A stretch of DNA of 64,000 nucleotides from an uncultured Flavobacteriaceae bacterium (lineage in GTDB: Bacteria > Bacteroidota > Bacteroidia > Flavobacteriales > Flavobacteriaceae), in NCBI GenBank assembly GCA_963768325.1, contig CAVYIL010000005.1, positions 44,172-108,171 of the forward strand, in the 5' to 3' direction. The stretch's first letter is position 1; every line of letters starts with the position of its first letter. The notes beneath the pieces were generated by a model. The model was given only the letters and a program-made list of their open reading frames with translations. It did not search any database and was not told the DNA's origin. The translations under genes were made by a program, and so were the position numbers. Shown here one piece after another: positions 1-64,000 of the stretch.

Positions 1-1
1 T

Positions 2-343
2 CTTAGCAAGAAATTCTTTTGCTGACTTAACCATTTTTTCATAAAGTTGTGCTTTGATACCATTATCAATAGCAAGTTTATTTTCTTCAACGTAAGATTC
101 GGCAACATAATCAAAGTAAGAGTCGATTTGATCGATGATGTGTTCATCAATGTATTCAACTGCTTTTTCTTCAAGTTTGCCCATTTCTTGTTCTTTGTAT
201 TCCTCAAAGTGTTCTTCGAGTTCACCAACTTTTGCTTTTACTGCTTCAGTGATTTTTGCTTCAACAAGAACTGTTATTTTTTCTTTAACATCTTCAGTTA
301 AAACTTCACTTTTAACATTTTCAAAAATCTTATCTAATTCCAT
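2..343 (-). CDS. gp22: Prohead core scaffold protein (T4 gp22-like), 5' part; runs off the window start
   Basis: Not in ORF track. Manual translation MELDKIFENVKSEVLTEDVKEKITVLVEAKI...DSYFDYVAESYVEENKLAIDNGIK resembles gp22; AGGAG RBS, TATAAATA late promoter at 384-391, and gp21-gp22 synteny. Confidence 0.85.
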   Translation of the reverse strand, partial: MELDKIFENVKSEVLTEDVKEKITVLVEAKITEAVKAKVGELEEHFEEYKEQEMGKLEEKAVEYIDEHIIDQIDSYFDYVAESYVEENKLAIDNGIKAQLYEKMVKSAKEFLAK

Positions 344-383
344 AATTTTTCTCCTATATAATTTAATAGCAAATCTGTATAAT

Positions 384-391
384 TATTTATA
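384..391 (-). promoter_or_regulatory. T4-type late promoter TATAAATA (representative)
   Basis: Also at 4111, 5037, 8458, 13527, 17872, 23134, 29525, 36741, 38126, 42514, 55675, 59416 and 61002, mostly just upstream of RBSs of structural, tagged or endonuclease genes. Confidence 0.8.
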
Positions 392-413
392 CTTTTTGCA
401 AATTAAAACTGTT

Positions 414-1405
414 TTATTTTTTCTTCTTTACAGATGAAGATCCTTTGCGTTTGTTTTTTTGCCTTGTCAACTTAGCACTTCTCATACGTTTAACAGCAGT
501 ACGTTTGTTGCTTTTGATCCTTTCCCTGTAACTTTTGGTTGCTCCTGCAACATCTTTAACATATACCCACTTGTTCTTTTCCGCATCCCATTCTATAGTG
601 AAGAAAGTTGATGGGCCTTTCTGTCCTTTCTTCAAGTCTCTCGTAATTTTTTTAACTAACCAAAGATTTCCTTTAGGGTCTGTCTTCTTAGAATATCCTG
701 TGGGCACTTTAACCTTCAGTTCGTTTCTATGATCTCTATAGAGATTCTTTTTGCGTACTCTGATTAAATTTTTCTTAGGAACAGGTTTTGAATTCCCATC
801 CGTTGATTTTTCTTCATTTTCTTCATAAAGAAAAAGTGCTTCACTGAAATTCATTTCAGTTCCTAGAAGTCTTCCGACTTTCAATCCTGACATAAATCCA
901 TCAACTTTCTTCATGAAGTTGTTAGATGCATCCGTTTCAAACATAGCAATACCTTTAAGTAATGCAACTGCTTTTGCTTGGGTTTCATTATCTTTTGACC
1001 ACTTCATGTTGATAAGATCACCAATTGCTTTTTTTGTCTTGTCTTCTGCTGATTCAACAATTTTTTTCTTGATAGCATCGGGAGGAACTTCATCAGCATC
1101 AACTTGTCCTTTTTCAATTTTCACTTTAGCACGATCAAATGGTTTCCCATCTTCTTTCATCTTTTTCTCTATGTCTTTAAGAAATTCTGCCAACTCGTCT
1201 GCGGAATCAAACTTAACACGATCTTTAACATCAGATTTTTCAGAAGGAACAAAGTCTTGTCCTTTTGATGTGTTAGTAAAATAAGATCCACCCGAACCCT
1301 TTACCTTATCAACTGTAAGATAAAATGCTGGAGCAACTTCCATTCCTGCCTTCTTCTAAATATTCTTTGATGCTATCACCTAAGAAATCGTTTAACGATT
1401 CCCAT
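414..1405 (-). CDS. Probable prohead core / head protein with a basic gp68-like C-terminus; 5' end disturbed by indels
   Basis: ORF 414-1343. ATG at 1405 with RBS gives MESLNDFLGDSIKEYLEE after removing single extra G's. Highly basic C-terminus RERIKSNKRTAVKRMRSAK; located in the head cluster. Confidence 0.45.
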
Positions 1406-2309
1406 TATTTTTCTCCTTTATCTGTAGGTATATTCGGATTTAAGTGTTTCAACTTTCCCGATTGTTTAACAGTTAGATAACCATTTTCTTCTGCAAATTT
1501 TTTGATTCCTTTGCAGAATTCTTTTTTCTTTTTATCATCAATCAGATTCAGCAACTTTTTCTATACTTGCAAACACTTCCTTCTTTGTACCTTCATTAAC
1601 ATCGTGTTGTGGTTTAAACTTGTAACCAGTTCTTGACAAATCGATTTCATTAAGGAAATTATCATAGAGTTTAACTATACCTTCTTCAAGTTCTTCTTTT
1701 TTCAAAGAATGAATTGCAGATTTATATTCTAATATAGTAGATTCTTGAATAACACCGTCTGTTAATTCATAGTGCTTGCCTTCGAGAACAGAGTCTACCC
1801 ATGCTTCGGGGGCAGATGGATCACCAACAACATCGTTAGTCAACCATCGATAACCCTCTTTTACATAAGTTGCTCAAGAACCTCTCATGAAGTTCTCCCA
1901 AACCACGAGTAGATGTACCAAGTCGCAGACCTTCTTTTGCAAGTGCCATACAGGTTACACCGTTTGTAGTTGTAGATAAAACTTTTGCTTCACCAATAAA
2001 ATTGTTTCCATCTTGTTTCATCGATTTAATTAATATCACCGCATTTTTAAGTTCGGGTTGTGGTTCTTTTGGATGATCAAGTTCTCCAGGAATTCCACCA
2101 TTAGCACTAATGGTTTTAATCATGTTGTAACATTCTGATTCCAAAACACCCAAAGGATAAATCCTTCCGTTCTTATTTTTAACTTCTGCTTGTGCGAAAA
2201 TTCCACGTAATACTAAACTTTTCTCACCTTCCTTAGACTCAAGTACTTTTTGTTCAAGTACAAAGTCATTATCGGTTGGCATATAAAACTCTCTTAAAAG
2301 TTCGACCAT
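1405..2309 (-). CDS. gp21: Prohead protease (T4 gp21-like), split by two apparent indels
   Basis: GIFAQAEVKNKNGRIYP, GELDHP, GTSTRGLG, then in another frame DVVGDPSAPEAWV; ORFs 1836-2309 + 1538-1843 + tail to 1405. Confidence 0.93.
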
Positions 2310-2310
2310 T

Positions 2311-3036
2311 TTAAACTCCTATTTTCTTGTATTCATAAAACGTAATTCCGTTTTTGTGTCTATATTTATTTATACATTTTTCATCTATTAATGTTGCTTT
2401 GACGAAGATTTTGTATTTGCTTCTTATACCCCGTCTTAATTCTGATAATGCTCCAATATGGTGTTTGTTTGCAATTGCCCATTCATTTATACCTCTTGTA
2501 AATATAATTCCATTTCCATAAACATCTTCTAGATACCATTTTTTTAAACAATTATTATTTAATTTTCTACTATTTATTCTTTTTTCGATATTTTTTCTCT
2601 TTTGTTTTCTTCCCGTAAAAAATTTACTGATTTGATTTTTTTGTTTTTCAGAAATAATTCTACCCTTTGCTTTTTTCAACATTTTCTTTTTTGTCTCTTC
2701 AGAATGTTTTCTCCCTAGCATTGGAGGTTTTATAACATCTTTAACGATATTATATCCTATGTCTCTATTACAAACATCTAATTTATTAATATAATATTGT
2801 TCTCTTTTTAGTAAATTTTTAGTTGTTTCTAAAATCTCAACTTTAAAATTTACTCTACTATATTTATTCCAAGATCTTTGTAAATGTTTGTTAGAGTGTG
2901 TATTCTTTTTTAATTTAACAATATGATTATAAATTCTTTTTTTAATTTTTATAGATGAACCTATATACATTTTATTATTTACTGTATTTGTTATTTTATA
3001 AATTCCTTCAACATTTTTCAAATGTTTTGTTTCCAT
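2311..3036 (-). CDS. GIY-YIG homing endonuclease with NUMOD3 motif (Seg-like)
   Basis: GIYKITNTVNNKMYIGSS, REQYYI, GYNI, GRKHSEETKKKM. Confidence 0.92.
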   Translation of the reverse strand: METKHLKNVEGIYKITNTVNNKMYIGSSIKIKKRIYNHIVKLKKNTHSNKHLQRSWNKYSRVNFKVEILETTKNLLKREQYYINKLDVCNRDIGYNIVKDVIKPPMLGRKHSEETKKKMLKKAKGRIISEKQKNQISKFFTGRKQKRKNIEKRINSRKLNNNCLKKWYLEDVYGNGIIFTRGINEWAIANKHHIGALSELRRGIRSKYKIFVKATLIDEKCINKYRHKNGITFYEYKKIGV

Positions 3037-3126
3037 CGTATCTCCTCAATAGAAAAATAATATAGGAAGTAATCTTTACTCATTGAGGTTTCAAGAAAAG
3101 GTGTCAACTCCTCTGTCCTTCCTACA

Positions 3127-3333
3127 TTAAATCTTAAATACTAATTCGTCTTCATCATCGTCGTCTTCATCATCATCATCGTCGTCTTTTTCTTTTTTCT
3201 TTTTATCTTTCTTCTCTTCTTTTTCTTCTTCGTCTTTTTCACAATCCCCATCTTCTTCTAGGGTTTCTTCTTCATCGAGGACTTCGTCTTCTTTTATAAC
3301 GTCTTTTTCAATTAAATAATCACTAAATTTCAT
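3127..3333 (-). CDS. Small acidic head/core protein with MKFSDYLIE N-terminus
   Basis: ORF track; Asp/Glu-rich; head cluster. Confidence 0.6.
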   Translation of the reverse strand: MKFSDYLIEKDVIKEDEVLDEEETLEEDGDCEKDEEEKEEKKDKKKKEKDDDDDDEDDDDEDELVFKI

Positions 3334-3349
3334 TTTTTTTAACTCCTAA

Positions 3350-3693
3350 TTATATTTTTGGGATTTGTCCCTTTTTTCTTCCTACTTCCATCCATTTCTG
3401 CCCCTTCTTACTTTTAAGAAAGGCATGTAATCCTTGTTTGGGCCCCTCTCCATGGTTAATATCACTCTCTTGAAAATTTCTTCCCCAAAGAGTACCTCCC
3501 CAACCACCACCTGGATGATACCAAATCTTCCCAACTTCTTTTTTTGATTTATCAAATATTTTCCATTCTTTACTTTCTAAATCATCTAAATCAAAATTTC
3601 TCATTTCTTTTTTATCAAACTTTACCATTAATCCTTTTGCTTCGGGGGGAGAGGTTGGGAGTTTGCTTCAAGTAAATAATCTTTGAATTTCAT
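3350..3693 (-). CDS. Hypothetical protein with MKFKDYLLE N-terminus (indel near 3650)
   Basis: ATG at 3693 overlaps the upstream stop and reads MKFKDYLLEA; joins ORF 3350-3628 after a frameshift near a C-run. Confidence 0.6.
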
Positions 3694-4070
3694 TTCTTTT
3701 TACTCTTTTTACTATCTTCGTATCCTTTTCTCAAGGATTCACCTTCTTCACTGTTCTTATCTTTATATTGACTACAAAGCATGGCAACAGGATTTTCAAC
3801 TCCAGGATATCCACCTTTGCCTTTTGATGCAACAAGTCCTTTAATGTATTCGAACACATCATCGGGAACCATATTATCATTTTTATCTTCTGCTTCTGTA
3901 ATGCCTAAGTTGGTGTCTTGAATTATGTCATTTTTTCGATCAATAATTTTTTGACTAATCTTTTCTTTTACTATTTCACGAAAATCTCTTGCAAAAGAAG
4001 TAGGATCATCGTTAATGACATGTTTAATCATACCGTGTATCTTAGGTTTTTGTTTTCCTTTTAAATCCAT
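3690..4070 (-). CDS. Prohead core protein gp67-like
   Basis: INDDPTSFARDFREIVKEKISQKIIDRKNDI resembles the gp67 N-terminal helix; downstream of portal; late promoter 4111-4118. Confidence 0.55.
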   Translation of the reverse strand: MDLKGKQKPKIHGMIKHVINDDPTSFARDFREIVKEKISQKIIDRKNDIIQDTNLGITEAEDKNDNMVPDDVFEYIKGLVASKGKGGYPGVENPVAMLCSQYKDKNSEEGESLRKGYEDSKKSKKK

Positions 4071-4113
4071 AATTTTTCTCCTATTTATGTTTTATAAATC
4101 TGTACATTATTAT

Positions 4114-5001
4114 TTATACTAGTAAGCAGTATAAATCCTTTTTAAATTCTTCTTCAGTTCTCATTCTTTTGGAGGAATTTAAACTTCTTTTTGTTATTCC
4201 TAAATTATTTATACTTCCTATGATTTTAGGATCTATATCGTTTACGAATCCATAATAAATAGATTTTTTATGATCTATAGTTGGGTAGTTTTTATTATTA
4301 TAATGTAAACTCATATTCTCTTTGATGTATTCATTATCATAGTAATCATATCCACTCCATTTATTAAATAATTCTTTTTTGCATGATCTAGTATATGACC
4401 AAACTTTTCTGTTATAAATATCGTACCTTTCTACAAACTCTAATGGGGTACAATACCCATGTTCAATTAATGATCTTATATACTCCTTTGAACGTGCATA
4501 ATGTTTTACTCCATATTTTTGTAAATTTGTTTGTTTTGCTTTTTCATAATTGACATAATATTTTCCATATTTTTTTAACATGGTATCTTTTGCCTTTTTT
4601 CTGTTGGTATAGTGTTTTACTCCATATTTTTTTAACATTGTATTTTTACATTTTTTTCTGTTGTTAAAATTGGCATCTCCATATTTTTTTAGACAGGTTT
4701 CTTTTGCCCCCTTCCTGTTGTTAAAATTAGCATCTCCATATTTTTTTAGACAAGTTTCTTTTGTTTGAACCCTTGTAAAAACGGAAGTACACTTTAAAGA
4801 ACAATATTTTCTATATCCTTCTGATATATTTTTAAATTTAGTTTTTCTTAAACACTTACATATATCTTCGTTGTCTTTTTTTAAGTATATGTCATAATAT
4901 TGTTTTGTTGGTATTTTATGAAGTTTTGATATGTGACTACGTAACCCAACGTAACCGTTACATTTTTTTCCACAAATTTTACAATTGATTTTTTCTTCCA
5001 T
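4114..5001 (-). CDS. HNH-type homing endonuclease with KYGVxN repeats and an N-terminal C2H2 finger
   Basis: CKICG..HISKLH, repeated TCLKKYGDANFNNR/TMLKKYGV, TIDHKKS...INNLGITKRSLNSSK. Confidence 0.8.
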   Translation of the reverse strand: MEEKINCKICGKKCNGYVGLRSHISKLHKIPTKQYYDIYLKKDNEDICKCLRKTKFKNISEGYRKYCSLKCTSVFTRVQTKETCLKKYGDANFNNRKGAKETCLKKYGDANFNNRKKCKNTMLKKYGVKHYTNRKKAKDTMLKKYGKYYVNYEKAKQTNLQKYGVKHYARSKEYIRSLIEHGYCTPLEFVERYDIYNRKVWSYTRSCKKELFNKWSGYDYYDNEYIKENMSLHYNNKNYPTIDHKKSIYYGFVNDIDPKIIGSINNLGITKRSLNSSKRMRTEEEFKKDLYCLLV

Positions 5002-5124
5002 GGATGACTCCTAGTAAGTCGGCAAACTTACATTATTATTTATACAGGACAGGGAAGAAAACGGAGTCTGAGACAATTTTCTTCCTTTTCGGATTGCCGT
5101 CCTATTCCTGTACATATCTATTTA

Positions 5125-6690
5125 TCAATAAGACTCCTCATCATCAGGATATAATGTGCGTTCTTCTTCTAGTTTTTTGTAATGCTCTTTGATTTCTTCA
5201 TCTGATCTGTCAAATATCAACTTGTGGATATCACGTTTAGTGACCCATTTTCCTACTGCTTCTTCTGCGGTACTAAGTATATTAAGTTTTTGCTCCAACA
5301 GGGAAAGTCTTTTTGCCTGTACGAATTGAGTATCTGATTTATAATTAAAACAAATCTTTCTTTTTATCTCCGACCATTCGTGTTTTGCAATAACATTCTT
5401 TCTAACAAGTTGAACATGTAGTAATTTAAAGAAAAGAGTGTTAAACTTTCCACGCAATCTATCAATATATTTTGAGAATTTTAATTCCTCTCTAGTAATT
5501 TCATTTGCGGTCTGTGCTATTACAGAAGTATTTTGTGCATTATCTTTATCTATTCTACCCTGTGGAACATTCAATGCCCTATATGCTTTCGTTTTAAAAT
5601 ATTCCAAATCATCTATAGTTCCAAGATCTCCACCACCTGGAATTGTTTCAATTTGTGTACCTTTATCATTTCTTCTAAGAAGGAAAAAATCTTCTAGGAT
5701 AGATGGGTGTTTGTTCTTGCTTACCAACGTACCTTTGGAATCATCATACACTTTCTTTTGAGTATATGTATTCATAACCTGTCGCAAATATTCTTCTGCT
5801 TTTTTAGGAGGAAGGTTGCCTGGATCTATATAGAAAACTCTACGTTCAGGAGCACGAACCAATCTGTAAATAAGAAAGTGATCTTCCAAAGTATCAAGTC
5901 TGTTTATATCACGCATAGCATAATGAAGGTATGAAATAGGAAATCTCATTTCTCTGTCATAAACTCCCGATGGAACCATTACTAGCAGTTCATCTGGTAT
6001 TATTACCGCAACTTCTTTTACTTCATTATAAGTATCAGAAGTCGTTCGGGATTTAATATCACTATTATCATATACCCAAAATTTCTTTCTGCTCTTTGTA
6101 TCCTCATGTCTTTTAAGGAATAGTGGTGACATAAGTTTTATTTTTTTAATACCATCTTGTATCTTTTTTTCATCATATATGATTTGTACTATAAGTCTAC
6201 CATCAACGAACCATCTACGAAAATATTCATCACCCATATCATCAAAATCAAGCAAGTCCATTATATACTTAAATTCGTTTACTATTTTTTCCCTTACGTT
6301 TTCCTTTAACTTATCCTGTGGATCATTAAAAGAAATGTCTACAGGGTCTTGAAAATGATCTTCTTTGTATATCGCTTGATTTATAATTTCCCATATTGCT
6401 TCATTAACAAATCCTAGTTCAGATATCTTTCTGTACTGCATGATCATGTCATTGACATTGTAACCATCCATATTATTGATCTGCAATAAACTAGAGTATC
6501 CCGAACCCGAAACAACATCAACATCAAGTTTATCAATAGCATCGACCGCAACCTCAGTAGAGTTTTTTACACTATTATCTTTTTCTTCTTTACCAAATGG
6601 TTGTTCTAATTTTTTGACTATATCGGGTTTTAAATAATAATTTAAAGATTCTTTTAATGATCCTAGTAAACTTCTTTTTTCATCTGCCAT
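5125..6690 (-). CDS. gp20: Portal protein (T4 gp20)
   Basis: FRRWFVDGR, LIYRLVRAPERRVFYIDPGNLPPKKAEEYL, LEDFFL, ITREELKFSKYIDRLR. Confidence 0.97.
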   Translation of the reverse strand: MADEKRSLLGSLKESLNYYLKPDIVKKLEQPFGKEEKDNSVKNSTEVAVDAIDKLDVDVVSGSGYSSLLQINNMDGYNVNDMIMQYRKISELGFVNEAIWEIINQAIYKEDHFQDPVDISFNDPQDKLKENVREKIVNEFKYIMDLLDFDDMGDEYFRRWFVDGRLIVQIIYDEKKIQDGIKKIKLMSPLFLKRHEDTKSRKKFWVYDNSDIKSRTTSDTYNEVKEVAVIIPDELLVMVPSGVYDREMRFPISYLHYAMRDINRLDTLEDHFLIYRLVRAPERRVFYIDPGNLPPKKAEEYLRQVMNTYTQKKVYDDSKGTLVSKNKHPSILEDFFLLRRNDKGTQIETIPGGGDLGTIDDLEYFKTKAYRALNVPQGRIDKDNAQNTSVIAQTANEITREELKFSKYIDRLRGKFNTLFFKLLHVQLVRKNVIAKHEWSEIKRKICFNYKSDTQFVQAKRLSLLEQKLNILSTAEEAVGKWVTKRDIHKLIFDRSDEEIKEHYKKLEEERTLYPDDEESY

Positions 6691-6721
6691 TATAATATTC
6701 CTATAGTATTATTTATCTTTT

Positions 6722-7354
6722 TTACTGAGTGTGTTTTTTAATATATACTCTCACTTGATGTTCTGTGGCATCAACCCAATCTGCCGATGTGTAGTACATA
6801 CTGTTTTCCATATCAGTATTTTTAATTCTTATTGCTTGAAGACCACGCAACTTCCTAACGTTCGTCCACAAGTATCGTTTAACCGCAACTCTTATATGTC
6901 TTTTAACCGATCCCAAACTACTTTGTATCATATTCCAACTAATCGGTATAAGTCTTTCATTGGCAAAAAATCTAGCACCATATGTTTTTATAAAGTGAGT
7001 AAGAATCAATGCTCTATACTTTGGTAATATGTAATGGAAGTTTACCGCAGTAAACCCCTTTCGATCAACTTCAAACACAAACACTAATGGGTATGCATCA
7101 TAGAATTTTAATTTTCCTTGTTCATATAACTTGCTATCGTATCTAAACATATAGAAGTAACCTGGATATTTTATAAGAAAATCTAATGGGTTGGAGTCAG
7201 GAGTTGCTTCTGGATTTTTTAATGTATCAACTTTATCCATTAACCATATGTATGCTTTCTTTTGGTTACGTTCAAAGGATTCATTTATTTCTTCTACAGC
7301 AACCTTGATCCTTTTTATTGCTCTACCTATAAAATCGTTTAAGTTTCCTGCCAT
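6722..7354 (-). CDS. gp2: DNA end protector protein (T4 gp2-like), copy 1
   Basis: PGYFYMFRYDSK..KFYDAYPLVF..GFTAVNFHYILPKYR..AVKRYL. Confidence 0.85.
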   Translation of the reverse strand: MAGNLNDFIGRAIKRIKVAVEEINESFERNQKKAYIWLMDKVDTLKNPEATPDSNPLDFLIKYPGYFYMFRYDSKLYEQGKLKFYDAYPLVFVFEVDRKGFTAVNFHYILPKYRALILTHFIKTYGARFFANERLIPISWNMIQSSLGSVKRHIRVAVKRYLWTNVRKLRGLQAIRIKNTDMENSMYYTSADWVDATEHQVRVYIKKHTQ

Positions 7355-7368
7355 GTTATAGTCCTAAA

Positions 7369-7854
7369 CTACTCCACAATTTTGTTGCTGATATTCCTAA
7401 GAAATTTGAACTCAGGAACTGTAATTGCTTTTTCCATTTCTGTATTTTCTAATCCTATGGTCTTTCTCATTCTTGCTCTGATATATAACTTAACCATAAA
7501 TGTTGCGTATCTTATTTCGGGACTAATCTTATTCCACGTCACTCCTGGCAATCTCTTATCCTTATCCCATTGTTTTTTATACAACTTCTTTAACTTATTT
7601 ATTACTCTTGTTCTTCTTTTTATCGGTATATAATGAAAATTTAATCCTAACACATGAGTTTCACTTTTTCCTAAACATAAAATCAAAGGGGATTGGTCAT
7701 AGTATGGTATAAGATCATTTTCATATAATTTACTATCATACTCAAAAGAATAGAACTGTCCATCCCTAATGTTATTTCCTTTCTTCCTGTTTGGTTTCTT
7801 TTTGAACTTATCCTTAAACCATTGTATTAAAGATTTTTCTTCTAGTCTTTTCAT
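7369..7854 (-). CDS. gp2: DNA end protector protein (T4 gp2-like), copy 2
   Basis: GQFYSFEYDSK..PYYDQSPLIL..VLGLNFHYIP..MVKLY. Confidence 0.8.
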   Translation of the reverse strand: MKRLEEKSLIQWFKDKFKKKPNRKKGNNIRDGQFYSFEYDSKLYENDLIPYYDQSPLILCLGKSETHVLGLNFHYIPIKRRTRVINKLKKLYKKQWDKDKRLPGVTWNKISPEIRYATFMVKLYIRARMRKTIGLENTEMEKAITVPEFKFLRNISNKIVE

Positions 7855-7950
7855 ATATTATACAAACACACACCATTGTCCGTATGTATATATCCAATGC
7901 ACATACGCAAGAGTACCGATTCCAATTATAATTGTGTTCATGTTTCCTTC

Positions 7951-8439
7951 CTATTTTCCAAAAACAAGATCCCTCTCCGTGATAACTTGAAATGACCAAC
8001 CACGTTTTCTACAATATTCTCTAGCATACTTCCACTTTGCTTGGTTGGTAGTCCAGGTTTTTACTGTATAGTACTTTGTTTTTTCGCTCATACCTTCTGT
8101 TAGATATGGTTTATCTTGTGCTTCATGAAACGGTTTTATTTCTACTAATGCTTCTTTGACTTTTCCTTTCGGGTTAATATATTTCATATATACATCGGGG
8201 AAATATCTGTGATTTCTATTGTCAACAGGAGATTTATAAACTACACAAATCTCCTCACTTGACCATGAGATAATGTTTTCCGATCTATCTAGGTACTTAA
8301 CAAACGAAATTTCATACGAGGAACGAATATCAATTCTTTCACGATTTTTTCCACAGTATTTTTCTGGATGTTGTAACATACTAGCAGATATAGTTCGTTG
8401 ATTGTATTTGCTTTTCTGTTGATGTAATCCCTTTACCAT
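7951..8439 (-). CDS. gp4: Head completion nuclease (T4 gp4, TnsA-like)
   Basis: RSSYE, WSSEE, YKSPVDNRNHRYFPD, VEIKP, NQAKWKYA. Confidence 0.93.
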   Translation of the reverse strand: MVKGLHQQKSKYNQRTISASMLQHPEKYCGKNRERIDIRSSYEISFVKYLDRSENIISWSSEEICVVYKSPVDNRNHRYFPDVYMKYINPKGKVKEALVEIKPFHEAQDKPYLTEGMSEKTKYYTVKTWTTNQAKWKYAREYCRKRGWSFQVITERDLVFGK

Positions 8440-8484
8440 TAGTATAACCTCTAATGTTATTTATAGTATATGGAATTTGGGAAC

Positions 8485-8510
8485 AAAAAAGGGGACGTTG
8501 CCGTCCCCTC
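8485..8510 (-). terminator. Rho-independent terminator after gp32
   Basis: GGGGACG-GCAA-CGTCCCC-TTTTTT on the minus strand. Confidence 0.9.
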
Positions 8511-8574
8511 TCTTACGTTTATAATAAACTTAATTTAACTATTCCATATCATCGAAATAATCATCAGTATCATC

Positions 8575-9462
8575 TTAAACCTTTTCATCGGAGTCTTCCG
8601 TTTCAACAGGTGTTTCAACGGTTTCTTCTTCGGGTTCAGTTTCTTCTTCGGTTTCATCGAGATCGTCTACAGTTTGTGCAACCGTAGTTTTTCCTGTTAC
8701 AATACCAATCCTCTTTTCAAGATATTCTTTTTGCTTGAAAAGTTTTTTGTTTGTAGGATCAACATACTGATTTATATCATAAAGTGTTTCAAAGATTTTC
8801 TCGAATTCTTCATCCGATACTTCTAAGGCACTCTTAGACATAAATGCACATTCATCATAGTTAGGATATGAATTGCCATTCTTATCCTTAACGGTCTTAA
8901 TTTTCAGTTTAAAATTAGCACCACCCTCAAGAGGATCAAAGGCATCAAGAGTTTCTTCACCCTCGAAGTCTGATTGTCCTGCTGACATGATTTTTTCATA
9001 AACTTTTTTACCAAACCTAAAAGGGAATACCTTTCCAACTGCTTCGGGATTAGCATCATCTTTGACTACATAAATGTTAGCAAAGAAATATGTTTTTCGT
9101 GACCGACCTTGTTTTCGTACAATCTTATCTCCAAGACCTGCATCCCAAAGTTCATTGTTTACACTACAACATGGACAACTTTCTCCTTTAAAGGTAGTGG
9201 GACAATTTTCAATATACCATTGACCTTTGTTTTGGAATGAGTGTTCATATCTCATAACCATAGGGGAATCATCGGGGTTTTTGTTTGGTAGAAATCGGAT
9301 GATAGCAAATGCGTTACCAACTTTATCACGAGTGTATTGCCATGTGTCAGCAGTACCATCAGAAAAGTCTTTATTCTTTCCTGTTTTCTCTTTGATTTTC
9401 TCGATTGTGCTTGCTACGTTCCTTCTAGATTGTTTATACTTCTCAAATGCACTTTGTGCCAT
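8575..9462 (-). CDS. gp32: Single-stranded DNA-binding protein (T4 gp32)
   Basis: GNAFAIIRFLP, WYIENCPTT, CPCC, NIYVVKD, FGKKVYEKI, GANFKLKI, NYDEC, acidic tail; ATG 9462 with AGGAG. Confidence 0.97.
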   Translation of the reverse strand: MAQSAFEKYKQSRRNVASTIEKIKEKTGKNKDFSDGTADTWQYTRDKVGNAFAIIRFLPNKNPDDSPMVMRYEHSFQNKGQWYIENCPTTFKGESCPCCSVNNELWDAGLGDKIVRKQGRSRKTYFFANIYVVKDDANPEAVGKVFPFRFGKKVYEKIMSAGQSDFEGEETLDAFDPLEGGANFKLKIKTVKDKNGNSYPNYDECAFMSKSALEVSDEEFEKIFETLYDINQYVDPTNKKLFKQKEYLEKRIGIVTGKTTVAQTVDDLDETEEETEPEEETVETPVETEDSDEKV

Positions 9463-9543
9463 AATTTTCTCCTGTTTTGTCACTATTCAAAGTGATCAAC
9501 ATTTTTATTTTTTGTCACAACGTTTACCGTTGCAATCTCATAT

Positions 9544-9572
9544 ATTATATAATGATATACATTATAAATCAA
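9544..9572 (-). promoter_or_regulatory. Sigma70-type phage promoter TTGATY-N11-TCATNN-TATAAT (representative copy; 9 seen)
   Basis: Same motif with 17-bp spacing at 9544-9572, 9923-9951, 15018-15046, 19558-19586, 22903-22931, 28361-28389, 46036-46064, 58239-58267 and 59423-59451, each ahead of a minus-strand gene. Confidence 0.85.
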
Positions 9573-9952
9573 ATTTATTTATACTTAATTTTTCTCTCCA
9601 AATAGTTCTTCGGGATTATTATGTTCTTCCTTTTCTTCAAACAATTCACATTGGAATCCATGCCTACGGATCTCCCTGACCATTATCTTTAAGAAGTCAC
9701 TATACTGTTCGGTCTTTTTGAATAACACAATAACCACCATCTCCAATGAGATTGATTATTTCTTCTATTTGTTCATCAGTATAATTCAAACCTTTTAACA
9801 TATACTTTGCTTCGTCTGCACTATGATTTTTATCATCGTACAGTATCAGATTCCATCCCTTGTCATATCCATAGTATGGTATAACCTTATCACTAATCAT
9901 TTTTTCCACATTCATTACCTATATTATATAATGAATTAGATAGCAAATCAAG

Positions 9953-10472
9953 TTATGCTACTTCATCATTATCTTCATCATAGAGATCAAACGTATCGAA
10001 AACAAAAGACATTGTTATAGTTTTCTTCCGTTCCCTGCGTTGTTATCTCACCACCGTCTATACTTTCTATTTGCAATCCTCTCAAAGAGAATTTTATTTT
10101 TTGTGTTCTTAAACTATTATCGAAAACAAGAATAGTTCCGTTAGTTTTATAAGAGGGTCTAGTAATAAACCTTGCCCTACCACCATCGGATGTACTTGTA
10201 TCGACTTTTCCTAGCAACCATCTGTATGCTTCTTTATATACAGTATAGTCTTCATCTACAAAGCAAGTAATGCTTATGTTTCCATAAGTTATTTTTGTAC
10301 CTTCCAACTTTACTGTAGTGTGCATAGTTTCCAATTCATCTTGACCTATGTTTATATCGGGAATTGAAAATGTTTTGATCCACCAAAGTATCTCTGGTTT
10401 ATCTTCTAACAATAACAATGCACGACTATTATAGGCATTGGATAAATTGGTTGTTGCTGTTTTCTTTGGCAT
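9953..10472 (-). CDS. gp3: Tail completion/terminator protein (T4 gp3-like); indel near 3' end
   Basis: FSIPDINIG..GTKITYGNISITCFVDEDYTVYKEAYRWL; C-terminus continues ITMSFVFDTF in another frame. Confidence 0.75.
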
Positions 10473-11146
10473 TTACTTACTTCTTTTCGACTTTAAAATT
10501 TAATAGAGAAAGAGAAATATCTTTATTTGACTTGTCCCATTCAAAATTAACTAGGGTAACCTTTCCAAACCTAACTTCAACGACCACTTTGTCGTCTTGT
10601 TTGGCATTGGATTTCCAACCGTTTACAAACTTCCATGTTTTTTTCAGAGTCTTCTTAAATTGTTTAACGGTCATAGTCTTTTTTGTTTTTTTCTTTTTTG
10701 CCATGTTACGCCTCCAAAGTTTTCTTAAACTTATTAAGTTTTTTAACAGTATTTGCTTTTACTACATGTTCTTCTAGTTCGGTAGTATATTTTTCTGATG
10801 ATCTAAATTCTTTTTTTTCTTTTTTAAGTTGCCGTTTCATCGCAACGTAGTCTTTGTGTAATGTTTTTACTTTTGCCTTTCTTACCTTTGCTTTTTTATT
10901 TGCCATAATAAACTCCTATTGTTATTTATCTTTTGTAGATTTATCTCCAAAAAATGTTTCTAATAGATCAATCATTTGGTTCTTTACATCAATTTCTGAA
11001 TCTTTTAATTCAGAATCATGTGATGTTCCATATAATAACCATATAGTATCGAAATCATTTTTTAATGCATGTAAGTATGCCCTACTGTTTCTAGATTTGT
11101 CCTGTTCATTTATTATAGAACGTTCCAATTTATCTCCTAGTATGAT

Positions 11147-11542
11147 TTATAGTTGAAATTTACTTTTGAATTCATATTTACATTTATCTTTATGGGGTAC
11201 TACAAATATTTTTTGCTTTCCTTTATTTTTTAATATGTATTCAAAATCTATTGGTTCTATAAGATTCCAATTGCTTAATAAGTATATAATAGTATTCCTT
11301 CTTTCAAAATCCTCTTCACTCATGTGTATTTTTTTCTCGTCTACTTCACCGTTACATTTAAAATCCATCATAGAAAACAATTCCATGAAGTGAACAATAT
11401 AATACTTTCCTTTATCATGGAATATGTGACAAGTTTGGTGTAAAGTATTTTCATTAGATAAGATTCCCATTCTAGAAACAGTTTCAACAACAACTAGGAA
11501 GTCAGATTTTAATTTGACTTCGGGGTAGTATCGGATATCCAT
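11147..11542 (-). CDS. regA: Translational repressor RegA
   Basis: DFLVVVETVSRMGI, LHQTCHIFHDKGKYYIVHFMELF, RRNTIIYLLSNWNLI. Confidence 0.95.
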   Translation of the reverse strand: MDIRYYPEVKLKSDFLVVVETVSRMGILSNENTLHQTCHIFHDKGKYYIVHFMELFSMMDFKCNGEVDEKKIHMSEEDFERRNTIIYLLSNWNLIEPIDFEYILKNKGKQKIFVVPHKDKCKYEFKSKFQL

Positions 11543-13497
11543 TTATACCCCTGTACCCATGCCCATAGCATTTGCTTTTTTCTCGTTTTCTCTCCTAAGA
11601 ATGGTTGACCAAATCTTCTCAAAATCCTCTTCTCCCATGTTGTTTGTAAAAACTATCTCTGTCATTTTTTTACTTTTATCTATTTTTTTAACTTGGTCTT
11701 TAATAAGAACTTTTAGTCTATCACCAATTGATTTAGCATGGTCTATAATTCTTTTCTCAATTTCACCATCAATTATAAGAATATTTTTTCCATCATCAAG
11801 TTTGAAGTCAAAATTGGTGAAACCATATTCCTTAAATAATGAAACTATCATACGAACTTTATCCGCAAAGGGTAACATAGTAGGATCAGAATCCTCTGGC
11901 GATTCGGGTTTCTTTTCACCTGTCATTGGATCAACAGGTGCGGTGTCGGCAACAGGTTTTCCTGTTTTAGGATCAACAGAAACAAAACTACCTTGAGCAT
12001 CTTTTTGCAAAGGTACTCCTGTTCTAGGATCAATAATTTCACCTGTGATGGGGTCTGCCTGTATAGTTACCTTTATGGTTTTATCTGGATCTTCGGGGTT
12101 TGCTATTTCAACTTCATCTCCCTCTTTAACTTTTGCACCACCTTCTTCTCCCATATCCATATCACCTAGAAGGTCTTCTCCACCTGGAACTTCTTCTTCT
12201 CCCGATGCAGTATCTTCGGTAGGAACTTTGTCGGCAGTATCTTTATTATCTATTATAGAGTCCGTATCAAAATCATCCGATGCTTTCTCTCCCGAATCAG
12301 CATCAACAGGTTCTACTTCTTTTCCCGCACCAACTTTCTTTGCAAGGTCTTTTGATTTTTTATCTTCTTTTTCTAATTCATCCATCAAGTTAGGGGGATC
12401 TTTTAATTTTTTAGATAGTTCGTTTGATCGTTTGAATTCCTTTTCCAATTCCTTCATAGGATCAGATTTTTCAGTTAGATATTCACCAAATAGATCAACA
12501 AAATCTTCACCTATTTGTTTCTTAACCCATTTCTTGGTCTGCCATATTTATTTTAGGATCTTTACTATTGTATGCAGTAGATAATGAAATTTCATTTCCT
12601 GTTTTAGGGTTCTTCATTATTTTTTTATTACCGTATGTTTTAAGAACTTTTTGAACTTTTTGATCTCTCCCTACTTTCTTTTTTTCAACTGCTTGTCCAT
12701 CATCTTTAGGTTTTTCTTTTCCGTCAGAATCTGTTTTGGGTTTTTCTTTCTCCCCTTCTTCGGGAGTATCCTCTTTTTTAGGTTTCTTCTTTTGGTTTTT
12801 CTTTCTCTCCTTCTTCGGGAGTATCCTCTTTTTTAGGATCATCACCTTTTAATGCTTCTTTCGCACCTTCTGGATTATCATTTTCAAGTTCCTTTTCAGC
12901 AGTATCATTTTTCTTTTTCTTTTCTTTTATAATTTTACTTAAAAGTTCATTTGCTTTGGAATCTCCTTCCTTTGCTTTGATTTCATTGTATTTCTTTTTA
13001 AATAATTCCATCCCCCCTGCGGCTAACGCACCAAACAACCTATCATATAAGTCACCACTCTTTAATGCTTCTCCTGCTTTACCAAGAACATCTGATTCTT
13101 TTGCTTTCTTTTCATGTTCTCCTTTTTTTATTTTTTCTTGTTTTGCCTGTAATTTTGTTAATCTATCTTGAAGTTTCTTTTTTTCTTTGGGGTCAGATGT
13201 TTTTTGAAGTTCTGATTGTACATCAGTTATTGCTAAACCGACATCTTCTGAACTTTTAATACCACTATCTTCTTCTCGTTCTGATTTCTTTTCGGATTGT
13301 AAATCTTTTTTTAATTGATTAAGAGTATCTTTTTCTTGTTTTATTTCAGTTTTCAATTGCTCTTTTTTTTCAGCATCTGATTCGTTTTTAAGTGTTTTTT
13401 CTAGTTTAGCAATACTTGCTATTTGATCTTTGATGTCGGAGTTGATATCCTCAACTGCACCTTCTTCGATACTAAATAAGTTTTGGAATTCTTTCAT
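11543..13497 (-). CDS. Large charged/coiled-coil hypothetical protein, probably one gene broken by indels; likely virion-associated
   Basis: ORFs 12778-13497, 12522-12845 and 11543-12457 continue each other; duplicated PKKEDTPEEGEKEKPK; late promoter 13527-13534. Confidence 0.55.
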
Positions 13498-13563
13498 ATA
13501 ATAATCCTGTATAACATTTATACAATTATTTATATGAAAATGGAAAGGGAAAGTAAATTATAA

Positions 13564-13944
13564 CTAGACCAACCCACCGACATCAAAAGACTTTTCGATC
13601 TCTTTAATATCTGCTTTAGACAGGTTCTTTAAATATTCTTTTCCAACTCTCTTGGAGACCTTGAAGTATTTACATACTACATCAAGTTTTGCAATTTTAC
13701 TTGCGTTGATATAACCTAACCATCTTTTCTTGTTAGGAATACCATACAGATAGAAGTAATATTGTTCTTTATCTGTGAAGTCACCCTTATTCATTTCATA
13801 AGCAAACGGTAAGGTGTCTTTGTGCATGGATAGATATCTGTTAATAATAAACGCACTATAACCATTTTGAAACTCGTACCAACGATCTTCTTTGGTTTCT
13901 GTTATGTTTTTTAATATTTCAAACAGTTTTGATTTCTTTTTCAT
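13564..13944 (-). CDS. gp62: Clamp loader small subunit (T4 gp62)
   Basis: LFEILKNI, YSAFIINRYLSM, AYEMN, QYYFYLYGIPNKKRW, YFKVSKRVGKEYL. Confidence 0.88.
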   Translation of the reverse strand: MKKKSKLFEILKNITETKEDRWYEFQNGYSAFIINRYLSMHKDTLPFAYEMNKGDFTDKEQYYFYLYGIPNKKRWLGYINASKIAKLDVVCKYFKVSKRVGKEYLKNLSKADIKEIEKSFDVGGLV

Positions 13945-14457
13945 GTTTCCATTCTATTTTGTATGTGTATGTGAAATAATCATCTTCCTTTCCATGAGTA
14001 GTTATATTATTTCCAACTTTACATTTTTCTATATCGTACCCCGATAAATTCATTATATATTCAAAGAACCTTAAACAGGTTGGAATCCACAACTGCATAT
14101 ATTTTGGTTGTGTTTCTTCTGTTAGTTCTTTAATATTTATTTTTGCTTTGAAGACAATCTCATAAATTCCATGGGATGCTACATCCTTTGCTCTTACCGA
14201 AAAATCTTCTAGGTTTCGTTTTACTTCTTCACATATAGAATTATGACTCTGTTCTATACACTCGGTAACATCTTTCTCTGTTTCTTCATCCAAATTTTTT
14301 ACTGATTTCCAATATGAAAGGAAACTGTTAGGATCTTTTGAAAGGAATACTTGTCCTGTTATTGTTTCAAATCCTGCGAACATTGCAGAGATTGAATCTA
14401 ACAACCTACTTGCACCTTTATCTGAAATATATTTTAATTCGTTTGCTCTAATCATCT

Positions 14458-15012
14458 TCATTTCTTGTTACACCTATCACATAGAGTTCTAATCCAACTG
14501 CCTGTTCTCCGTTTTCCCCTAGATCCACAACCCTCACAAGTTGTTGCCGATAGTTCTTCTGCGGTATTTATTTCATCGTATATTTCATCAGTACCATGAT
14601 TAGTATATATCCTAAGAGTTCCGAACTTCTCTTTGACTTGTGTTGCTTCTATGTAATTCTCAATATGGGTATATAATTTTCCGTAGAAAATTGCGTTGAA
14701 TTTATTATACAACCAAAAAGTAAATAATCTTCTTTTCGGTTTCTTAATTGTCAAAGTCATTCTATATTCCATTATTTTCAGATCTATCCAATCTATTATA
14801 TTATTAATGACTTGTTGAACCTTGTTAGGTTTCTTTATATCAAGAGAGTTGTTGTGTGCTTCTACCTTTTCTGCGACCATACGAATGAGAGGTTCCCACC
14901 CATCTCCACAAGCAAACCCCCAACACATACAGGTCTTCCACATAGGTTGTCCTCTTTGGGAAAAAAATGTAGGGAAATCCCTCATTAATTGCTTGTCTAG
15001 TTCTTCATTCAT
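14458..15012 (-). CDS. Conserved phage hypothetical protein (GDGW..QVKEKFGTLR..CEGCG family)
   Basis: Recognisable motif family of unknown function; promoter at 15018-15046. Confidence 0.7.
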   Translation of the reverse strand: MNEELDKQLMRDFPTFFSQRGQPMWKTCMCWGFACGDGWEPLIRMVAEKVEAHNNSLDIKKPNKVQQVINNIIDWIDLKIMEYRMTLTIKKPKRRLFTFWLYNKFNAIFYGKLYTHIENYIEATQVKEKFGTLRIYTNHGTDEIYDEINTAEELSATTCEGCGSRGKRRTGSWIRTLCDRCNKK

Positions 15013-15465
15013 ACTGTATTATATAATGAAAGTGGATTCAGATCAACTATTTCTTTTTCTTTTCGTTATCTGTTCGGATAACAGCATTAACTGCTGACAT
15101 TATTGCCTGTGCTATCTGTTCTTGACATTGTCGTGTGTACATCCTAGCACCTTCATACATCTTTGCATCAAGAACCAAATCGACTTTAATGATTGATTGT
15201 TGTGATTGACCGTCCATGTCTAGTTTTACTTTTTTGACTTTTGCTAATGGCATTATTTACTCCTGCAATATTAAATATTTTTTTATTCCTTCGGGGACTT
15301 TATATCCCTTCTTAAACCAAACTGCTCTTTGGGCATACCAATGACCTATCTTATTTTTATTCCTGTCCATTCTAACGTATATGGATATCGGAGTTCCCTT
15401 TTTAATAAAATAAAAATCTCCAATTAGATTCCACTTTTGTATTTGACCTATAGGGGCACACACTT

Positions 15466-16026
15466 TCATGTTAGGTATTCTAAACCACTCTCTATGTCTA
15501 TAATGACTCTTTTATTCTTTATTATATTCCAATGATTAACATTCTTTTCCACTAAACGGACATTCATATCCACATTTTTAACACTAGCACCATTTGGATA
15601 TTCGTTTTGTTGAAAGAAATTTGTTATCCTAGTTTGCCAAAAACTTTTAATACCTTTATTTAATGTAAGGTCTCTAAATTTCCCTGCAAGAAATAATGGA
15701 GCATGAGGATCAATTGTTATAATGGATATTGCATTAAAGTGTTTGATCATTTCCTTATAGTACTTATTACAAAATCTTATAGTGTTATATGCTCCCATTG
15801 ATTTTCCTATAAGAAATAATTTGGGGTTTTTAATACTTTTATCAAAGATCCATTCCTTCATTTTCCTATAAGGAAAAAACATAGTTGATCTGACCTCTCT
15901 TTGCTTTGCTATATATTGCTGATGGTCTGCTAGTATAGGTTCAACGATTGCCGATAAAGTTTTTTCGTCCTTCTTACTGCTTGCGGAATAACCTTCGGTG
16001 TATTGTATGATAATATTCTTTCCCAT
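15466..16026 (-). CDS. Alpha/beta-hydrolase (lipase/esterase-like)
   Basis: LFLIGKSMGA nucleophile elbow, ITIDP, C-terminal VNHWNI. Confidence 0.7.
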   Translation of the reverse strand: MGKNIIIQYTEGYSASSKKDEKTLSAIVEPILADHQQYIAKQREVRSTMFFPYRKMKEWIFDKSIKNPKLFLIGKSMGAYNTIRFCNKYYKEMIKHFNAISIITIDPHAPLFLAGKFRDLTLNKGIKSFWQTRITNFFQQNEYPNGASVKNVDMNVRLVEKNVNHWNIIKNKRVIIDIESGLEYLT

Positions 16027-17153
16027 GTTCCCTCACAATAGTTTAGCAATTAAATTTGCTATATCATCTGATATATCTGTTTGCTCCAAACCGCATATAT
16101 AGTGCCCGAACACATGCTTTGCATAAAAGGTTGGTTGTACGTTTCCCGATGCTGGGATGTTCAATCTTATTTCATCGTACCCTGTAAAATCACATGGATC
16201 GGTTGGTAAGTGTTTTTTTATTTTAGGTACAGGAATTTTATAAAAATTACAATAACTTTCTATTCTTTCTTTTACTTCATTAAACTTTTCTTCTTGATTC
16301 ATTAATAACTTCCTATTATTTCTTGATCTGCTTTTATTCTTGCTTCACACCATTTACAAATCAAGCAACCTTTACAATCGGGTCTGTATATGACCTTACA
16401 TCCATATGCTATTTGCAATATTCTTAACTTAAAATTAATTAAGTTTGTAAAAATCTTCATTCGATATTATTTATCTCTCGGAGTAAAATACGTTTCTTCC
16501 TCATATCCCAATCGTATTTTGTTAAGCAGGGAAGTCGTTTGAAATATCCTTTGTCTGAGGACATAATAATTTCCTCATAAAGAAGGTAGTCTGGAAGGTG
16601 TCTTTCTTTAAGTTGTTTGTGCATCACATGCATATATGTTTCATACATAATGATATCTCGCAATTCATTCTCTAGTTTTTCTTCTTTATGTCCATAGTCA
16701 TAGGGATCTAAACTAATTCTAGGAAGTCTTTTATCTTTATAATAAACATGTTGTTTCTTAATACCTTTTGAAACGACATCAACAAACGTTATATCCCTAT
16801 CGTAGTTGATTCTCATTTCTTCTTCTCATACTTCTTTCTTCTGTCTTCTAAACATTTTTTCATCCACACTATCATTTCAGTTGACTCTTTAGGGTTTAGA
16901 TCGGCACAAGCACCGTACCAACTAGGGACACCTTTTATTGACCACCAAACATTTTTGAAGTAAGTTTTTACACAATGCCATTTGTATGCAATTTTTTCTG
17001 ATAAAGTATTTACTTTCCACCAACGTTTTTTCTCGTCCCCTGTAGGAAAACTAACAACTTTAAATTCCAAATAGAAAGTACAATCTTCTTCATCAAAACA
17101 GATTCTTGTTAGATGATCCACACTATGGCAATCACATTCTACATATTTATATT

Positions 17154-17858
17154 TCATTTTTTTCCCCTTAATTCTTTAACTCTGTCATATGCCACCGAGT
17201 ATGATACCTTAAAATGCCTTGCTATTTCTGATATCTTTTTATTTTCGTCCAATAATTTTTTTAATTCTTTGATATTTAATTTAATTTTTTTGTGACTCTC
17301 TTTTCCCAACTTTGCCATACGCATTTTCATTCTAGTTTCTTTACTTTTTGGTTTTGAATTTGATTCCCTTAAATTATTTAACCACAATTCTTTGTTTTTA
17401 TATTTTCTGTTTTTATTTGATTCTCTTATTTTTTCTATTGTTTCTTTGGAATGTTTTTTTCCACTCATAGACCACTTGCCTTTTTTCTTCATTGTTTCCA
17501 TGACAGACTTCATTCTTTTTTCTATCCATTCCTTACTCTGTTTTTTTCCATTATTAGTATTTCCACCATCTCCACCAAGGGTCATGTTATATCCCTTGCC
17601 GTTTACATAAAAAGAATCTAAAGTTCTTATCCATTCTTTTTCTTTTTCGTTTATTTCTTCGTTTGTTTTTCCTTCATCTATTTTCTCAATAATAAAATTA
17701 TCATACCCATGATGGTTTATAGAATCGTATAATCTTCTATTAATTTTTTTCTTTGCATTAAAAATGTGTTTATACATTCTTTCCTCTATTGTCTTCTTTG
17801 TTTTTCCAACATATACCTTACCGTTAATAATATTTGTTATTTTATAAATAATCATCAT
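17154..17858 (-). CDS. GIY-YIG homing endonuclease with NUMOD3 and C-terminal HTH
   Basis: IIYKITNIINGKVYVGKT, KEKEWI, GYNMTLGGDG, GKKHSKET; late promoter 17872-17879. Confidence 0.92.
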   Translation of the reverse strand: MMIIYKITNIINGKVYVGKTKKTIEERMYKHIFNAKKKINRRLYDSINHHGYDNFIIEKIDEGKTNEEINEKEKEWIRTLDSFYVNGKGYNMTLGGDGGNTNNGKKQSKEWIEKRMKSVMETMKKKGKWSMSGKKHSKETIEKIRESNKNRKYKNKELWLNNLRESNSKPKSKETRMKMRMAKLGKESHKKIKLNIKELKKLLDENKKISEIARHFKVSYSVAYDRVKELRGKK

Positions 17859-17892
17859 GGTCTCCTAGTATTATTTATACCAGAATGTGTTA

Positions 17893-18561
17893 TTAATTAT
17901 AAATTTTTATTATTTTTTCTATTTCTTTTTCTTTCCATTCCTTTTCTGGTTTGTATTCTATTTTACACAATTCTCTAGGGATTGGTATAAAACAATCTAA
18001 CTCTAGTGCTTTTTTATTCATCTTTTTATCTTTATGGCAAACCATAACTCCACAATCAAGTAAAGGTCTACCAACAGACCTAAAGACATATCTAGGAAGA
18101 AAATAATATTTCTGAAACGTTAATTCTGATCCCCTTCCTATGGATTGATAAACAAACGTATTATTTATAATAAAAAACATAACTCCATGATCATCCAACA
18201 AATTATTATACAGGTGATGGTATATTTCTTCCGTTAGTGTAACTGGAACCCATGGGGGATTGCATACTATAACATCATACTTATTCCCACTTTCGGGATA
18301 ATATGAAGTAATACTCTGTCCACTCTTTTTAATATCTTGCATTGTTAGTCGGGAGTCACCAATACTTTCCATAAGAGTATAACCCAGTACACCGTCATTA
18401 GCACACGCATCGAGTATTTTTGTCTTCTTTAAATTATTAGGAAGGTGTGGTTTAAGATAATTGACCATAAATTCTGAAACGGGTTTATTAAAAAAGATGT
18501 CGTTTTCTTGAATTGAATTTCGTTTGCCCTTTTGAGCAGTACCACCACCTCGTTGTCCCAT
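17893..18561 (-). CDS. Amino-DNA methyltransferase (N6-adenine/N4-cytosine)
   Basis: ILDACANDGVLG (motif I) and VIVCNPPW (motif IV). Confidence 0.8.
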   Translation of the reverse strand: MGQRGGGTAQKGKRNSIQENDIFFNKPVSEFMVNYLKPHLPNNLKKTKILDACANDGVLGYTLMESIGDSRLTMQDIKKSGQSITSYYPESGNKYDVIVCNPPWVPVTLTEEIYHHLYNNLLDDHGVMFFIINNTFVYQSIGRGSELTFQKYYFLPRYVFRSVGRPLLDCGVMVCHKDKKMNKKALELDCFIPIPRELCKIEYKPEKEWKEKEIEKIIKIYN

Positions 18562-18570
18562 TATTTTCTC

Positions 18571-19542
18571 CTACCACAAAACATTTTCATTTTTATTGAA
18601 CCCATTGAGAGCATACTGTTTAAAATCTTTCCATGGATTCGTATTTTTAAATCGTGCCCAAGAAGGACGGTTTACCATACTCTTTAATTTTTTAATAAAT
18701 TCATTTTTTTGTATAGATTCGTGATCATTAGATTCGTAGTTATAGTAAGGCATAATATACGGAGAGAATTTATATTTTTGATATACGATCTCGATTCTTT
18801 CCAACATGTCTTCTATAGAATCATTAAATCCACAAAGAACATAACAAGCAATTCTATGACTCGGTATTTTTGATTTTATAATTAAATCTGCACCCCTAAT
18901 AAATTTTTCCTTTATTTTAATGTTGTCAAATGCTACATGTATTTGACGATCATATTTTACCTTCGATAGATTATGAAGGAATTCTTCATCAAAAAGTCTA
19001 ATGTCTAACCCTTGATTAAAAGTAATAGTAAATTTCTTTTCTTTCTGCATTTTTATTATTCTTTTCAATAAATCATTTCTATTTTTTAGTGCTGAAAAAT
19101 TATTATCTAAAAATTTAATTTTATTATGTTTTCCTGTGTATATTTCTTCGGGATCGTGAACTTGTTTTAACTTCCCCTCTTTTATAGGAACAACACAAAA
19201 ACCACATTTTCTTACACACCCTCTTGAAATATATCCTATGTCATATTCGTTATCGGGGTATATATCATAATCTGGTTTAGACTCGTCTGCACCATCAGGT
19301 AAGCAAACTTTGAAATCGTAACCTGTACCACCCTTTATTATTTCCTTAGAAGTGATCTTTTCCTTGAAGTCTTTTGTGAAATTAAAAATTTTAGACATAT
19401 ATACTTTGTCATACGTTCCATTGAAATGTTTATACCATCCAACATTATCTCCCATTTGCTTATGGTATGCAGACAATTTCATTAATGCCAAGTTTGCAAT
19501 CTTGCTATCTACATCTATTAAACCAATGTTCAGTTTGCTCAT
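18571..19542 (-). CDS. Radical SAM protein
   Basis: SRGCVRKCGFC, NLALMKLSAYHK, FLDNN, FNQGLDIRL. Confidence 0.88.
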   Translation of the reverse strand: MSKLNIGLIDVDSKIANLALMKLSAYHKQMGDNVGWYKHFNGTYDKVYMSKIFNFTKDFKEKITSKEIIKGGTGYDFKVCLPDGADESKPDYDIYPDNEYDIGYISRGCVRKCGFCVVPIKEGKLKQVHDPEEIYTGKHNKIKFLDNNFSALKNRNDLLKRIIKMQKEKKFTITFNQGLDIRLFDEEFLHNLSKVKYDRQIHVAFDNIKIKEKFIRGADLIIKSKIPSHRIACYVLCGFNDSIEDMLERIEIVYQKYKFSPYIMPYYNYESNDHESIQKNEFIKKLKSMVNRPSWARFKNTNPWKDFKQYALNGFNKNENVLW

Positions 19543-19582
19543 TTCAAATCCTCCAATATTATATAATGAATTGATTTTTAAA

Positions 19583-20038
19583 TCAAAGTTTTTCTATCTC
19601 GTCTATGAGATCAATTTTTCTAAGTCGTGAATATTCTTTTATGAATTTTCCGTTCCCCGATGTTACATAGTCAAACATAGAAAATATATGTTCAACAGGA
19701 TATAGGTCTTCGCCATCATGTCCCCATTGCCAAACATCGTCCCATATTAAGAAAGGGTTATCTCTTTTGAACCCCGCCAATCTTTGCCTTAAATTTGTTG
19801 ATGGTATAATCCTCTTAGATATAGAAAATTTTTTGAACTTATGAAATTTTCCTTTCTCAATTATTCTGTTTAGAACATAATCAGAAAGTCTTATATTTGT
19901 AACAACCATAACAACATTAGGATAGTGTTGTATAAACTTGTCTATACAATGTTCTGTTTTACCCGATTGTCTTCCACCAAAAAAGTATTTATCTCCCTCA
20001 CCTATTATTTTAGGTTTAGGGAACTTAGAAGGGGTCAT
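19583..20038 (-). CDS. Small P-loop protein resembling the ATPase core of terminase large subunit
   Basis: GGRQSGKT Walker A (T4 gp17 has SRQLGKT), LIWDD Walker-B-like; about 151 aa from ATG 20038; ends IDEIEKL. Confidence 0.55.
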   Translation of the reverse strand: MTPSKFPKPKIIGEGDKYFFGGRQSGKTEHCIDKFIQHYPNVVMVVTNIRLSDYVLNRIIEKGKFHKFKKFSISKRIIPSTNLRQRLAGFKRDNPFLIWDDVWQWGHDGEDLYPVEHIFSMFDYVTSGNGKFIKEYSRLRKIDLIDEIEKL

Positions 20039-20039
20039 A

Positions 20040-20625
20040 CTAATTACCTGTGCTACCAAAACCCCCGACTCCACGAACAGTATCATCTAAATCTTCCACA
20101 ACCTTGACACCAAACGTTGGTACGGCATGGAAAACCATTTGGGCAATTTTGTCTCCTAGTTCTATTTTAATTTTTTCTTTAGATGTATTAAATACAAGAA
20201 CCTTAACCTCCCCTCTATAATTATCATCAATGACCCCTGCCATAATGTGCAATCCTTTTTTAAATGCGTTCCCCGATCTATCTAATATCTGTCCATAATA
20301 ACCTATGGGGATTGCCATGGAAACTCCAGTTGAAACTAAAACCCTTTCTCCCGATTTTAGTGTGTATGATTCATTACTGAACATGTCCCATCCTGCATCA
20401 CTAACATGTGCTTTCTCTGGAACCTTTGCATTTGGTGTTAGCAGTTTTATTTTAAGAGTAGTTCGGTTCTCATGTAAAGATGATACTGCTTCATTATCTA
20501 GGGTCGTTTGCAAACAACTAGAACATAAAAATGAATCTGCATAAGTATATGCTCCTGTAGTTCCGCAACCATCACACGCCGTTTCGGGGTGCAATACAAA
20601 ATCTTCTCTTTCGTTAGTATCCATA
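20040..20625 (-). CDS. dut: dUTPase with an N-terminal CxxC..CxxC extension
   Basis: DAGWDM, RSGNA, GVIDDNYRGEV, IAQMV, RGVGGFGSTG. Confidence 0.95.
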
Positions 20626-20626
20626 T

Positions 20627-21106
20627 TTACCTCGGAACGAAAATCCACCCAAGCATCCGTACTGCCAACCAATAAAGACCTGCTAGTTTAAATTTTCTTT
20701 TTTTCAATTCATTATAAAATATTTTATCTGCTTGTTTCCTAGTATATGGGCATACCTTATAATATAACATTTGATACAAAGCATCATGTATCATAGATGC
20801 ATAGTATGCCACAGGTTTTCCTATCGTTACATCTATCACACCATCGGGAGTTCCAACCCAAAACAAATCACATATAGAAATGTTGGGAGAACATCCGTTC
20901 CATGAATATCCTTGAAGGATATCAATAGTACCATCTTTCTCTATACTTATCCATAACTGTCCGTTTTTATCCATCCAATTTATTGCGTATTTTCCTTTCG
21001 GGAGTTCTATAGGAATTTTTGTTTCGTATGTAAAATCTCTTTCTAATTTATATCTCCATCTAGACATTGTAACCATCCATATTTTTATTTGCCTTATCTT
21101 CGGCAC
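20627..21106 (-). CDS. DUF1353-like protein
   Basis: GYSWNGCSP, ASMIHDALYQ, RKQADKIF, YWLAVRMLG. Confidence 0.75.
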   Translation of the reverse strand: MPKIRQIKIWMVTMSRWRYKLERDFTYETKIPIELPKGKYAINWMDKNGQLWISIEKDGTIDILQGYSWNGCSPNISICDLFWVGTPDGVIDVTIGKPVAYYASMIHDALYQMLYYKVCPYTRKQADKIFYNELKKRKFKLAGLYWLAVRMLGWIFVPR

Positions 21107-21428
21107 GTTTTACCTTTTCAGTTGCTTTACGATATCCTTCATCGTTTCTATTTGATAATTGATCATTAATTGCCAATTCCTTATCCAACTTCGATCTCCA
21201 ATCATGACCACCACCTAAACCAGCACCTGTCCATCCCACACCTTTATACTGTACAGGAACTGCAATGTCAAAGCAATTTGCCATAGTACCTTTCTTCTTA
21301 CAATTTGGACATTCATATTTCTTTTTTCTATTTTCATATTCCTTAAGCGTTATAAAAGACCATTCCTCTTTAAAACCGCAACACGAACACATAACATTAT
21401 AAGTCATAAATTTCTCCTTCCATTTCAT
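21060..21428 (-). CDS. FmdB-family zinc-ribbon protein
   Basis: MTYNVMCSCCG...CPNC...VQYKGVGW. Confidence 0.75.
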   Translation of the reverse strand: MKWKEKFMTYNVMCSCCGFKEEWSFITLKEYENRKKKYECPNCKKKGTMANCFDIAVPVQYKGVGWTGAGLGGGHDWRSKLDKELAINDQLSNRNDEGYRKATEKVKRAEDKANKNMDGYNV

Positions 21429-21858
21429 TTATATTTATATTTTCATTTTCAAGTATATTTAATTCAAGTTCTAGTACTGATATAAAATAGTCACAATTAA
21501 AATCTTTTTCTACTTCATTTTCTTCTAATACTGATCCACCAAACACACAACAGATACCCTCTTTCTCCATTTTGTTTGCACAATTAGGACATGATTTTAT
21601 CATTAACAGTTTCCTTTTTGAATTCCACCCTTTTTCTATCTTTTCCTTTTACATCTACTAAATCAAGTATAGGTTTCTTTTTCTTTAACCACTTGATATA
21701 TTGTTTACTTGTTATCGGTGCTTTATCAACATGATCTAACCTTGAACATCTAACATCTTCTATTTTTATGTCAGGACAAGGTTCGTTAAATAAATATTGC
21801 AATTCAAAAACCCTATTGCAATTCCTACAGTAATAAAATCCTTTCATATATTCGTTCA

Positions 21859-22896
21859 TCATCGCATCACCTTCAATTTTACTTTTGCTTCGATACCCTT
21901 ATAGATATTCCTTCGTACCATTTTGTTAAGTGCCTTAACGGAACATCCATCTATAATCAAATCATTCAGATCCTTGATCTTTTTCTTTTTAACTTCATCC
22001 CAAAAGAATAATGATAGTCCCTTGTTTACCATTTTAGTAGCAAACTTTCTGATATCCTTGTTTGTTTCCATATCCCTGTCATATACCATACAAAGATTCT
22101 GAACTCCATAATTACTTATGAGTGCTTGAATATCCGATTGTCCCCCTGCCATAGCAACACCGTTGTCAAGGAACACCGCATCCAACACACCCTCGGTTAT
22201 AAAGATCATTTCTTCTTTATTGACTCTGTCCATTCCCCAAATCTTAGGAGAATCCTCGATTAATTTAATAGTCACATACCGCAAGTTATCTTCTTTGTTT
22301 AATGCTCTACCTTGTAGGTATATTAATGATCCACCTTGATCGTAGAATGGTATAATAATTCTAGGATCTGCATCGGGAAATCTTTTAATGTCTTTCAGTT
22401 CATTATCCTTAGCAAACTTTAAAAAGTTCGGACTATAAAATAATTCTTGCACAAACTCTTCTGGAAGTTTTCTATCCAAGCAAACTTTAAGTGCTTCATC
22501 TGTTAGGGGATCTAATTTTTTTAGAATAGATTTTGTTGCTGACCGTTCAACTGCTTTCTTTAATGAGTCATATCCACTATTCTTAATTTTAATTTCAGTA
22601 TCGATTGGTTTACGATGTTTCACCTTTTCAAAAAATGCTTCTTTTTTAAAGTCTGCATATAGAAAAGGTTTATGTTGTTTTAGAAAGTTCGCAAATGAAG
22701 TGGTCACTCCACAATTATGACAAACATAAGTAACCATATTGCCGTTATCTTTTGTTAGAACCCACCCTCGTCTCTTGCTTTTTGATTTTTTAGAGTCACC
22801 GCATATAGGACATCTAAACGTATAGTTACCGTTCTTTTCTTTCAACCCTTCTAATGCACATAGGTGAATATATTTATGGACTATGTAACTATTCAT
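21859..22896 (-). CDS. gp61: DNA primase (T4 gp61)
   Basis: FRCPICGDSKKSKSKRRG, CHNCG, RIIIPF, QGRAL, ITEGVLDAVFL, KDLND. Confidence 0.96.
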   Translation of the reverse strand: MNSYIVHKYIHLCALEGLKEKNGNYTFRCPICGDSKKSKSKRRGWVLTKDNGNMVTYVCHNCGVTTSFANFLKQHKPFLYADFKKEAFFEKVKHRKPIDTEIKIKNSGYDSLKKAVERSATKSILKKLDPLTDEALKVCLDRKLPEEFVQELFYSPNFLKFAKDNELKDIKRFPDADPRIIIPFYDQGGSLIYLQGRALNKEDNLRYVTIKLIEDSPKIWGMDRVNKEEMIFITEGVLDAVFLDNGVAMAGGQSDIQALISNYGVQNLCMVYDRDMETNKDIRKFATKMVNKGLSLFFWDEVKKKKIKDLNDLIIDGCSVKALNKMVRRNIYKGIEAKVKLKVMR

Positions 22897-23343
22897 ACTA
22901 AGATTATACTATGAATAGGTTTCTAGATCAACTTATTTAATCTTTTTTATCTTTTGTAATGCTTCATTAAGAGCATCAAATGCTATGTGACCTGCTGATT
23001 CCATCATTCGATTCATTGAAAGGTCAATAGCACTTTTTAAAATATTTATAATTTTTTCCTGTCGTGCAATCTCTTTTTCTTGATCTGCCAATACTTTTTC
23101 TAGTTCTTCCATTATTCATTCCTCCGTTATATATATTTATAGTTTTTCATAAGTCTTCTATACTCTTAAACAACCTTTTCTTTTTTATCTCGGCAAGTTC
23201 TTTTACTGCTTCGTGATATTTCTTATTCATCTTTTCTGCAAATAACATATCCGCTTTGAATGTCCACCATCGGTTTATTATGTCCTCGTACTGTTCATTT
23301 TCTTCAATGAACTTTGATAGTTTTTTAATTCTATATCGGTGTT

Positions 23344-24622
23344 TCACACTTCCCTCTTTCCTTCATAGATGTGTTTTACTGTAGGAAACCTTAAACTTAG
23401 TCCACCTTTTTCATTTTGTGACTCTTCAAAAAATTGAACAGTAATTTCTTTTCCCACAATCTTTTTTGGATCTTTAAAAAAATCTTTCCGTTGCTGAAGG
23501 GAAAATCCCGAAACCTACGGACACTTCATATCCTTTGTGTTCAATAACAACCGCAGTAAGGGTTTTTATCTGTTTTCGATCACCATCCTCTACGACTTGA
23601 AACAATCCTGTTTCAATACTTTTTACAACATACTCAGCATCTTTAAACTTTTTTACTTTGAGTAAATCGTTTGACCTCTTTCCTTTGTACACATCGTCTT
23701 TGCGGAGAATGAGTCCTTCCCACCCATTTTCCAATGCTTTTGATTGTAGGTCTGAAAAGGTTTGATCGTTTAGTTTAACTTGATCAAGTACATCTACTGT
23801 TTTACATTTGTATTGACTAAAAACAAGTTTCAATACTGCCAACCTTTCACTAAGAATTCGTTCTGATGTTTTTGATTCAAACTCTTTTATAGTCAAACAA
23901 TCAAACACTTTATACTTAGGATTAGGAATAGTAAAATCTTTTTTCTTGTAGACTTTCATAATGGAAGTGAAATCTTCTTTTCCATTCTCGTCTACTATAC
24001 ATAGTTCACCATCGAACACAAAGTCACCCTTAATTTTTTTGAGATCCTCCTTTAATACATCGAGAGTCAAGAACTCTTTTCCTTTTCGGGAATAGAAGTT
24101 TATGGTATTACCTTTCTTTATAGTAACACACCGTAACCCATCTAGTTTATGCGATCCGTAGAATTCTGTTATATCAACTTTCCCTGCTACCTTATCATAG
24201 GAGTTCGCAAGTGCAACATCAAAGGTCGGGATTAATCCCTTAAACACCTTGTTGATGTTTGATACACCCATACCTATACGCAAGTCTTTATCAATAATTC
24301 GGAGTATGATGTCTTCATACTTTTTGTTGTTCGCAATAAAACCATTCACAACACCGATTGCCTTGTGACCTGTTATCTTTCTGCTTTCAAGATCATTAAG
24401 CAATTGAAATATAGTAAAATTAGTCGAAACATTCTCTTTAAGATTTTTCATTTTTTCTATATTTGCTGATGTTACATTGTACTGTTTGAAGTCACTATAG
24501 ATATATTCTAATATCTTTTTACAATGCGGATATCCACCTAGAATCTTCATCTTTTCGTTTGATGAATTAGTCCTGTTAATATCTCCTAGTAGTTCTGCTA
24601 CTTCTTTTAATGTATTGCTCAT
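23344..24622 (-). CDS. gp30: ATP-dependent DNA ligase (indel near 23510)
   Basis: KLDGLRC, FDGEL, GWEGLILRK, RSNDLLKVK; OB domain VGSGFS..SLRFPTVK continues in another frame to 23344. Confidence 0.93.
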
Positions 24623-24819
24623 AATATCTCCTTAATGTGTTCCATCTACCAATGAAATGCCATGTTTAATTCCGTCTATAAAATCCTCTTTAGACCATCC
24701 ATCTTTATTTTTTAAAAACTTTGCTAGGATATATCCAATTTCATTTCCAACATCTCCTATATCATAAAACGATTTTTCTTTTAAAAAATCTTCTGTGTCT
24801 TTTTTTAAATTTTTAAATT

Positions 24820-25185
24820 TCATAATATGATCAAGTTTTCCTCTTTATTAATTTTTAAAAACCATTTAATTGTGTTCTCAGTTCCACCCTTTCTATCGGG
24901 AGCAACAAGTGCCAACAATACATCACAATTTTCTGCTACCCTCATATTCCTAGCAAAATATGATTGAACTATTTTGTAGTAAGGAACATTGCTATCAAGA
25001 TTAGGAAGAAATTCTTCAAACGGAATATTCAGTTGGTGAGCAATGGTTTCTGCAAAAGCATCCGCACCAACAGGACATCCACCCGACACAATTTTATCGG
25101 GATTGAGTTCGTGGACTTTGTCCAAGATAAGTTCAATGTCTTTCATCGAATTTCTTTTGCGTGAACCAACAATTCCTAGTATCAT
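24820..25185 (-). CDS. SLOG-family (DprA/YspA-like) protein
   Basis: GIVGSR, IVSGGCPVGADAFA, FARNMRVAENCD, GGTENT. Confidence 0.8.
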   Translation of the reverse strand: MILGIVGSRKRNSMKDIELILDKVHELNPDKIVSGGCPVGADAFAETIAHQLNIPFEEFLPNLDSNVPYYKIVQSYFARNMRVAENCDVLLALVAPDRKGGTENTIKWFLKINKEENLIIL

Positions 25186-25880
25186 AATTCTTCCTCTATT
25201 GCTATCAATCTGTCACCTTTAAATTCAAATGAACTTGCTATATGACCGATATCTAAAATAGTTTTTTCGTCTGCCCATCCTAGTACGGTATCAGAGGAGT
25301 CCCATGCATCGTCACTTATTTTGGTTAAATTACCTTTACGATCTAACACCGCAATCTCTGCATTTATACATGATTTTTTCTCAAGAATCACCCTAGGAAT
25401 ACCTTCTTTATTATTACAATAATTAATATTTCCTATCTGTATTGAAAGTGAGAATCCATTTCTGAATTTGACATGCCACCCATATCTTGCGTACAGAGAT
25501 GAAGGGAAATCGTCCTCACATATAGTAACATCTACTACAGGAAGTTTTTCTTTTAAAGAATCTATGAACTCTTGATTAATCATAATTTATTTATTTCCTT
25601 CAAAATATTTTTTGGGCAACGTCCATGGTCTATATCTTTTTCATAAAATATCCATCGACTACTTTCTCTCGTTTTAAATATGAATCCCCATTCATCGGGA
25701 TAACCATAATCATAATAGGATCTAGAATATATTTTTGTTATAGTTAAAATCTTATTTTTATAGATATCCATACCACCACCAGGATTCCACCCATCGGGAG
25801 AAAGATCTATTAAATCATCATATTTCTTTATACGAACTCTATCACCGACTTTGTATTTCATTTTAATTCCTTCAATTGAT

Positions 25881-25952
25881 TAGCGGGAGAGGGACTCGAA
25901 CCCCCGATCTCAAGGATATGAACCTTGTGAGATACCACTTCTCCATCCCGCA
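25881..25952 (-). tRNA. tRNA-Met (CAT anticodon); 1:72 mismatch suggests initiator type; no encoded CCA
   Basis: TGCGGGA..TCCCGCTA acceptor stem, CAAGG-TTCATAT-CCTTG anticodon arm, GTTCGAGTC T-loop. Confidence 0.9.
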
Positions 25953-25968
25953 TCAAAGTCAATACTAT

Positions 25969-26376
25969 TTATCCTTTTATGACATGAGCAGTAACATTTC
26001 TGCTATTAAAAAATCTTTCTATTGCTTTTGCGGATTTTTCATTCTCAATGTCAAACACTTTCGCATAAGTATTTTCATGAACATACTTAGCAATATAGAT
26101 TGACTCCATAGGATTATAATCTAAGGACATCAAACATCCAATAACATCTTCAAAAGATGCTTTGTCATTATTATAAATAACAAGATTATATTGTGCGGAT
26201 TTTAGTTCTTTGGGGTTGAACCCTTCGGGCACAAGTTGACTAATATCAATTGCTTGTCCCTGTCCTTCCTGTGGCATTTCCATTACAGGCATTGGATTAT
26301 TCTTAACCTGTTTCTCATGTACTGCCCTTTCTTCTTCTCGTCCGAACCCTATTACTGCCATTTGTTTTTTCTCCAA
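25969..26376 (-). CDS. ClpS-like protease adaptor
   Basis: YNLVIYNNDKASFEDVIGCL..IAKYVHENTYAKV; own promoter at 26390-26419. Confidence 0.7.
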   Translation of the reverse strand: MEKKQMAVIGFGREEERAVHEKQVKNNPMPVMEMPQEGQGQAIDISQLVPEGFNPKELKSAQYNLVIYNNDKASFEDVIGCLMSLDYNPMESIYIAKYVHENTYAKVFDIENEKSAKAIERFFNSRNVTAHVIKG

Positions 26377-27380
26377 TTTGGTATAAGTAATTTTACCATG
26401 GATTCAATGGTCAGATCAAGTTTTTTTGAGTTTTTTTGAAATAGTCAAAATAGTGTATTGATGTTCAATTGAACATTTGACTAATTGAACAGTTGACTAT
26501 TTGTCTTCGATTTCCTGTATTTGTGCTAGTTTAATTGCCTTGCGTTCATCCTTATCAATTTTATTAAACCTAATTGACCAAGATCGTACATCCCTATAAT
26601 GTTCTAGTTCTTTTAAACATTTTCTTAGTTTCTCCAACTTATCCTTCTTTAGGTCTTCATCCCCCGACAAATCTGTATTAAACATGGGACTAGGTTCTAT
26701 CTTTTTTATTTCCTTCATTATTTTTCGATACGTTTTATTTTCGTTTCTAGAAAGTTTACTTAAATCCTTTTCTTCTATCCCCTTTACTCCCTGTCCATTT
26801 AAGTATAAGTCAGATAAATATTCTTTACAACTATATAACAAATTACCAACAGGGCAATCTTTGCACCCACCATCATAATCATCATAGGTATGGCATACGT
26901 TACAATAATTATCCATTAGGTCAATTAGAGTTTTTAACATTGTGATCTCGTAACACACATATCCGAATGGGGAGTGCAATGACATTATAATTCTTCCTCA
27001 ATGGTATTTATCCTTTCAAGTCTTAGTCTTTTTCTTCTTTCTTTATCTGTTTCAGTTCTCCATCCATACTGAAAATTGAACATATTTGCCCACTTTCTTA
27101 ATTCTTTTTTTGGTGTGTGCCAAGACCCTCGTACTTCGTATATACCCCTTTGCCGTTGAGGTTTTCTATACATATAAGTAACAAACCATTCTTTGAATTC
27201 TTTTTCTTGTTCTTGTGTCCAAGTATAATTATGTTGCCAACCATCCGCAAGAAAATCTATTTGATTAACATCAGCACCAACCATTTCACACATGTGAGTT
27301 AGTATTTCGACTAAGTATTTATATTCTTCTGATTCAAATTTTTTATTGATCATATCTTTTTGCTTGTTTAAAATATTTAT

Positions 27381-28310
27381 TCATAATTCTTCAACTGCCC
27401 TTAATACTTTTTCCTTTTCTGTTTTAACATACTTATGTTCAACTTTCTTTTCCTTGAAATGTTTTCTACATTCAAACTTGTATGCACAAAAACTATTACA
27501 ACGACTACCTTCTTTTCCAAATTCATGAAAATCTACTTCTTCATAACAAGGTTTTTCTGGTCCACCTTTTTGTAATGCCATTTGTACTGCATCATGCTTG
27601 TACTGATAAATATTCATTACATCTTCTCTTTTAAGAATAGGAACAGGAACTGAATAACATTGTCGTGTCAATCCATACCTAGTGGGGGTAGAGGTTTTCG
27701 ACCAATCAATAAAAACATAATCTAACCACAGTTCATCTATGATCTTTCCAGGATTTTTATCTTCATAAAATATTTTGTATCTGTTCAATTGTAATACATA
27801 ATCATCATCACCTTTCAACTTAGTTCCCTTTTGATCTATTAAATATCTCTTAATAGGTTTTCGACCTTTTACTGGATTAGGAATTTCTTTATACTCTAGA
27901 ATATAAGATGCTGATGATATTCTCTTAGTCTTAATATCTCTCATTACTGTTTTACCATCTTCTTCAAGAATAACATCACAAGTTCCTGTATTAAGATCGT
28001 CTTCAAAATATGTTTCTGATTTTAATTTTTCATCTGTACTCTCATGCTTCATGTGTGATAGAGTTCCTATCATTGAATACATGTTGTCAATAGGTTCAAC
28101 ACACCCTTTAGTCTTTAGTCGCATCCAATTATAGCATACAGGATTAAGTGCTTCTGTTACTGATAATTTTTCCAAATTTGGAGTTCGTTGTCTTACATAC
28201 ATACTCTTCAAAGCAGTATAAGGAACACAACGAGTCCCTAATCGGCATTTATTTAAGCAATCTTTACAACTTATTATTTTTTTATCGGAACACTGGAATT
28301 CGTTAATCAT
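27381..28310 (-). CDS. Cas4-like PD-(D/E)XK exonuclease with Cys cluster
   Basis: GTLSH, GTCDVI..RDIKT, LQLNRY, C-terminal CNSFCAYKFEC. Confidence 0.75.
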   Translation of the reverse strand: MINEFQCSDKKIISCKDCLNKCRLGTRCVPYTALKSMYVRQRTPNLEKLSVTEALNPVCYNWMRLKTKGCVEPIDNMYSMIGTLSHMKHESTDEKLKSETYFEDDLNTGTCDVILEEDGKTVMRDIKTKRISSASYILEYKEIPNPVKGRKPIKRYLIDQKGTKLKGDDDYVLQLNRYKIFYEDKNPGKIIDELWLDYVFIDWSKTSTPTRYGLTRQCYSVPVPILKREDVMNIYQYKHDAVQMALQKGGPEKPCYEEVDFHEFGKEGSRCNSFCAYKFECRKHFKEKKVEHKYVKTEKEKVLRAVEEL

Positions 28311-28391
28311 TTTATAATCCTTTATAGTGATTGTGACTATTTAATATTTATCACTAAGAAATTATACAATGAATTTCGTTTTAGATCAAGT

Positions 28392-29303
28392 TTATTTCTT
28401 TGATTTTCCGTACAATTTTAGTGCATCTTTGAACATTATTTTTACTCCATTAGAGTCGGATAATTCTTCATCATCGTCATCATTCTGAACAGGTTCTTTT
28501 TTCTTGACCATAACAGTTTGGGGTTTCTTACGTTTAATATCATCTTCCTCTTGTGGACTGGGTCCCATAACCGCACCCTGTCCTGCTATACCACCACTCA
28601 TTGTTGACTCTTTGAGGTGTTTAATTGCTTGTTCTAAATCTTTAAAAGTCTTTTGTTCCATACCCTTTCCCACTACATACACAGGTTCTTTTATATCTTT
28701 GTTTAGTAGTTTTGTTATATTATTGAGGTCATACTTGGGATCAATTGCTTGATCTCCATATACCTTTAGTTTACTTCCCCGTAAAGTTTTTATATCTTCT
28801 GCATCAAAGTCAGTTCTTTTGTACTTCTTTGTTATAGCAACATCAACTCCCCTTGCTTCATATAACATTTCATTTATTAGTTTGTTTAATTCTTCTACGT
28901 TTGATTCTTCAAATACATCTAGAACATCCAATACTGAATTGTCAAAATTAGTTTCTCGTACTTGAAATAAATATCGTTTTAGTTTTTCCATTTGCTGACC
29001 AGGAAGTGATTTGAACATTGCTTGTTTCATTTTAATCATAATTTTTACAAAGTAGTTGTAATCAATTTTATCTTCTGATTTTCCTGGTTTTTTTAATTCT
29101 CTTCCCTTCTCGTCTATGAACCCTTTCTTATATGCGTTCCATTCAGTAAAGGGGTTGTTAAGATAGTATAAAAATTTGTATCCGAAAATACCTGTATAGA
29201 ATCGTGGAGAAGGTATATTGAAGTTCTTATAACGTTGTGCTAACGAACGAGCGTATGCATCTCCTGCATACCTTTTATCTTGTCTTAAAACCTCTTGTGG
29301 CAT
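28392..29303 (-). CDS. Conserved T4-like hypothetical protein (probably virion)
   Basis: YKFLYYLNNPFTEWNAYKKGFIDEKG motif recalled from T4-like genomes. Confidence 0.5.
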   Translation of the reverse strand: MPQEVLRQDKRYAGDAYARSLAQRYKNFNIPSPRFYTGIFGYKFLYYLNNPFTEWNAYKKGFIDEKGRELKKPGKSEDKIDYNYFVKIMIKMKQAMFKSLPGQQMEKLKRYLFQVRETNFDNSVLDVLDVFEESNVEELNKLINEMLYEARGVDVAITKKYKRTDFDAEDIKTLRGSKLKVYGDQAIDPKYDLNNITKLLNKDIKEPVYVVGKGMEQKTFKDLEQAIKHLKESTMSGGIAGQGAVMGPSPQEEDDIKRKKPQTVMVKKKEPVQNDDDDEELSDSNGVKIMFKDALKLYGKSKK

Positions 29304-29527
29304 TTATTTTTTCCATTTTTGTGCTACTATGGGATTAACATATTCATCTAATGCTCGTGCTAAAATTTGTTTTACTTCCCTTTCACCATTCCCTTCACTA
29401 TTAACCGCATCCTGTAATGTTCCGAATACTCTGTTATCTGCCTTGTCTTCATATATGGTCACCCACACTTTGTCTTCATTTAAGAAGTCCTTGAATCCTA
29501 AAAGTTTTATGATATCCATACTGTTAT

Positions 29528-31025
29528 TTATATCTCTATCGAGACCATTGCTTTTTCTGGTTCTATTCCCATAAACTTCATAAAATAAGACATTCCCTTT
29601 TGAATTAATTCTTTTATTTTATCCACTATTTTTCTAAACACATTTTTTATCATGTCTAAAATTTTCCCTTCTGTAAGTTCTTCGTTTTCAGAAATATAAA
29701 ACATTTCTTGTTCAAAAAGTTTTTGAGCATACTTTTCGATACCGATGTCGTGACTATTAAAAAGGTTTCCACTTATCAACTTTAACCCTGTCCACGCATT
29801 TCCAGACAAACTTTTAAACGATATATCTATTTTTACTTTATTAACAAAATTAGAAGCAAGAGTTGGTGATATTTTTTCAAAATGATCCACCGAAAACCTC
29901 CTTCGTCCAAAGCAAGTAAGTAATTTGCCGTTCCAGATCCACCATCAAATTTAGTATCTCCCGACATTGCTTCAAGAACTATGTTTTCTCTCAATCCTTT
30001 ATTTTTCTTCATTAAGTCTTCTAACTGTTGTGATATCTGTTTATGAATTTGATCTTGCATAAATATTTTTTCTGCAACTTTATCCTTCTTTAATTCTTCT
30101 TTTGACATTTTCTTTATATCCGTTATGGATTTTGGTATGTGAAATCTTTTAAAGTTTTCTTCAACCATTTTGAAAACCATATCTTTGTCTTTTTTAGAAT
30201 ATTTCATTAAACGATCAAAACTAGTCATTATTGTTGCATAAGATTCCCCTGCACCACCCGACATCAATTGTCCGTTTCCTTTCTTTACGGATATTTTTTG
30301 AGTTTTAGATGCTATATCAGTTTTTGGTGTTGTGTTTAATCTGTCTGCCGTAGATATACTATAAAAATATTTATGCCATATCTTCGATGCCTTCGATTTT
30401 ATTCTTCCAGATTGTGTTAGTGGTCCAGAAATATATTTTTTCAGAGACGAAGAAAGTTTTCCATTATTATCGTAAGTTGGTAATATTTCGTCCCTTCTTT
30501 TGAACCAATTTTTTTCAAGAAGGCATCTTTTGGTAATTCCGAGGTATATGAAATTGCTTTATCAATATCCATTTTTTCGTTTACAATATTATGAACAACA
30601 CATATAACATACTCATAATCTTCTGATTTTATTTCTGTTCCTGCTTCTGGTTTAAAAACTAAATAAAAATCATAACTTGGTTTTTCTGAATCTGGTTCAA
30701 GGTTTATATAAATTCTTTTTATTCTTTCACTTTTTTTCGTTACATTACCGATAGAATTTCCTAATCTAGTTACAGTATCTCCGTCTTCCCAAAAATCAAA
30801 AGATTCATCGTCTTCTTGTTCTTTTTGATTGATCAAAAAATCTAATTGTTTTCTAAACATATCAGATTGCAATGATCTATTTTTTGAGTATGCTATAATC
30901 TTTTTTCCGTTCTGTTGAAAAGTAAAATTTATATTTAGTAGATCTCGTAACTCTGGATCAATATTTTTAATATTTATTTCCGAAGTTGCTTCCAAAATAT
31001 ATTTCTTAAAAGATTTTAGTGACAT
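29528..31025 (-). CDS. Putative PD-(D/E)XK-like protein with MSLKSFKKYILE N-terminus; one gene broken by indels
   Basis: ORFs 30441-31025, 29833-30267 and 29528-29890; the intervening frame reads TTPKTDIASKTQKISVKKGNGQLMSGG. Confidence 0.5.
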
Positions 31026-31047
31026 ATTTCTCTCCTGTTAGTATTAT

Positions 31048-31989
31048 TTATCTCTTTTTCTCAAACGAGTTTATAACATCGATATTCTTCTTCAAGTATT
31101 CAATCATAGAAGATGTTATTCCTGCAAGTTGTGCGGAGTCTTCCAATCCACCATGCCAACCTTCCGATTTAACACTAAACAATTGTCCTAGAACTCCCAA
31201 GTTATGTAGAATTCTTTTTCCACCTTTCTTCAATATGTTAAGTCCTGCTTCTGCTTTCTCGTCCCCTGTCTTAGCAAGTTGTTGAAGTATAGGAACAAGA
31301 TAATTCTTAGCAATTGCTAATGTATCAATTTGCTCTGCCCAAACTTTTTTACCCTTATCAATTTTAGTAAGACCCGAATTCAGTTGATACATATCGAATC
31401 GTGAGTTATGTGCAATCATAACAGGATTTTTAAACTTCTTAACAAACGTAGAAAAACCAACTAGCATATCTTTTTCACTAATGAAGTCGGTGTTTGCTTC
31501 TTTGTATCGTGTCATAACCAATAGGTCTTCGATAGATTTTCTAGTTTCTAAATCTTTTTTCTTGATGTGTTTCCAATCAAGATTGTCTTCATTAGGTTCA
31601 ATAACAGTTGTGTTATTTTTTACAACCCAATATTCATCGTTGTGTATAACTGCTTCATCCCTGTTATACTTCTCACCTGGAACCCACTTCTTTGCTTTCT
31701 GAATTGCATCTGCCTTTGCCCTTTCAATGTCTATACGATCAAAAACATCTTTTTTCAATTCAGATTTTTTATGATACCTACCAAGTTCCTTTCCTGTTTC
31801 GGAGTCGATAGCAATCCCTGCTATCTCTATAATCTGAACATACTCTTGTTTAGGAGAGAGTCCTGTAGTTTCGGTGTCCCAAAAAATTAGAGTTTTATTT
31901 TTAAGTTTTTTCAACAGGTCTTTGATTGTACCTTTACCTGTTTCAAATTTCCCTTCCTCTAAATATTTTTTAAATGATTGTAATTTCAT
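31048..31989 (-). CDS. DEDDh 3'-5' exonuclease with an inserted carbohydrate-binding-like module
   Basis: FWDTETTGL, IAHNSRFD, IDTL, WHGGLEDS; N-terminus MKLQSFKKYLEE. Confidence 0.9.
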   Translation of the reverse strand: MKLQSFKKYLEEGKFETGKGTIKDLLKKLKNKTLIFWDTETTGLSPKQEYVQIIEIAGIAIDSETGKELGRYHKKSELKKDVFDRIDIERAKADAIQKAKKWVPGEKYNRDEAVIHNDEYWVVKNNTTVIEPNEDNLDWKHIKKKDLETRKSIEDLLVMTRYKEANTDFISEKDMLVGFSTFVKKFKNPVMIAHNSRFDMYQLNSGLTKIDKGKKVWAEQIDTLAIAKNYLVPILQQLAKTGDEKAEAGLNILKKGGKRILHNLGVLGQLFSVKSEGWHGGLEDSAQLAGITSSMIEYLKKNIDVINSFEKKR

Positions 31990-32412
31990 ACGTTACCACC
32001 TGTGGTATTTTATTTTTTCTTTCAGATCGTCAATTCTACGTCTCTTATCTTCTAGGTTTCCTACGGCACTTGCCAATTTATAATAAAGGTCTTGCTTTTT
32101 AACATCTACTTCTTTTCCTGACATTGTTACACCCTTGTCTTGTGCAAAATCAAGTCATCAAAAGTGGGTGAGTCTTTACCTTTGCCAAAGATATATTCAG
32201 CAGTAATTCTATTAACATGGTAACTAGTTCTTAGCATCTTAGTTACGAATCCCTTGATAGTTTTATCATCTATTTTAAATTTTTTGGAAATTTTAGAAAC
32301 TTCTTCATCGTATTTTGTTTGAAGTTGGTTTAATCTTTCCTTTTTTCCCTTTTCAAATTCTTTTAATTGTGCAGATGATTTAAACCGTCTTCATTCAGTA
32401 CTTCTTTAAATT

Positions 32413-33673
32413 TCATAACCCTTCTCTCCTTAGACTTTCCTTTGTTAAATATATATCACTATTACCATCTACTACCCATTTAGTAACCCCATCAACATTC
32501 ATTTGCCTAGTATGTTGATTCCAATTTGTCATACCTTGAACTTTTAAATCACTATATTTATCTGCAATCTTTTTGTAAGCAGATTCTTTATCAGATGCTT
32601 TAACTAGAACATCCCCTGTCTTTTTTGTGCTAGGATCAAGGTATGATGCAACCCAAACATTTGGGTTCATTTTTTCTAGTAAGGCATCTTTGAATTTCAT
32701 TTTATATATCCATTGCCCTTTGTCTTAAATATTCTTTCAACTTTTTCAAGTCAGTTCCTAAAATTATTTTTCTTGTGTTCGCAACATCTTCTGCATAAGG
32801 ATCAATAGCAACAAAAACATCTTGACCGTTTTGTATTACTTCATCAGCATCACCAAACGTTATCATACTGAACATACTAAAATCATCTGCTTTCAGTTCT
32901 CTCACAAGTTTCTCACCGAGTTTCGATTTCAAAGGTGAAGTTTTTCCCATACTATATAATATAAACTTGCCTTGCTTTCCTTCTGCCAAATAATCTTTAA
33001 ATGTCGTACCATCCATCATTTTAATTTCTCCTTACACTTTGGACAAACTCCACACTTGCATGTGATTTTTGTTTTACACTTTGGACAAATTCTAACTTTA
33101 TGCCCAAACTTTTTTTTACAATCTTCACACCCACTCATTTTTTATACTTCACTTTTCCCCAAGGGTTCTTATAATTTTTCTTCCAAAAAACTTGTCCCTT
33201 GTGTGTTATCGTTATCTCTTTAGAAGTTTTATCTATTTCTACAAGACCTCGTTTTTCCATATCATCTAGAAGTCTTTGCATTGAATCATTTAATTCATTA
33301 TAATGCACATCGGTAAGTTTTACGTTATCAATTATAAATGCAACCTGCGATTCATCGAAATAACCTTCACTTAAATAATCTTTAAATTTCATTTTGTTAT
33401 CCTTACTTTCCAAAGTGAATTTGCAAATTCGTCTACTTCCAAATCAATTTTTTTTAATTCACCTTTAAATCGTATTAATAATTTTTTATCAAAAACTTTT
33501 CTATCTTTATCAATTAATTGTTCATAATAATCAATGGTGTCATAGTTTGTTTCAATATTAAACATCCCTGATTTATTATTTTTCATTTCTTTTCTAATTG
33601 TTTTTTCCAAGTCGTTTAAAGATTCCGATTCCTCTTTCTTCAAACTTTCTGTTAAATAATCTTTAAATTTCAT
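32413..33673 (-). CDS. Tandem small proteins with MKFKD(Y/A)LxE-type N-termini (32413-32700, 32702-33019, 33135-33392, 33389-33673) plus a 40-aa Cys-rich ORF at 33016-33138
   Basis: ORF track plus manual translation (MSGCEDCKKK..CPKC..CKCGVCPKC); abutting or overlapping start/stop codons. Confidence 0.7.
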
Positions 33674-34839
33674 TTCTTATCTCCCCAATCCTTGGCAATA
33701 TTAAAATTATTCTTTGAAAAGGTTAGTCTATCGACAAGTTTTAATATGTTAGCACCACCACCTGTTACCGCACAGAACCCTTCGGGTTTCGTTGCTTTGT
33801 AACCTTTATCATCTTTAATAAAAGTTTTTACTTTCTGTTCTATCTCTTCAAACTTATGCACAAACATAGTCTTAGCAATAGAAAGCAAACTGTATATTTT
33901 GAGAATATTTGTAATTTCTTTTTTATATTTTTTGTAATCATCTAGTACGGCATTATACACATCACGAACCTGTTGCTTTTTCGCATCAGTTTTGAATTTC
34001 ATTTCTGCATTTGTATAAACTTGTTTGATGTAGTCTTCAAAGTTTTTAAAGAATACTTTCATATCTATATCCGCAAGGGTTTGTCCTTGTCTAATAAAAG
34101 CATTAACGTTTGTTTCAAGTCGTTGACCCAATTCAGTTTTTTGTAATTGGTTAAGCACATTTGCAGGAACTTTTGTATCATTGATTTGTTTGATCAATGA
34201 AGTAACCATAGCATTTTCTTCCTTAGTGAAATTCAATACACCATCATAACTAGGTACATACGCATCGTTGAACCAAACATCTTTTGTCTTTTTGAAATTC
34301 TTTAAATCAATATTGAACGTTTGAGATAAACTGTCTATACTATTACCAACGTATTGAGTATGAATGACAATGCCCATCTTAGCAGTATTAATTTCTTTTC
34401 CTAGTTCAGAATCTTTTTCTATGGCATAGGTGATCGTGTTAGGTTTGAATGTTATATAACTTTTTTCGTCTATAGTATCGGTAGTCAAATCTCCAGGTGT
34501 GAACATCAAGTCACCTTGATAGATTCCTTTTTTAATTCCTAGTTTTGGTAGATACTTCAATGCAGTTTTTAATTTAACTTTGAGTTCGGGCATCTTGCCG
34601 TACCATTGATCATTATCTATATCTGCTTCGGTGTACATGAGTCGGGGGTTTGCTTTGAATAATGCTTTACCACTAACAAAGAATTTTCCGTTCTCTGGAT
34701 TAATACCAAAGAATATAGCAGGAGAATTATGAATTAAAATATATTTATCACCACATTTAATATAAAAGTTTTCATTCTTAGTTGTTATATCACATTCATC
34801 ATATTTTTCTTTTAGGGTCTTAACTGATTTTACTTTCAT
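33670..34839 (-). CDS. C-intein + C-terminal part of a DUF6267-like protein
   Basis: MKVKSVKTL..DITTKNENFY..LIHN|SPAIFFGINPENGKFFV, YQGDLMF, FKPNTITYA, PEGF, KLVDRLTFS. Confidence 0.85.
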   Translation of the reverse strand: MKVKSVKTLKEKYDECDITTKNENFYIKCGDKYILIHNSPAIFFGINPENGKFFVSGKALFKANPRLMYTEADIDNDQWYGKMPELKVKLKTALKYLPKLGIKKGIYQGDLMFTPGDLTTDTIDEKSYITFKPNTITYAIEKDSELGKEINTAKMGIVIHTQYVGNSIDSLSQTFNIDLKNFKKTKDVWFNDAYVPSYDGVLNFTKEENAMVTSLIKQINDTKVPANVLNQLQKTELGQRLETNVNAFIRQGQTLADIDMKVFFKNFEDYIKQVYTNAEMKFKTDAKKQQVRDVYNAVLDDYKKYKKEITNILKIYSLLSIAKTMFVHKFEEIEQKVKTFIKDDKGYKATKPEGFCAVTGGGANILKLVDRLTFSKNNFNIAKDWGDKK

Positions 34840-35428
34840 TAATCAATTCCTGTATTTTGTCCTTGACAACTAAGAATCTTTTGTATTCCATTGAATTTAA
34901 AAATTCTTCTTCTGTCTTTTCTCTCTTTATACTATTTATAAATTTAGCACACCAACAAATATTATCAATACCACCTATAACTTCTGGTGGAATATTATTT
35001 TCAAATCCTTTTATTATAGATGTTTTATGATCTATTGTTGCATATGTGAACATGTTATAATCATATTCCTTATTATTATTTATATTTAAATTTGTATAGA
35101 AACATTCTTTTGGGGGTGAAAGTTTCTTTTTAGATTTATTAGTATATTTTAAAACAAGAAATCTGTATTCCAAAAAATCTTTTTTATTCTCATCTAAAAC
35201 CCTTTTACCTTTTATATATTCCAGTATAGAAAAATCTTTTGTTGCAAACGGGTTACATTTTTTCCCGTTTGTTCTTTTCATATTTTTTATGTGTTCTTCT
35301 GATAATCCAATATTTTTAACACCGTATTTTTCTATACAAGTGTTTTCTATTTTTTTCAATTTTCTTATAGATGCGTTTTCTTCTTTTGTTTCTGAAATAT
35401 AATCTTTCAATTTCTTTAACATCATCAT
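34820..35428 (-). CDS. HNH homing endonuclease lying between the intein halves
   Basis: TCIEKYGV, TIDHKTS..IGGIDNICWCAKFINSIK; clear paralogue of 4114-5001. Confidence 0.75.
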   Translation of the reverse strand: MMMLKKLKDYISETKEENASIRKLKKIENTCIEKYGVKNIGLSEEHIKNMKRTNGKKCNPFATKDFSILEYIKGKRVLDENKKDFLEYRFLVLKYTNKSKKKLSPPKECFYTNLNINNNKEYDYNMFTYATIDHKTSIIKGFENNIPPEVIGGIDNICWCAKFINSIKREKTEEEFLNSMEYKRFLVVKDKIQELINESKIS

Positions 35429-35927
35429 TTTCTGTTAGATTTTTTGCTTCTACCCATCCACGATTGGTTGTATAGAATTCATGGTCTTCTGTTACTTTTA
35501 TTTTTTCACCATTTTCCATTTCTACTTCAACCCAGGTTTTTCCATTATCATTTATTCTAGGTTGAATTGCCTTTTCATAAGAATCAACATTATTTTTTAT
35601 ATCACATGTTAATACTACATTATCTATCCCATTTTGAAATTCTTCTATTATCTTCTTAATGGTTTTATCACCATCTTTTGTTTTTATAATAGTATCTTCA
35701 TGGATACATCCATCCCACTTCATTGTAACATTAACATCTTTTTGTTTTGCTTTTCCTGTTAATTGTTTTTGTAAATCTTTTATTATATCTATTGCTCGTT
35801 TAAGTTCCTTTGCTCCACCTAGAGATAGTTGTTCTAGATGAAGTTGATGTAGATTGCTTTCATTAATATATTTATTAAATCCATTAAAGTTTTCAGATAC
35901 GTATTTTTTGAATGAAAGCAACTTCAT
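35316..35927 (-). CDS. N-terminal part of the DUF6267-like protein + N-intein
   Basis: NLHQLHLEQ, VTMKWDG|CIHEDTIIKT (block A), IKVTEDHEFYT (block B), GWVEAKNL. Confidence 0.88.
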   Translation of the reverse strand: MKLLSFKKYVSENFNGFNKYINESNLHQLHLEQLSLGGAKELKRAIDIIKDLQKQLTGKAKQKDVNVTMKWDGCIHEDTIIKTKDGDKTIKKIIEEFQNGIDNVVLTCDIKNNVDSYEKAIQPRINDNGKTWVEVEMENGEKIKVTEDHEFYTTNRGWVEAKNLTENDDVKEIERLYFRNKRRKRIYKKIEKNRKHLYRKIRC

Positions 35928-36698
35928 ATTATCCCCTTAGATTTTAATTCTCTTTCTAAATTTCGTATAGTTTTTTGTCTATAATTTATTCTAATTAAAT
36001 CTATATTATTATTTATACTAAAAATATTCTTTATCTCGTCATTTCTCTTAGTTATGTTATGTGTTTTTATTATATCATCTTTGGACATATTAGAGTTTCC
36101 AAAATTTGTTGGTTTAAAATGTTGCACTCCATCATATTCTATTAATATATTATGACTTGGTAAATAAAAATCATAACGTAATGATGCAGTGTTATTATCA
36201 TTTCTTAATGTTTTAAACGTTTTTTGTTTTTCAAAATGTATAGATTTTTTTTGTAAGTACTCTTCTATTAAAATTTCGTTTTTAGAAGTCGAACATTTTT
36301 TACAACCTTGAGTTCTCATATGATCTACAGATGTTTGTTTGAACTTACCATGTATTTTACATATAATAATTAATGGTGTTTTGGAATCTATATATTTTAC
36401 TTTTGAGTAATCGTATCTATTTCCATGAATATCAAAAAATTTTTTTAATACCCCTTCTTGTGTTGTTCGTTTACTGTTATCTCTATTTATTTTTCCACAA
36501 ATGGGACATCCCTGCCCCTGTGAGTGCACATCGGGTCTTTGTAAAAAATCATAATTATGTAATTTACAAGTGATAATAACGTTTATGGTACTTTTATTAT
36601 ATATTACTTTTGAATAGTCGTATTTATTTTTATGTTTTAAAATAGATTTTTCTATAAAAGAATTACAACGTTTCTTTCTTTGATGTGTATGGGTTCAT
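35924..36698 (-). CDS. Homing endonuclease with DUF723/CapR-like Zn repeats and a Vsr-like PD-(D/E)XK domain (indel near start)
   Basis: HGNRYDYSKVKY..IICKIHG..GCKKC, LRYDFYL..LIEYDGVQH; ATG 36698 with GGAG RBS. Confidence 0.82.
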
Positions 36699-37285
36699 TG
36701 ATTTCTCCGTATAATTAGATTGTAGCGTCACCTACACTATTATTTATATTAGAAAGAACAGGAAATGCAAAAATTACGGAGAATCTTTACACTTTCGGTG
36801 TGACGACCTATCCTGCAATAGTATTTATGATATTTGAAAAATGAAGTTGATGGGTGTTTGCTTCTACTACATATATGTAGTCCTCTGAAAGATATTTCTT
36901 AAACGATTTTATTTTCACTTAAATCCCCAAAGTTTTTTTAATGATGCCGATTCTTTTTTGTAACCAACTTTTTCTAATACCATAAGTGCTATTGTAAGAC
37001 CTTCATCAAGTCCCCACTCAATTTCACTACCAACTTTACTGATAAACTTAACATCGACTTCTCCATAAGCAGGAGAAACCTGTGCCCATTTCATTCCTAG
37101 TTCTTTCAACATCTGTTCGTTTTCGGTGTGTCCATTTATATCTTCAAGTATAGAGTAAGCATAAGCAACGGCACTAATAGGATCTTTTTTAGATTTTGTT
37201 AAAACAGTTTTAACATATTTGTCCATCCCTTTAACAAGAACCCATTCGTTTAATTGTTCTAGATTTATAATATCTTCAAAGTTTT

Positions 37286-38084
37286 TCATTTTACGGTCAC
37301 TCCTATATCTTTTAAATTGCCGCCTCGTACTAATATCTTAACAGAACCGAAAATTTTATCTAATCCCTTCCTTACTGTATCACGTAAAGGATCAAAATCA
37401 TCTTTTGTTTTTATTGTTTTGAATTGTTTGCTCAAGTCAACTTTGAATTTGTTGATTCCATTATCTAGGTTTGATTGTATTGTCTTTTGAAAAAATTCTA
37501 TTATCTTATTTACCTTTTCAAAGTTTTTATTTAATTTATTTCTTAGTGTCTCGAAATCTTTTTGGTTTTTTAGAGGGGATGCTACCAACCTAGAGTATGC
37601 ATCATAATCGTCTGCTAACAATGCATTTCTTACTCTTGTTGCTGATACGTTATTCAAATTATCTGCACGAGGAATTTCCTTTACAATCACTTCTGCGTTC
37701 GAGTTCACCACTATGTTTTTCTATATCATCTTGATAAGTTGCAACCCTATCAGTTCCTGCTATGATGGTAACAGGTTTATCGTGAGTCATAATATTAAAC
37801 TTAGGAATTATTTCATACACCTTTGCATTAATCCACTCCAACACTTTAACATTGGAAGGAACAAACTTTTTAATTATCTTGACTCTTTCTTTTCCTGTTA
37901 AAAAGTTTTTGGGTTCGTTACGTGACTTGAAACCTTCAACGATAACTACATATAAGGTTTCATATCCCTTTGCTTGCTCTTTAATAATTTGTTCATGCAA
38001 ACGAGTCGGTGGTTGTAACCGTCCAAAGAAAAAGGCAATACCTTTACTTTCCTTTTCGTTTATATACTGTCTAAACCTTTTCAT
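37286..38084 (-). CDS. Cytidylyltransferase-like nucleotidyltransferase (one indel)
   Basis: FFGRLQPPTRLH, IIAGTDRV, VSATRVRNAL; N-terminus MKRFRQYINE; late promoter 38126-38133. Confidence 0.85.
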
Positions 38085-38223
38085 ATGTAGATTCCCTTGA
38101 TCAGAGAATTTATAAATACTATAATTATTTATACTAAAATTCCCTCTATTCTTTTATCTCGTAGAGAATTAACTGTCTTTACGTTTCCCACATCATCGTC
38201 ATAAAACTTGATTTTTTTAAATT

Positions 38224-38877
38224 TCATTTTATCCACTTTAAATTTATTCTTTCCACACCTTTGTTACTTGCTTTGGATTCGTTTTCTATATGTTCCCCCG
38301 CCAATACTTTATATTCTGGTTGATCCATTGTTGGGTCTATCGTTACTGCTTTTAAATAAAACTTTTTTGCTTGTTTAAATTTTCCCTTTTCATAATAAAT
38401 AAAGGATAAGTTTAATAAAATTAATGGATTGTCTTTCCTAGCACCTAGTGCCATTTTATAATACTTTATTGCTAAATCATCTTGACCAACAATATAATAC
38501 ACATTAGCAATATTATTAAAAACATTCCAATCTTTTTTTGTTTTTAAAGAACTTATAAAATATTGAATTGCTATTGGATAATAATAATTTTCTGCATATA
38601 GTATTCCTACTTCATTATATGCCGTTGCCATATTGGTTGCCGATTCTAGAATTTCATCTGAAAATCTTTTAAGATATTCTTCTTTTTCTTTAAGAAGTCT
38701 TTGGATATCCTTAGTGTTTTTGTCTATAAGTTTTTTATAGTCAAACTCAATTGTAAAATGTTCCTTCTTCGTTAATAGTTGCTGATGGATAACTTTCCCA
38801 AGATTCGTGTACATCTATAACTGTTCAAAGAACTATATAGAAATGATACTAATAATAGAAGGAAGACAATCTTCATT
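38224..38877 (-). CDS. TPR protein with a probable signal peptide (indels near 5' end)
   Basis: AYNEVGILY, VFNNIANVY, ILLNLSFIYYEKG..AKKFYLKAVTIDP; upstream frame MKIVFLLLLVSFLYS. Confidence 0.75.
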
Positions 38878-39360
38878 TTTTTCCTTCTGCCTTCTTTCTC
38901 CATTTTAACTAATCGGGTATAGTAATCTTTCAATTCTGATAAGTGATCCATAGCAATCTCTATAGCAGTTGCCATATTATTTGTATGTTCAAACTCCACC
39001 TCTGCTCCCATCCTCAATTCTTTGGCATCAAAGTCTGATGGTTTAGCATGATCTCCTATACCACCTTCAATACCATCAATGGGATCTGTTTCCATATCTT
39101 TTATTGTTTCCTTGTAGTTCTGAATCTTTGAACCATTTCTTTTTCTCTGATAAATAATCTTTAAATGTCATGTATGACTCCTTTAATCCTAATGATTTTT
39201 TTAGCACCCCTGTTACAAGAGCATAGTACTTGTCCCCATCTTCTTTGGTGAGTTCGTATTGTTTTTTAACAATCCCTTCTGCTTTCTTATACAGGTCTTC
39301 AACTTCCTTTTCTGATTTTCCCGATTTCTCCGCAAAACTTTTTATCATTGGTGCTGGCAT
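38772..39360 (-). CDS. T4-like small virion protein followed by a DUF5661-like domain (possibly one gene with an indel)
   Basis: MPAPMIKSFAEKSGKS..YYALVTGVLKK; ELRMGAEVEFEHT..EIAMDHLSE..YYTRL. Confidence 0.6.
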
Positions 39361-39655
39361 AATTAATCCTCTATATAATTTTCGGAATCGATCTCATTAC
39401 TAGCAACAAGATGAATTGCATTATGCCCAATTTCTTCTAACGTATGAAGTATATGGTGAATCTCTTGTGCTTCGAGTTCTATTCCCATCTTTTCTGCGAA
39501 GTGACTTATAGTTGCTATTGTTATAGCACCTGTTAATCCGACTTTAGTTAAAACTTTTTGAGCAACATCAAATGTACTACCCTTTAGTTTTCTTTTAACT
39601 TTATTTATCATGTCTTTAATTTTACTTTCTTGTAAATAATTTTCAAAAGTATCCA

Positions 39656-40009
39656 TTAATCTTCACCTTTCTTAGATTCTCTATTATCAATATAAAATAT
39701 TCTACTGTTCCAATAATCTTTTGCAGTAATCCTACAACGTTTTCCGTTTCCCAATTTTCTTAAATGAATGTACCCAAACGTAAGACTTATAATAACATAA
39801 GTTTCACCATCCAATTGTATTTTACCACCTTCGGCAGAATATGTTTTTTTGTCTATTCGCATCTTAAAATATAAAAACATATTTTGAGCAAAGTCAGATA
39901 TTATATCTTTAAATAATATAACAACAAACAAAGCAAGACCACCTTTATATAATATTTGAATTAATTGTCTTGTTAATTCGGGCAACTGTTGTGTTATTTC
40001 GGGTGACAT
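39656..40009 (-). CDS. Small membrane protein resembling the MscS TM + beta domain
   Basis: TM segment then FKDIISDFAQN..GGKIQLDGETYVI. Confidence 0.5.
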   Translation of the reverse strand: MSPEITQQLPELTRQLIQILYKGGLALFVVILFKDIISDFAQNMFLYFKMRIDKKTYSAEGGKIQLDGETYVIISLTFGYIHLRKLGNGKRCRITAKDYWNSRIFYIDNRESKKGED

Positions 40010-40027
40010 GATTTATCCTACTATTAT

Positions 40028-40971
40028 TTATCTAAAACAGGAGTACAGTTTTGAATAAAAATCCTCATAATCTTCTTTCGTATGATACCCATAACAAGTT
40101 ATGTAGTCGGGATTGATACATTCTATTTCAGAAATTAGAGCATCCGCACCATCACCAACTATATCGACTCTTATATAGTACGCAGGATAGTATTTATTAA
40201 ATTCTTCAAAAACTTTTTCACACAATTTGGTTTCATACTCTGATGGAACATATTTTTCCATTGTACTACCTTTCGATGTTGCTATTATCGTTCCCTTAAT
40301 ACAATCTTTTGGGGAATCGTTCTTCTAGCAATAGATACCTTACCATTCACAACAGCAATTTTCTTTTCACGTCCTTCGGCAAACTTCTCGTTGAACGGTT
40401 GGCACATAATTCCCTGTTTAATAGTATTATTTTCTTGACAATATTTTTTGTAGTATTCTTTTTTATCTTCTGTTGTCATATCTTCTATCTTAATAGCACC
40501 ATTAGCACGTTCACTACTCAAAGGTTTAAGTAATAAATCTCCTGTTAAGGATAGCATTTTTTCTAGTGTGTTTATATTCTCTGTCGGGAGTAATGGAAGA
40601 TCGGTATTGTTTTGTAGAGTATAAACATAATCCTTTGATAGATTTTCCAACATACTATTAATTGGATTTATAAATTTTATATCACAATCTTTTATAACAT
40701 TTAAAAACTGCACAAACTTTAATTTGTTTTCTCCTAAACAAGAGATAAAATCAAAAAACATATAATCTAATATGTTCAAGTCTGTATTGATTTGAATGTT
40801 TTTCCTAACATCAAACATTTCAAGATTATTATAAGGTTCTATTACATAGATGTTATCTGTTGTATTTTCTATTAGATAATTTATGAACCCAACTGGTTCT
40901 TGGGGTTGCCTATGGTTTAAATGTAATTTTCCATCTATAATATTATGCCCACTTACTATTGCTATATTCAT
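40028..40971 (-). CDS. ATP-grasp peptide ligase (GshB/RimK-like), one indel
   Basis: FINP..NLSKDY, LLLKP, MCQPF, then YIRVDIV..ISEIECINP in ORF 40028-40261. Confidence 0.75.
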
Positions 40972-41626
40972 TTATTATTTCCTTCGATAATATATCTGAT
41001 GGGTCTAAGATAGTATCTGTTTTTTTAACTACTAATGGAATTTCTGTGCATCCCATTATTATTACTTTTGCTCCCTTCTCTTTTAGATGGTCTATTGCTA
41101 CGGAAAACATTTCTCTCGCCCTATTATGTTTATTCCCTTTAACACACAGTATCGCTTCCATCACCATATCTTGATAAACACTATCTGGTATTATTGTATC
41201 TATGTGTTGTGAATAAATATTTTTTTCTATTGTTATGTTTGTTGCTAACAACCCTACTTTTTTAATTCTGTTTTTCTTTATGTATTTACACATCACTTCA
41301 ACCATATCAATTATAGGAATGTTGCTCATTCCCCTAACATCATTTATAAAATAATGTACTGTATTACACATCATGACAATTTCACTTACATCACATAGTT
41401 CCATTTTCTCAATTATTTTTTTGAATTCAAAAAATAAATCATTTGAATCATTATTGATAATTGCTTCAATTCTATTAGGAATTTTTGGGAGATTAAATAG
41501 TATGAACTGAATATGGTCTTGATCTTTTTTACAAAGAGTATTATTTCTAATGAGATTGTTGCAGAAATTTATCCCTGCTTCTGGTCCCATTCCACCGAAA
41601 ACACCCAAGATTTTATTCTTATTCAT
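40943..41626 (-). CDS. Aspartate/glutamate racemase
   Basis: GVFGGMGPEA, DQDH, CNTVH, VGLLAT, GCTEIP (two catalytic Cys). Confidence 0.92.
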   Translation of the reverse strand: MNKNKILGVFGGMGPEAGINFCNNLIRNNTLCKKDQDHIQFILFNLPKIPNRIEAIINNDSNDLFFEFKKIIEKMELCDVSEIVMMCNTVHYFINDVRGMSNIPIIDMVEVMCKYIKKNRIKKVGLLATNITIEKNIYSQHIDTIIPDSVYQDMVMEAILCVKGNKHNRAREMFSVAIDHLKEKGAKVIIMGCTEIPLVVKKTDTILDPSDILSKEIINEYSNSKWA

Positions 41627-42494
41627 ATATCTTTAATTTGTCTACTTCATACCACTCTTTAAATGTTATAAACTTTTTATTTGATATAATTTCACAAAAT
41701 GTTTTTGATTTTTCTGAATTAATCTTATTAAAATTTACGTTAATTGAACCCCATATTGGTTTATAGTGTAATGACCTCATAGAAGGAACTAACATAGTCT
41801 GACCAGTAGTATGAAGTTTTTCTCCAATTTCTTTTCTTATTCTTAATGGGTTGAAGTCTATATTTTTATCACTAGAGTAAGATACACTTTCTAACATATC
41901 TTGAAAGTTGGATATTCCTTTTAATACTTTACTAACGTTTTCTCTTCTTTTTTCTGATGCGTTATATCCTTCCATTTCTTTTTTATCTTTTTCGTGATTT
42001 TTTTCTTTACCTCTTAGAAACACTAGATGGTTTGTTCTAATACTATAATTATCTTTTTTTATTTGTTCTGTCTCTATAATAAAATCTTCTTCATTTTCTC
42101 TATCCAAAAAAACACCCTCAACCATATAACATTTTTCGGAATTAAACACAAGTGTGCTTCCTTGAATTTGACTTTCTTGAATAACTTTTAAGGATTTTTC
42201 GATATCTTTTTCTAATAAAGCATCTCGTATTTTTTTGGCATCTCCATCATATTTTTTTGGTTTTACATTGCCTGTAGATCCTTCAGAAATAGAAACTAAT
42301 GAAGTATGTAAAATGCTTATACCAAATTCGTTTAACCCTTCAGTATATTTTGATTTTTCATCCCAAATATATAATCTCTGAACGTCATTTTTATTAGATT
42401 GTTTTATAGTAATTTCTGGTTTGTATTTTCTATCTCTATTTTTTACACCTACCCATCCAGTACCTTTAAAATATTTTACAACCATAACGCACAT
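41619..42494 (-). CDS. N-terminal-Cys Ntn hydrolase (C45/NRDE-like)
   Basis: Cys2 nucleophile, KNRDR, EGLNEFG, RTNH; late promoter 42514-42521. Confidence 0.75.
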   Translation of the reverse strand: MCVMVVKYFKGTGWVGVKNRDRKYKPEITIKQSNKNDVQRLYIWDEKSKYTEGLNEFGISILHTSLVSISEGSTGNVKPKKYDGDAKKIRDALLEKDIEKSLKVIQESQIQGSTLVFNSEKCYMVEGVFLDRENEEDFIIETEQIKKDNYSIRTNHLVFLRGKEKNHEKDKKEMEGYNASEKRRENVSKVLKGISNFQDMLESVSYSSDKNIDFNPLRIRKEIGEKLHTTGQTMLVPSMRSLHYKPIWGSINVNFNKINSEKSKTFCEIISNKKFITFKEWYEVDKLKIYE

Positions 42495-42524
42495 AGATTA
42501 TCTCCTATACATATATTTATATAC

Positions 42525-42566
42525 AAAAAAGGACTAGGATTCTCAAAAATGAAAACCCTAGTCCTT
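42525..42566 (-). terminator. Terminator after hsp20
   Basis: AAGGACTAGG...CCTAGTCCTTTTTT. Confidence 0.75.
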
Positions 42567-42594
42567 AGATTATAAACTATTTATGAAGTAATTT

Positions 42595-43044
42595 TTATTT
42601 TACTTCAAAGGTATAATTTTTTGGTTTTGATTCTTCTCTTACAGGAACATTTACAAGTAAGACACCCTTGTCAAGGGTTACTGATATCTTTTCAATATCA
42701 TACTTTTCAGATAACTTGTATTCCAAGTGTATTGACTTTTCAGATAACTTTCTGCAAATGTAGTGTTTATTAACATCGTCTTCTTTTTTCTTATCAACAA
42801 CAATTTTTAAAATACCATCACTTGCTCCGACTTCAATGTCCTTCTTATCAGCACCTGTAGCACTAACCTCAAAGGTCAATGAACCATTATCTTCATTGTA
42901 ATAAATGTTGTGTGCATACGGAAAGAACTTATCTGTTGTTTTAGTAGATGTAAATTCTTCCAACGCATCATCAAATGGTTTCATAAAAAGTTTATCTAAA
43001 AGATTGTTTAGATAGATAGGTTGTAGATTAAAATAATTTTCCAT
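42595..43044 (-). CDS. Small heat-shock protein (Hsp20)
   Basis: FPYAHNIY, FEVSATGADKKDIEV, LDKGVLLVNVP. Confidence 0.9.
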   Translation of the reverse strand: MENYFNLQPIYLNNLLDKLFMKPFDDALEEFTSTKTTDKFFPYAHNIYYNEDNGSLTFEVSATGADKKDIEVGASDGILKIVVDKKKEDDVNKHYICRKLSEKSIHLEYKLSEKYDIEKISVTLDKGVLLVNVPVREESKPKNYTFEVK

Positions 43045-43240
43045 AGTTTCTCCTAGTCCCTTTCGGTGACTTTATTATAATTTTGGAATTCCTTTCGGTT
43101 ATTCCTTATGTAATAGTAAGCATATTTTATGCCAACTTTTATATGTAATTATTTATCTTTTTTGGATTTATTTAAAAAATGACTTACCCATCGGTGAATC
43201 AAAATGCCACATTTAAAAATCAATTTAATTATTAAGTGTA

Positions 43241-43459
43241 TCATTTTATCCATGTTGTAAGTTCAGTTGGTAGTATATCGGAACAATAATACCCATATTC
43301 CAATAAAATACACTTGACTATTTGTTTCATACGATCACTATTGCCTGTTATGATCCTTAACATAATAGGATCTCCCCGATGTTCTTCTATGATCTGAATT
43401 AAAACCGCAGACACGTCTGCGTGTTTGATTTCATGTAAGTCCAATTCTAATCCACTCAT
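43241..43459 (-). CDS. Smr-like domain protein
   Basis: LDLH, LRIITGNSDRMK. Confidence 0.65.
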   Translation of the reverse strand: MSGLELDLHEIKHADVSAVLIQIIEEHRGDPIMLRIITGNSDRMKQIVKCILLEYGYYCSDILPTELTTWIK

Positions 43460-44509
43460 GTCATACCCTAAAACAAAGAAGTTTCTTTTTTAGGTCTTCC
43501 CCTTCTTTTCTTTTTAGGTTCATCATCATCTCCACCGACAACATCACCATTCTTGTCTTTTTCAACAAAAATATTATATGGTTTCCAATTTGGATCAACA
43601 GGTTCATCCTTCGGAGCATACTGATTTTCTCGCATAGCAGTTGCCATTTCAATGACTTCTTTTTTCTTTAAATCAAAACAATCAATATCTTTTGATTCTT
43701 TTATAGTACCATCAATATTTCTATATATTTCCTTATCGTGTATAAGGTTATACCTATTGCGTTGCCCCTTTACAGAAACAACATCTATAAAAGAATCTTT
43801 AAATTCCTTTATTGACAATGCCCATGTCATGGGTTTAAGATCATTGGGTTTCTTAACTGCTTCAAATATATCTCCACTCATATTTTTTCTATCTCCTTCA
43901 ATGTTTTGGTTTTATCCCTACTGACTTTTGGATTGTCCGAAAGGGGGAATTCTAATCCTGTTTCAACAATTTCAAATTCCTTTATTATAATTTTATCTAA
44001 ATCTTTTTCATGTATTCCTCTATAAGAACCATACGTTCTCAGTTGATGTTTACATTGGTTCATCCAATTCTTTATCCCACCTATACCATGATAGGTTTTT
44101 CTAAATGGTTTTCCATCTAGAAACATCTGATATAATTTTGTGGACTTTCCCCTACCTAATGATACTGCCATGTTGCCTACAAAATATTTTTAACAATATA
44201 CAGTACATTAAAAAATAGGAAGATTCCTATTATAATCAGTACACCGAGTTTTACTTTATTATCATTTTTTTCTAAAAACTTTTTTGGTTTTTTCTTCCTA
44301 GTCATAATTTTTCTACCTCTTTACATATAGTTAATTTATCAATTCTTTTTTCTAATTTTTCTACCTTCTTTAGAAGTTTATCATATTCTTCTCTTGAGAC
44401 ACTATCGTCTTTCCATACTAAATCCGATGCAGATACTACATCGGAAAGTCCCGTACCTTTACCTGTACCGTTTGATATCGTGATAAACCCACCATCGATC
44501 TTATGATTA

Positions 44510-46010
44510 TTAGAATGTTGCATTTTTTAAATTCCCACCTTTTTTCTTTTTATCATCTTTTTTTCTAGTCGCAGGGTTCGGATCAAAAACAGTTCCCTTC
44601 AAATTCTTCCCTGCTTTTTTTCCTATTGCTTTTCCGTCCCTATTATCTAAATTCTTTGCCTTACCATCCATAGACCCATCGGCATTTTCTGTTACCAATC
44701 CGTCCCTTGGATCTTCTATCTCATAAAGTCTTTGACTATCTTTATCAACACCCATCAAAAACTTTTGGAGTTCGTGGATCGACCTTGGAGTACCTACTCT
44801 TGAGTACCTTAAACAAATACTTGTTCTTTCATTTTAAGATCATCTGTTTCAATAATCCCTAGCACGAAGTCGGCAGTATGAACAGTACCAAAACTTTCTG
44901 ATACATCATTCAATTCCATATTGGAAGAACCATTTTGATCCCGACCTGTTTGGGTTGCCGTGAATATACCAATGTTTTTTTCAACTGCAAGTCCTCTGAA
45001 CTCCTCTACTATTCCTTTCACATATAGATAGGAATTAGATGCATCTTTGTAACGGATGCTTGCAAAGATGTTCAAATAGTCAAGGAAAATGAAGTCGGGT
45101 TTGAAGTTCTCTCGTATCTCTAGATTCGTCTAACAATGCCCTAACATGTAATACATTAGCAGTTGCCGTAGGATATTGTTTTATAATTAATCGTCCCTCT
45201 GACCTTCCCATATAATCTTTTAATTTAGTAACATAATTATCTTTGGTGATTTTATCAAGATGCTCTGTACTAGTTTGTAAGATGTTACCATCGAAACGTT
45301 CTTTTAATTCTTCTTCTGATATTTCTGCTGACAGGTACAAACAATTTTGACCTGCTTTGAGATACTGTTCTGCTATTGCTTCAAGGCAAAGTGTTTTACC
45401 CACATTAGTCCCTGCCTGTATGACTATTATATGTTTCTTCTTGAACCCACCACGAGTCACTTCATTAAAAGTCGCAAAGTCGGGCATGGGGAACTGCTTA
45501 TCTTTATGATGGTAATAGTAGAATTGATCCTCTATTGATTTCTGAGTGCCATATGCATCCCCTATGGTATTTTTAAAGGATAGTTTCAAGGCATCCCTAA
45601 ACATATCGGGCAATTCTGATTTCCGTATCCTCTTATCTTCTCCACCTAGCATAGAAGCAGCCTTCATAACGGTCTTCTCTAAAACAACTTCTTGAAACCT
45701 ATGTTCAGTAGTATCTACTAAGTAGTCAAGAGTCATTGGTTCAATCGTGCTTTCTTTTATTTCACCCAAGGCATCGATAGTCTTATCAACTATATCGTTA
45801 TCTAATTTCCGATCTTTGGTTAGTTCTATTAGAACGGTGTCGTATGTTGGCAGGTTCTTTATACTTCCCAACGAACTCCTCATACTTTGTTACAATGACT
45901 TTTGACAATGTATCATCGAAGTATTTCTTGTTCAGAAATGGTGATACCTTTTTGGCATAATCTTTATTCTCGAATAAATTTTTAATGATTATTTCTTCTA
46001 TTTGTTCCAA
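44510..46010 (-). CDS. gp41: Replicative helicase (T4 gp41), split into four ORFs by indels
   Basis: KKVSPFLNKKYF, AGTNVGKT, LIIKQYPT, EEFRGLAVE, TATQTGR, SESFG..TADF, GVDKDSQRLY. Confidence 0.93.
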
Positions 46011-46060
46011 TATATTTTTCCTATCTTATATAATAATTATATTATGAAATGGATTGGAAA

Positions 46061-48443
46061 TCAAATTTTCTCCAACATTTTCAATTTAATTTGTTTTTCT
46101 GTGGGATAACCATTTTCTTCTAACGCATCTAATTCCTCATCACTAATTAGTGCCTTTCTAACTGCCCACTTAGTCATGAATATAGTTATAAAGGGAACTA
46201 TAATAAATCCTAATAGACATAAACAATACTCACATAAGATCCAAAAAATATGTCTCAGTATTTGTTTTAATACCTGTGATTTTTTATATATTGCTCGATG
46301 TTTCAAAACTTCTTTAACTTTATCCTTAAAATACCGAAAGTCATTAACCATAGAGTCGGAAGTTGCTTTGCTCCACGATCTAATAAATGGAAATTTCAAA
46401 AATGTTCTGTTCATAGATTTTCTACCTCTTTTATAGTTTCCATTTTCTTTAAATAATTTTGTGCCCACCATTGGAATTCATCCCAACTCACACATTTTCC
46501 GTTGAAGGGACAATCGGGATGTTGTGAACATTCAGATTGTCCACAGAAACCCCTACTAAGTAAACAACAAGTATTTACTTCAATAGCATCTTTTGCAATT
46601 TCTTCTTTTGTAAATCTTTTGTATTTCATAATTCCTCTATTGCATTAAGCAGTTTTCTTTTCTTTAGAACTTCTTTTGCCCACACTTTCATGTCGGATAT
46701 AAGACATCCTAATACACGATAGTATCCTGTATTTGCTTTGACCCATCTTTGATATTCACATATTTGGGGTTTCTGTTCACATTTGAAATTAAACATCGAA
46801 CTATCAGTTCTTTCCTTAAAGCAAGGACACCCAATAAACTGCGGTTTCTTCCTAGCAAGTTTCTTTAACATATTTATGCTGAACAATTTCATAGTTTTTC
46901 TATTGCCTGTATTGTCTTTAGTTGTTCTTTTTTAAAAATTTTATTGATGTGTTTCATTCTCCACTCCTCTACAGAACCTTCAAACCGATGATAGATGCAA
47001 GTATAATCTTTACAAACAGGTATCATTTTTTTAATATTGCTTGTCAACAAAGGACATTCTTCACATTCAATATAGGAGCAATCACCATTTTGTTTTATAA
47101 GTCGCTTCAATATAGTCTTTTGTTTCTTAGTCATAGTTCTATTTCTTCAACACATCCGATGCTTTCTTATATTTACTCATGTAATCTCTTGCTATCTTCT
47201 TTGCTATATATTCATTACAACCCCTTCTAGTAAGGTGTTTGCCGTTTCGTGACTTGTTTAATAACTGTTGTACCAAACAATGCTTGCAGTTGAAATCAAC
47301 TTGATCAATAAAGTCAGAGTCACAAAATCCCTTCTCACATATCCGCATCATAATCAAATGTCTTTTTATTCTTATATCTTTCATAGTCTTTTAATTTCCT
47401 TGAACAATTCTTCACGTTCCTTTAATAACTTTTCTGCTAGTGTAAGTCTGAACATTCTATCTAGAGTATCACAAAAATCACAGAATGTAGTACAACACTC
47501 CGCAGATCCGTTACACGAACCATCTCCGTTTTCAAGAAGATGTTTTGCAACTTGTATCTTGTTTTTAAAATGTATGTAATAACTATCATTCCTCTTCATA
47601 ACTTGTTGATCTCCTTTAACATTTCATTTTTACTTTTCTTATATTGGTGTTGCACAAAAAACCAAATCCAATCACAAATACCCATCTGTTCAAAATTAGA
47701 TAACAATAACCAATCCAAATTTTCAGATCCGAATTCGGAATCTAAATATTTGCTTATTTCATAAGTACGGAAGAAGTCCATAACACTAACTTGTGATTTT
47801 TGTGATACTCTATTAACAAATTTTGAAATGGGGCAATCCGCACAATTCATCAATGAATTACAATTGATATGATATGAACTGCTTGCCGACCTTTTCATAA
47901 GGTTAATATCTTTTGCAGTACAAACTATTTTTTCTGCTTTCATAGTTCCTCTATCATAGTTAATAACAGATTCTTGTTTTCTCATGTATTTTAACATAGC
48001 AACACAGGCGTTGTGTGAATATTTTTGTAGGAATTTGTTACTATCATAATAATTAGCAAGATGAGAATATCCCTTTTTTATAGAGAAGATCTGCAAAGGA
48101 CATGAATCACAATCTTCACATGGAAAAACAGATTCCCTGTTATTAAGATTATCAAGAGTTGTTATTTTTAAGTCACTAAGTTTATATTTTTTACTCATAT
48201 TAATTCAAGTTCCTTTAACAGTTCTTCTTTTTTAAGTTTTTTGTAAAAGAATACACAAGGGGAATATCCATATTTTGTAAAACAATCTCCACCGTAGTTT
48301 TCTGTATAGTATTCACCAACGGACATTCCGCATGGTGGTAACAATCCTATGGGACATTCTTCACAACAATCAATCCCACAGCAATTTATATCAACATCAC
48401 CATTAATATGTAGTTCTAATTTTAAATCGGAAAGTTTTTTCAT
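46061..48443 (-). CDS. Array of small, mostly Cys-rich ORFs with a shared C-terminal motif (8 ORFs)
   Basis: ORF track; CxxCP motifs; ends such as KEVENL, NAIEEL, QAIEKL, KEIKRL, KEINKL, KELELI; ATGA overlaps. Confidence 0.75.
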
Positions 48444-48571
48444 ACATGCTCCTAATACTGAAAAAGGGCAATAAGTATTGCTACCTACTGCCCTTCAACA
48501 AACATTAAAAATTAAAAGAAAATCGTGGGAGACCTTGCAACATGGTCGTTCGGTCTCCCAAAGGGATCTTC

Positions 48572-49697
48572 TTACGAAAAACCTTTAATTTTTCCGAAGA
48601 TTCCTTTGAAGGGTCGGAGAAAATCTTTGATCTTCTCATTCTTCTTGATATCAGATACTACAATCTGGGCATCTTCATCAATGAGGAAGTTCAGATATGC
48701 AACCTGTTCGTCTTCATCGAGAGTCTTAACAAAGGATGCAACATTTGAGAGTTGCTTTTTGTTAAGTTTTTTCACCTCAAACTTTTTGAGTTCGTTGAGG
48801 ATATCAGATTTGCGATCCCTGTTAAACTTCGCAACCGCATCTTTGTGCTTTGCGTAGTCGTTAATGATGTCATTAACGTTCAGAGTGGAAAGGTCACGTA
48901 GATAAGATTGGAATTTGGTAACGGTAGTTCCGATGTAAGAGAGACCCATTTGGGTTACGAAAGACATGTAGTCGGCAGGAGATGCACCCTTGCCATAAAT
49001 GCTAACGATGGAATCAGAAAGGAAAGTCCACGTTCGGGGGGAAGCATAAGCACCTGTTTGAACAACACCCTCTTTTTCTGCTTTGATACGATTGAAATGT
49101 TGCGGATTTGCTTCTATGAAGGAAACAATTTCGGGAATTACATTTTCCCTAGCAAAGTTGTCCACCCATTCGGGGATGGTAAGTTCATATTTGTAATGGA
49201 TCAAACGACCGTTGAGTGCGGTGTCGAATTCTTCAACTTCAGTTCCGTCTTCGTCACCGAGGTTGCCGAGTGCAACCATGTACACATTTTCGTTGAAATT
49301 AAAGGTAGAACCGATCTGCCTTTCATTAAGAATCTGCAAGGCAGCGTTACGAACAGGCAGGAGTGCCCTGTTAATTTCGTCAAAAACGATCAGAGTCGGT
49401 TTCTTGTTTGCTTCTACGGCATACTGCGGAACGGCATAGTACATAACGTCTACACCATCAATTTCTTTGGTTTTCGGCATACCTGCCACTTCGGTTTCGT
49501 CCATCTGACCGAGTCGGATGTTCAACGAGATTCCAATTTTCTTTTTTTGCAATTTGTTGGAACATTGCGGTTTTACCGATTCCTGGAGCACCCTTGATGT
49601 ATAAGACACCCGATTGTGCTTTGAGTATAGCAGTAAAAATATCTGCTTTGTTGTCGAGATTAACTCCCTTGATAACTTCTGTTTTTGTTTTCGGCAT
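48572..49697 (-). CDS. MoxR/dynein-related AAA+ ATPase (one indel near 49530)
   Basis: GAPGIGKT, IVFDEINRA, VALGN, DTALNGR, SPRTW. Confidence 0.9.
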
Positions 49698-49742
49698 ATT
49701 GATTTTCTCCAATCTTTATTGTTTGTTTATATGTTGTGACAT

Positions 49743-49905
49743 ATTTTACCATGGAAAAGGGGTTGAGATCAAATTTTTTTGCAATTTTTTTAAAAAAGTG
49801 AAAAAATGCAAATTTGGGCACTTTTTGCCCCCATTTGCAATATTGCTCAAAATATGTGAAATATGTGAAATCTGCTCAAAATTACCGAAAAATCGTGAAT
49901 TTACA
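49743..49905 (-). promoter_or_regulatory. Strong promoter TTGATC-N15-TGG-TAAAAT with AT-rich UP element; related copies at 53855-54000 and 26390-26440
   Basis: Near-identical -35, extended -10 and A-tracts upstream of the AAA, vWA and ClpS genes. Confidence 0.8.
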
Positions 49906-49938
49906 GGGAAAGTTGAAGTCGTGGTCAAGTTTCAAGTT

Positions 49939-52286
49939 TCATAACTTTTCAATCTCCTCATGCAGTAATTCTTTTAGTTTACGTTTCATTATCTCTGTAG
50001 TTTTTTCCCATGAATTGAATGGACAAGATAACGTATCATTGTAGAAACATCCTTCACAAGGTACAGAACATCCACCTGTTTGATCCATTTCAAAAAGAAG
50101 TTTGTTTATAGTTTGGTCTTCCGATTCTTTTTTCATAACTGTTCAATCTCATTGATTTTCTTTTGTTTCTCCAAGTAAAAATATTCTTGTGTGGATTTTG
50201 TACATGGACCAGGACATTGCCCTTTTTTGGTATTATGTTTGTATCCACACGATTGATATTTTTTATACAGTTTATATATAGGACAATCTTGACACCTATC
50301 ATATCCATTCGATAAAGCACCATTGCATGAATCGTGTTCATGCAAATATTTTAACAGGTTATAACGACTTGTTTTCATAATTCCTCGATTTCATCAAACA
50401 ATTGTAGTCTTTCTTTCAATAATTTTTTTGCTGTTTTAACAAGTTCCGATTCTTCACACCTATCACATCTAAGTTTACATTTGTTTCTTCCACCAATAAC
50501 ATGACAATTAAGTCCATGAACCAAACCACCCTTGCACCTTCCATCCTTTTTAATTATAGATTTATAAAATTCTATAGTATTTATTTTCATAATTCCTCTA
50601 TTGCTTTTAGTAAATTTTGTTTTTTATCTTTGTGATTATAATACCATAATATGATTCCACAACTTGACCAATTTCCACTATCTTCATAAGGTACTTCTTC
50701 GGTGTACCGAATAAACGATTCAAATGAAAAAATACAACTGATATTATGATGCTCAACGTTATGTTTTTTTAAATTATCTTTAGAATATCTTCTAACAGGA
50801 CACTCATCAGAACATGACATAAACTTTCCTTTCAACGAAAAGGGACATCTGTGTATAGTTCCATATTCGTTATTGGAATGAACACGTATAGAAATTTTCT
50901 TGTTTGAAAGGGGAGCAGGAACGTCTTTAATCATAGATCCTCTATTTCTTCTATTGCTTTCAGTTTGAAATATCGTGGGGTAGATTCTTCAAGTTTTTCT
51001 ACAAACTCTTTGCACCACCGCAACCGTTCAGAGGTTATCTGCTTAACCATTTTTATTGCTGATATTTTATCGTGCTTATAGAAACTGTAACCATGCCGAT
51101 ATATTATAGTGGAAAAAATTTTAGTAGTATTATTTTTCCTTAAATAATGTACCAATTCTTCAAACTGTTCTGTTTTAAATTGATCATAATACTGTGTCCG
51201 TTTTTCCCATGTAAAATCCCTTTTATTTGGATACCATAAGGTCTTAACAAATTGATCCGCAACCCCTTCACTATCAATAGAAAAAAGAGAACAACAAAAT
51301 TCAGACTTGACTTTAACGGCAAGTTCAAGTTCAAGTTCTTTTGCTAAATGAAGGCACTTCCCTTCATCACTTCTATTATTACAGTTCTTACAGGTTATCA
51401 TAGACTCTCTATTTCCTTTAAAACCTTTTCTTTAAGATAATTTTTAAAAAATAAATATCTTTCAGCACAACTTGGCAAAAAGTCATTTTCTTTTCTGTCA
51501 ATCAATTTAAAGAAATTACGAAAAAATATAGGACATTCATTACAATCAATACCATCACAACTCATACCTTCACCATATTCATCTTTTACCAATCTTAAAT
51601 TTTTTAGTGGAATATAACGATCTATTTTATTAGAGTTCATTTTCTATTTTGTCCAATAGTTTTTGTTTTCTTTCCTTGCGTATCATATAAACTGCCTTTG
51701 CACAGTTTGACCACTTTCCGTTGAGTCGTTCGGGAAGTTCGATATCACTAGTTTCCAAAATTTGATTCACATAAGAACTAATTGAACTCAATCCATTACT
51801 AATTTCAAGATCGTTCTCTTTTAGTTTTCTAGAACACCATTTTCTAACTTCACATCTATCAGTACAGACCCGATTAGCAGTATTGAAAAAACTACAATCA
51901 TCAGAATTAATAACGATCATCCCACTTCCATATAGAGAGTATTTCATCTTTAATTTTTTGTCTTTTATCTTTTTCATGATTTCCTTCAATGTGCCAAAGT
52001 GTGGAGTCGAACCACCGAGCATTATTATTTTTGCTCACCGAGTCGGGATACCTTACGATATACCTTCATTGGCATTACTTACTTTTTTAAGAATGTCTTC
52101 ATTTTCAATAAGAATTTCTATTGTTGCTATAAAAGCAAGAAAATCACATCCGAAAAGTTCTTTTGCTTTTTTGTTCTTTTGCTTTTTTGTTTCATTTTCA
52201 AATAGTGATATGACATTTTCCCCACCATTTTCTTTTACATAAATAGCAATTTTCTTAACTGAATCTAAAATTTTGTTCTTTTTCAT
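49939..52286 (-). CDS. Second array of small ORFs, mostly Cys-rich with the shared C-terminal motif; 50931-51401 contains a ribosomal L7/L12-CTD-like segment
   Basis: Ends EEIEKL, NEIEQL, DEIEEL, KAIEEL, EEIEDL, KEIESL, KIENEL; KISAIKMVKQIT..CKEFVE. Confidence 0.75.
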
Positions 52287-52335
52287 ATTTTTCTCCTAAT
52301 ATGTGTAAATGTTTTACTATACAATGCCGAAAATT

Positions 52336-53819
52336 TTAATATTCCGCATCGGGGTCGATCAGCACCTGTTTCAGTTTTCCGTTGCTTGCGGTGATAGGAC
52401 ATTCATCCCCTTGAGAGAGAATCAGTACCCTTTTCTTTAACCTAGAAAGGTCAAGAGAATCACACCAACCATCGGTAAGGATAACAGTTGCGTATTTATT
52501 GTATTTTTCTACAATGTAGTCAAGAGAGGGTTGAAGTTCAGTTCCACCCATCCCTTTAATCATCATTTTCTTAAACTGATTTTTGTTTTTAACAGTACCC
52601 ATATCGTGAACCTTAGTATCACATTGGATCATGTTAATTTCAATATCGTTCTGAAAAACATAGGCAAGGATTTTTTCAAAATACCCACCCATTGATCCAC
52701 TAGTATCAAGCATAACGTTGATACAGGAAGATTGTTTTTTAAAACCTTTGAAAGGAAGACCCTTGCGGTTTGCCTTTGCCCAAGTTTTATTCTTGTTCTG
52801 ACCTTTGAGGTGAGAAATACCTTTCTTGATTTCTTTCAGATAATCTTTCCGTTTTTTGCGGAGTTGACCGAGTACTGATTCAAAATCACCATCACCAAGT
52901 CCACGTGCTTTGATACGTTCAATCATATCTTTTTGCATCTGTTTTTTCAATTCAGCAGGAACTTCATCATCGAGGTGAGTGTCAATAGTTGCTTGACCGT
53001 TACCTTGTTTTTCCTGTTCTGCATGGTCGAGTACACTATCAAGATCATGACAATCGATATCATCAGCACCGTTTTTTCCGTAGGAATCTTTTTTGTTTTT
53101 TTGACCGTTTCCACTTCCGTTGCCTTTCTGATCACCCTCTTGAGGTTCTCCGTTGCCTTGTCCTTGACCGTTGCCTTTCTGATCACCCTCTTGAGGTTCT
53201 CCGTTGCCTTGTCCTTGTCCTTGCTGACCTTGTTGTCCTTGCTGACCTTGTTGTCCTTGCTGACCTTGTTGTCCTTGCTGACCTTGCTTTTCTTTATTGC
53301 GTTTTTCTTGTTGTTCACTCAACCAATCATACAGGTGTTCAAAGGTTTTAGGGCCTTTGTATTCTTTGGGAATAAATAATGCGGTATGTTGACCCTTTTC
53401 ATTAACAGGGATGGTAACAGGAAATTTAGGATCAGTTCCGTGCTTGCGTACAATCTCATTTACGATTATGGTATTGATGATCATGTCTTGAGCAATATTT
53501 GATAGTTGCCTATCATAATTCTTTGTAGTTCTTGCACAATGATCGAAGATAAGGTGAAAAATTTCATGAATAGCAATAAAGTTTACTTCGGATTGTTTTA
53601 ATCCATCAGTAAATGCTTTATTATAGTAGAAGTTAAAACCAGTGGGAGAAACATTGACACCCATTGTAGGCACTTTGTCGGTTCGTGGAAATTTGTTGCT
53701 AAAAATACTTCTGAATAATATGGGAATTTAAAAAGTAACCCACTAGAACATTCCGATAACTTCTCATGTATTTTTTGAAGTAAGTTTCTAGGTATTGGGC
53801 ATACACTCATTTGATCCAT
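52336..53819 (-). CDS. HExxH metallopeptidase-like + vWA domain protein (DUF2201-type MoxR partner), one indel
   Basis: PTMGV, IHEIFH, NIAQDMIIN, Q/G-rich linker, LDTSGSM, GGTEL, ILTDG. Confidence 0.9.
53110..53287 (-). repeat. Coding repeats in the vWA-gene linker: (QGQ)n and two copies of GQGNGEPQEGDQKGN
   Basis: Tandem 18-nt units and a duplicated segment visible in the DNA. Confidence 0.9.
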
Positions 53820-54015
53820 ATTTTCCTCTCTTTGTTTTTTAATAGGTGAGACCTATTTTACCATGAAAATGCTATTCAGATCAAATTTTTTTGGAATTTT
53901 TTTAAAAAAGTGAAATTTGCTGAATTCTGCCCAAATTTCACATATTTCGCATATTTGGACAGAATTCGAATTATCGGCAAAATCTGCTCAAAATTGCCGA
54001 TTATTCATACATTAC

Positions 54016-55118
54016 CTATTTTTTGGGATTTTTGCCTTTTGTAGGTTTTATGGGTTTTGCATCTTCGGAAAATATTTCATCTTCCTCGTCACTAGTACCA
54101 TAATTGAAATATGATTTCATATAGGTGTTCAACTTATCCAAAATATCTTGTGTAAAATAAGTTGATGCTTTTTTATAGATTGCCTTTGGAAAGTGTGACT
54201 TATCATCGATAACTACTTTTGTTCCACTCTTAGTCCACGGAATGTCGGGGCACTCTATGGCATAATCGATCAACCCATAATAAGGATGAAGACCATGTGT
54301 ATAAGAAAGAAGATGTTTCACCTTCGTGTTCTCTTTAGAGTCCCTTGCCTTAATCGCAGTTGAATTAATGATGTTACCAACGACTTCTGTACCGTTTTTG
54401 TTCTTTGCTTTGGTCAAGGTCAAGATCGTATCGCTGCATACTTAATTCCACCACCCCCTGCCATTACTTGTTGTCCTACACTCATAATGTTTGCATAGGT
54501 ATGATTAGTTATAATCATTCGTATTCCAAGTTTAGCAAGTTTTACAGTTAGTTGTCGGAATATTGAACAAACTTCTTTGGTTCGTGTCATATCTACTTTC
54601 TGTTCTCGTTTCTTAGTATCTGCAATCTCTTTTGCGGAAGGTAGATTTCCTAGACTATCGAGTACGATAAGAACATCAACTTCTCCCTTTTTGTATTTAG
54701 TGTTCAGTTCATCTAATACATCATTACATTCAGTATGAAATTGCCATAGGGATGATACAGGATAGTAATTGATCCTATCCAAGTCACACCCACGCATTTC
54801 TAGTCGTGATTTATTGATTGCATTTTCAGAATCAAAAATAAGCACGATACCATTCTCATGGTCATTAAGAAATGAATTGATTAGTGAAATAGAAAAGAAA
54901 GTTTTTCCTGTTGAACTTTCACCACCTAGACATAAAACAGAAGATCCTGCCAACCCTTTAAAAAGATCGCCTGATATCTGCATGTTAAGTAGGTAAGATC
55001 CTGTTGAAATAAATTCATTAGAATCTCCGAGAGTTCCTTCCTTTGTTAGTGTAGCATACTCATTCCCCGATACATCTCGTAAGGATTTGAGTAGACCTTG
55101 TACGTTTGCTTTTGCCAT
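54016..55118 (-). CDS. uvsX: UvsX RecA-like recombinase (one indel near 54425)
   Basis: ISTGSYLLN, GESSTGKT, FDSENA, LDSLGNL, DMTR, TNHTY, GGGG; YGLIDYA. Confidence 0.95.
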
Positions 55119-55218
55119 TTATTTTTCTCCTTTGTTTTACATATGACCCAATGACTATGAACTAATGCGTTTCGGTGTCGGTGGTCGGTGTTAAACCTGT
55201 GAATGTGGCAAATATTTT

Positions 55219-55650
55219 TTAAATATTTTTAATTGCTATGTCGGTTAATTCTTTTTCAAACTTTGCTATTGCACTTTTAGCATTGGTGTCCATAGCAAGT
55301 TTGTTTATCATGTTAATAACGATGATAGAAGTTCCAAGATCCTTTCTCCAAACCTCTTTCTTTCCTTTTTGGTTTTCTTGACCACTACTATATTGTCCTG
55401 TAAATCCCATTGTACCCTTTGGGTCAATAGTTGTGTAAGTTCCAAGAGCATAAGCAAATTCATCTGTTAATTGTTTTAATTTTATAACAGAAGTTTTATC
55501 TCCCAATTCAATTTCGGGATCTCTTTGTCTTGCCTTATCAATTTTAGTTTTAAGATGTCGCATTATTGCTTTCTTAATTTTTGGTGTATCCGCAAGTTTG
55601 AGAGTTGCTTCCATTAAACCTTTCTGTTCTAAGTAATCTGAAAATTTCAT
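55219..55650 (-). CDS. Hypothetical protein with MKFSDYLE N-terminus
   Basis: ORF track; late promoter 55675-55682. Confidence 0.65.
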   Translation of the reverse strand: MKFSDYLEQKGLMEATLKLADTPKIKKAIMRHLKTKIDKARQRDPEIELGDKTSVIKLKQLTDEFAYALGTYTTIDPKGTMGFTGQYSSGQENQKGKKEVWRKDLGTSIIVINMINKLAMDTNAKSAIAKFEKELTDIAIKNI

Positions 55651-55935
55651 TTGTTATCCTTTGTATTATATTATTATTTATATTTCTTCTTTAATAAAAC
55701 TAGTTTTAATATTGGATATAGAAGAATCAACACCAACATTTGTAATAGTACCCAAGCAGTTCTTAATATTTTTTTTATTAGTTTCATTTCATTAGATACA
55801 ACCCCACGACCATCCAAAAGGTTGCTTTCCCATATTCTTTATTTATATAAGAAGTTATCCCTTTTACTATTGATAACGTTCCACATACCACTACTGCTAT
55901 TCCTAGCATTTGCATTTGTATCATTATATTCTCTC

Positions 55936-56771
55936 CTAGAATAAATTTATCTTATTTTTTTTATAATTCATTATTAATATTTCTGTTGCTATGTCCCCGC
56001 CTCTGTTTTCGTAGTTTCCGAACATTTTTTTAAAATTCTTTTTCTTAACATTGAAATTTTCTTTCGGGTATAATTCGTTTAGTTGATCGAAGTCATAATA
56101 TGATAGAATAAACTTTCCTTTTATTTTAGTTAATACTTCTTTTAACCTATCATGATCCGATTTTTTATATCCACTAAGAGAATATTGTTTTTCCCTTTTG
56201 AAGTAAGGGGGATTAACATAAAACATGGTATCTTTGCTATCGTATTTTTCAATACATTTTTCAAAGTTTAAATTTTCAACAGAATATATACTCTTTAATT
56301 TTTTTAAATAAAAATCATTTCTTAGTTTATTCTGCAAAGGTTGGTATCTGTTTCCACCACTATTAGAAAAATTTGCTCTAATAGGATTTCTTCCCGAAAA
56401 CAGGTGACTAACTATATAAGAAAATTTATGTGCCACATCATAATCGGGAGCAATAAAAGGAATAAACTCATTTTTATTGTTAGGGAATAATATTTTATGA
56501 TAACGATCAAAGTTTCTTTGTTTATATTGTTATTGTTTTTCTCAATGTGATTCAAAAGAGTTTCGGGATCTAGATTGGAACAAAGAAATAAATTGTACAT
56601 GTATTTATTGATATCATTATATACACACTTATAATTACTAAATCTTTCCCCCCCCTTAAAGTAAACCCAAAATGCTCCAGAGAAGGGTTTTACATAAGTT
56701 TTAATTCCACTAGGGAATTGCTTAGATATCCATTCTGCCATATGAAATTTTCCACCAAAATATCGTATCAT
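55936..56771 (-). CDS. Dam-like (D12 class) DNA adenine methyltransferase (indel)
   Basis: RYFGGKF, YVKPFSG, VYNDIN, FYVNPPY, FILSY, EILIMNY. Confidence 0.88.
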
Positions 56772-56780
56772 AATATTTCC

Positions 56781-57932
56781 TTAAAAAAGTTTATTCTTTT
56801 TTGGGGGGTTTATCCTTCTGTATTTTTTTGTTTCGGGATCAAATCTCATTCCATAAATATTGTGTTCTAACTTTCCACTATCCCAATATTTTTTAAATCC
56901 ATCTGAATACGGACAATCAATTCCTTCAATGTATTCTTCAAAACTTGTCCCCTCTTTTGTGATCTTTTTTCCATTCATCTGTATAGTTTCTTTTAATCCA
57001 TTTTCAAACCCTTTATACTGATGTGTTCCGCAACAATTGCACCAGTCATTTATTTCTGGTTTTTCTTCGCAACAAACAAAAAAATTTAATCCGTAACTCT
57101 TAGTGATCTTTCTGAATCTTTCATATTCATCAAAAATAAAAGGTTGTTCCACTCTATACTGTTGTTTAAATTTAAAAATAGGATAATCTTTTGATCTGAG
57201 ATAATCAATATAGTCAAAACCCAAACCTTCTCTTAATAATTTTCTTTGATTGCTTAAAATGGGAACTCTTATCATTTCACACACAATATCTTTTGCTCCA
57301 TTTTTTTGTACCTTAGAAAAAAGGGAACGTGGATCATCTGTTAATTTTGGATATACAGGACTATATCTGACTTGAATTGTGATACCGTTATCAGTTAATT
57401 TTTTAATGATCGCAATCCTATCCGTAACTGATGGTGCATTTGGTTCTAGTATCTTTCCCATTTTTTCATCATCGGTAGTAATTGTCATTTGAACTACACA
57501 AGGAAATTGTTTTAGAAGTTCTATATATTCATCATCGGCAATAACCAAACCTTTTGTATTTATTATACAGGGGTGCTGATACTCTACCATTATTTTTAAT
57601 GCTTCATAACTACATCTATATTTTCTTTCCATCTCAATAAAACCATCTGATATATTAGCAAATCTAAAAGGAGTTTTCCTTCTTATTAATTTGGACACAA
57701 TATCTTGACTAGAAGTTTTATATGCCTTATCCATTGTCTGTCGTATAACATCTATATTTGCAGGTTTTATGGGTTTCCACTTTTTAACGGATTCTAACAT
57801 ATCTTTAGCATAACAATATACACAATCATGTGGACATCCTAGATATGTATTTAATGCTAATGCTTGAGGACAAACAAATCTTTCTTCTCCTCCTGCTAGT
57901 TTTATCGGACTATTATATAATTCTTTAGACAT
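56781..57932 (-). CDS. Radical SAM protein (spore photoproduct lyase-like)
   Basis: TYLGCPHDCVYCYA, INTK, EPNAPS..RI, CCG. Confidence 0.85.
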   Translation of the reverse strand: MSKELYNSPIKLAGGEERFVCPQALALNTYLGCPHDCVYCYAKDMLESVKKWKPIKPANIDVIRQTMDKAYKTSSQDIVSKLIRRKTPFRFANISDGFIEMERKYRCSYEALKIMVEYQHPCIINTKGLVIADDEYIELLKQFPCVVQMTITTDDEKMGKILEPNAPSVTDRIAIIKKLTDNGITIQVRYSPVYPKLTDDPRSLFSKVQKNGAKDIVCEMIRVPILSNQRKLLREGLGFDYIDYLRSKDYPIFKFKQQYRVEQPFIFDEYERFRKITKSYGLNFFVCCEEKPEINDWCNCCGTHQYKGFENGLKETIQMNGKKITKEGTSFEEYIEGIDCPYSDGFKKYWDSGKLEHNIYGMRFDPETKKYRRINPPKKNKLF

Positions 57933-58263
57933 ACCTGTTTATTGCATCCAATTTATATTTTTTATTTACATTCTTTAATCGTAAATCTATTGATAAGTAA
58001 CTACTTTGGTTCACCATAATTACATCATGACCGTATAACTTATCGTTCTTTCCGTCTTTCACAACATATTTCATTGCATCTGATTTTAATAATTCGTAGT
58101 ATTCTTCTCTACCAACATAAATGACCACATCAAAATCTGTATTCAATTTAGTGTTAATAGTATAAGTTCCTTCTAATTCGTATAGTCTATCCAATATGAT
58201 ATCCACTATGGAATATCTATTCTTTTCCTTCATAGATAATTATATAATGAACTTGATTTTAAA

Positions 58264-59394
58264 TCAAATATTTTCTACTTCCTTCGATGCATCTTTGACT
58301 CTTTTCCTATCAGCAAGATAAAACTTATCTTTGTTATAGTCTTTAATTAATACGGTTTCCTGTTTAAATTCAATGGTGACTTCTATTCCCAAAAGTAATA
58401 GAACCTCTGATGGTACACCTGCTATTTCGATGCTTGTGGATTTCTCGTTATAGACCTTGCCATTATCACCTATGTACCTTCCCTTGAAAAAGTTTCCAAC
58501 GGAAAATGCACCAATGAAATAGTCTTCTATATCACCATGTTCTTTGTTATGTTTCTGAATTAGGTTAGCAAGTTTCTTGTTCTTTTTAATACGATTAACC
58601 ATAGTGTCCATCTTATTGGAAAAAAAACTTTTTACTTTTCCTAATACTCCCTTTTGATCATTTACTGCATTTACATCTGTAGAGAAAACAATTATGCCAC
58701 CCTTGTATTTTGATAATCCGTATTGTTGTTTTGCTACTGCTTCATCTAGACCAAAGATAGTTCTTTGATCCTCGTCAGACGTGTCAAACTTCTGTTCATT
58801 AAGACTTACTGCTCTCCACCATTGTCCCTTCGCATATCCTGGTGCATCGGGACAATTGTTTTTCCCATCGGGAGATAACCTTTTTATTTCTTTTAGTTTC
58901 ATAATCGGTTGCATCCGATATTAATTTTATTGTTTTTAATTGTTTAAAATACTCGTGAAAACTCATTGGTTTTTCTCCTACTTTTTCTTTTCGTGTTTTT
59001 TGTACACTTTGAAATATTTTTCGTCTTGAACTTTTATATCCAAGTTAGGCATCTTGCCCTTTATAACACTAGCAATATTGTTGGCAGAACCACCACCACT
59101 ATATTTAATAGGTTTTTCTATAGATCCCGATATCCTGCTATCGAATGTGGGGTTGCCGTCAACTAAGATAACAAAATCCCATTTTCCAATATCTACTGCG
59201 GTTATTTTAACTTTATTTTTCTTCTCTATTTCTTTTAACAAATTAAAAGCAATTGCTCCAAATGTTCCTTTAAGGTTTTCTGAACCTTCAAAAGGTTTTG
59301 CATTTTTATATTGTGCTGACATTCCCAACACATTCCCAAATGCTTGTTTTAATTGTTCATCTGATTTTTCTTTTAAGTAGTCTTTAAAACTCAT
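58264..59394 (-). CDS. Two hypothetical late proteins: MSFKDYLKE (58978-59394) and MSFHEY.. (58264-58966, with indel)
   Basis: ORF track and manual translation; promoters at 59416-59451. Confidence 0.6.
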
Positions 59395-59455
59395 TTTATA
59401 ATGCCCCTGTATTAGTATTTATATTATAGGATGAAATCTATTACAGATCAAGTTT

Positions 59456-60971
59456 TTAGAAAAAATCTTGTCCTTTTTTTCTGCACCACTCTGCCAACTT
59501 ACACTTGACTTCTTTATGTGGGAATTTTTCCCTTTTATATAGAACCTTTCGTGCTTCATAGTGTTTCACAAAATGACCATAACTATCCACAAAGTCAATC
59601 AGCATAGCAACGGTTTTTGTTTTGTGTAATCGTAGGGTTCGACCAATTGATTGTAACACCCGAACCTTGCTTTTTGTAGAAGATGAGAAAATTATATTAT
59701 GTAGGTTTTTTATGTTGATCCCTGTTGAGAAGGTCGGGTAAGATGCTACAAGTATTGCATCCTTTTCATTTTCCATTTGTAGTCTTATCTTTTCCCTATC
59801 ATCACCACTAACTTTACCATCAACATAAAAGATTTTTTTCCTACCCTCTTGCAATAGTTTTTCATATATCCAAGTTCCATGTTCAATTTTTCTAAAGAGA
59901 ATTAAAGTGTTCTCTTTTCTTGTCATAGCATAATCACAAATTAATTTTTGTCGAGGGTTGGTAACATCTTCCATAAACTCCTGTTGTTCAATCCAGTCAA
60001 GTCTGTTTCAATTTTTTATTTATATCGTTAGGGTATTCTATAACAACTGATTTTATATTAAGAACTGTAGCAAGTCCCTTGTCCATCATCTGCTTACTTG
60101 TAATTGCCTTGTACACTTCACCGAACATAGAAATGATTTGATACTTGTTTAATGCTCCGTCCCTTAGTGTACCTGTACATCCCATGCGGTAGTGTGCTTT
60201 CGTAGTTTCTTTCAAAATTTTTAAAAGGGACTTTCCCTCTTTGGGATGTCGTACTGTGTGAACTTCATCTGTGATAACAGTTTCAAATTGTTTGAAGTAA
60301 CTAAAACTTTTTTCTCGTATCAATGGCATAAGACTTTGCCATGTGCTTATGTATATCTTAGCATTGTCATTATCTTTATCCTTACCACCAACTATGGTAT
60401 GAGTCGGGATAGGATTTCCATAATCTTTAAAATCATATTCCATTTGATTGACTAATGAGATAGTAGGGACAATTAATAAAACCTTTCCTTCGGTATGCTC
60501 CATGCACCAACGTATAAACATATAGATAAGCAAACTCTTACCACTACTGGTTGCCGACTCTATGACAGATCTTTTATTTTGTATGGCATAGTACAGGGAT
60601 TCCATTTGATGGTCGTATGGGACAATCGGTTTCCCTTTACTTTTTAAATCAAGTGTGCTTACAAAATTATCGATTTCTTTTTTGGTGACTTTAGTCTTTG
60701 AGTTTAATATTTTTTCATCTAGGATTAATTTATATCCTCTCTCTTTACAGAACTCCCACAACTTAGATAGAAGTCCATACGGCATTATGTTAGTTTTTTT
60801 GCTAGTGAGTCTGATCTTTCCATCCCAATAAAACAGGGAAGGGTTCTGCTTACGCAACATCTGATAGTTAGGTACTGTAAAGGTAAAAAAAGAATGGATT
60901 TCGTTTAGAGTGCTTTTGTGATCTGATAATAATTTACATTCTACTTCATTGTAATAATCAACTTTCAACAT
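59456..60971 (-). CDS. uvsW: UvsW SF2 helicase (indel near 60000)
   Basis: WDGKIRL, ATSSGKS, IVPTISLVNQM, STWQS, DEVH, GCTGT, FSTGINIKNLHN, LQSIGRTLR. Confidence 0.96.
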
Positions 60972-61697
60972 CTTGCTACCCTCTGTGAGGTCTTACAAGG
61001 TTATTTATAGAAATTGTGTGTTCGACTTTGTCAATCATATACTTTTATGCGTTCCATTGGAAGTTTGACTCATAATCATATCCATATTTATTTTCTATCA
61101 TATCATAAAGATCCAATAAAAATTGTTCATCTACTGTTGTTCGATTAATATTACAAAACATTACAGAATCTTCGGGAACGGATATTTCAAATTCAAAGTC
61201 TATCATTTTCAAATCAGATTCTGGTCCGATAAAAGTTCCTGTGTATGGTCTGAATCCAGGTTCTACATCATCCAATTCATTCTCTCCCCAAAAATATTCA
61301 GAAAAATCTTGACTTAAATCTTTATAAATACCATAATCTTGATCACAATCAATTAAACAAAAATACTGTGGTACAGTATCTGTTGTTCTACTCCATAGTC
61401 TATATGGTATGCTTTGTGTTGTTAAAGTTTTTGTTATTCCTATTCTATCTATTGGCATAAAATTTCCTTATAGTTATTTATAAATTATCTATCTCTTTTA
61501 AAACTAACTTTCTCATAATAGTTTTAGCAAAATCTTCAAACTCAACATCTGTTATTAATCCATCTTCAGTATTCTTCATTATATGATCATATAGTTTACA
61601 ACAGGCATATCTTTTATTACAAGAAAATTTGCGGTAGTAACATTCCTCACATCGGTCTTCGCAATCACCTTCTTTTTTAATAATGTATTCAAGAGTT

Positions 61698-61886
61698 TCA
61701 ATTTTGTTCATCTATATTTTTCTTGGTTTCTTTTTCTAATAAATCGGTTAAATCATGTACCGAATACACCGAAGTCAAATCTTTTTGCGATTCCAATGTC
61801 CATTTTGTTCTCAACTTTCTAACCTTTGCGGTAATAGGAATACTAGTGATAGTAATATCGGGAGTCGGAAATCTGCATACTCTCAT
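61698..61886 (-). CDS. Mini protein carrying the gp23 segment AK(S)RKLK..W(T/S)..E..QDL
   Basis: MRVCR..ITAKVRKLRTKWTLESQKDLTSVYS vs T4 gp23 IEAKSRQLKAAYSIELAQDLRAVHG. Confidence 0.75.
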   Translation of the reverse strand: MRVCRFPTPDITITSIPITAKVRKLRTKWTLESQKDLTSVYSVHDLTDLLEKETKKNIDEQN

Positions 61887-62050
61887 TTCTTTTTCTTTTT
61901 TGGTTTTACATATTTATATTTTAATGCAAAAACAAATCCCGATGGTTGGGACATAGGTTGTACTCCAACAATCTGGTTTGCGATCATGCTAGGATATGCC
62001 CTTCTAAATGCAGGAAGAATTGTCCGTAGTACAGGTTTACAAACTCTCAT
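61883..62050 (-). CDS. 55-aa mini protein carrying the gp23 Gol-peptide segment
   Basis: Not in ORF track: MRVCKPVLRTILPAFRRAYPSMIANQIVGVQPMSQPSGFVFALKYKYVKPKKKKK; ATGA overlaps at both ends. Confidence 0.85.
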   Translation of the reverse strand: MRVCKPVLRTILPAFRRAYPSMIANQIVGVQPMSQPSGFVFALKYKYVKPKKKKK

Positions 62051-62139
62051 GGCAAATTGGTAACTTTAATTTTCTTTATGTACAATGGGATATATGGTGA
62101 CCATATATACTTACTCATAGGATCTCTACAAACTCTCAT
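62047..62139 (-). CDS. 30-aa mini protein carrying a gp23 C-terminal-like Y.PY(I/V)PL segment
   Basis: Not in ORF track: MRVCRDPMSKYIWSPYIPLYIKKIKVTNLP; ATGA overlaps at both ends. Confidence 0.65.
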   Translation of the reverse strand: MRVCRDPMSKYIWSPYIPLYIKKIKVTNLP

Positions 62140-62691
62140 ATCTTTTCTATTGCTTCTATTTTTTCTTGCTTCTGTCGTTTCTTATAGTGGTCACATTCCT
62201 TGTGTATATACTTTCCTTTTTTTCCTCGTCTATCTAGATCAACACAATCATAACATTCACTTTCCATTTCACTATCATAATCGGGATCGCATACAACTAA
62301 CCATTTTTCTTCATTTATATAATCTTTTGATTCATCGTCCAATACTAGGTTGGAATATTTAGGATGTTTGGTATTGATCTTAAATCTGTACGGACAAGAT
62401 CCAACTTTTCTTTTACAGTTATTCATAGTTTTTCTATCTCATTTAGTTTATCATTTTTATCGTGGTAAAAAATTATAACCTTAGTTCTATTATCCACACC
62501 TGTTAATTTTTGTTCGGTGATCCAGTTTCCATATTGGTCATTTCCACTCCATGGAGTGTACATATTTTCGGCATAATTACAAACATCTACTTTTATTATT
62601 TCAACGGATGGTTGTGTTTCTAACCAAGAATTTATAGTATATTCTATATTAGTTCCAACACCATTATCGTCAAATATTTTACACTTCATTT

Positions 62692-63105
62692 TTACTGACC
62701 ATTTCGGAACTTCTGCCACTCAATATAAGATTTAATATTCCAAGCAAGTCCCTTCTGCTCTGCGGTTATCACTTCCATTTCCTTTAACTCTAACGAGATT
62801 TCATCATAGAGTTCTTGTGCTTTAACCACTTCATCATCCCTGTCTATAAATGCTTGCAGTTCTTTTTCATTGTCGGGCACTACATCATGCTCATGTGCAT
62901 AATATATTCTTTTGTCGGCACGAACCTTTTCAAGATTTGTTTTTGCTTTCAACGCATCCTTTCCTAACCTAGTACACTTGACTATGTGATTAGCAACATG
63001 GATACTGTTTTGAGTAAGTTGAAGTTCAAGATTAGTGCTTTCAAATTTTAAATTCTTAAAACACTCTTGCCTAAAATCTTCTGTAATTTTAAATTGTCTT
63101 TCCAT
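62692..63105 (-). CDS. uvsY: UvsY recombination mediator
   Basis: KRIYY, FIDRDDEV, AWNIKSYIEWQKFRNG. Confidence 0.85.
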   Translation of the reverse strand: MERQFKITEDFRQECFKNLKFESTNLELQLTQNSIHVANHIVKCTRLGKDALKAKTNLEKVRADKRIYYAHEHDVVPDNEKELQAFIDRDDEVVKAQELYDEISLELKEMEVITAEQKGLAWNIKSYIEWQKFRNGQ

Positions 63106-63408
63106 CACTTCTCCTGTTGTAATTCTTCTCTTATCTTTTTTAATTCTTTTGCTATACGTTCTAGAAAAATAACTCCACAAAATATACTAACTCCTATAAC
63201 AAATAAAAAATAGGAGATCATTTTTTCTTACTCTTTTTATTTATTTCGGAAACAACTTCACACCAACATTTTTCACACAAGTCTATATCATCTGTTTCAC
63301 CATCACGATCTGATCCATAACCATGATCATGAGTTATATTAATGTATGCTCCCATTTCAACATCTTCATTTGTAATTTCTTTTTCACACCTATCACATAT
63401 TATTTTAG

Positions 63409-64000
63409 TCATACTAAATTAACCTCCTCTGCCAATTGCCGTAATCCCTGCTGATTGCAATATCTAAAAAACTTTGCCTGTGATCCCTGTTGATTGTATT
63501 CCTTATATTCTTTAAGAATTTTTTGTTGAATACTTTTAGGTATCATAGTTAAATCAATTAGTTTTCGGTTCTGCACGAACCTTTCTTTATCTTTATTGGT
63601 CATAAAAACACTTGCTACTGCTTTCATTCCTTTCTTCTTATACACTTCAAACATTTCATTTAACTTTGTAGTAAGAACTCGTTTCTGATTGACTCCTGCC
63701 GTTGCTAGGGTATTTGCAGGGGAAAAGATATTAGGAATACCATCACCCGAATCACCTTTAATTAAATGTTCAAACTTGAAAAATACTTTATCATAATAAT
63801 CTAGAAAAACATTTTTCATAGAACAAAATTGATAAACGTTTGGGTTAATCATTAGTTGTGCAAAATCATGGTCTGGAGAAATAATTACATTGGTATCAGC
63901 ACCATTTTCTTGACATAACGTTCCGATAATATCATCTGCTTCAACACCGTCAACTTCAACTATAGTCCAAGGTAACTGTTCTTTCAATAAAGTTACAAGG
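63409..64000 (-). CDS. rnh: T4 RNase H / 5'-3' exonuclease; 5' part lies beyond the window
   Basis: EADDIIG, IISPDHDFAQL, KGDSGDGIPNI, NRKLIDL..IP. Confidence 0.93.
   Translation of the reverse strand, partial: LVTLLKEQLPWTIVEVDGVEADDIIGTLCQENGADTNVIISPDHDFAQLMINPNVYQFCSMKNVFLDYYDKVFFKFEHLIKGDSGDGIPNIFSPANTLATAGVNQKRVLTTKLNEMFEVYKKKGMKAVASVFMTNKDKERFVQNRKLIDLTMIPKSIQQKILKEYKEYNQQGSQAKFFRYCNQQGLRQLAEEVNLV

Follow-up and report, generated by a model that had tools for sequence, protein, structure and literature searches.

At the C-terminal ends of about one-ninth of its genes, a divergent, uncultured T4-like phage carries a common 11-residue helical peptide, here called the tag. The window analysed is a 64-kb stretch of the 164-kb contig of this phage, and the census covers the whole contig. 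Using a strict pattern, [LIVFMC]-x-[EASGTDN]-[ILV]-[EDNKQ]-x-[LI]-stop, we found the tag on 31 of 300 called genes; two small ORFs outside the gene calls (19583 and 46411) bring the total to 33, and about eight further genes of the contig carry looser variants. A preliminary description had given 26 such C-termini and claimed some 24 tagged proteins. All 26 are correct on re-reading, about 20 matching the strict pattern and the rest being looser variants (IAIEEEL, NTIEEEL, IQEIEDK, DKIENEL, KMLEKI, HEEIEKL), and the claimed number is exceeded, with at least 33 on the contig, also outside the window. Motif counts give a C-terminal excess over protein interiors of 62-fold for the strict pattern (31 of 300 C-termini versus 74 of 44,247 internal positions) and 236-fold for a tighter one (24 C-termini versus 15 internal positions). 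Among genes without an ATGA overlap, 6 of 227 are tagged, 16 times the internal rate (p = 3e-6). The co-binned bacterial contigs hold the strict tag on 14 of 9,810 ORFs and in 3 of 640 ATGA overlaps. The literature searched yielded no description of a shared C-terminal tag of such a phage.

The consensus, K-x-x-h-L-x-(E/A)-I-E-x-L-COOH, is longer than first described and extends to position −11, where Lys or Arg occurs in 28 of 31 tags against a background of 16%, at a position that lies outside the selection pattern. In the strict tags, I-E at −4/−3 is near-invariant and the terminal Leu or Ile is invariant. The helical hydrophobic moment is 0.48 for tags versus 0.31 for other C-termini, and an AF2 model of one Cys-rich carrier (46889; pLDDT 79) has a helix at 3–14, a Cys knot and a long helix at 55–80, with the tag inside this continuous terminal helix. 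From sequence and model, the tag is predicted to be an amphipathic helix with a free hydrophobic C-terminal end.

Carriers of the tag

The tag is carried by 33 or more accessory proteins, which are small and mostly non-late and whose bodies are of at least eight to ten kinds. Trimmed of the tag, these bodies are mostly unrelated by BLASTP, as had been proposed, but the proposal does not hold for about 13 carriers, which form one family with the body helix / G-x-C...C-x2-C-P / helix. All features are given in window coordinates and lie on the minus strand. Tagged Cys-rich members are found at 46889–47134 (81 aa, ending TIQAIEKL), 47381–47599 (72 aa, LFKEIKRL), 48195–48443 (82 aa, LLKELELI), 49939–50136 (65 aa, LHEEIEKL), 50133–50378 (81 aa, KINEIEQL), 50375–50590 (71 aa, LFDEIEEL), 51398–51640 (80 aa, VLKEIESL) and 61478–61711 (77 aa, VLKEIDNL, TAA stop), and a 200-aa protein with two Cys units lies at 47596–48198 (MLKEINKL). 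Another member, at 47139–47384, has lost its tag through a 1-nt indel in an A-run; the indel does precede a tag-like ATGA ending in the other frame, as the preliminary description had it, but this reads VLKKIEL and not VLKEIEL. In the Cys-rich family the C-terminal helix may simply belong to the fold, which would count against docking.

Other carriers comprise a P-loop protein, a 309-aa protein with a Cys-rich, enzyme-like body (27381–28310, tail TEKEKVLRAVEEL), a 93-aa protein with an SH3-like start (25580–25861, ILKEINKL), a coiled-coil-like protein of 73 aa (44302–44523, ICKEVEKL) and a membrane-like one of 136 aa with a loose tag (46061–46471, KLKMLEKI, ATT TGA). Tags are likewise present at 19583–20086 (167 aa, LIDEIEKL), 23147–23347 (66 aa, RLFKSIEDL, ATGA overlap), 43878–44171 (97 aa, TLKEIEKI), 46411–46629 (72 aa, TIKEVENL, ATGA), 46626–46892 (88 aa, LLNAIEEL), 50587–50934 (115 aa, LLKAIEEL), 50931–51401 (156 aa, AIEEIEDL), 62136–62426 (96 aa, KIEAIEKI) and 62423–62719 (98 aa, KLNEIEKL), and variant tags at 25182–25583 (133 aa, LIAIEEEL, ATGA overlap), 26497–26985 (162 aa, Cys-rich, QIQEIEDK, TAG stop), 26985–27353 (122 aa, INTIEEEL, TAA stop) and 51630–52022 (130 aa, LDKIENEL, CTC TAA). 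The core T4 genes of this phage lack the tag, as previously stated.

We consider it unlikely that the tag is a structural or self-associating helix with no common reader, packing on the N-terminal helix or joining co-translated neighbours in short coiled coils, and that the likeness stems from shared descent (the Cys-rich family and in-frame array fusions) together with the rules of amphipathic helices. The family of about 13 helix / Cys knot / helix carriers speaks for this explanation, as does the single continuous 26-residue terminal helix of the AF2 model. Further, external homologues of the family are often tandem repeats of the module in which each unit closes with a similar A-K-x-h-L-E-E-h helix, and an a/d-like hydrophobic spacing continues upstream of the tag in several members. 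However, the tail is also borne by the enzyme-like, SH3-like, P-loop and membrane-like bodies, tags are uniform although bodies have diverged past BLAST recognition, and generic packing needs neither a fixed distance to the C-terminus nor a near-invariant I-E. The tail also follows a conserved body as an addition in two families and is missing from distant homologues. The 14-aa tail of gene 27381 is kept in orthologues of 76% and 72% identity (VLDEVEKL and SLKEIDKL), with polar residues changed and the pattern retained, and is absent from a 47% orthologue; in the second family, every homologue has an unrelated tail. These comparisons show the tail of both families to be a portable appendage that homologues gain or lose whole.

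Constraint on peptide and nucleotides

The sequence statistics indicate that selection acts on the peptide and not on the DNA. Nucleotide identity between tags is 0.592, versus 0.583 ± 0.007 for the same peptides at genome codon usage, and at third codon positions it is 0.435 versus 0.434 ± 0.020 expected from the peptides; no codon position shows an excess over this peptide-only null. Hydrophobic positions use varied codons (TTA, CTA, TTG and CTT for Leu, besides Ile, Phe and Cys codons), and conservation along the tag is codon-periodic. The protein-level constraint claimed earlier is thus borne out: in the comparison of synonymous with amino-acid sites that had been suggested, conservation is seen as amino acids, and codon usage accounts for the conservation of synonymous sites. 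Because selection is on the peptide, the tag looks like a portable address label.

A weak, secondary DNA-level overlay on the peptide tag is nonetheless real. GAG makes up 46% of tag Glu codons versus 16% genome-wide, AAG stands at 56% versus 27%, and ATA codons are likewise enriched, which indicates that some nucleotide-level selection is present. The extra GAG and AAG codons might provide a makeshift Shine-Dalgarno (SD) sequence for the overlapped downstream start, a weak adjustment at the nucleotide level. Taken further, the last codons would be the initiation region of the downstream gene, with an SD, an A/U-rich spacer, ATGA re-initiation and perhaps a RegA operator, and the peptide would be a by-product. 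In keeping with such an RNA-level signal, an ATGA overlap with the following start is present in 25 of 31 strict tags, the codon bias has the direction just described, and the phage encodes a homologue of the RegA translational repressor (11147–11542); T4 RegA targets resemble GAGGAAAUUAUGA. All six TAA-terminated tags keep an NTA last codon, so that, instead of being independent evidence, they may have arisen recently from ATGA junctions.

The RNA-level explanation is largely refuted and has slim prospects. Apart from the missing nucleotide excess, SD-like stretches in tagged genes lie 2–3 or 10–12 nt from the ATG, versus 4–9 nt in untagged overlaps, with no gain in strength (energies equal, p = 0.48). 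The conserved Ile codon (ATA) occupies the usual SD G-peak of the phage (−12 to −8), and Lys at −11 and Leu at −7 are 21–33 nt upstream, the Lys/Arg codon lying 33 nt 5′ of the stop. T4, with RegA and 31 ATGA overlaps in its 78-kb early region, has the tag on none of the 145 genes there. Further, the tag is kept at 61478, which is followed by a gene with an SD of its own, and at 19583, whose last codon CTT followed by TGA gives no ATGA overlap. Translational coupling or a shared junction, raised earlier as a competing explanation, therefore fails as primary cause, given the displaced SD-like stretches, the absence of a nucleotide excess and the portable tail.

Slimmer still are the prospects of the shared gene ends being short homologies for cassette shuffling within or between phages, after the model of the promoter/stem-loop cassettes (PeSLs) of T4-type phages. 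Tagged genes do lie in plastic arrays, a few tag pairs share 19–21 identical nucleotides, and the ends of orthologues diverge more than their bodies (in P0003 orthologues, 2 of the last 8 residues are identical versus 72% overall). However, over 45 nt the tags agree pairwise in only 57% of nucleotides on average, shared runs are usually 5–9 nt, nucleotide identity does not exceed the peptide-only expectation, and DNA similarity bears no relation to distance (rho = 0.00); the element is also intragenic, lying within coding sequence with the periodicity noted above.

Candidate partners of the tag

In the reading that we favour, and whose prospects we judge to be about even, the tag would be a portable, peptide-level C-terminal module by which all carriers dock onto a single shared partner. 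The helix would fold upon binding to it, presenting a hydrophobic face of positions −8/−7, −4 and −1, and the terminal carboxylate, together with an invariant Glu at −3, would confer specificity. Known C-terminal docking peptides include the clamp-binding tails of T4 gp43, gp55 and gp33, the EEVD tails read by TPR domains, PDZ class III ligands and encapsulin cargo-loading peptides. Like these, the tag has a free hydrophobic end with acidic residues, and they dock unrelated proteins on one hub, as the tag would, but it has no sequence match to them. A TPR or PDZ reader was not found; the one pointer to such a reader is a PDZ_3 match in the AAA ORF described below, which is weak (E = 0.007). 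The sliding clamp is not indicated as the hub, because the phage's polymerase and gp55 homologues end KKKKVELW and KAKRAKK, unlike the tag.

Tagged genes are concentrated in units driven by a sigma70-like, non-late promoter class. A late promoter stands directly upstream of 0 of 31 strict-tagged versus 34 of 256 untagged genes, and a sigma70-like promoter is the closest one upstream of 18 of 31 versus 49 of 256. One such promoter, TTGATCT-N-TATAAT (28361–28389), precedes tagged gene 27381. Two others are near-identical: that at 53855–53884 heads the gene for a zincin metallopeptidase with a VWA-like domain (52336–53673) and eight tagged or variant genes, and that at 49743–49772 (TTGATCT..CCATGGTAAAAT) heads an AAA+ ATPase gene (48572–49712) and eight tagged genes. 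Within 10 kb of the VWA gene 15 of 48 genes are tagged, versus 16 of 252 elsewhere, figures that overstate significance because tagged genes cluster in arrays and the choice of regions was made with them in view.

That the carriers are small and non-late also fits a degron or timer by which a host protease of the ClpXP, Lon or FtsH type would clear early proteins in a co-ordinated way or, conversely, a cap against C-terminal recognition. The order of the tag, a basic patch and then a hydrophobic C-terminus, is reminiscent of the MuA-type ClpX signal, and the free terminal Leu or Ile is invariant. Yet acidic residues stand at −3 and −2, which sets the tag apart from known bacterial C-degrons such as LAA and RRKKAI. 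A ClpS-like adaptor had been suggested as a phage reader, but no ClpS or other adaptor was found on the phage contig, the sole Pfam ClpS match being on a bacterial contig. We regard removal or capping as distinctly improbable.

For docking, the best single candidate partner, put forward on circumstantial grounds and at odds well below even, is the phage's own AAA+ and zincin-peptidase-VWA pair, which would remodel, clip or release tagged proteins in a co-ordinated, timed manner. The ligand of a VWA MIDAS site is characteristically an acidic side chain or a carboxylate on a client peptide. Half of the pair named in the preliminary description is solid: the VWA-peptidase (DUF2201_N + DUF2201) has an intact HExxH (HEIFH, residue 36) and an intact MIDAS-like DxSGS (DTSGS, 323). 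The AAA gene has a Walker A motif, GAPGIGKT, but matches AAA_5/AAA_3 only below the Pfam threshold, and an A7 run (49542–49548) carries a 1-nt frameshift that breaks the gene in two. The case for this pair as reader, also proposed earlier, is built on the promoters and operon layout that the two genes share, and on a parallel seen in distant phages.

Pairs of MoxR with a peptidase-fused vWA protein are known from T4-related jumbo phages, where a role in virion assembly was proposed instead, which counts against a reader (PMC7824862). According to one proposal, vWA domains capture a client peptide, which is afterwards released by MoxR (PMC7159879), and in NorQD the extreme C-terminus of the VWA protein contacts the MoxR hexamer (PMC13036017). 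Our phage resembles these systems in its VWA-peptidase with intact motifs and nearby AAA+ gene. It differs in the sub-threshold, frameshifted AAA match and in the arrays of tagged small genes that lie between the two genes and are transcribed together with them. No tag-marked client set has been described for the pairs of those systems.

Homologues of the VWA-peptidase occur in 6 of 50,697 phage records, and distant phages of 635–642 kb share this rare DUF2201 protein. Two of them, LR756502 and LR745206, have a tag of their own, R-[DN]-x-K-[LI]-x-x-[LI]-.., on 14 of 74 and 10 of 73 genes near the VWA-peptidase; in LR745206 it marks 9 of 19 genes in the 10 kb upstream of the VWA gene versus 18 of 307 elsewhere. 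Of the four huge phages that encode the VWA-peptidase, two have no clear tag near the gene, and no AAA partner was found beside it in these phages. As in our phage, the tags form a basic amphipathic helix on ten to twenty per cent of nearby genes, share the core spacing [KR]-x-x-x-L-x-x-[LI] and are densest beside the DUF2201 gene. By contrast, the lineage is another one (portal ~24% identical) and the endings are -LGI or -ILN instead of -E-x-L. Because the literature searched holds no description of these tags, they are a parallel and not a known system.

A further comparison is the T4 capsid targeting sequence (CTS), a terminal peptide of the internal proteins IPI-III and Alt that is portable to foreign proteins (PMC3012670). 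There too, a short terminal peptide is the sole shared part of diverse, fast-evolving accessory or anti-defence proteins. The CTS, however, lies at the N-terminus, where the prohead protease cleaves it off, and its role is late packaging into the scaffolding core, whereas the phage tag sits at the extreme C-terminus of products of non-late transcription units. A better analogue of the CTS is an N-terminal MKFKDYLxE peptide that this phage carries on a separate, non-overlapping set of genes.

A C-terminal peptide shared by phage genes

The contig that holds the window at 44172-108171 (C5; 164,317 bp, 33% GC, almost all genes on the minus strand) is a divergent T4-like phage; its portal is ~38% identical to cyanophage and Melnitz portals, and it encodes homologues of T4 RegA, primase, gp41, UvsX, gp44, gp43, gp46/47 and gp55. 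For gene calling we built a codon-usage model from the long ORFs of the phage; every C-terminus was then re-read. All 26 tag endings listed in the preliminary description are as it gave them, about 20 following a strict pattern and six being looser variants. On the whole contig the strict pattern ends 31 of 300 called genes, as well as the ORFs at 19583 and 46411 (left coordinates in the window), which the gene caller dropped. This frequency is 62 times that at internal positions (74/44,247), and a tighter version of the pattern gives 236 times. As controls, the co-binned contigs gave just 14 matches in 9,810 ORFs, 3 of these matches falling among 640 ATGA overlaps, and in the 78-kb early region of T4, which is as AT-rich as this phage and also has Shine-Dalgarno (SD) sequences and RegA, the tag ends 0 of 145 genes (31 ATGA overlaps). 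Phage genes that lack an ATGA overlap carry it in 6 of 227 cases, 16 times the internal rate (p = 3e-6). The tag is longer than originally described: position -11 is Lys or Arg in 28 of 31 genes (background 16%), and hydrophobic residues or Lys prevail at position -8, neither position having taken part in selection of the tags. The consensus is K-x-x-h-L-x-(E/A)-I-E-x-L-COOH. The tag is a real, peptide-level and portable C-terminal helix on ~11% of the genes of the phage. In a 5.8-billion-protein set, a profile of the tag alone matched nothing but proteins of this phage, weak evidence in itself; a search of the literature on shared C-terminal motifs or targeting signals of phage proteins found no description of such tags.

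We compared conservation at synonymous sites with that at amino acids, a comparison by which the preliminary description said that its reading could be refuted; the outcome favours the peptide. Across the last 11 codons, mean pairwise nucleotide identity is 0.592, against 0.583 ± 0.007 for a peptide-only null in which the same peptides were back-translated with genome-wide codon usage and the ATGA-forced A was retained. By codon position, observed and null identities are 0.547 and 0.537, 0.741 and 0.742, and, at third positions, 0.435 and 0.434 ± 0.020; because the third positions sit at the null, synonymous sites of the tag are not conserved, and conservation lies in the peptide. Its invariant hydrophobic positions are encoded by both Leu codon families as well as by Ile, Phe and Cys codons.

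The preliminary description had offered translational coupling as a competing explanation, and as the primary cause this does not survive the geometry of the overlaps or the lack of nucleotide-level conservation. The Ile codon of the tag occupies -11 to -9, within the SD G-peak of this phage (-12 to -8), and consequently the SD-like stretch is displaced: in 24 of 25 tagged overlaps the best one is either GAGGAA, ~2-4 nt away from the ATG, or AAGGAR, 10-12 nt away, compared with 4-9 nt in untagged overlaps, and tagged overlaps gain nothing in SD pairing energy (p = 0.48). Codon use does lean toward an RNA-level initiation signal, with GAG, AAG and ATA enriched in the tag relative to the genome (GAG 46-47% of Glu codons vs 16%; AAG 56% vs 27%; ATA 75% vs 45%), and all six TAA-terminated tags retain an NTA last codon; with the SD misplaced and nucleotide identity at the peptide-only null, we consider such a signal very unlikely to explain the tag. 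The minor nucleotide overlay is itself real, and it is consistent with a makeshift SD squeezed into synonymous sites. A single G-to-A change in an ATGA junction may have given rise to each of the TAA tags; 19583 (CTT TGA) and 51630 (CTC TAA) have no such NTA last codon.

The other nucleic-acid reading, in which the tag is a reusable recombination junction, is scarcely credible: DNA identity over 45 nt is 57%, shared runs are typically 5-9 nt, and similarity between tags is unrelated to distance along the contig (rho = 0.00). Local gene conversion was dropped on the same lack of a distance effect. The tag differs likewise from PeSL-type cassettes, which consist of an intergenic promoter and stem-loop conserved as DNA, in being coding, in showing no excess of DNA identity over the peptide null and in having no distance effect.

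Protein bodies that carry the tag

After the last 12 residues were trimmed, BLASTP related just two pairs of tagged proteins. By eye and alignment, ~13 have a common body consisting of an N-terminal helix, G-x-C...C-x2-C-P and a C-terminal helix. The tagged set comprises at least 8-10 body types, so the early view that the bodies are unrelated holds for their diversity but not for these ~13 members of one Cys-rich family. One body shared by that many carriers is what a structural or self-association helix would give, and we regard this reading as possible, if rather unlikely. In an AlphaFold2 model of one Cys-rich member (pLDDT 79), a single predicted terminal helix of 26 residues contains both the basic patch and the tag; Foldseek found no match to this model in the PDB. 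The model of the 309-aa protein (27381-28310, minus strand; Cys-rich and enzyme-like) was too poor (pLDDT 40) and was left out. Pfam and PHROGs searches were uninformative for the ten tagged proteins submitted.

Among 1.8 billion representatives, a profile built on the Cys-rich family recovered external proteins with tandem copies and without the strict tag, and two small external Cys-rich proteins end in near-tags (KIEEILK and KQEIERLLE). Pfam and NCBIfam assigned the external homologues to no named family. This phage has an expanded set of the module (helix, G-x-C-x-G-h-x-C-x-x-C-P, helix), namely 46889-47134 and ~12 paralogues; elsewhere the module occurs as 2-5 tandem units within longer proteins (P0013, P0017, P0020, P0023). 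In the Cys-rich member at 47139-47384 the tag is lost to an indel of 1 nt within a run of A, and another frame still holds a tag-like ending and an ATGA overlap; the proposal that one restored A would recover the tag was correct in substance.

Two families bear on portability. Orthologues of the 309-aa protein at 76% and 72% identity (the latter P0003) end in VLDEVEKL and SLKEIDKL, retaining the hydrophobic positions and altering the polar ones, and a 47% orthologue ends directly past a conserved HKY, 14 residues earlier. In a 69-aa family the body is conserved to ...FYVEDDAL.K.L and the tail differs in every homologue, being tag-like in this phage's copy only. In both families the tail acts as a portable unit.

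Expression timing and candidate partners

T4-type late promoters, TATAAATA, show a strand bias of 66 vs 11 and lie within 80 nt upstream of 34 of 256 untagged genes and of 0 of 31 strict-tagged genes. A second, sigma70-like class (TTGATCT-N~17-TATAAT or CCATGGTAAAAT; 14 on the gene strand vs 3 on the opposite strand) also drives replication genes and is the nearest upstream promoter for 18/31 tagged vs 49/256 untagged genes. The lack of late promoters together with this enrichment indicates that tagged genes are mainly early or middle. Written in full, the non-late class is TTGATCT(G/A)A..TTCAT..TATAAT or ..CCATGGTAAAAT; of these two sub-types, the CCATGGTAAAAT form precedes the VWA-peptidase gene, the AAA gene and other tagged runs. 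Promoters of the class lie at window positions 53855-53884, 49743-49772, 28361-28389, 26390-26419, 22903-22931, 15018-15046 and 59423-59451.

Two readers had been proposed for the tag, a MoxR-AAA/vWA-peptidase pair and a ClpS-like adaptor. The second falls away, since the phage has no ClpS and the sole PF02617 match in the assembly is on a bacterial contig (C232). The VWA-peptidase (52336-53673, minus strand) is well founded: DUF2201_N (1.9e-12) and DUF2201 (4.5e-9) both exceed their cut-offs, and the zincin HExxH motif (HEIFH, residue 36) and the MIDAS motif (DTSGS, residue 323) are intact. A long Q/G-rich low-complexity linker at residues ~120-200, with repeats (QGQ)n and GNGEPQEGDQKGNG, separates its zincin and VWA domains. 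The candidate MoxR-AAA partner (48572-49712, minus strand) matches AAA_5 (0.0015) and AAA_3 (0.014) and bears a Walker A motif; both matches are under the cut-offs, a genome search for AAA_3 on the phage contig gave no match, and the gene is frameshifted by 1 nt at an A7 run (49542-49548), which puts Walker A (GAPGIGKT) in ORF 49458-49712 and the remaining AAA domain in ORF 48572-49609. Misassembly, slippage or decay to a pseudogene could each account for the frameshift. Near-identical promoters head the two arrays, that at 53884 preceding the VWA-peptidase and 8 tagged or variant genes and that at 49772 the AAA gene and 8 tagged genes. Strict-tagged genes make up 15/48 within 10 kb of the VWA gene vs 16/252 elsewhere, a comparison that, like those in huge phages, overstates significance because arrays are not independent and regions were picked post hoc.

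Among 50,697 deposited phage records, just 6 contain a homologue of the VWA-peptidase, and five of the 6 are uncultured phages of 635-735 kb. Two of these, LR756502 and LR745206 (635-642 kb), have a C-terminal tag of their own, R-[DN]-x-K-[LI]-x-x-[LI] followed by -GI or -ILN, which keeps the core spacing of the tag described here. It ends 6-19% of genes, is densest beside the DUF2201 VWA-peptidase homologue and, with the same caution, ends 14/74 and 10/73 genes near it (LR756502 582414-623730, L018; LR745206, L019 and L021-L024); in LR745206 it marks 9/19 genes in the 10 kb just upstream of the VWA gene vs 18/307 in four distant regions. In a further two huge phages that have the VWA-peptidase there was no clear tag near the gene, and no AAA gene was found beside it in the huge phages.

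MoxR with a peptidase-fused vWA protein is present in T4-related jumbo phages, where a role in virion assembly was proposed (PMC7824862). The role proposed for vWA domains is to bind a client peptide, which is afterwards released by MoxR (PMC7159879), and in NorQD the C-terminus of the VWA protein touches the AAA+ ring (PMC13036017). The protein of this phage combines a vWA-like MIDAS domain with a zincin HExxH domain. Of the readings considered, docking of the carriers on a common partner is the most likely, at about even odds. For that partner our best candidate is the AAA/VWA-peptidase pair, a tentative assignment held at well below even odds; operon layout and the cross-lineage parallel are circumstantial grounds for regarding the tag as a client signal of the pair. 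That the tag is instead a degron we consider improbable. A broader reading, which we consider rather unlikely, is that a protein-addressing system not yet described operates in two or more unrelated lineages of large phages. In it, a C-terminal helix tag specific to each genome would designate dozens of small early accessory proteins as clients of a MoxR-type AAA+/zincin-VWA machine encoded by the phage; the machine would bind the Glu and the carboxylate of the tag through its MIDAS site and then remodel, activate or clip the clients on schedule.

No part of phage genomes is less well understood than the small early proteins, which are rich in host-takeover and anti-defence functions. If roughly one protein in ten of this phage does share a portable label, its carriers would be dealt with as a group, whether in docking, timing, processing or localisation; the tag peptide and its reader would offer a single experimental handle for finding carriers, pulling them down and switching them on or off, and the MoxR/VWA-peptidase pairs of large phages would gain a client set. 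In annotation of this lineage, the tag can already serve to separate genuine small genes from spurious ORFs.

Among documented T4 systems, the nearest precedent is the capsid targeting sequence (CTS; PMC3012670), which differs in terminus, timing and sequence. The CTS is N-terminal, is cut by the prohead protease at L/I-x-E and serves late expression and prohead packaging, whereas the present tag lies at the extreme C-terminus of genes of which 0/31 have a late promoter. A prohead-protease site inside the tag was considered and dropped, since the [LI]-x-E triplet, although common among the tags, is missing from some. Another set of genes, with MKFKDYLxE-like N-termini (window 3127-3333, 32413-32700, 33389-33673, 55219-55650 and 58978-59394, with many more upstream of the window), has no overlap with the C-terminal tag set, and is the better CTS analogue because its members are often close to late promoters. 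Docking to the sliding clamp in the manner of T4 gp43, gp55 and gp33 was rejected; the gp43 homologue ends in KKKKVELW and the gp55 homologue in KAKRAKK.

Host assignment and gene structure of the phage

C5 was binned with a Bacteroidota genome that carries 52 type IX secretion (T9SS) C-terminal domains; the host assignment is uncertain. An SD core precedes 47% of phage genes, compared with 4% on the co-binned Bacteroidota contigs, and the phage promoters are E. coli-like (TTGATC-N17-TATAAT); either the bin names the wrong host or the signals of the phage deviate from the host norm. A phage-encoded bS21, sought to account for the SD use, was not found. The portal, P0003 and the 309-aa protein (alone and as an alignment) had no match in scans of viral, metagenome and genome contigs, and an exact search with a junction 18-mer gave a single match, likely by chance. 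Among 300 same-family and 400 same-class genomes there was no close relative; one genome (G569) holds short structural-gene contigs only, with portal identity of 33-36%. Core replication and recombination genes of the phage look divided into adjacent ORFs: the gp41 helicase into two (window 45080-45883 and 44809-45075), UvsX into two (54420-55118 and 54016-54423) and the DNA polymerase gp43 into three (C5 ~126978-131159, outside the window).

What the first reader, a model, noticed from the sequence alone, without database searches (positions are those of the whole stretch)
61698..62139. Three coupled MRVC mini-genes each encoding a different fragment of major capsid protein gp23, including the Gol peptide: candidate capsid-decoy system
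Seen: three consecutive ORFs linked by ATGA overlaps, all starting ATGAGAGT(T/A)TG(T/C)A(G/A)A = MRVC(R/K). 62139-62047 (30 aa) has YIWSPYIPL. 62050-61883 (55 aa) has ILPAFRRAYPSMIANQIVGVQPMSQPSGFVFALKY. 61886-61698 (62 aa) has ITAKVRKLRTKWTLESQKDL. Known: these match three highly conserved blocks of T4-family gp23 (YYAPYVAL/FYCPYVPL; VRRAIPNLIAFDICGVQPMNSPTGQVFALR; AKSRQLKAAYSIELAQDL). The middle block is the T4 Gol region, which binds EF-Tu and activates the Lit anti-phage protease, and capsid proteins also trigger other defences such as CapRel. The blocks are in scrambled order, each has its own start and the shared leader, and they lie about 60 kb from the head cluster among accessory genes, which argues against a decayed gp23. 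Inference: expressed capsid-epitope mimics that titrate capsid-sensing immune sensors, or alternatively poison capsid assembly of competing T4-like phages.
Basis: partly seen in the sequence, partly recalled or inferred. Interest (0 to 1): 0.93.

Follow-up and report, generated by a model that had tools for sequence, protein, structure and literature searches.

The report
Three coupled capsid-fragment mini-genes
A divergent T4-like phage carries three tiny back-to-back genes that each encode one conserved piece of the head-shell protein behind the same five-residue start; similar selected mini-proteins are widespread in uncultured phages, I found no paper describing them, and their function is untested.

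Summary
Three minus-strand ORFs of 30, 55 and 62 aa are joined by ATGA overlaps and all start MRVC(R/K). Each carries one conserved block of a T4-type major capsid protein, matching T4 gp23 residues about 449-460, 95-133 (the Gol region) and 252-305. Together these are the segments of the capsid P-domain.

This is not a decayed gene. The frames are intact and coupled. The Gol ORF scores like a real gp23 on the Pfam model (49.5 vs 51.4 bits).

No orthologue of this locus was found, so selection on it cannot be measured. The design recurs elsewhere:
- Many small stand-alone Gol-block and spine-block proteins occur in metagenomes.
- Fused Gol+spine and spine+C forms exist.
- One short contig has the same Gol/spine split with the same junction.
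- A complete 395-kb phage has the same three blocks in three dispersed genes beside its full gp23.
- One related Gol family evolves with dN/dS 0.09-0.25.

Function is untested. Mimicry is my leading reading, but simple "titration" of Lit-type sensors is doubtful, because free Gol peptide activates Lit.

This scan has already noted the same class on other DNA, in at least 15 genomes. This window adds a compact three-gene version with its own tag.

The parts
62047..62139 (-). ORF1 (P0001, 30 aa): MRVCR leader followed by the capsid C-block (KYIWSPYIPLY). It corresponds to own gp23 390-401 and T4 gp23 about 449-460, a strand of the P-domain beta-sheet.
   Evidence: PYIPLY is identical to the C-terminal block of the fused spine+C mini-protein P0179 (pairwise E 2e-5). 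[quoted passage not shown]
61883..62050 (-). ORF2 (P0002, 55 aa): MRVCK leader, Gol-region block (T4 gp23 95-133) and a KKKKK tail.
   Evidence: Pfam Gp23 gives 49.5 bits, against 51.4 bits for the same segment of the phage's own gp23.
61698..61886 (-). ORF3 (P0003, 62 aa): MRVCR leader, then the I-domain-linker-2 strand and the first part of the spine helix. It corresponds to own gp23 202-255 and T4 gp23 252-305.
   Evidence: Pfam Gp23 gives 26.1 bits (own segment 75.1). There is one in-frame 3-residue deletion and no stop codon.
62125..62139 (-). Leader copy 1: ATGAGAGTTTGTAGA (MRVCR).
62036..62050 (-). Leader copy 2: ATGAGAGTTTGTAAA (MRVCK).
61872..61886 (-). Leader copy 3: ATGAGAGTATGCAGA (MRVCR). 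Both differences from copy 1 are synonymous third-position changes. The similarity to copy 1 extends over 27 nt (81%).
   Evidence: repeat D4
61895..61901 (-). A_AAA_AAG heptamer in the ORF2 frame, 10 nt before its stop. A -1 slip here would read into the ORF3 frame and give a Gol+spine fusion. This is only a possibility.
   Evidence: Sequence read. The ORF3 frame is open for 9 codons upstream of its ATG. No stimulatory RNA structure was found. A natural single-ORF Gol+spine protein exists (P0056).
61911..61918 (-). TATAAATA (T4-type late-promoter consensus) inside ORF2, 25 nt upstream of the ORF3 start. It may be only a by-product of the KYKY codons.
62692..63180 (-). uvsY homologue. It is the upstream anchor of the gene row that holds the mini-genes.
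59997..60971 (-). ORF read by me, on synteny with T4 only, as the uvsW-type helicase and downstream anchor. The mini-genes occupy the position of T4 uvsY.-1/uvsY.-2.
   Evidence: ORF listing; T4 gene order. This ORF was not searched against any family library.

Best explanation
Shown: the three ORFs are intact, translationally coupled mini-genes. Each joins a 5-residue MRVC(R/K) leader directly to one conserved segment of a T4-type major capsid protein. The three segments are the parts that are far apart in the sequence but together build the peripheral (P) domain of the capsid fold. These are the Gol/N-terminal block, the linker-2 strand plus spine helix, and a C-terminal beta-strand. The ORFs belong to a widespread class of phage mini-proteins made of exactly these pieces. 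I found no paper or curated family that describes this class.

Inferred: the products act by mimicry. Each peptide offers the same binding surface as the matching stretch of a full-length or nascent capsid protein, and so competes for whatever reads that stretch. The candidate partners are:
- other capsid subunits or capsid folding intermediates (interference with, or control of, head assembly);
- a host factor such as EF-Tu;
- a capsid-sensing defence protein.

The common leader is read as a locus-specific tag or initiation module. Which partner is engaged is unknown.
For: Anatomy: searches show intact frames, ATGA coupling throughout the uvsY-to-uvsW gene row, and a leader unique to these three ORFs.

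Homology and mapping. [quoted passage not shown] Met98 (Gol block) clusters with His282/Met284 (spine block), so the blocks touch in the folded protein (PMC9546572).

Not debris:
- The Gol ORF scores like a genuine gp23 segment (49.5 vs 51.4 bits).
- ORF3 has diverged strongly (26 vs 75 bits) yet keeps 62 open codons in a 33% GC contig, and its only indel is in frame.

Recurrence elsewhere:
- Dozens of small proteins of 63-150 aa with a Met start carry a Gol block plus unrelated flanks.
- Stand-alone spine-block proteins occur on long contigs.
- Fused Gol+spine (P0056) and spine+C (P0179) forms exist.
- Contig L094 has the same Gol/spine split, a poly-K tail and the identical junction AAGAAAAAGAAATGA.
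- A complete 395-kb phage has a full gp23 plus three dispersed genes that carry the same three blocks.
- ESM Atlas holds clusters of 63-74-aa viral 'Gp23 domain' proteins.

Selection in a related Gol mini-protein family: dN/dS is 0.09-0.25 on the Gol block at dS 0.45-0.94.

Precedents: fragments of a protein can inhibit their parent protein (PMC9245647). The Gol peptide binds EF-Tu (PMC3014915).
Against: - No orthologue of this locus exists in any collection searched, so selection on these three ORFs themselves is unmeasured.
- No expression data are available.
- ORF1 is statistically weak on its own.
- The Gol module model is only moderately confident (pLDDT 70.9, pTM 0.31). The single-sequence model of the fused relative is poor. 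The peptides may not fold alone.
- A free Gol peptide activates rather than blocks Lit.
- In the 395-kb phage the modules derive from the phage's own capsid lineage (50-78% identity). A dominant-negative action would therefore risk self-poisoning.
- Some relatives carry twin-arginine-type export leaders. That is hard to square with a cytoplasmic target.
- A later check recorded in this scan priced the mimicry reading of a sister finding at 13/100 (an unchecked AI note).
Confidence: 0.4

Rival explanations
1. The genes are selected, but the mechanism is not competition with the capsid protein. The Gol module is an EF-Tu-binding handle that modulates or recruits the translation factor. The other blocks and tails are adaptors with other targets.
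For: Gol binds EF-Tu domains II/III, prefers EF-Tu:GDP and inhibits its GTPase. The region is the most conserved part of gp23, and gp23 has been proposed to contact EF-Tu in all hosts (PMC3014915). Gol blocks are fused to many unrelated domains, as a targeting handle would be. Small RF-1/GGQ-domain genes lie two to three genes upstream of capsid mini-genes in four loci.
Against: It does not explain why spine-helix and C-strand blocks are co-opted in the same way, or why they are fused to Gol or to each other. Export-type leaders on some members argue against a cytoplasmic target. EF-Tu binding was not tested here.
Confidence: 0.17
2. The three peptides reassemble into a miniature P-domain. They would do so as separate chains, or as fusions made by -1 slippage at A_AAA_AAG. 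The product would serve the phage's own head, for example as an assembly nucleator, cap or chaperone-like template.
For: The three blocks are the P-domain parts and contact each other in gp23. Natural pairwise fusions exist (P0056, P0179). A slippery heptamer sits at the ORF2/ORF3 junction with the -1 frame open. Each leader carries one Cys, which could link the three chains.
Against: There is no stimulatory RNA structure at the junction. The ORF1/ORF2 junction has no slippery site. The basic tail after the Gol block is a family feature at the protein level, so the A-rich run needs no frameshift role. The genes sit in the recombination/early-type row, not with the head genes.
Confidence: 0.12
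3. In this phage the pieces are inert leftovers of recombination, for instance carried in with homing-endonuclease traffic around g23. They would be kept open only by chance or by recency.
For: The locus is a singleton with no orthologue. The contig is rich in homing endonucleases, and HNH remnants lie just downstream of its own g23, as segD does in T4. HNH genes lie next to capsid mini-genes in other phages. ORF3 and ORF1 score far below real gp23 segments.
Against: Three adjoining frames are all open, with an expected stop frequency of about 7% per codon at this composition (my estimate). Starts and stops are exactly coupled. The leader is shared and its differences are synonymous. The order is permuted and all non-conserved capsid sequence has been removed. 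The same three blocks are kept as genes in unrelated phages and, where measurable, are under purifying selection.
Confidence: 0.13
4. Assembly indel errors split what is really one or two genes into three frames.
For: The ORF2/ORF3 junction lies in an A-rich run. The contig's own g23 also needs a +1 shift near codon 9 to join its true start.
Against: An independent short contig (L094) shows the same Gol/spine split with the same overlap. The ORF1/ORF2 junction is not a homopolymer. Every junction has its own ATG and full leader, which an indel would not create.
Confidence: 0.04

Closest known systems
Gol region of T4 gp23 in the Gol / Lit / EF-Tu exclusion system (prophage e14)
   Same: ORF2 is homologous to T4 gp23 95-133, which covers the Gol region as I recall its limits. 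In T4 work, a short free peptide of this region is biologically active: it binds EF-Tu.
   Different: In T4, Gol is part of the full capsid protein, and the free peptide is a laboratory construct that turns the defence on. Here it is a natural separate gene with its own leader and basic tail. It sits beside two other capsid pieces. No Lit or EF-Tu link was shown.
T4-type major capsid protein gp23 and vertex paralogue gp24 (Pfam PF07068, HK97 fold)
   Same: There is sequence homology in three blocks that form the P-domain core.
   Different: The products are 30-62 aa instead of 440-520 aa. They have no A domain, insertion domain or propeptide, so they cannot form a shell subunit. The block order is permuted and each block has its own start.
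Engineered dominant-negative protein fragments (PMC9245647) and viral pseudosubstrate or mimic proteins
   Same: A short piece of a protein is expressed separately and can compete with the parent protein's interactions.
   Different: Those fragments are laboratory libraries, or mimics of host proteins. Here the phage encodes pieces of its own kind of structural protein. No inhibition has been shown.
Stand-alone capsid/portal-fragment mini-proteins noted earlier in this scan (e.g. e1-4035658, e1-5378195, e1-5342551)
   Same: A small early-region gene carries a conserved block of a core virion protein plus a clade-specific tag. I re-found relatives independently.
   Different: Here the tag is only five residues (MRVC+R/K). 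The three genes are adjacent and coupled, and together they cover all three P-domain segments. Only capsid pieces were found in this phage.

Membership tests
Pfam PF07068 Gp23 (T4-type major capsid/vertex protein) | Sequence match above the curated cut-off (24.4 bits) | tested here: met
   ORF2 scores 49.5 bits and ORF3 26.1 bits. ORF1 has no Pfam hit. A custom capsid profile gives ORF1 7.5 bits, E 0.11 at contig scale.
Pfam PF07068 Gp23 (T4-type major capsid/vertex protein) | Complete HK97-type subunit (P domain, A domain, insertion domain) able to form capsomers | tested here: not met
   The matches cover only profile positions 6-45 and 132-188 of 376, plus about 15 residues near the C-terminus. 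The products are 30-62 aa.
Gol / Lit / EF-Tu exclusion trigger | Homology to the T4 gp23 Gol region | tested here: met
   P0002 residues 11-49 align to T4 gp23 95-133.
Gol / Lit / EF-Tu exclusion trigger | Binding to EF-Tu and activation (or blocking) of a Lit-type protease | not testable with these tools
   No assay was possible. The known biology is taken from PMC3014915.
Gol / Lit / EF-Tu exclusion trigger | A Lit (Peptidase_U49) homologue in the host | tested here: inconclusive
   There was no match in the 81.5%-complete genome that the contig is binned with. The control genomes did not ring either, and the host link is unproven.
Stand-alone capsid-fragment mini-proteins (no description found in print) | A small gene outside the head module that carries only a conserved capsid block plus unrelated flanks | tested here: met
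   The locus lies between uvsY and the ORF I read as uvsW, about 62 kb from g23. The leader and tails are not capsid-like.
Stand-alone capsid-fragment mini-proteins (no description found in print) | Recurrence of the same design in independent phages | tested here: met
Stand-alone capsid-fragment mini-proteins (no description found in print) | Purifying selection on the block in the stand-alone gene | tested here: inconclusive
   Met for a related Gol mini-protein family (dN/dS 0.09-0.25). It cannot be measured for this locus because no orthologue was found.
Programmed -1 ribosomal frameshift site | Slippery X_XXY_YYZ heptamer with an open -1 frame | tested here: met
   A_AAA_AAG lies at 61901-61895, and the ORF3 frame is open upstream of its ATG.
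Programmed -1 ribosomal frameshift site | Downstream stimulatory structure and conservation of the site | tested here: not met
   The fold z-score is 0.11. The L094 relative has only G_AAA_AAG.
Decayed pseudogene of gp23/gp24 | Colinear remnants with stops or frameshifts inside the homologous sequence | tested here: not met
   The order is permuted. There are no internal stops. Every frame change coincides with a full start module.

The most novel reading that the evidence does not exclude
The three peptides are a purpose-built 'P-domain in pieces'. Phages of the T4 kind would express such capsid-segment mimics early, to jam the folding or assembly of a rival phage's capsid protein, or to blind host sensors that read nascent capsid segments. 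The short MRVC leader, or in other phages a Tat-like leader or small domain, would be the delivery or assembly tag. That would be a new class of virus-encoded interference peptides derived from the virus's own structural genes.
Probability: 0.25. Interest if true: 0.9.

Novelty: categorically new. Interest (0 to 1): 0.72.

Why it matters
If these mini-proteins are functional mimics, they reveal a natural strategy: a virus uses short copies of its most conserved structural segments as regulators, weapons or decoys. They would give a direct handle on three questions:
- What reads the Gol region, whose extreme conservation and EF-Tu binding are not yet explained.
- How the capsid P-domain folds and docks.
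- How capsid-sensing defences might be evaded.

They could also provide ready-made peptide inhibitors of T4-type head assembly. This locus is a compact test case: three genes in 442 bp.

Tried and rejected
- DNA search of GenBank phages with the locus found no match.
- Searches with flanking proteins and with the own gp23 found no relatives in IMG/VR.
- The best 80 IMG/VR loci hit with P0002 were all full-length capsid genes.
- A word-indexed search for small homologues of P0002 found only itself.
- tblastn of P0002 and P0020 against GenBank phages found one place per record and no second copies.
- Among 300 genomes of the same bacterial family, one other had a T4-like capsid gene and no fragments.
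- Sequencing runs: none was listed, and no RNA holder was listed.
- Complex prediction of the three peptides with alignments gave no support. This counts neither for nor against binding.
- The AlphaFold model of the fused relative P0056 was poor (pLDDT 49.8). The model of P0002 with an alignment was moderate (pLDDT 70.9, pTM 0.31, helical). Neither was taken further.
- RNA folds at the three junctions showed no structure beyond shuffles.
- The Lit (PF10463) search of the associated genome gave no match, and the controls did not ring.
- Identical copies of two relatives in several samples gave no variation for dN/dS.
- A scan of all 1580 small ORFs of the contig against its 81 large proteins found no fragments of other core proteins. 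Only gp23 pieces and endonuclease or paralogue families appeared.
- Ideas rejected: a CRISPR-like or repeat-spacer origin (the spacings of 89 and 164 nt are unequal); translational bypassing (no matched take-off and landing codons); a simple decayed gp23 or gp24.
- Literature searches for capsid decoys or fragments found nothing relevant.

Full report
**The observation.** On the minus strand, three ORFs run head to tail: 62139-62047 (30 aa, P0001), 62050-61883 (55 aa, P0002) and 61886-61698 (62 aa, P0003). Each start overlaps the previous stop as ATGA. The same overlap joins ORF1 to the upstream 96-aa ORF, and that ORF to the one before it. All three begin ATGAGAGT(T/A)TG(T/C)A(G/A)A, which encodes MRVC(R/K). 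The motif has three exact hits in 64 kb against 0.16 expected. No other ORF of the 164-kb contig starts this way. The two differences between leader copies 1 and 3 are synonymous, and their similarity extends over 27 nt.

**The capsid homology is real.** The window is contig C5:44172-108171 of a 4-Mb binned genome. The phage's own gp23 lies at C5:42085-43365, about 62 kb from the locus.
- P0002 scores 49.5 bits on Pfam Gp23 and P0003 scores 26.1 bits. The cut-off is 24.4.
- Against the own gp23, P0002 is 46% identical (E 2e-14, residues 6-44). P0003 is 35% identical (E 3e-9, residues 202-255). P0001 matches 5 of 12 residues (E 0.002, residues 390-401).
- P0001 alone is weak, with E 0.11 among 1580 small ORFs. 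It is still the third-best capsid-profile hit on the contig and lies next to the best two.
- Through the own gp23 and PDB chains, the blocks map to T4 gp23 residues 95-133 (Gol region), 252-305 and about 449-460.
[quoted passage not shown] Met98 clusters with His282/Met284 (PMC9546572).

The three mini-genes therefore encode the three sequence-distant parts of one structural unit, the P-domain core. Their order is circularly permuted: C, N, middle.

**Not a decayed gene.**
- All non-conserved capsid sequence is gone. The homologous sequence starts right after each 5-residue leader.
- There are no internal stops, and every frame change coincides with a complete start.
- P0002 scores like a genuine gp23 segment (49.5 vs 51.4 bits for the own protein).
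- P0003 (26 vs 75 bits) and P0001 (none vs 42.6 bits) have drifted far from capsid constraints. P0003 nevertheless keeps 62 open codons in a 33% GC contig, with a single in-frame deletion.
- The locus lies in the uvsY-to-uvsW gene row, where T4 has uvsY.-1 and uvsY.-2. The uvsW reading rests on synteny only.

**No orthologue.** I found no orthologue of this locus in GenBank phages, IMG/VR, related bacterial genomes or a 5.8-billion-protein collection. Selection on these ORFs themselves therefore cannot be measured.

**The design recurs.** An exhaustive profile search with P0002 gave 446 hits. Many are complete small proteins of 63-150 aa with a Gol block and unrelated flanks.
- P0019 (76 aa) sits between nrdA and nrdB in nine contigs.
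- The P0157 family (92 aa) joins a twin-arginine-type leader to a Gol block and a basic tail. It lies in a row of small genes next to an HNH gene. Across four members, dN/dS on the Gol block is 0.09-0.25 at dS 0.45-0.94.
- A profile of the spine block found many stand-alone spine-block proteins on long contigs, several of them also with Tat-like leaders.
- P0056 (87 aa) fuses Gol and spine in one ORF and ends where P0003 ends.
- P0179 (113 aa) fuses spine and C-block and ends in PYIPLY, as P0001 does.
- In contig L094 a 66-aa Gol gene ends in a poly-K tail. It overlaps by ATGA a next ORF that starts like P0003. The junction AAGAAAAAGAAATGA is identical to the one in the window.
- A complete 395-kb IMG/VR phage has a full gp23 plus three dispersed genes of 151-163 aa. 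Each carries one of the same three blocks, 50-78% identical to that phage's own gp23.
- Sixteen other long records showed only the full gene. GenBank phages showed no second copies.
- ESM Atlas holds viral clusters of 63-74-aa 'Gp23 domain' proteins.

**The leader and the junctions.** The MRVC leader is specific to this locus. Following a pattern noted elsewhere in this scan (unchecked AI notes), I read it as a clade-specific tag or initiation module. Its origin is unexplained. A canonical A_AAA_AAG heptamer before the ORF2 stop would shift into the ORF3 frame. I found no stimulatory structure. Basic tails after the Gol block are a protein-level family feature. I therefore rate programmed frameshifting as possible but unlikely. 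A TATAAATA motif lies 25 nt upstream of ORF3, but it may simply follow from the KYKY codons.

**Mechanism.** The recurrence of exactly the P-domain pieces, alone or pairwise fused, tagged in many ways and under selection, points to function through likeness to the capsid segment. Fragments of a protein can inhibit their parent protein (PMC9245647). Gol binds EF-Tu (PMC3014915). Several facts weigh against simple sensor titration or assembly poisoning:
- Free Gol activates Lit.
- In the 395-kb phage the modules derive from the phage's own capsid lineage, so a dominant-negative action risks self-harm.
- Some relatives carry export-type leaders.

I therefore give mimicry about 0.4. Alternatives are EF-Tu modulation, a self-assembling mini P-domain that serves the phage's own head, and inert debris.

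**Verdict.** In the literature I could search, the class has no description. The scan has flagged the same class in at least 15 other genomes. This window adds the most compact form: three coupled genes that cover the whole P-domain, each behind a five-residue tag.

Noticed in passing
L001:2900-2961 (minus strand), i.e. contig C5 about 43480-43545, just left of the window: The phage's own g23 has its homologous start (MQRDKELQ..., matching the relatives' MERNEEL.../MNRDKAL...) in a frame that stops after 11 codons. The capsid frame continues in the +1 frame with no ATG, GTG or TTG for 59 codons. This could be a 1-nt assembly error, a programmed +1 shift, or initiation at internal Met60 without the propeptide.
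   Followed up: partly
L001:593-1340 (minus strand), downstream of the own g23: HNH-type homing-endonuclease remnants lie in three frames directly after g23, as segD follows g23 in T4. HNH genes also lie next to capsid mini-genes in L096, L120 and the P0056 contig.
   Followed up: partly
L096:8001-8279, L119, L120, L121; proteins P0172, P0194, P0197, P0198, P0206: Twin-arginine (Tat)-like leaders (RRxF[LF]) are fused to Gol blocks or to spine blocks in mini-proteins of other uncultured phages. An export signal on a capsid fragment is unexplained.
   Followed up: partly
L116:1420-1911, L117:1522-1986, L118:1222-1677 (minus strand); IMG/VR record IMGVR_UViG_3300032132_000001: A complete 395-kb phage carries the Gol, C-block and spine blocks in three dispersed genes of 151-163 aa with extra domains. 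The spine gene shares a C-terminal module (..ERLxDPECDPD.W..) with its neighbouring gene.
   Followed up: partly
L096:7165-7371, L119:512-724, L120:1-183, L126:1822-2169: A small RF-1/GGQ-domain (peptidyl-tRNA-hydrolase-like) gene lies two to three genes upstream of the capsid mini-gene in four loci. At the same syntenic place, one lineage has Tat-Gol and another has spine+C.
   Followed up: no
L095:57-269 and 327-545: The Gol mini-protein P0137 and the next ORF share a C-terminal module (DKLKxEQKRIDxLxKxIxDF). The third ORF carries what may be a degenerate spine-like motif (..QRLKSNWQF..). That resemblance was seen by eye only.
   Followed up: no
window, whole: TATAAATA occurs 34 times against 13 expected, 29 of them on the minus (coding) strand. 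This is consistent with T4-type late promoters. One lies before the 137-aa gene (61475-61482) and one before the ORF I read as uvsW (61002-61009).
   Followed up: no
window 61478-61711 and 62136-62426 (minus strand): Both ORFs flanking the trio are small Cys-rich proteins without family hits. A first-reader note (e1-5458823) places 61478-61711 in an expanded Cys-rich family at 46-52 kb. One member of that region starts MRIC (window 47348).
   Followed up: no
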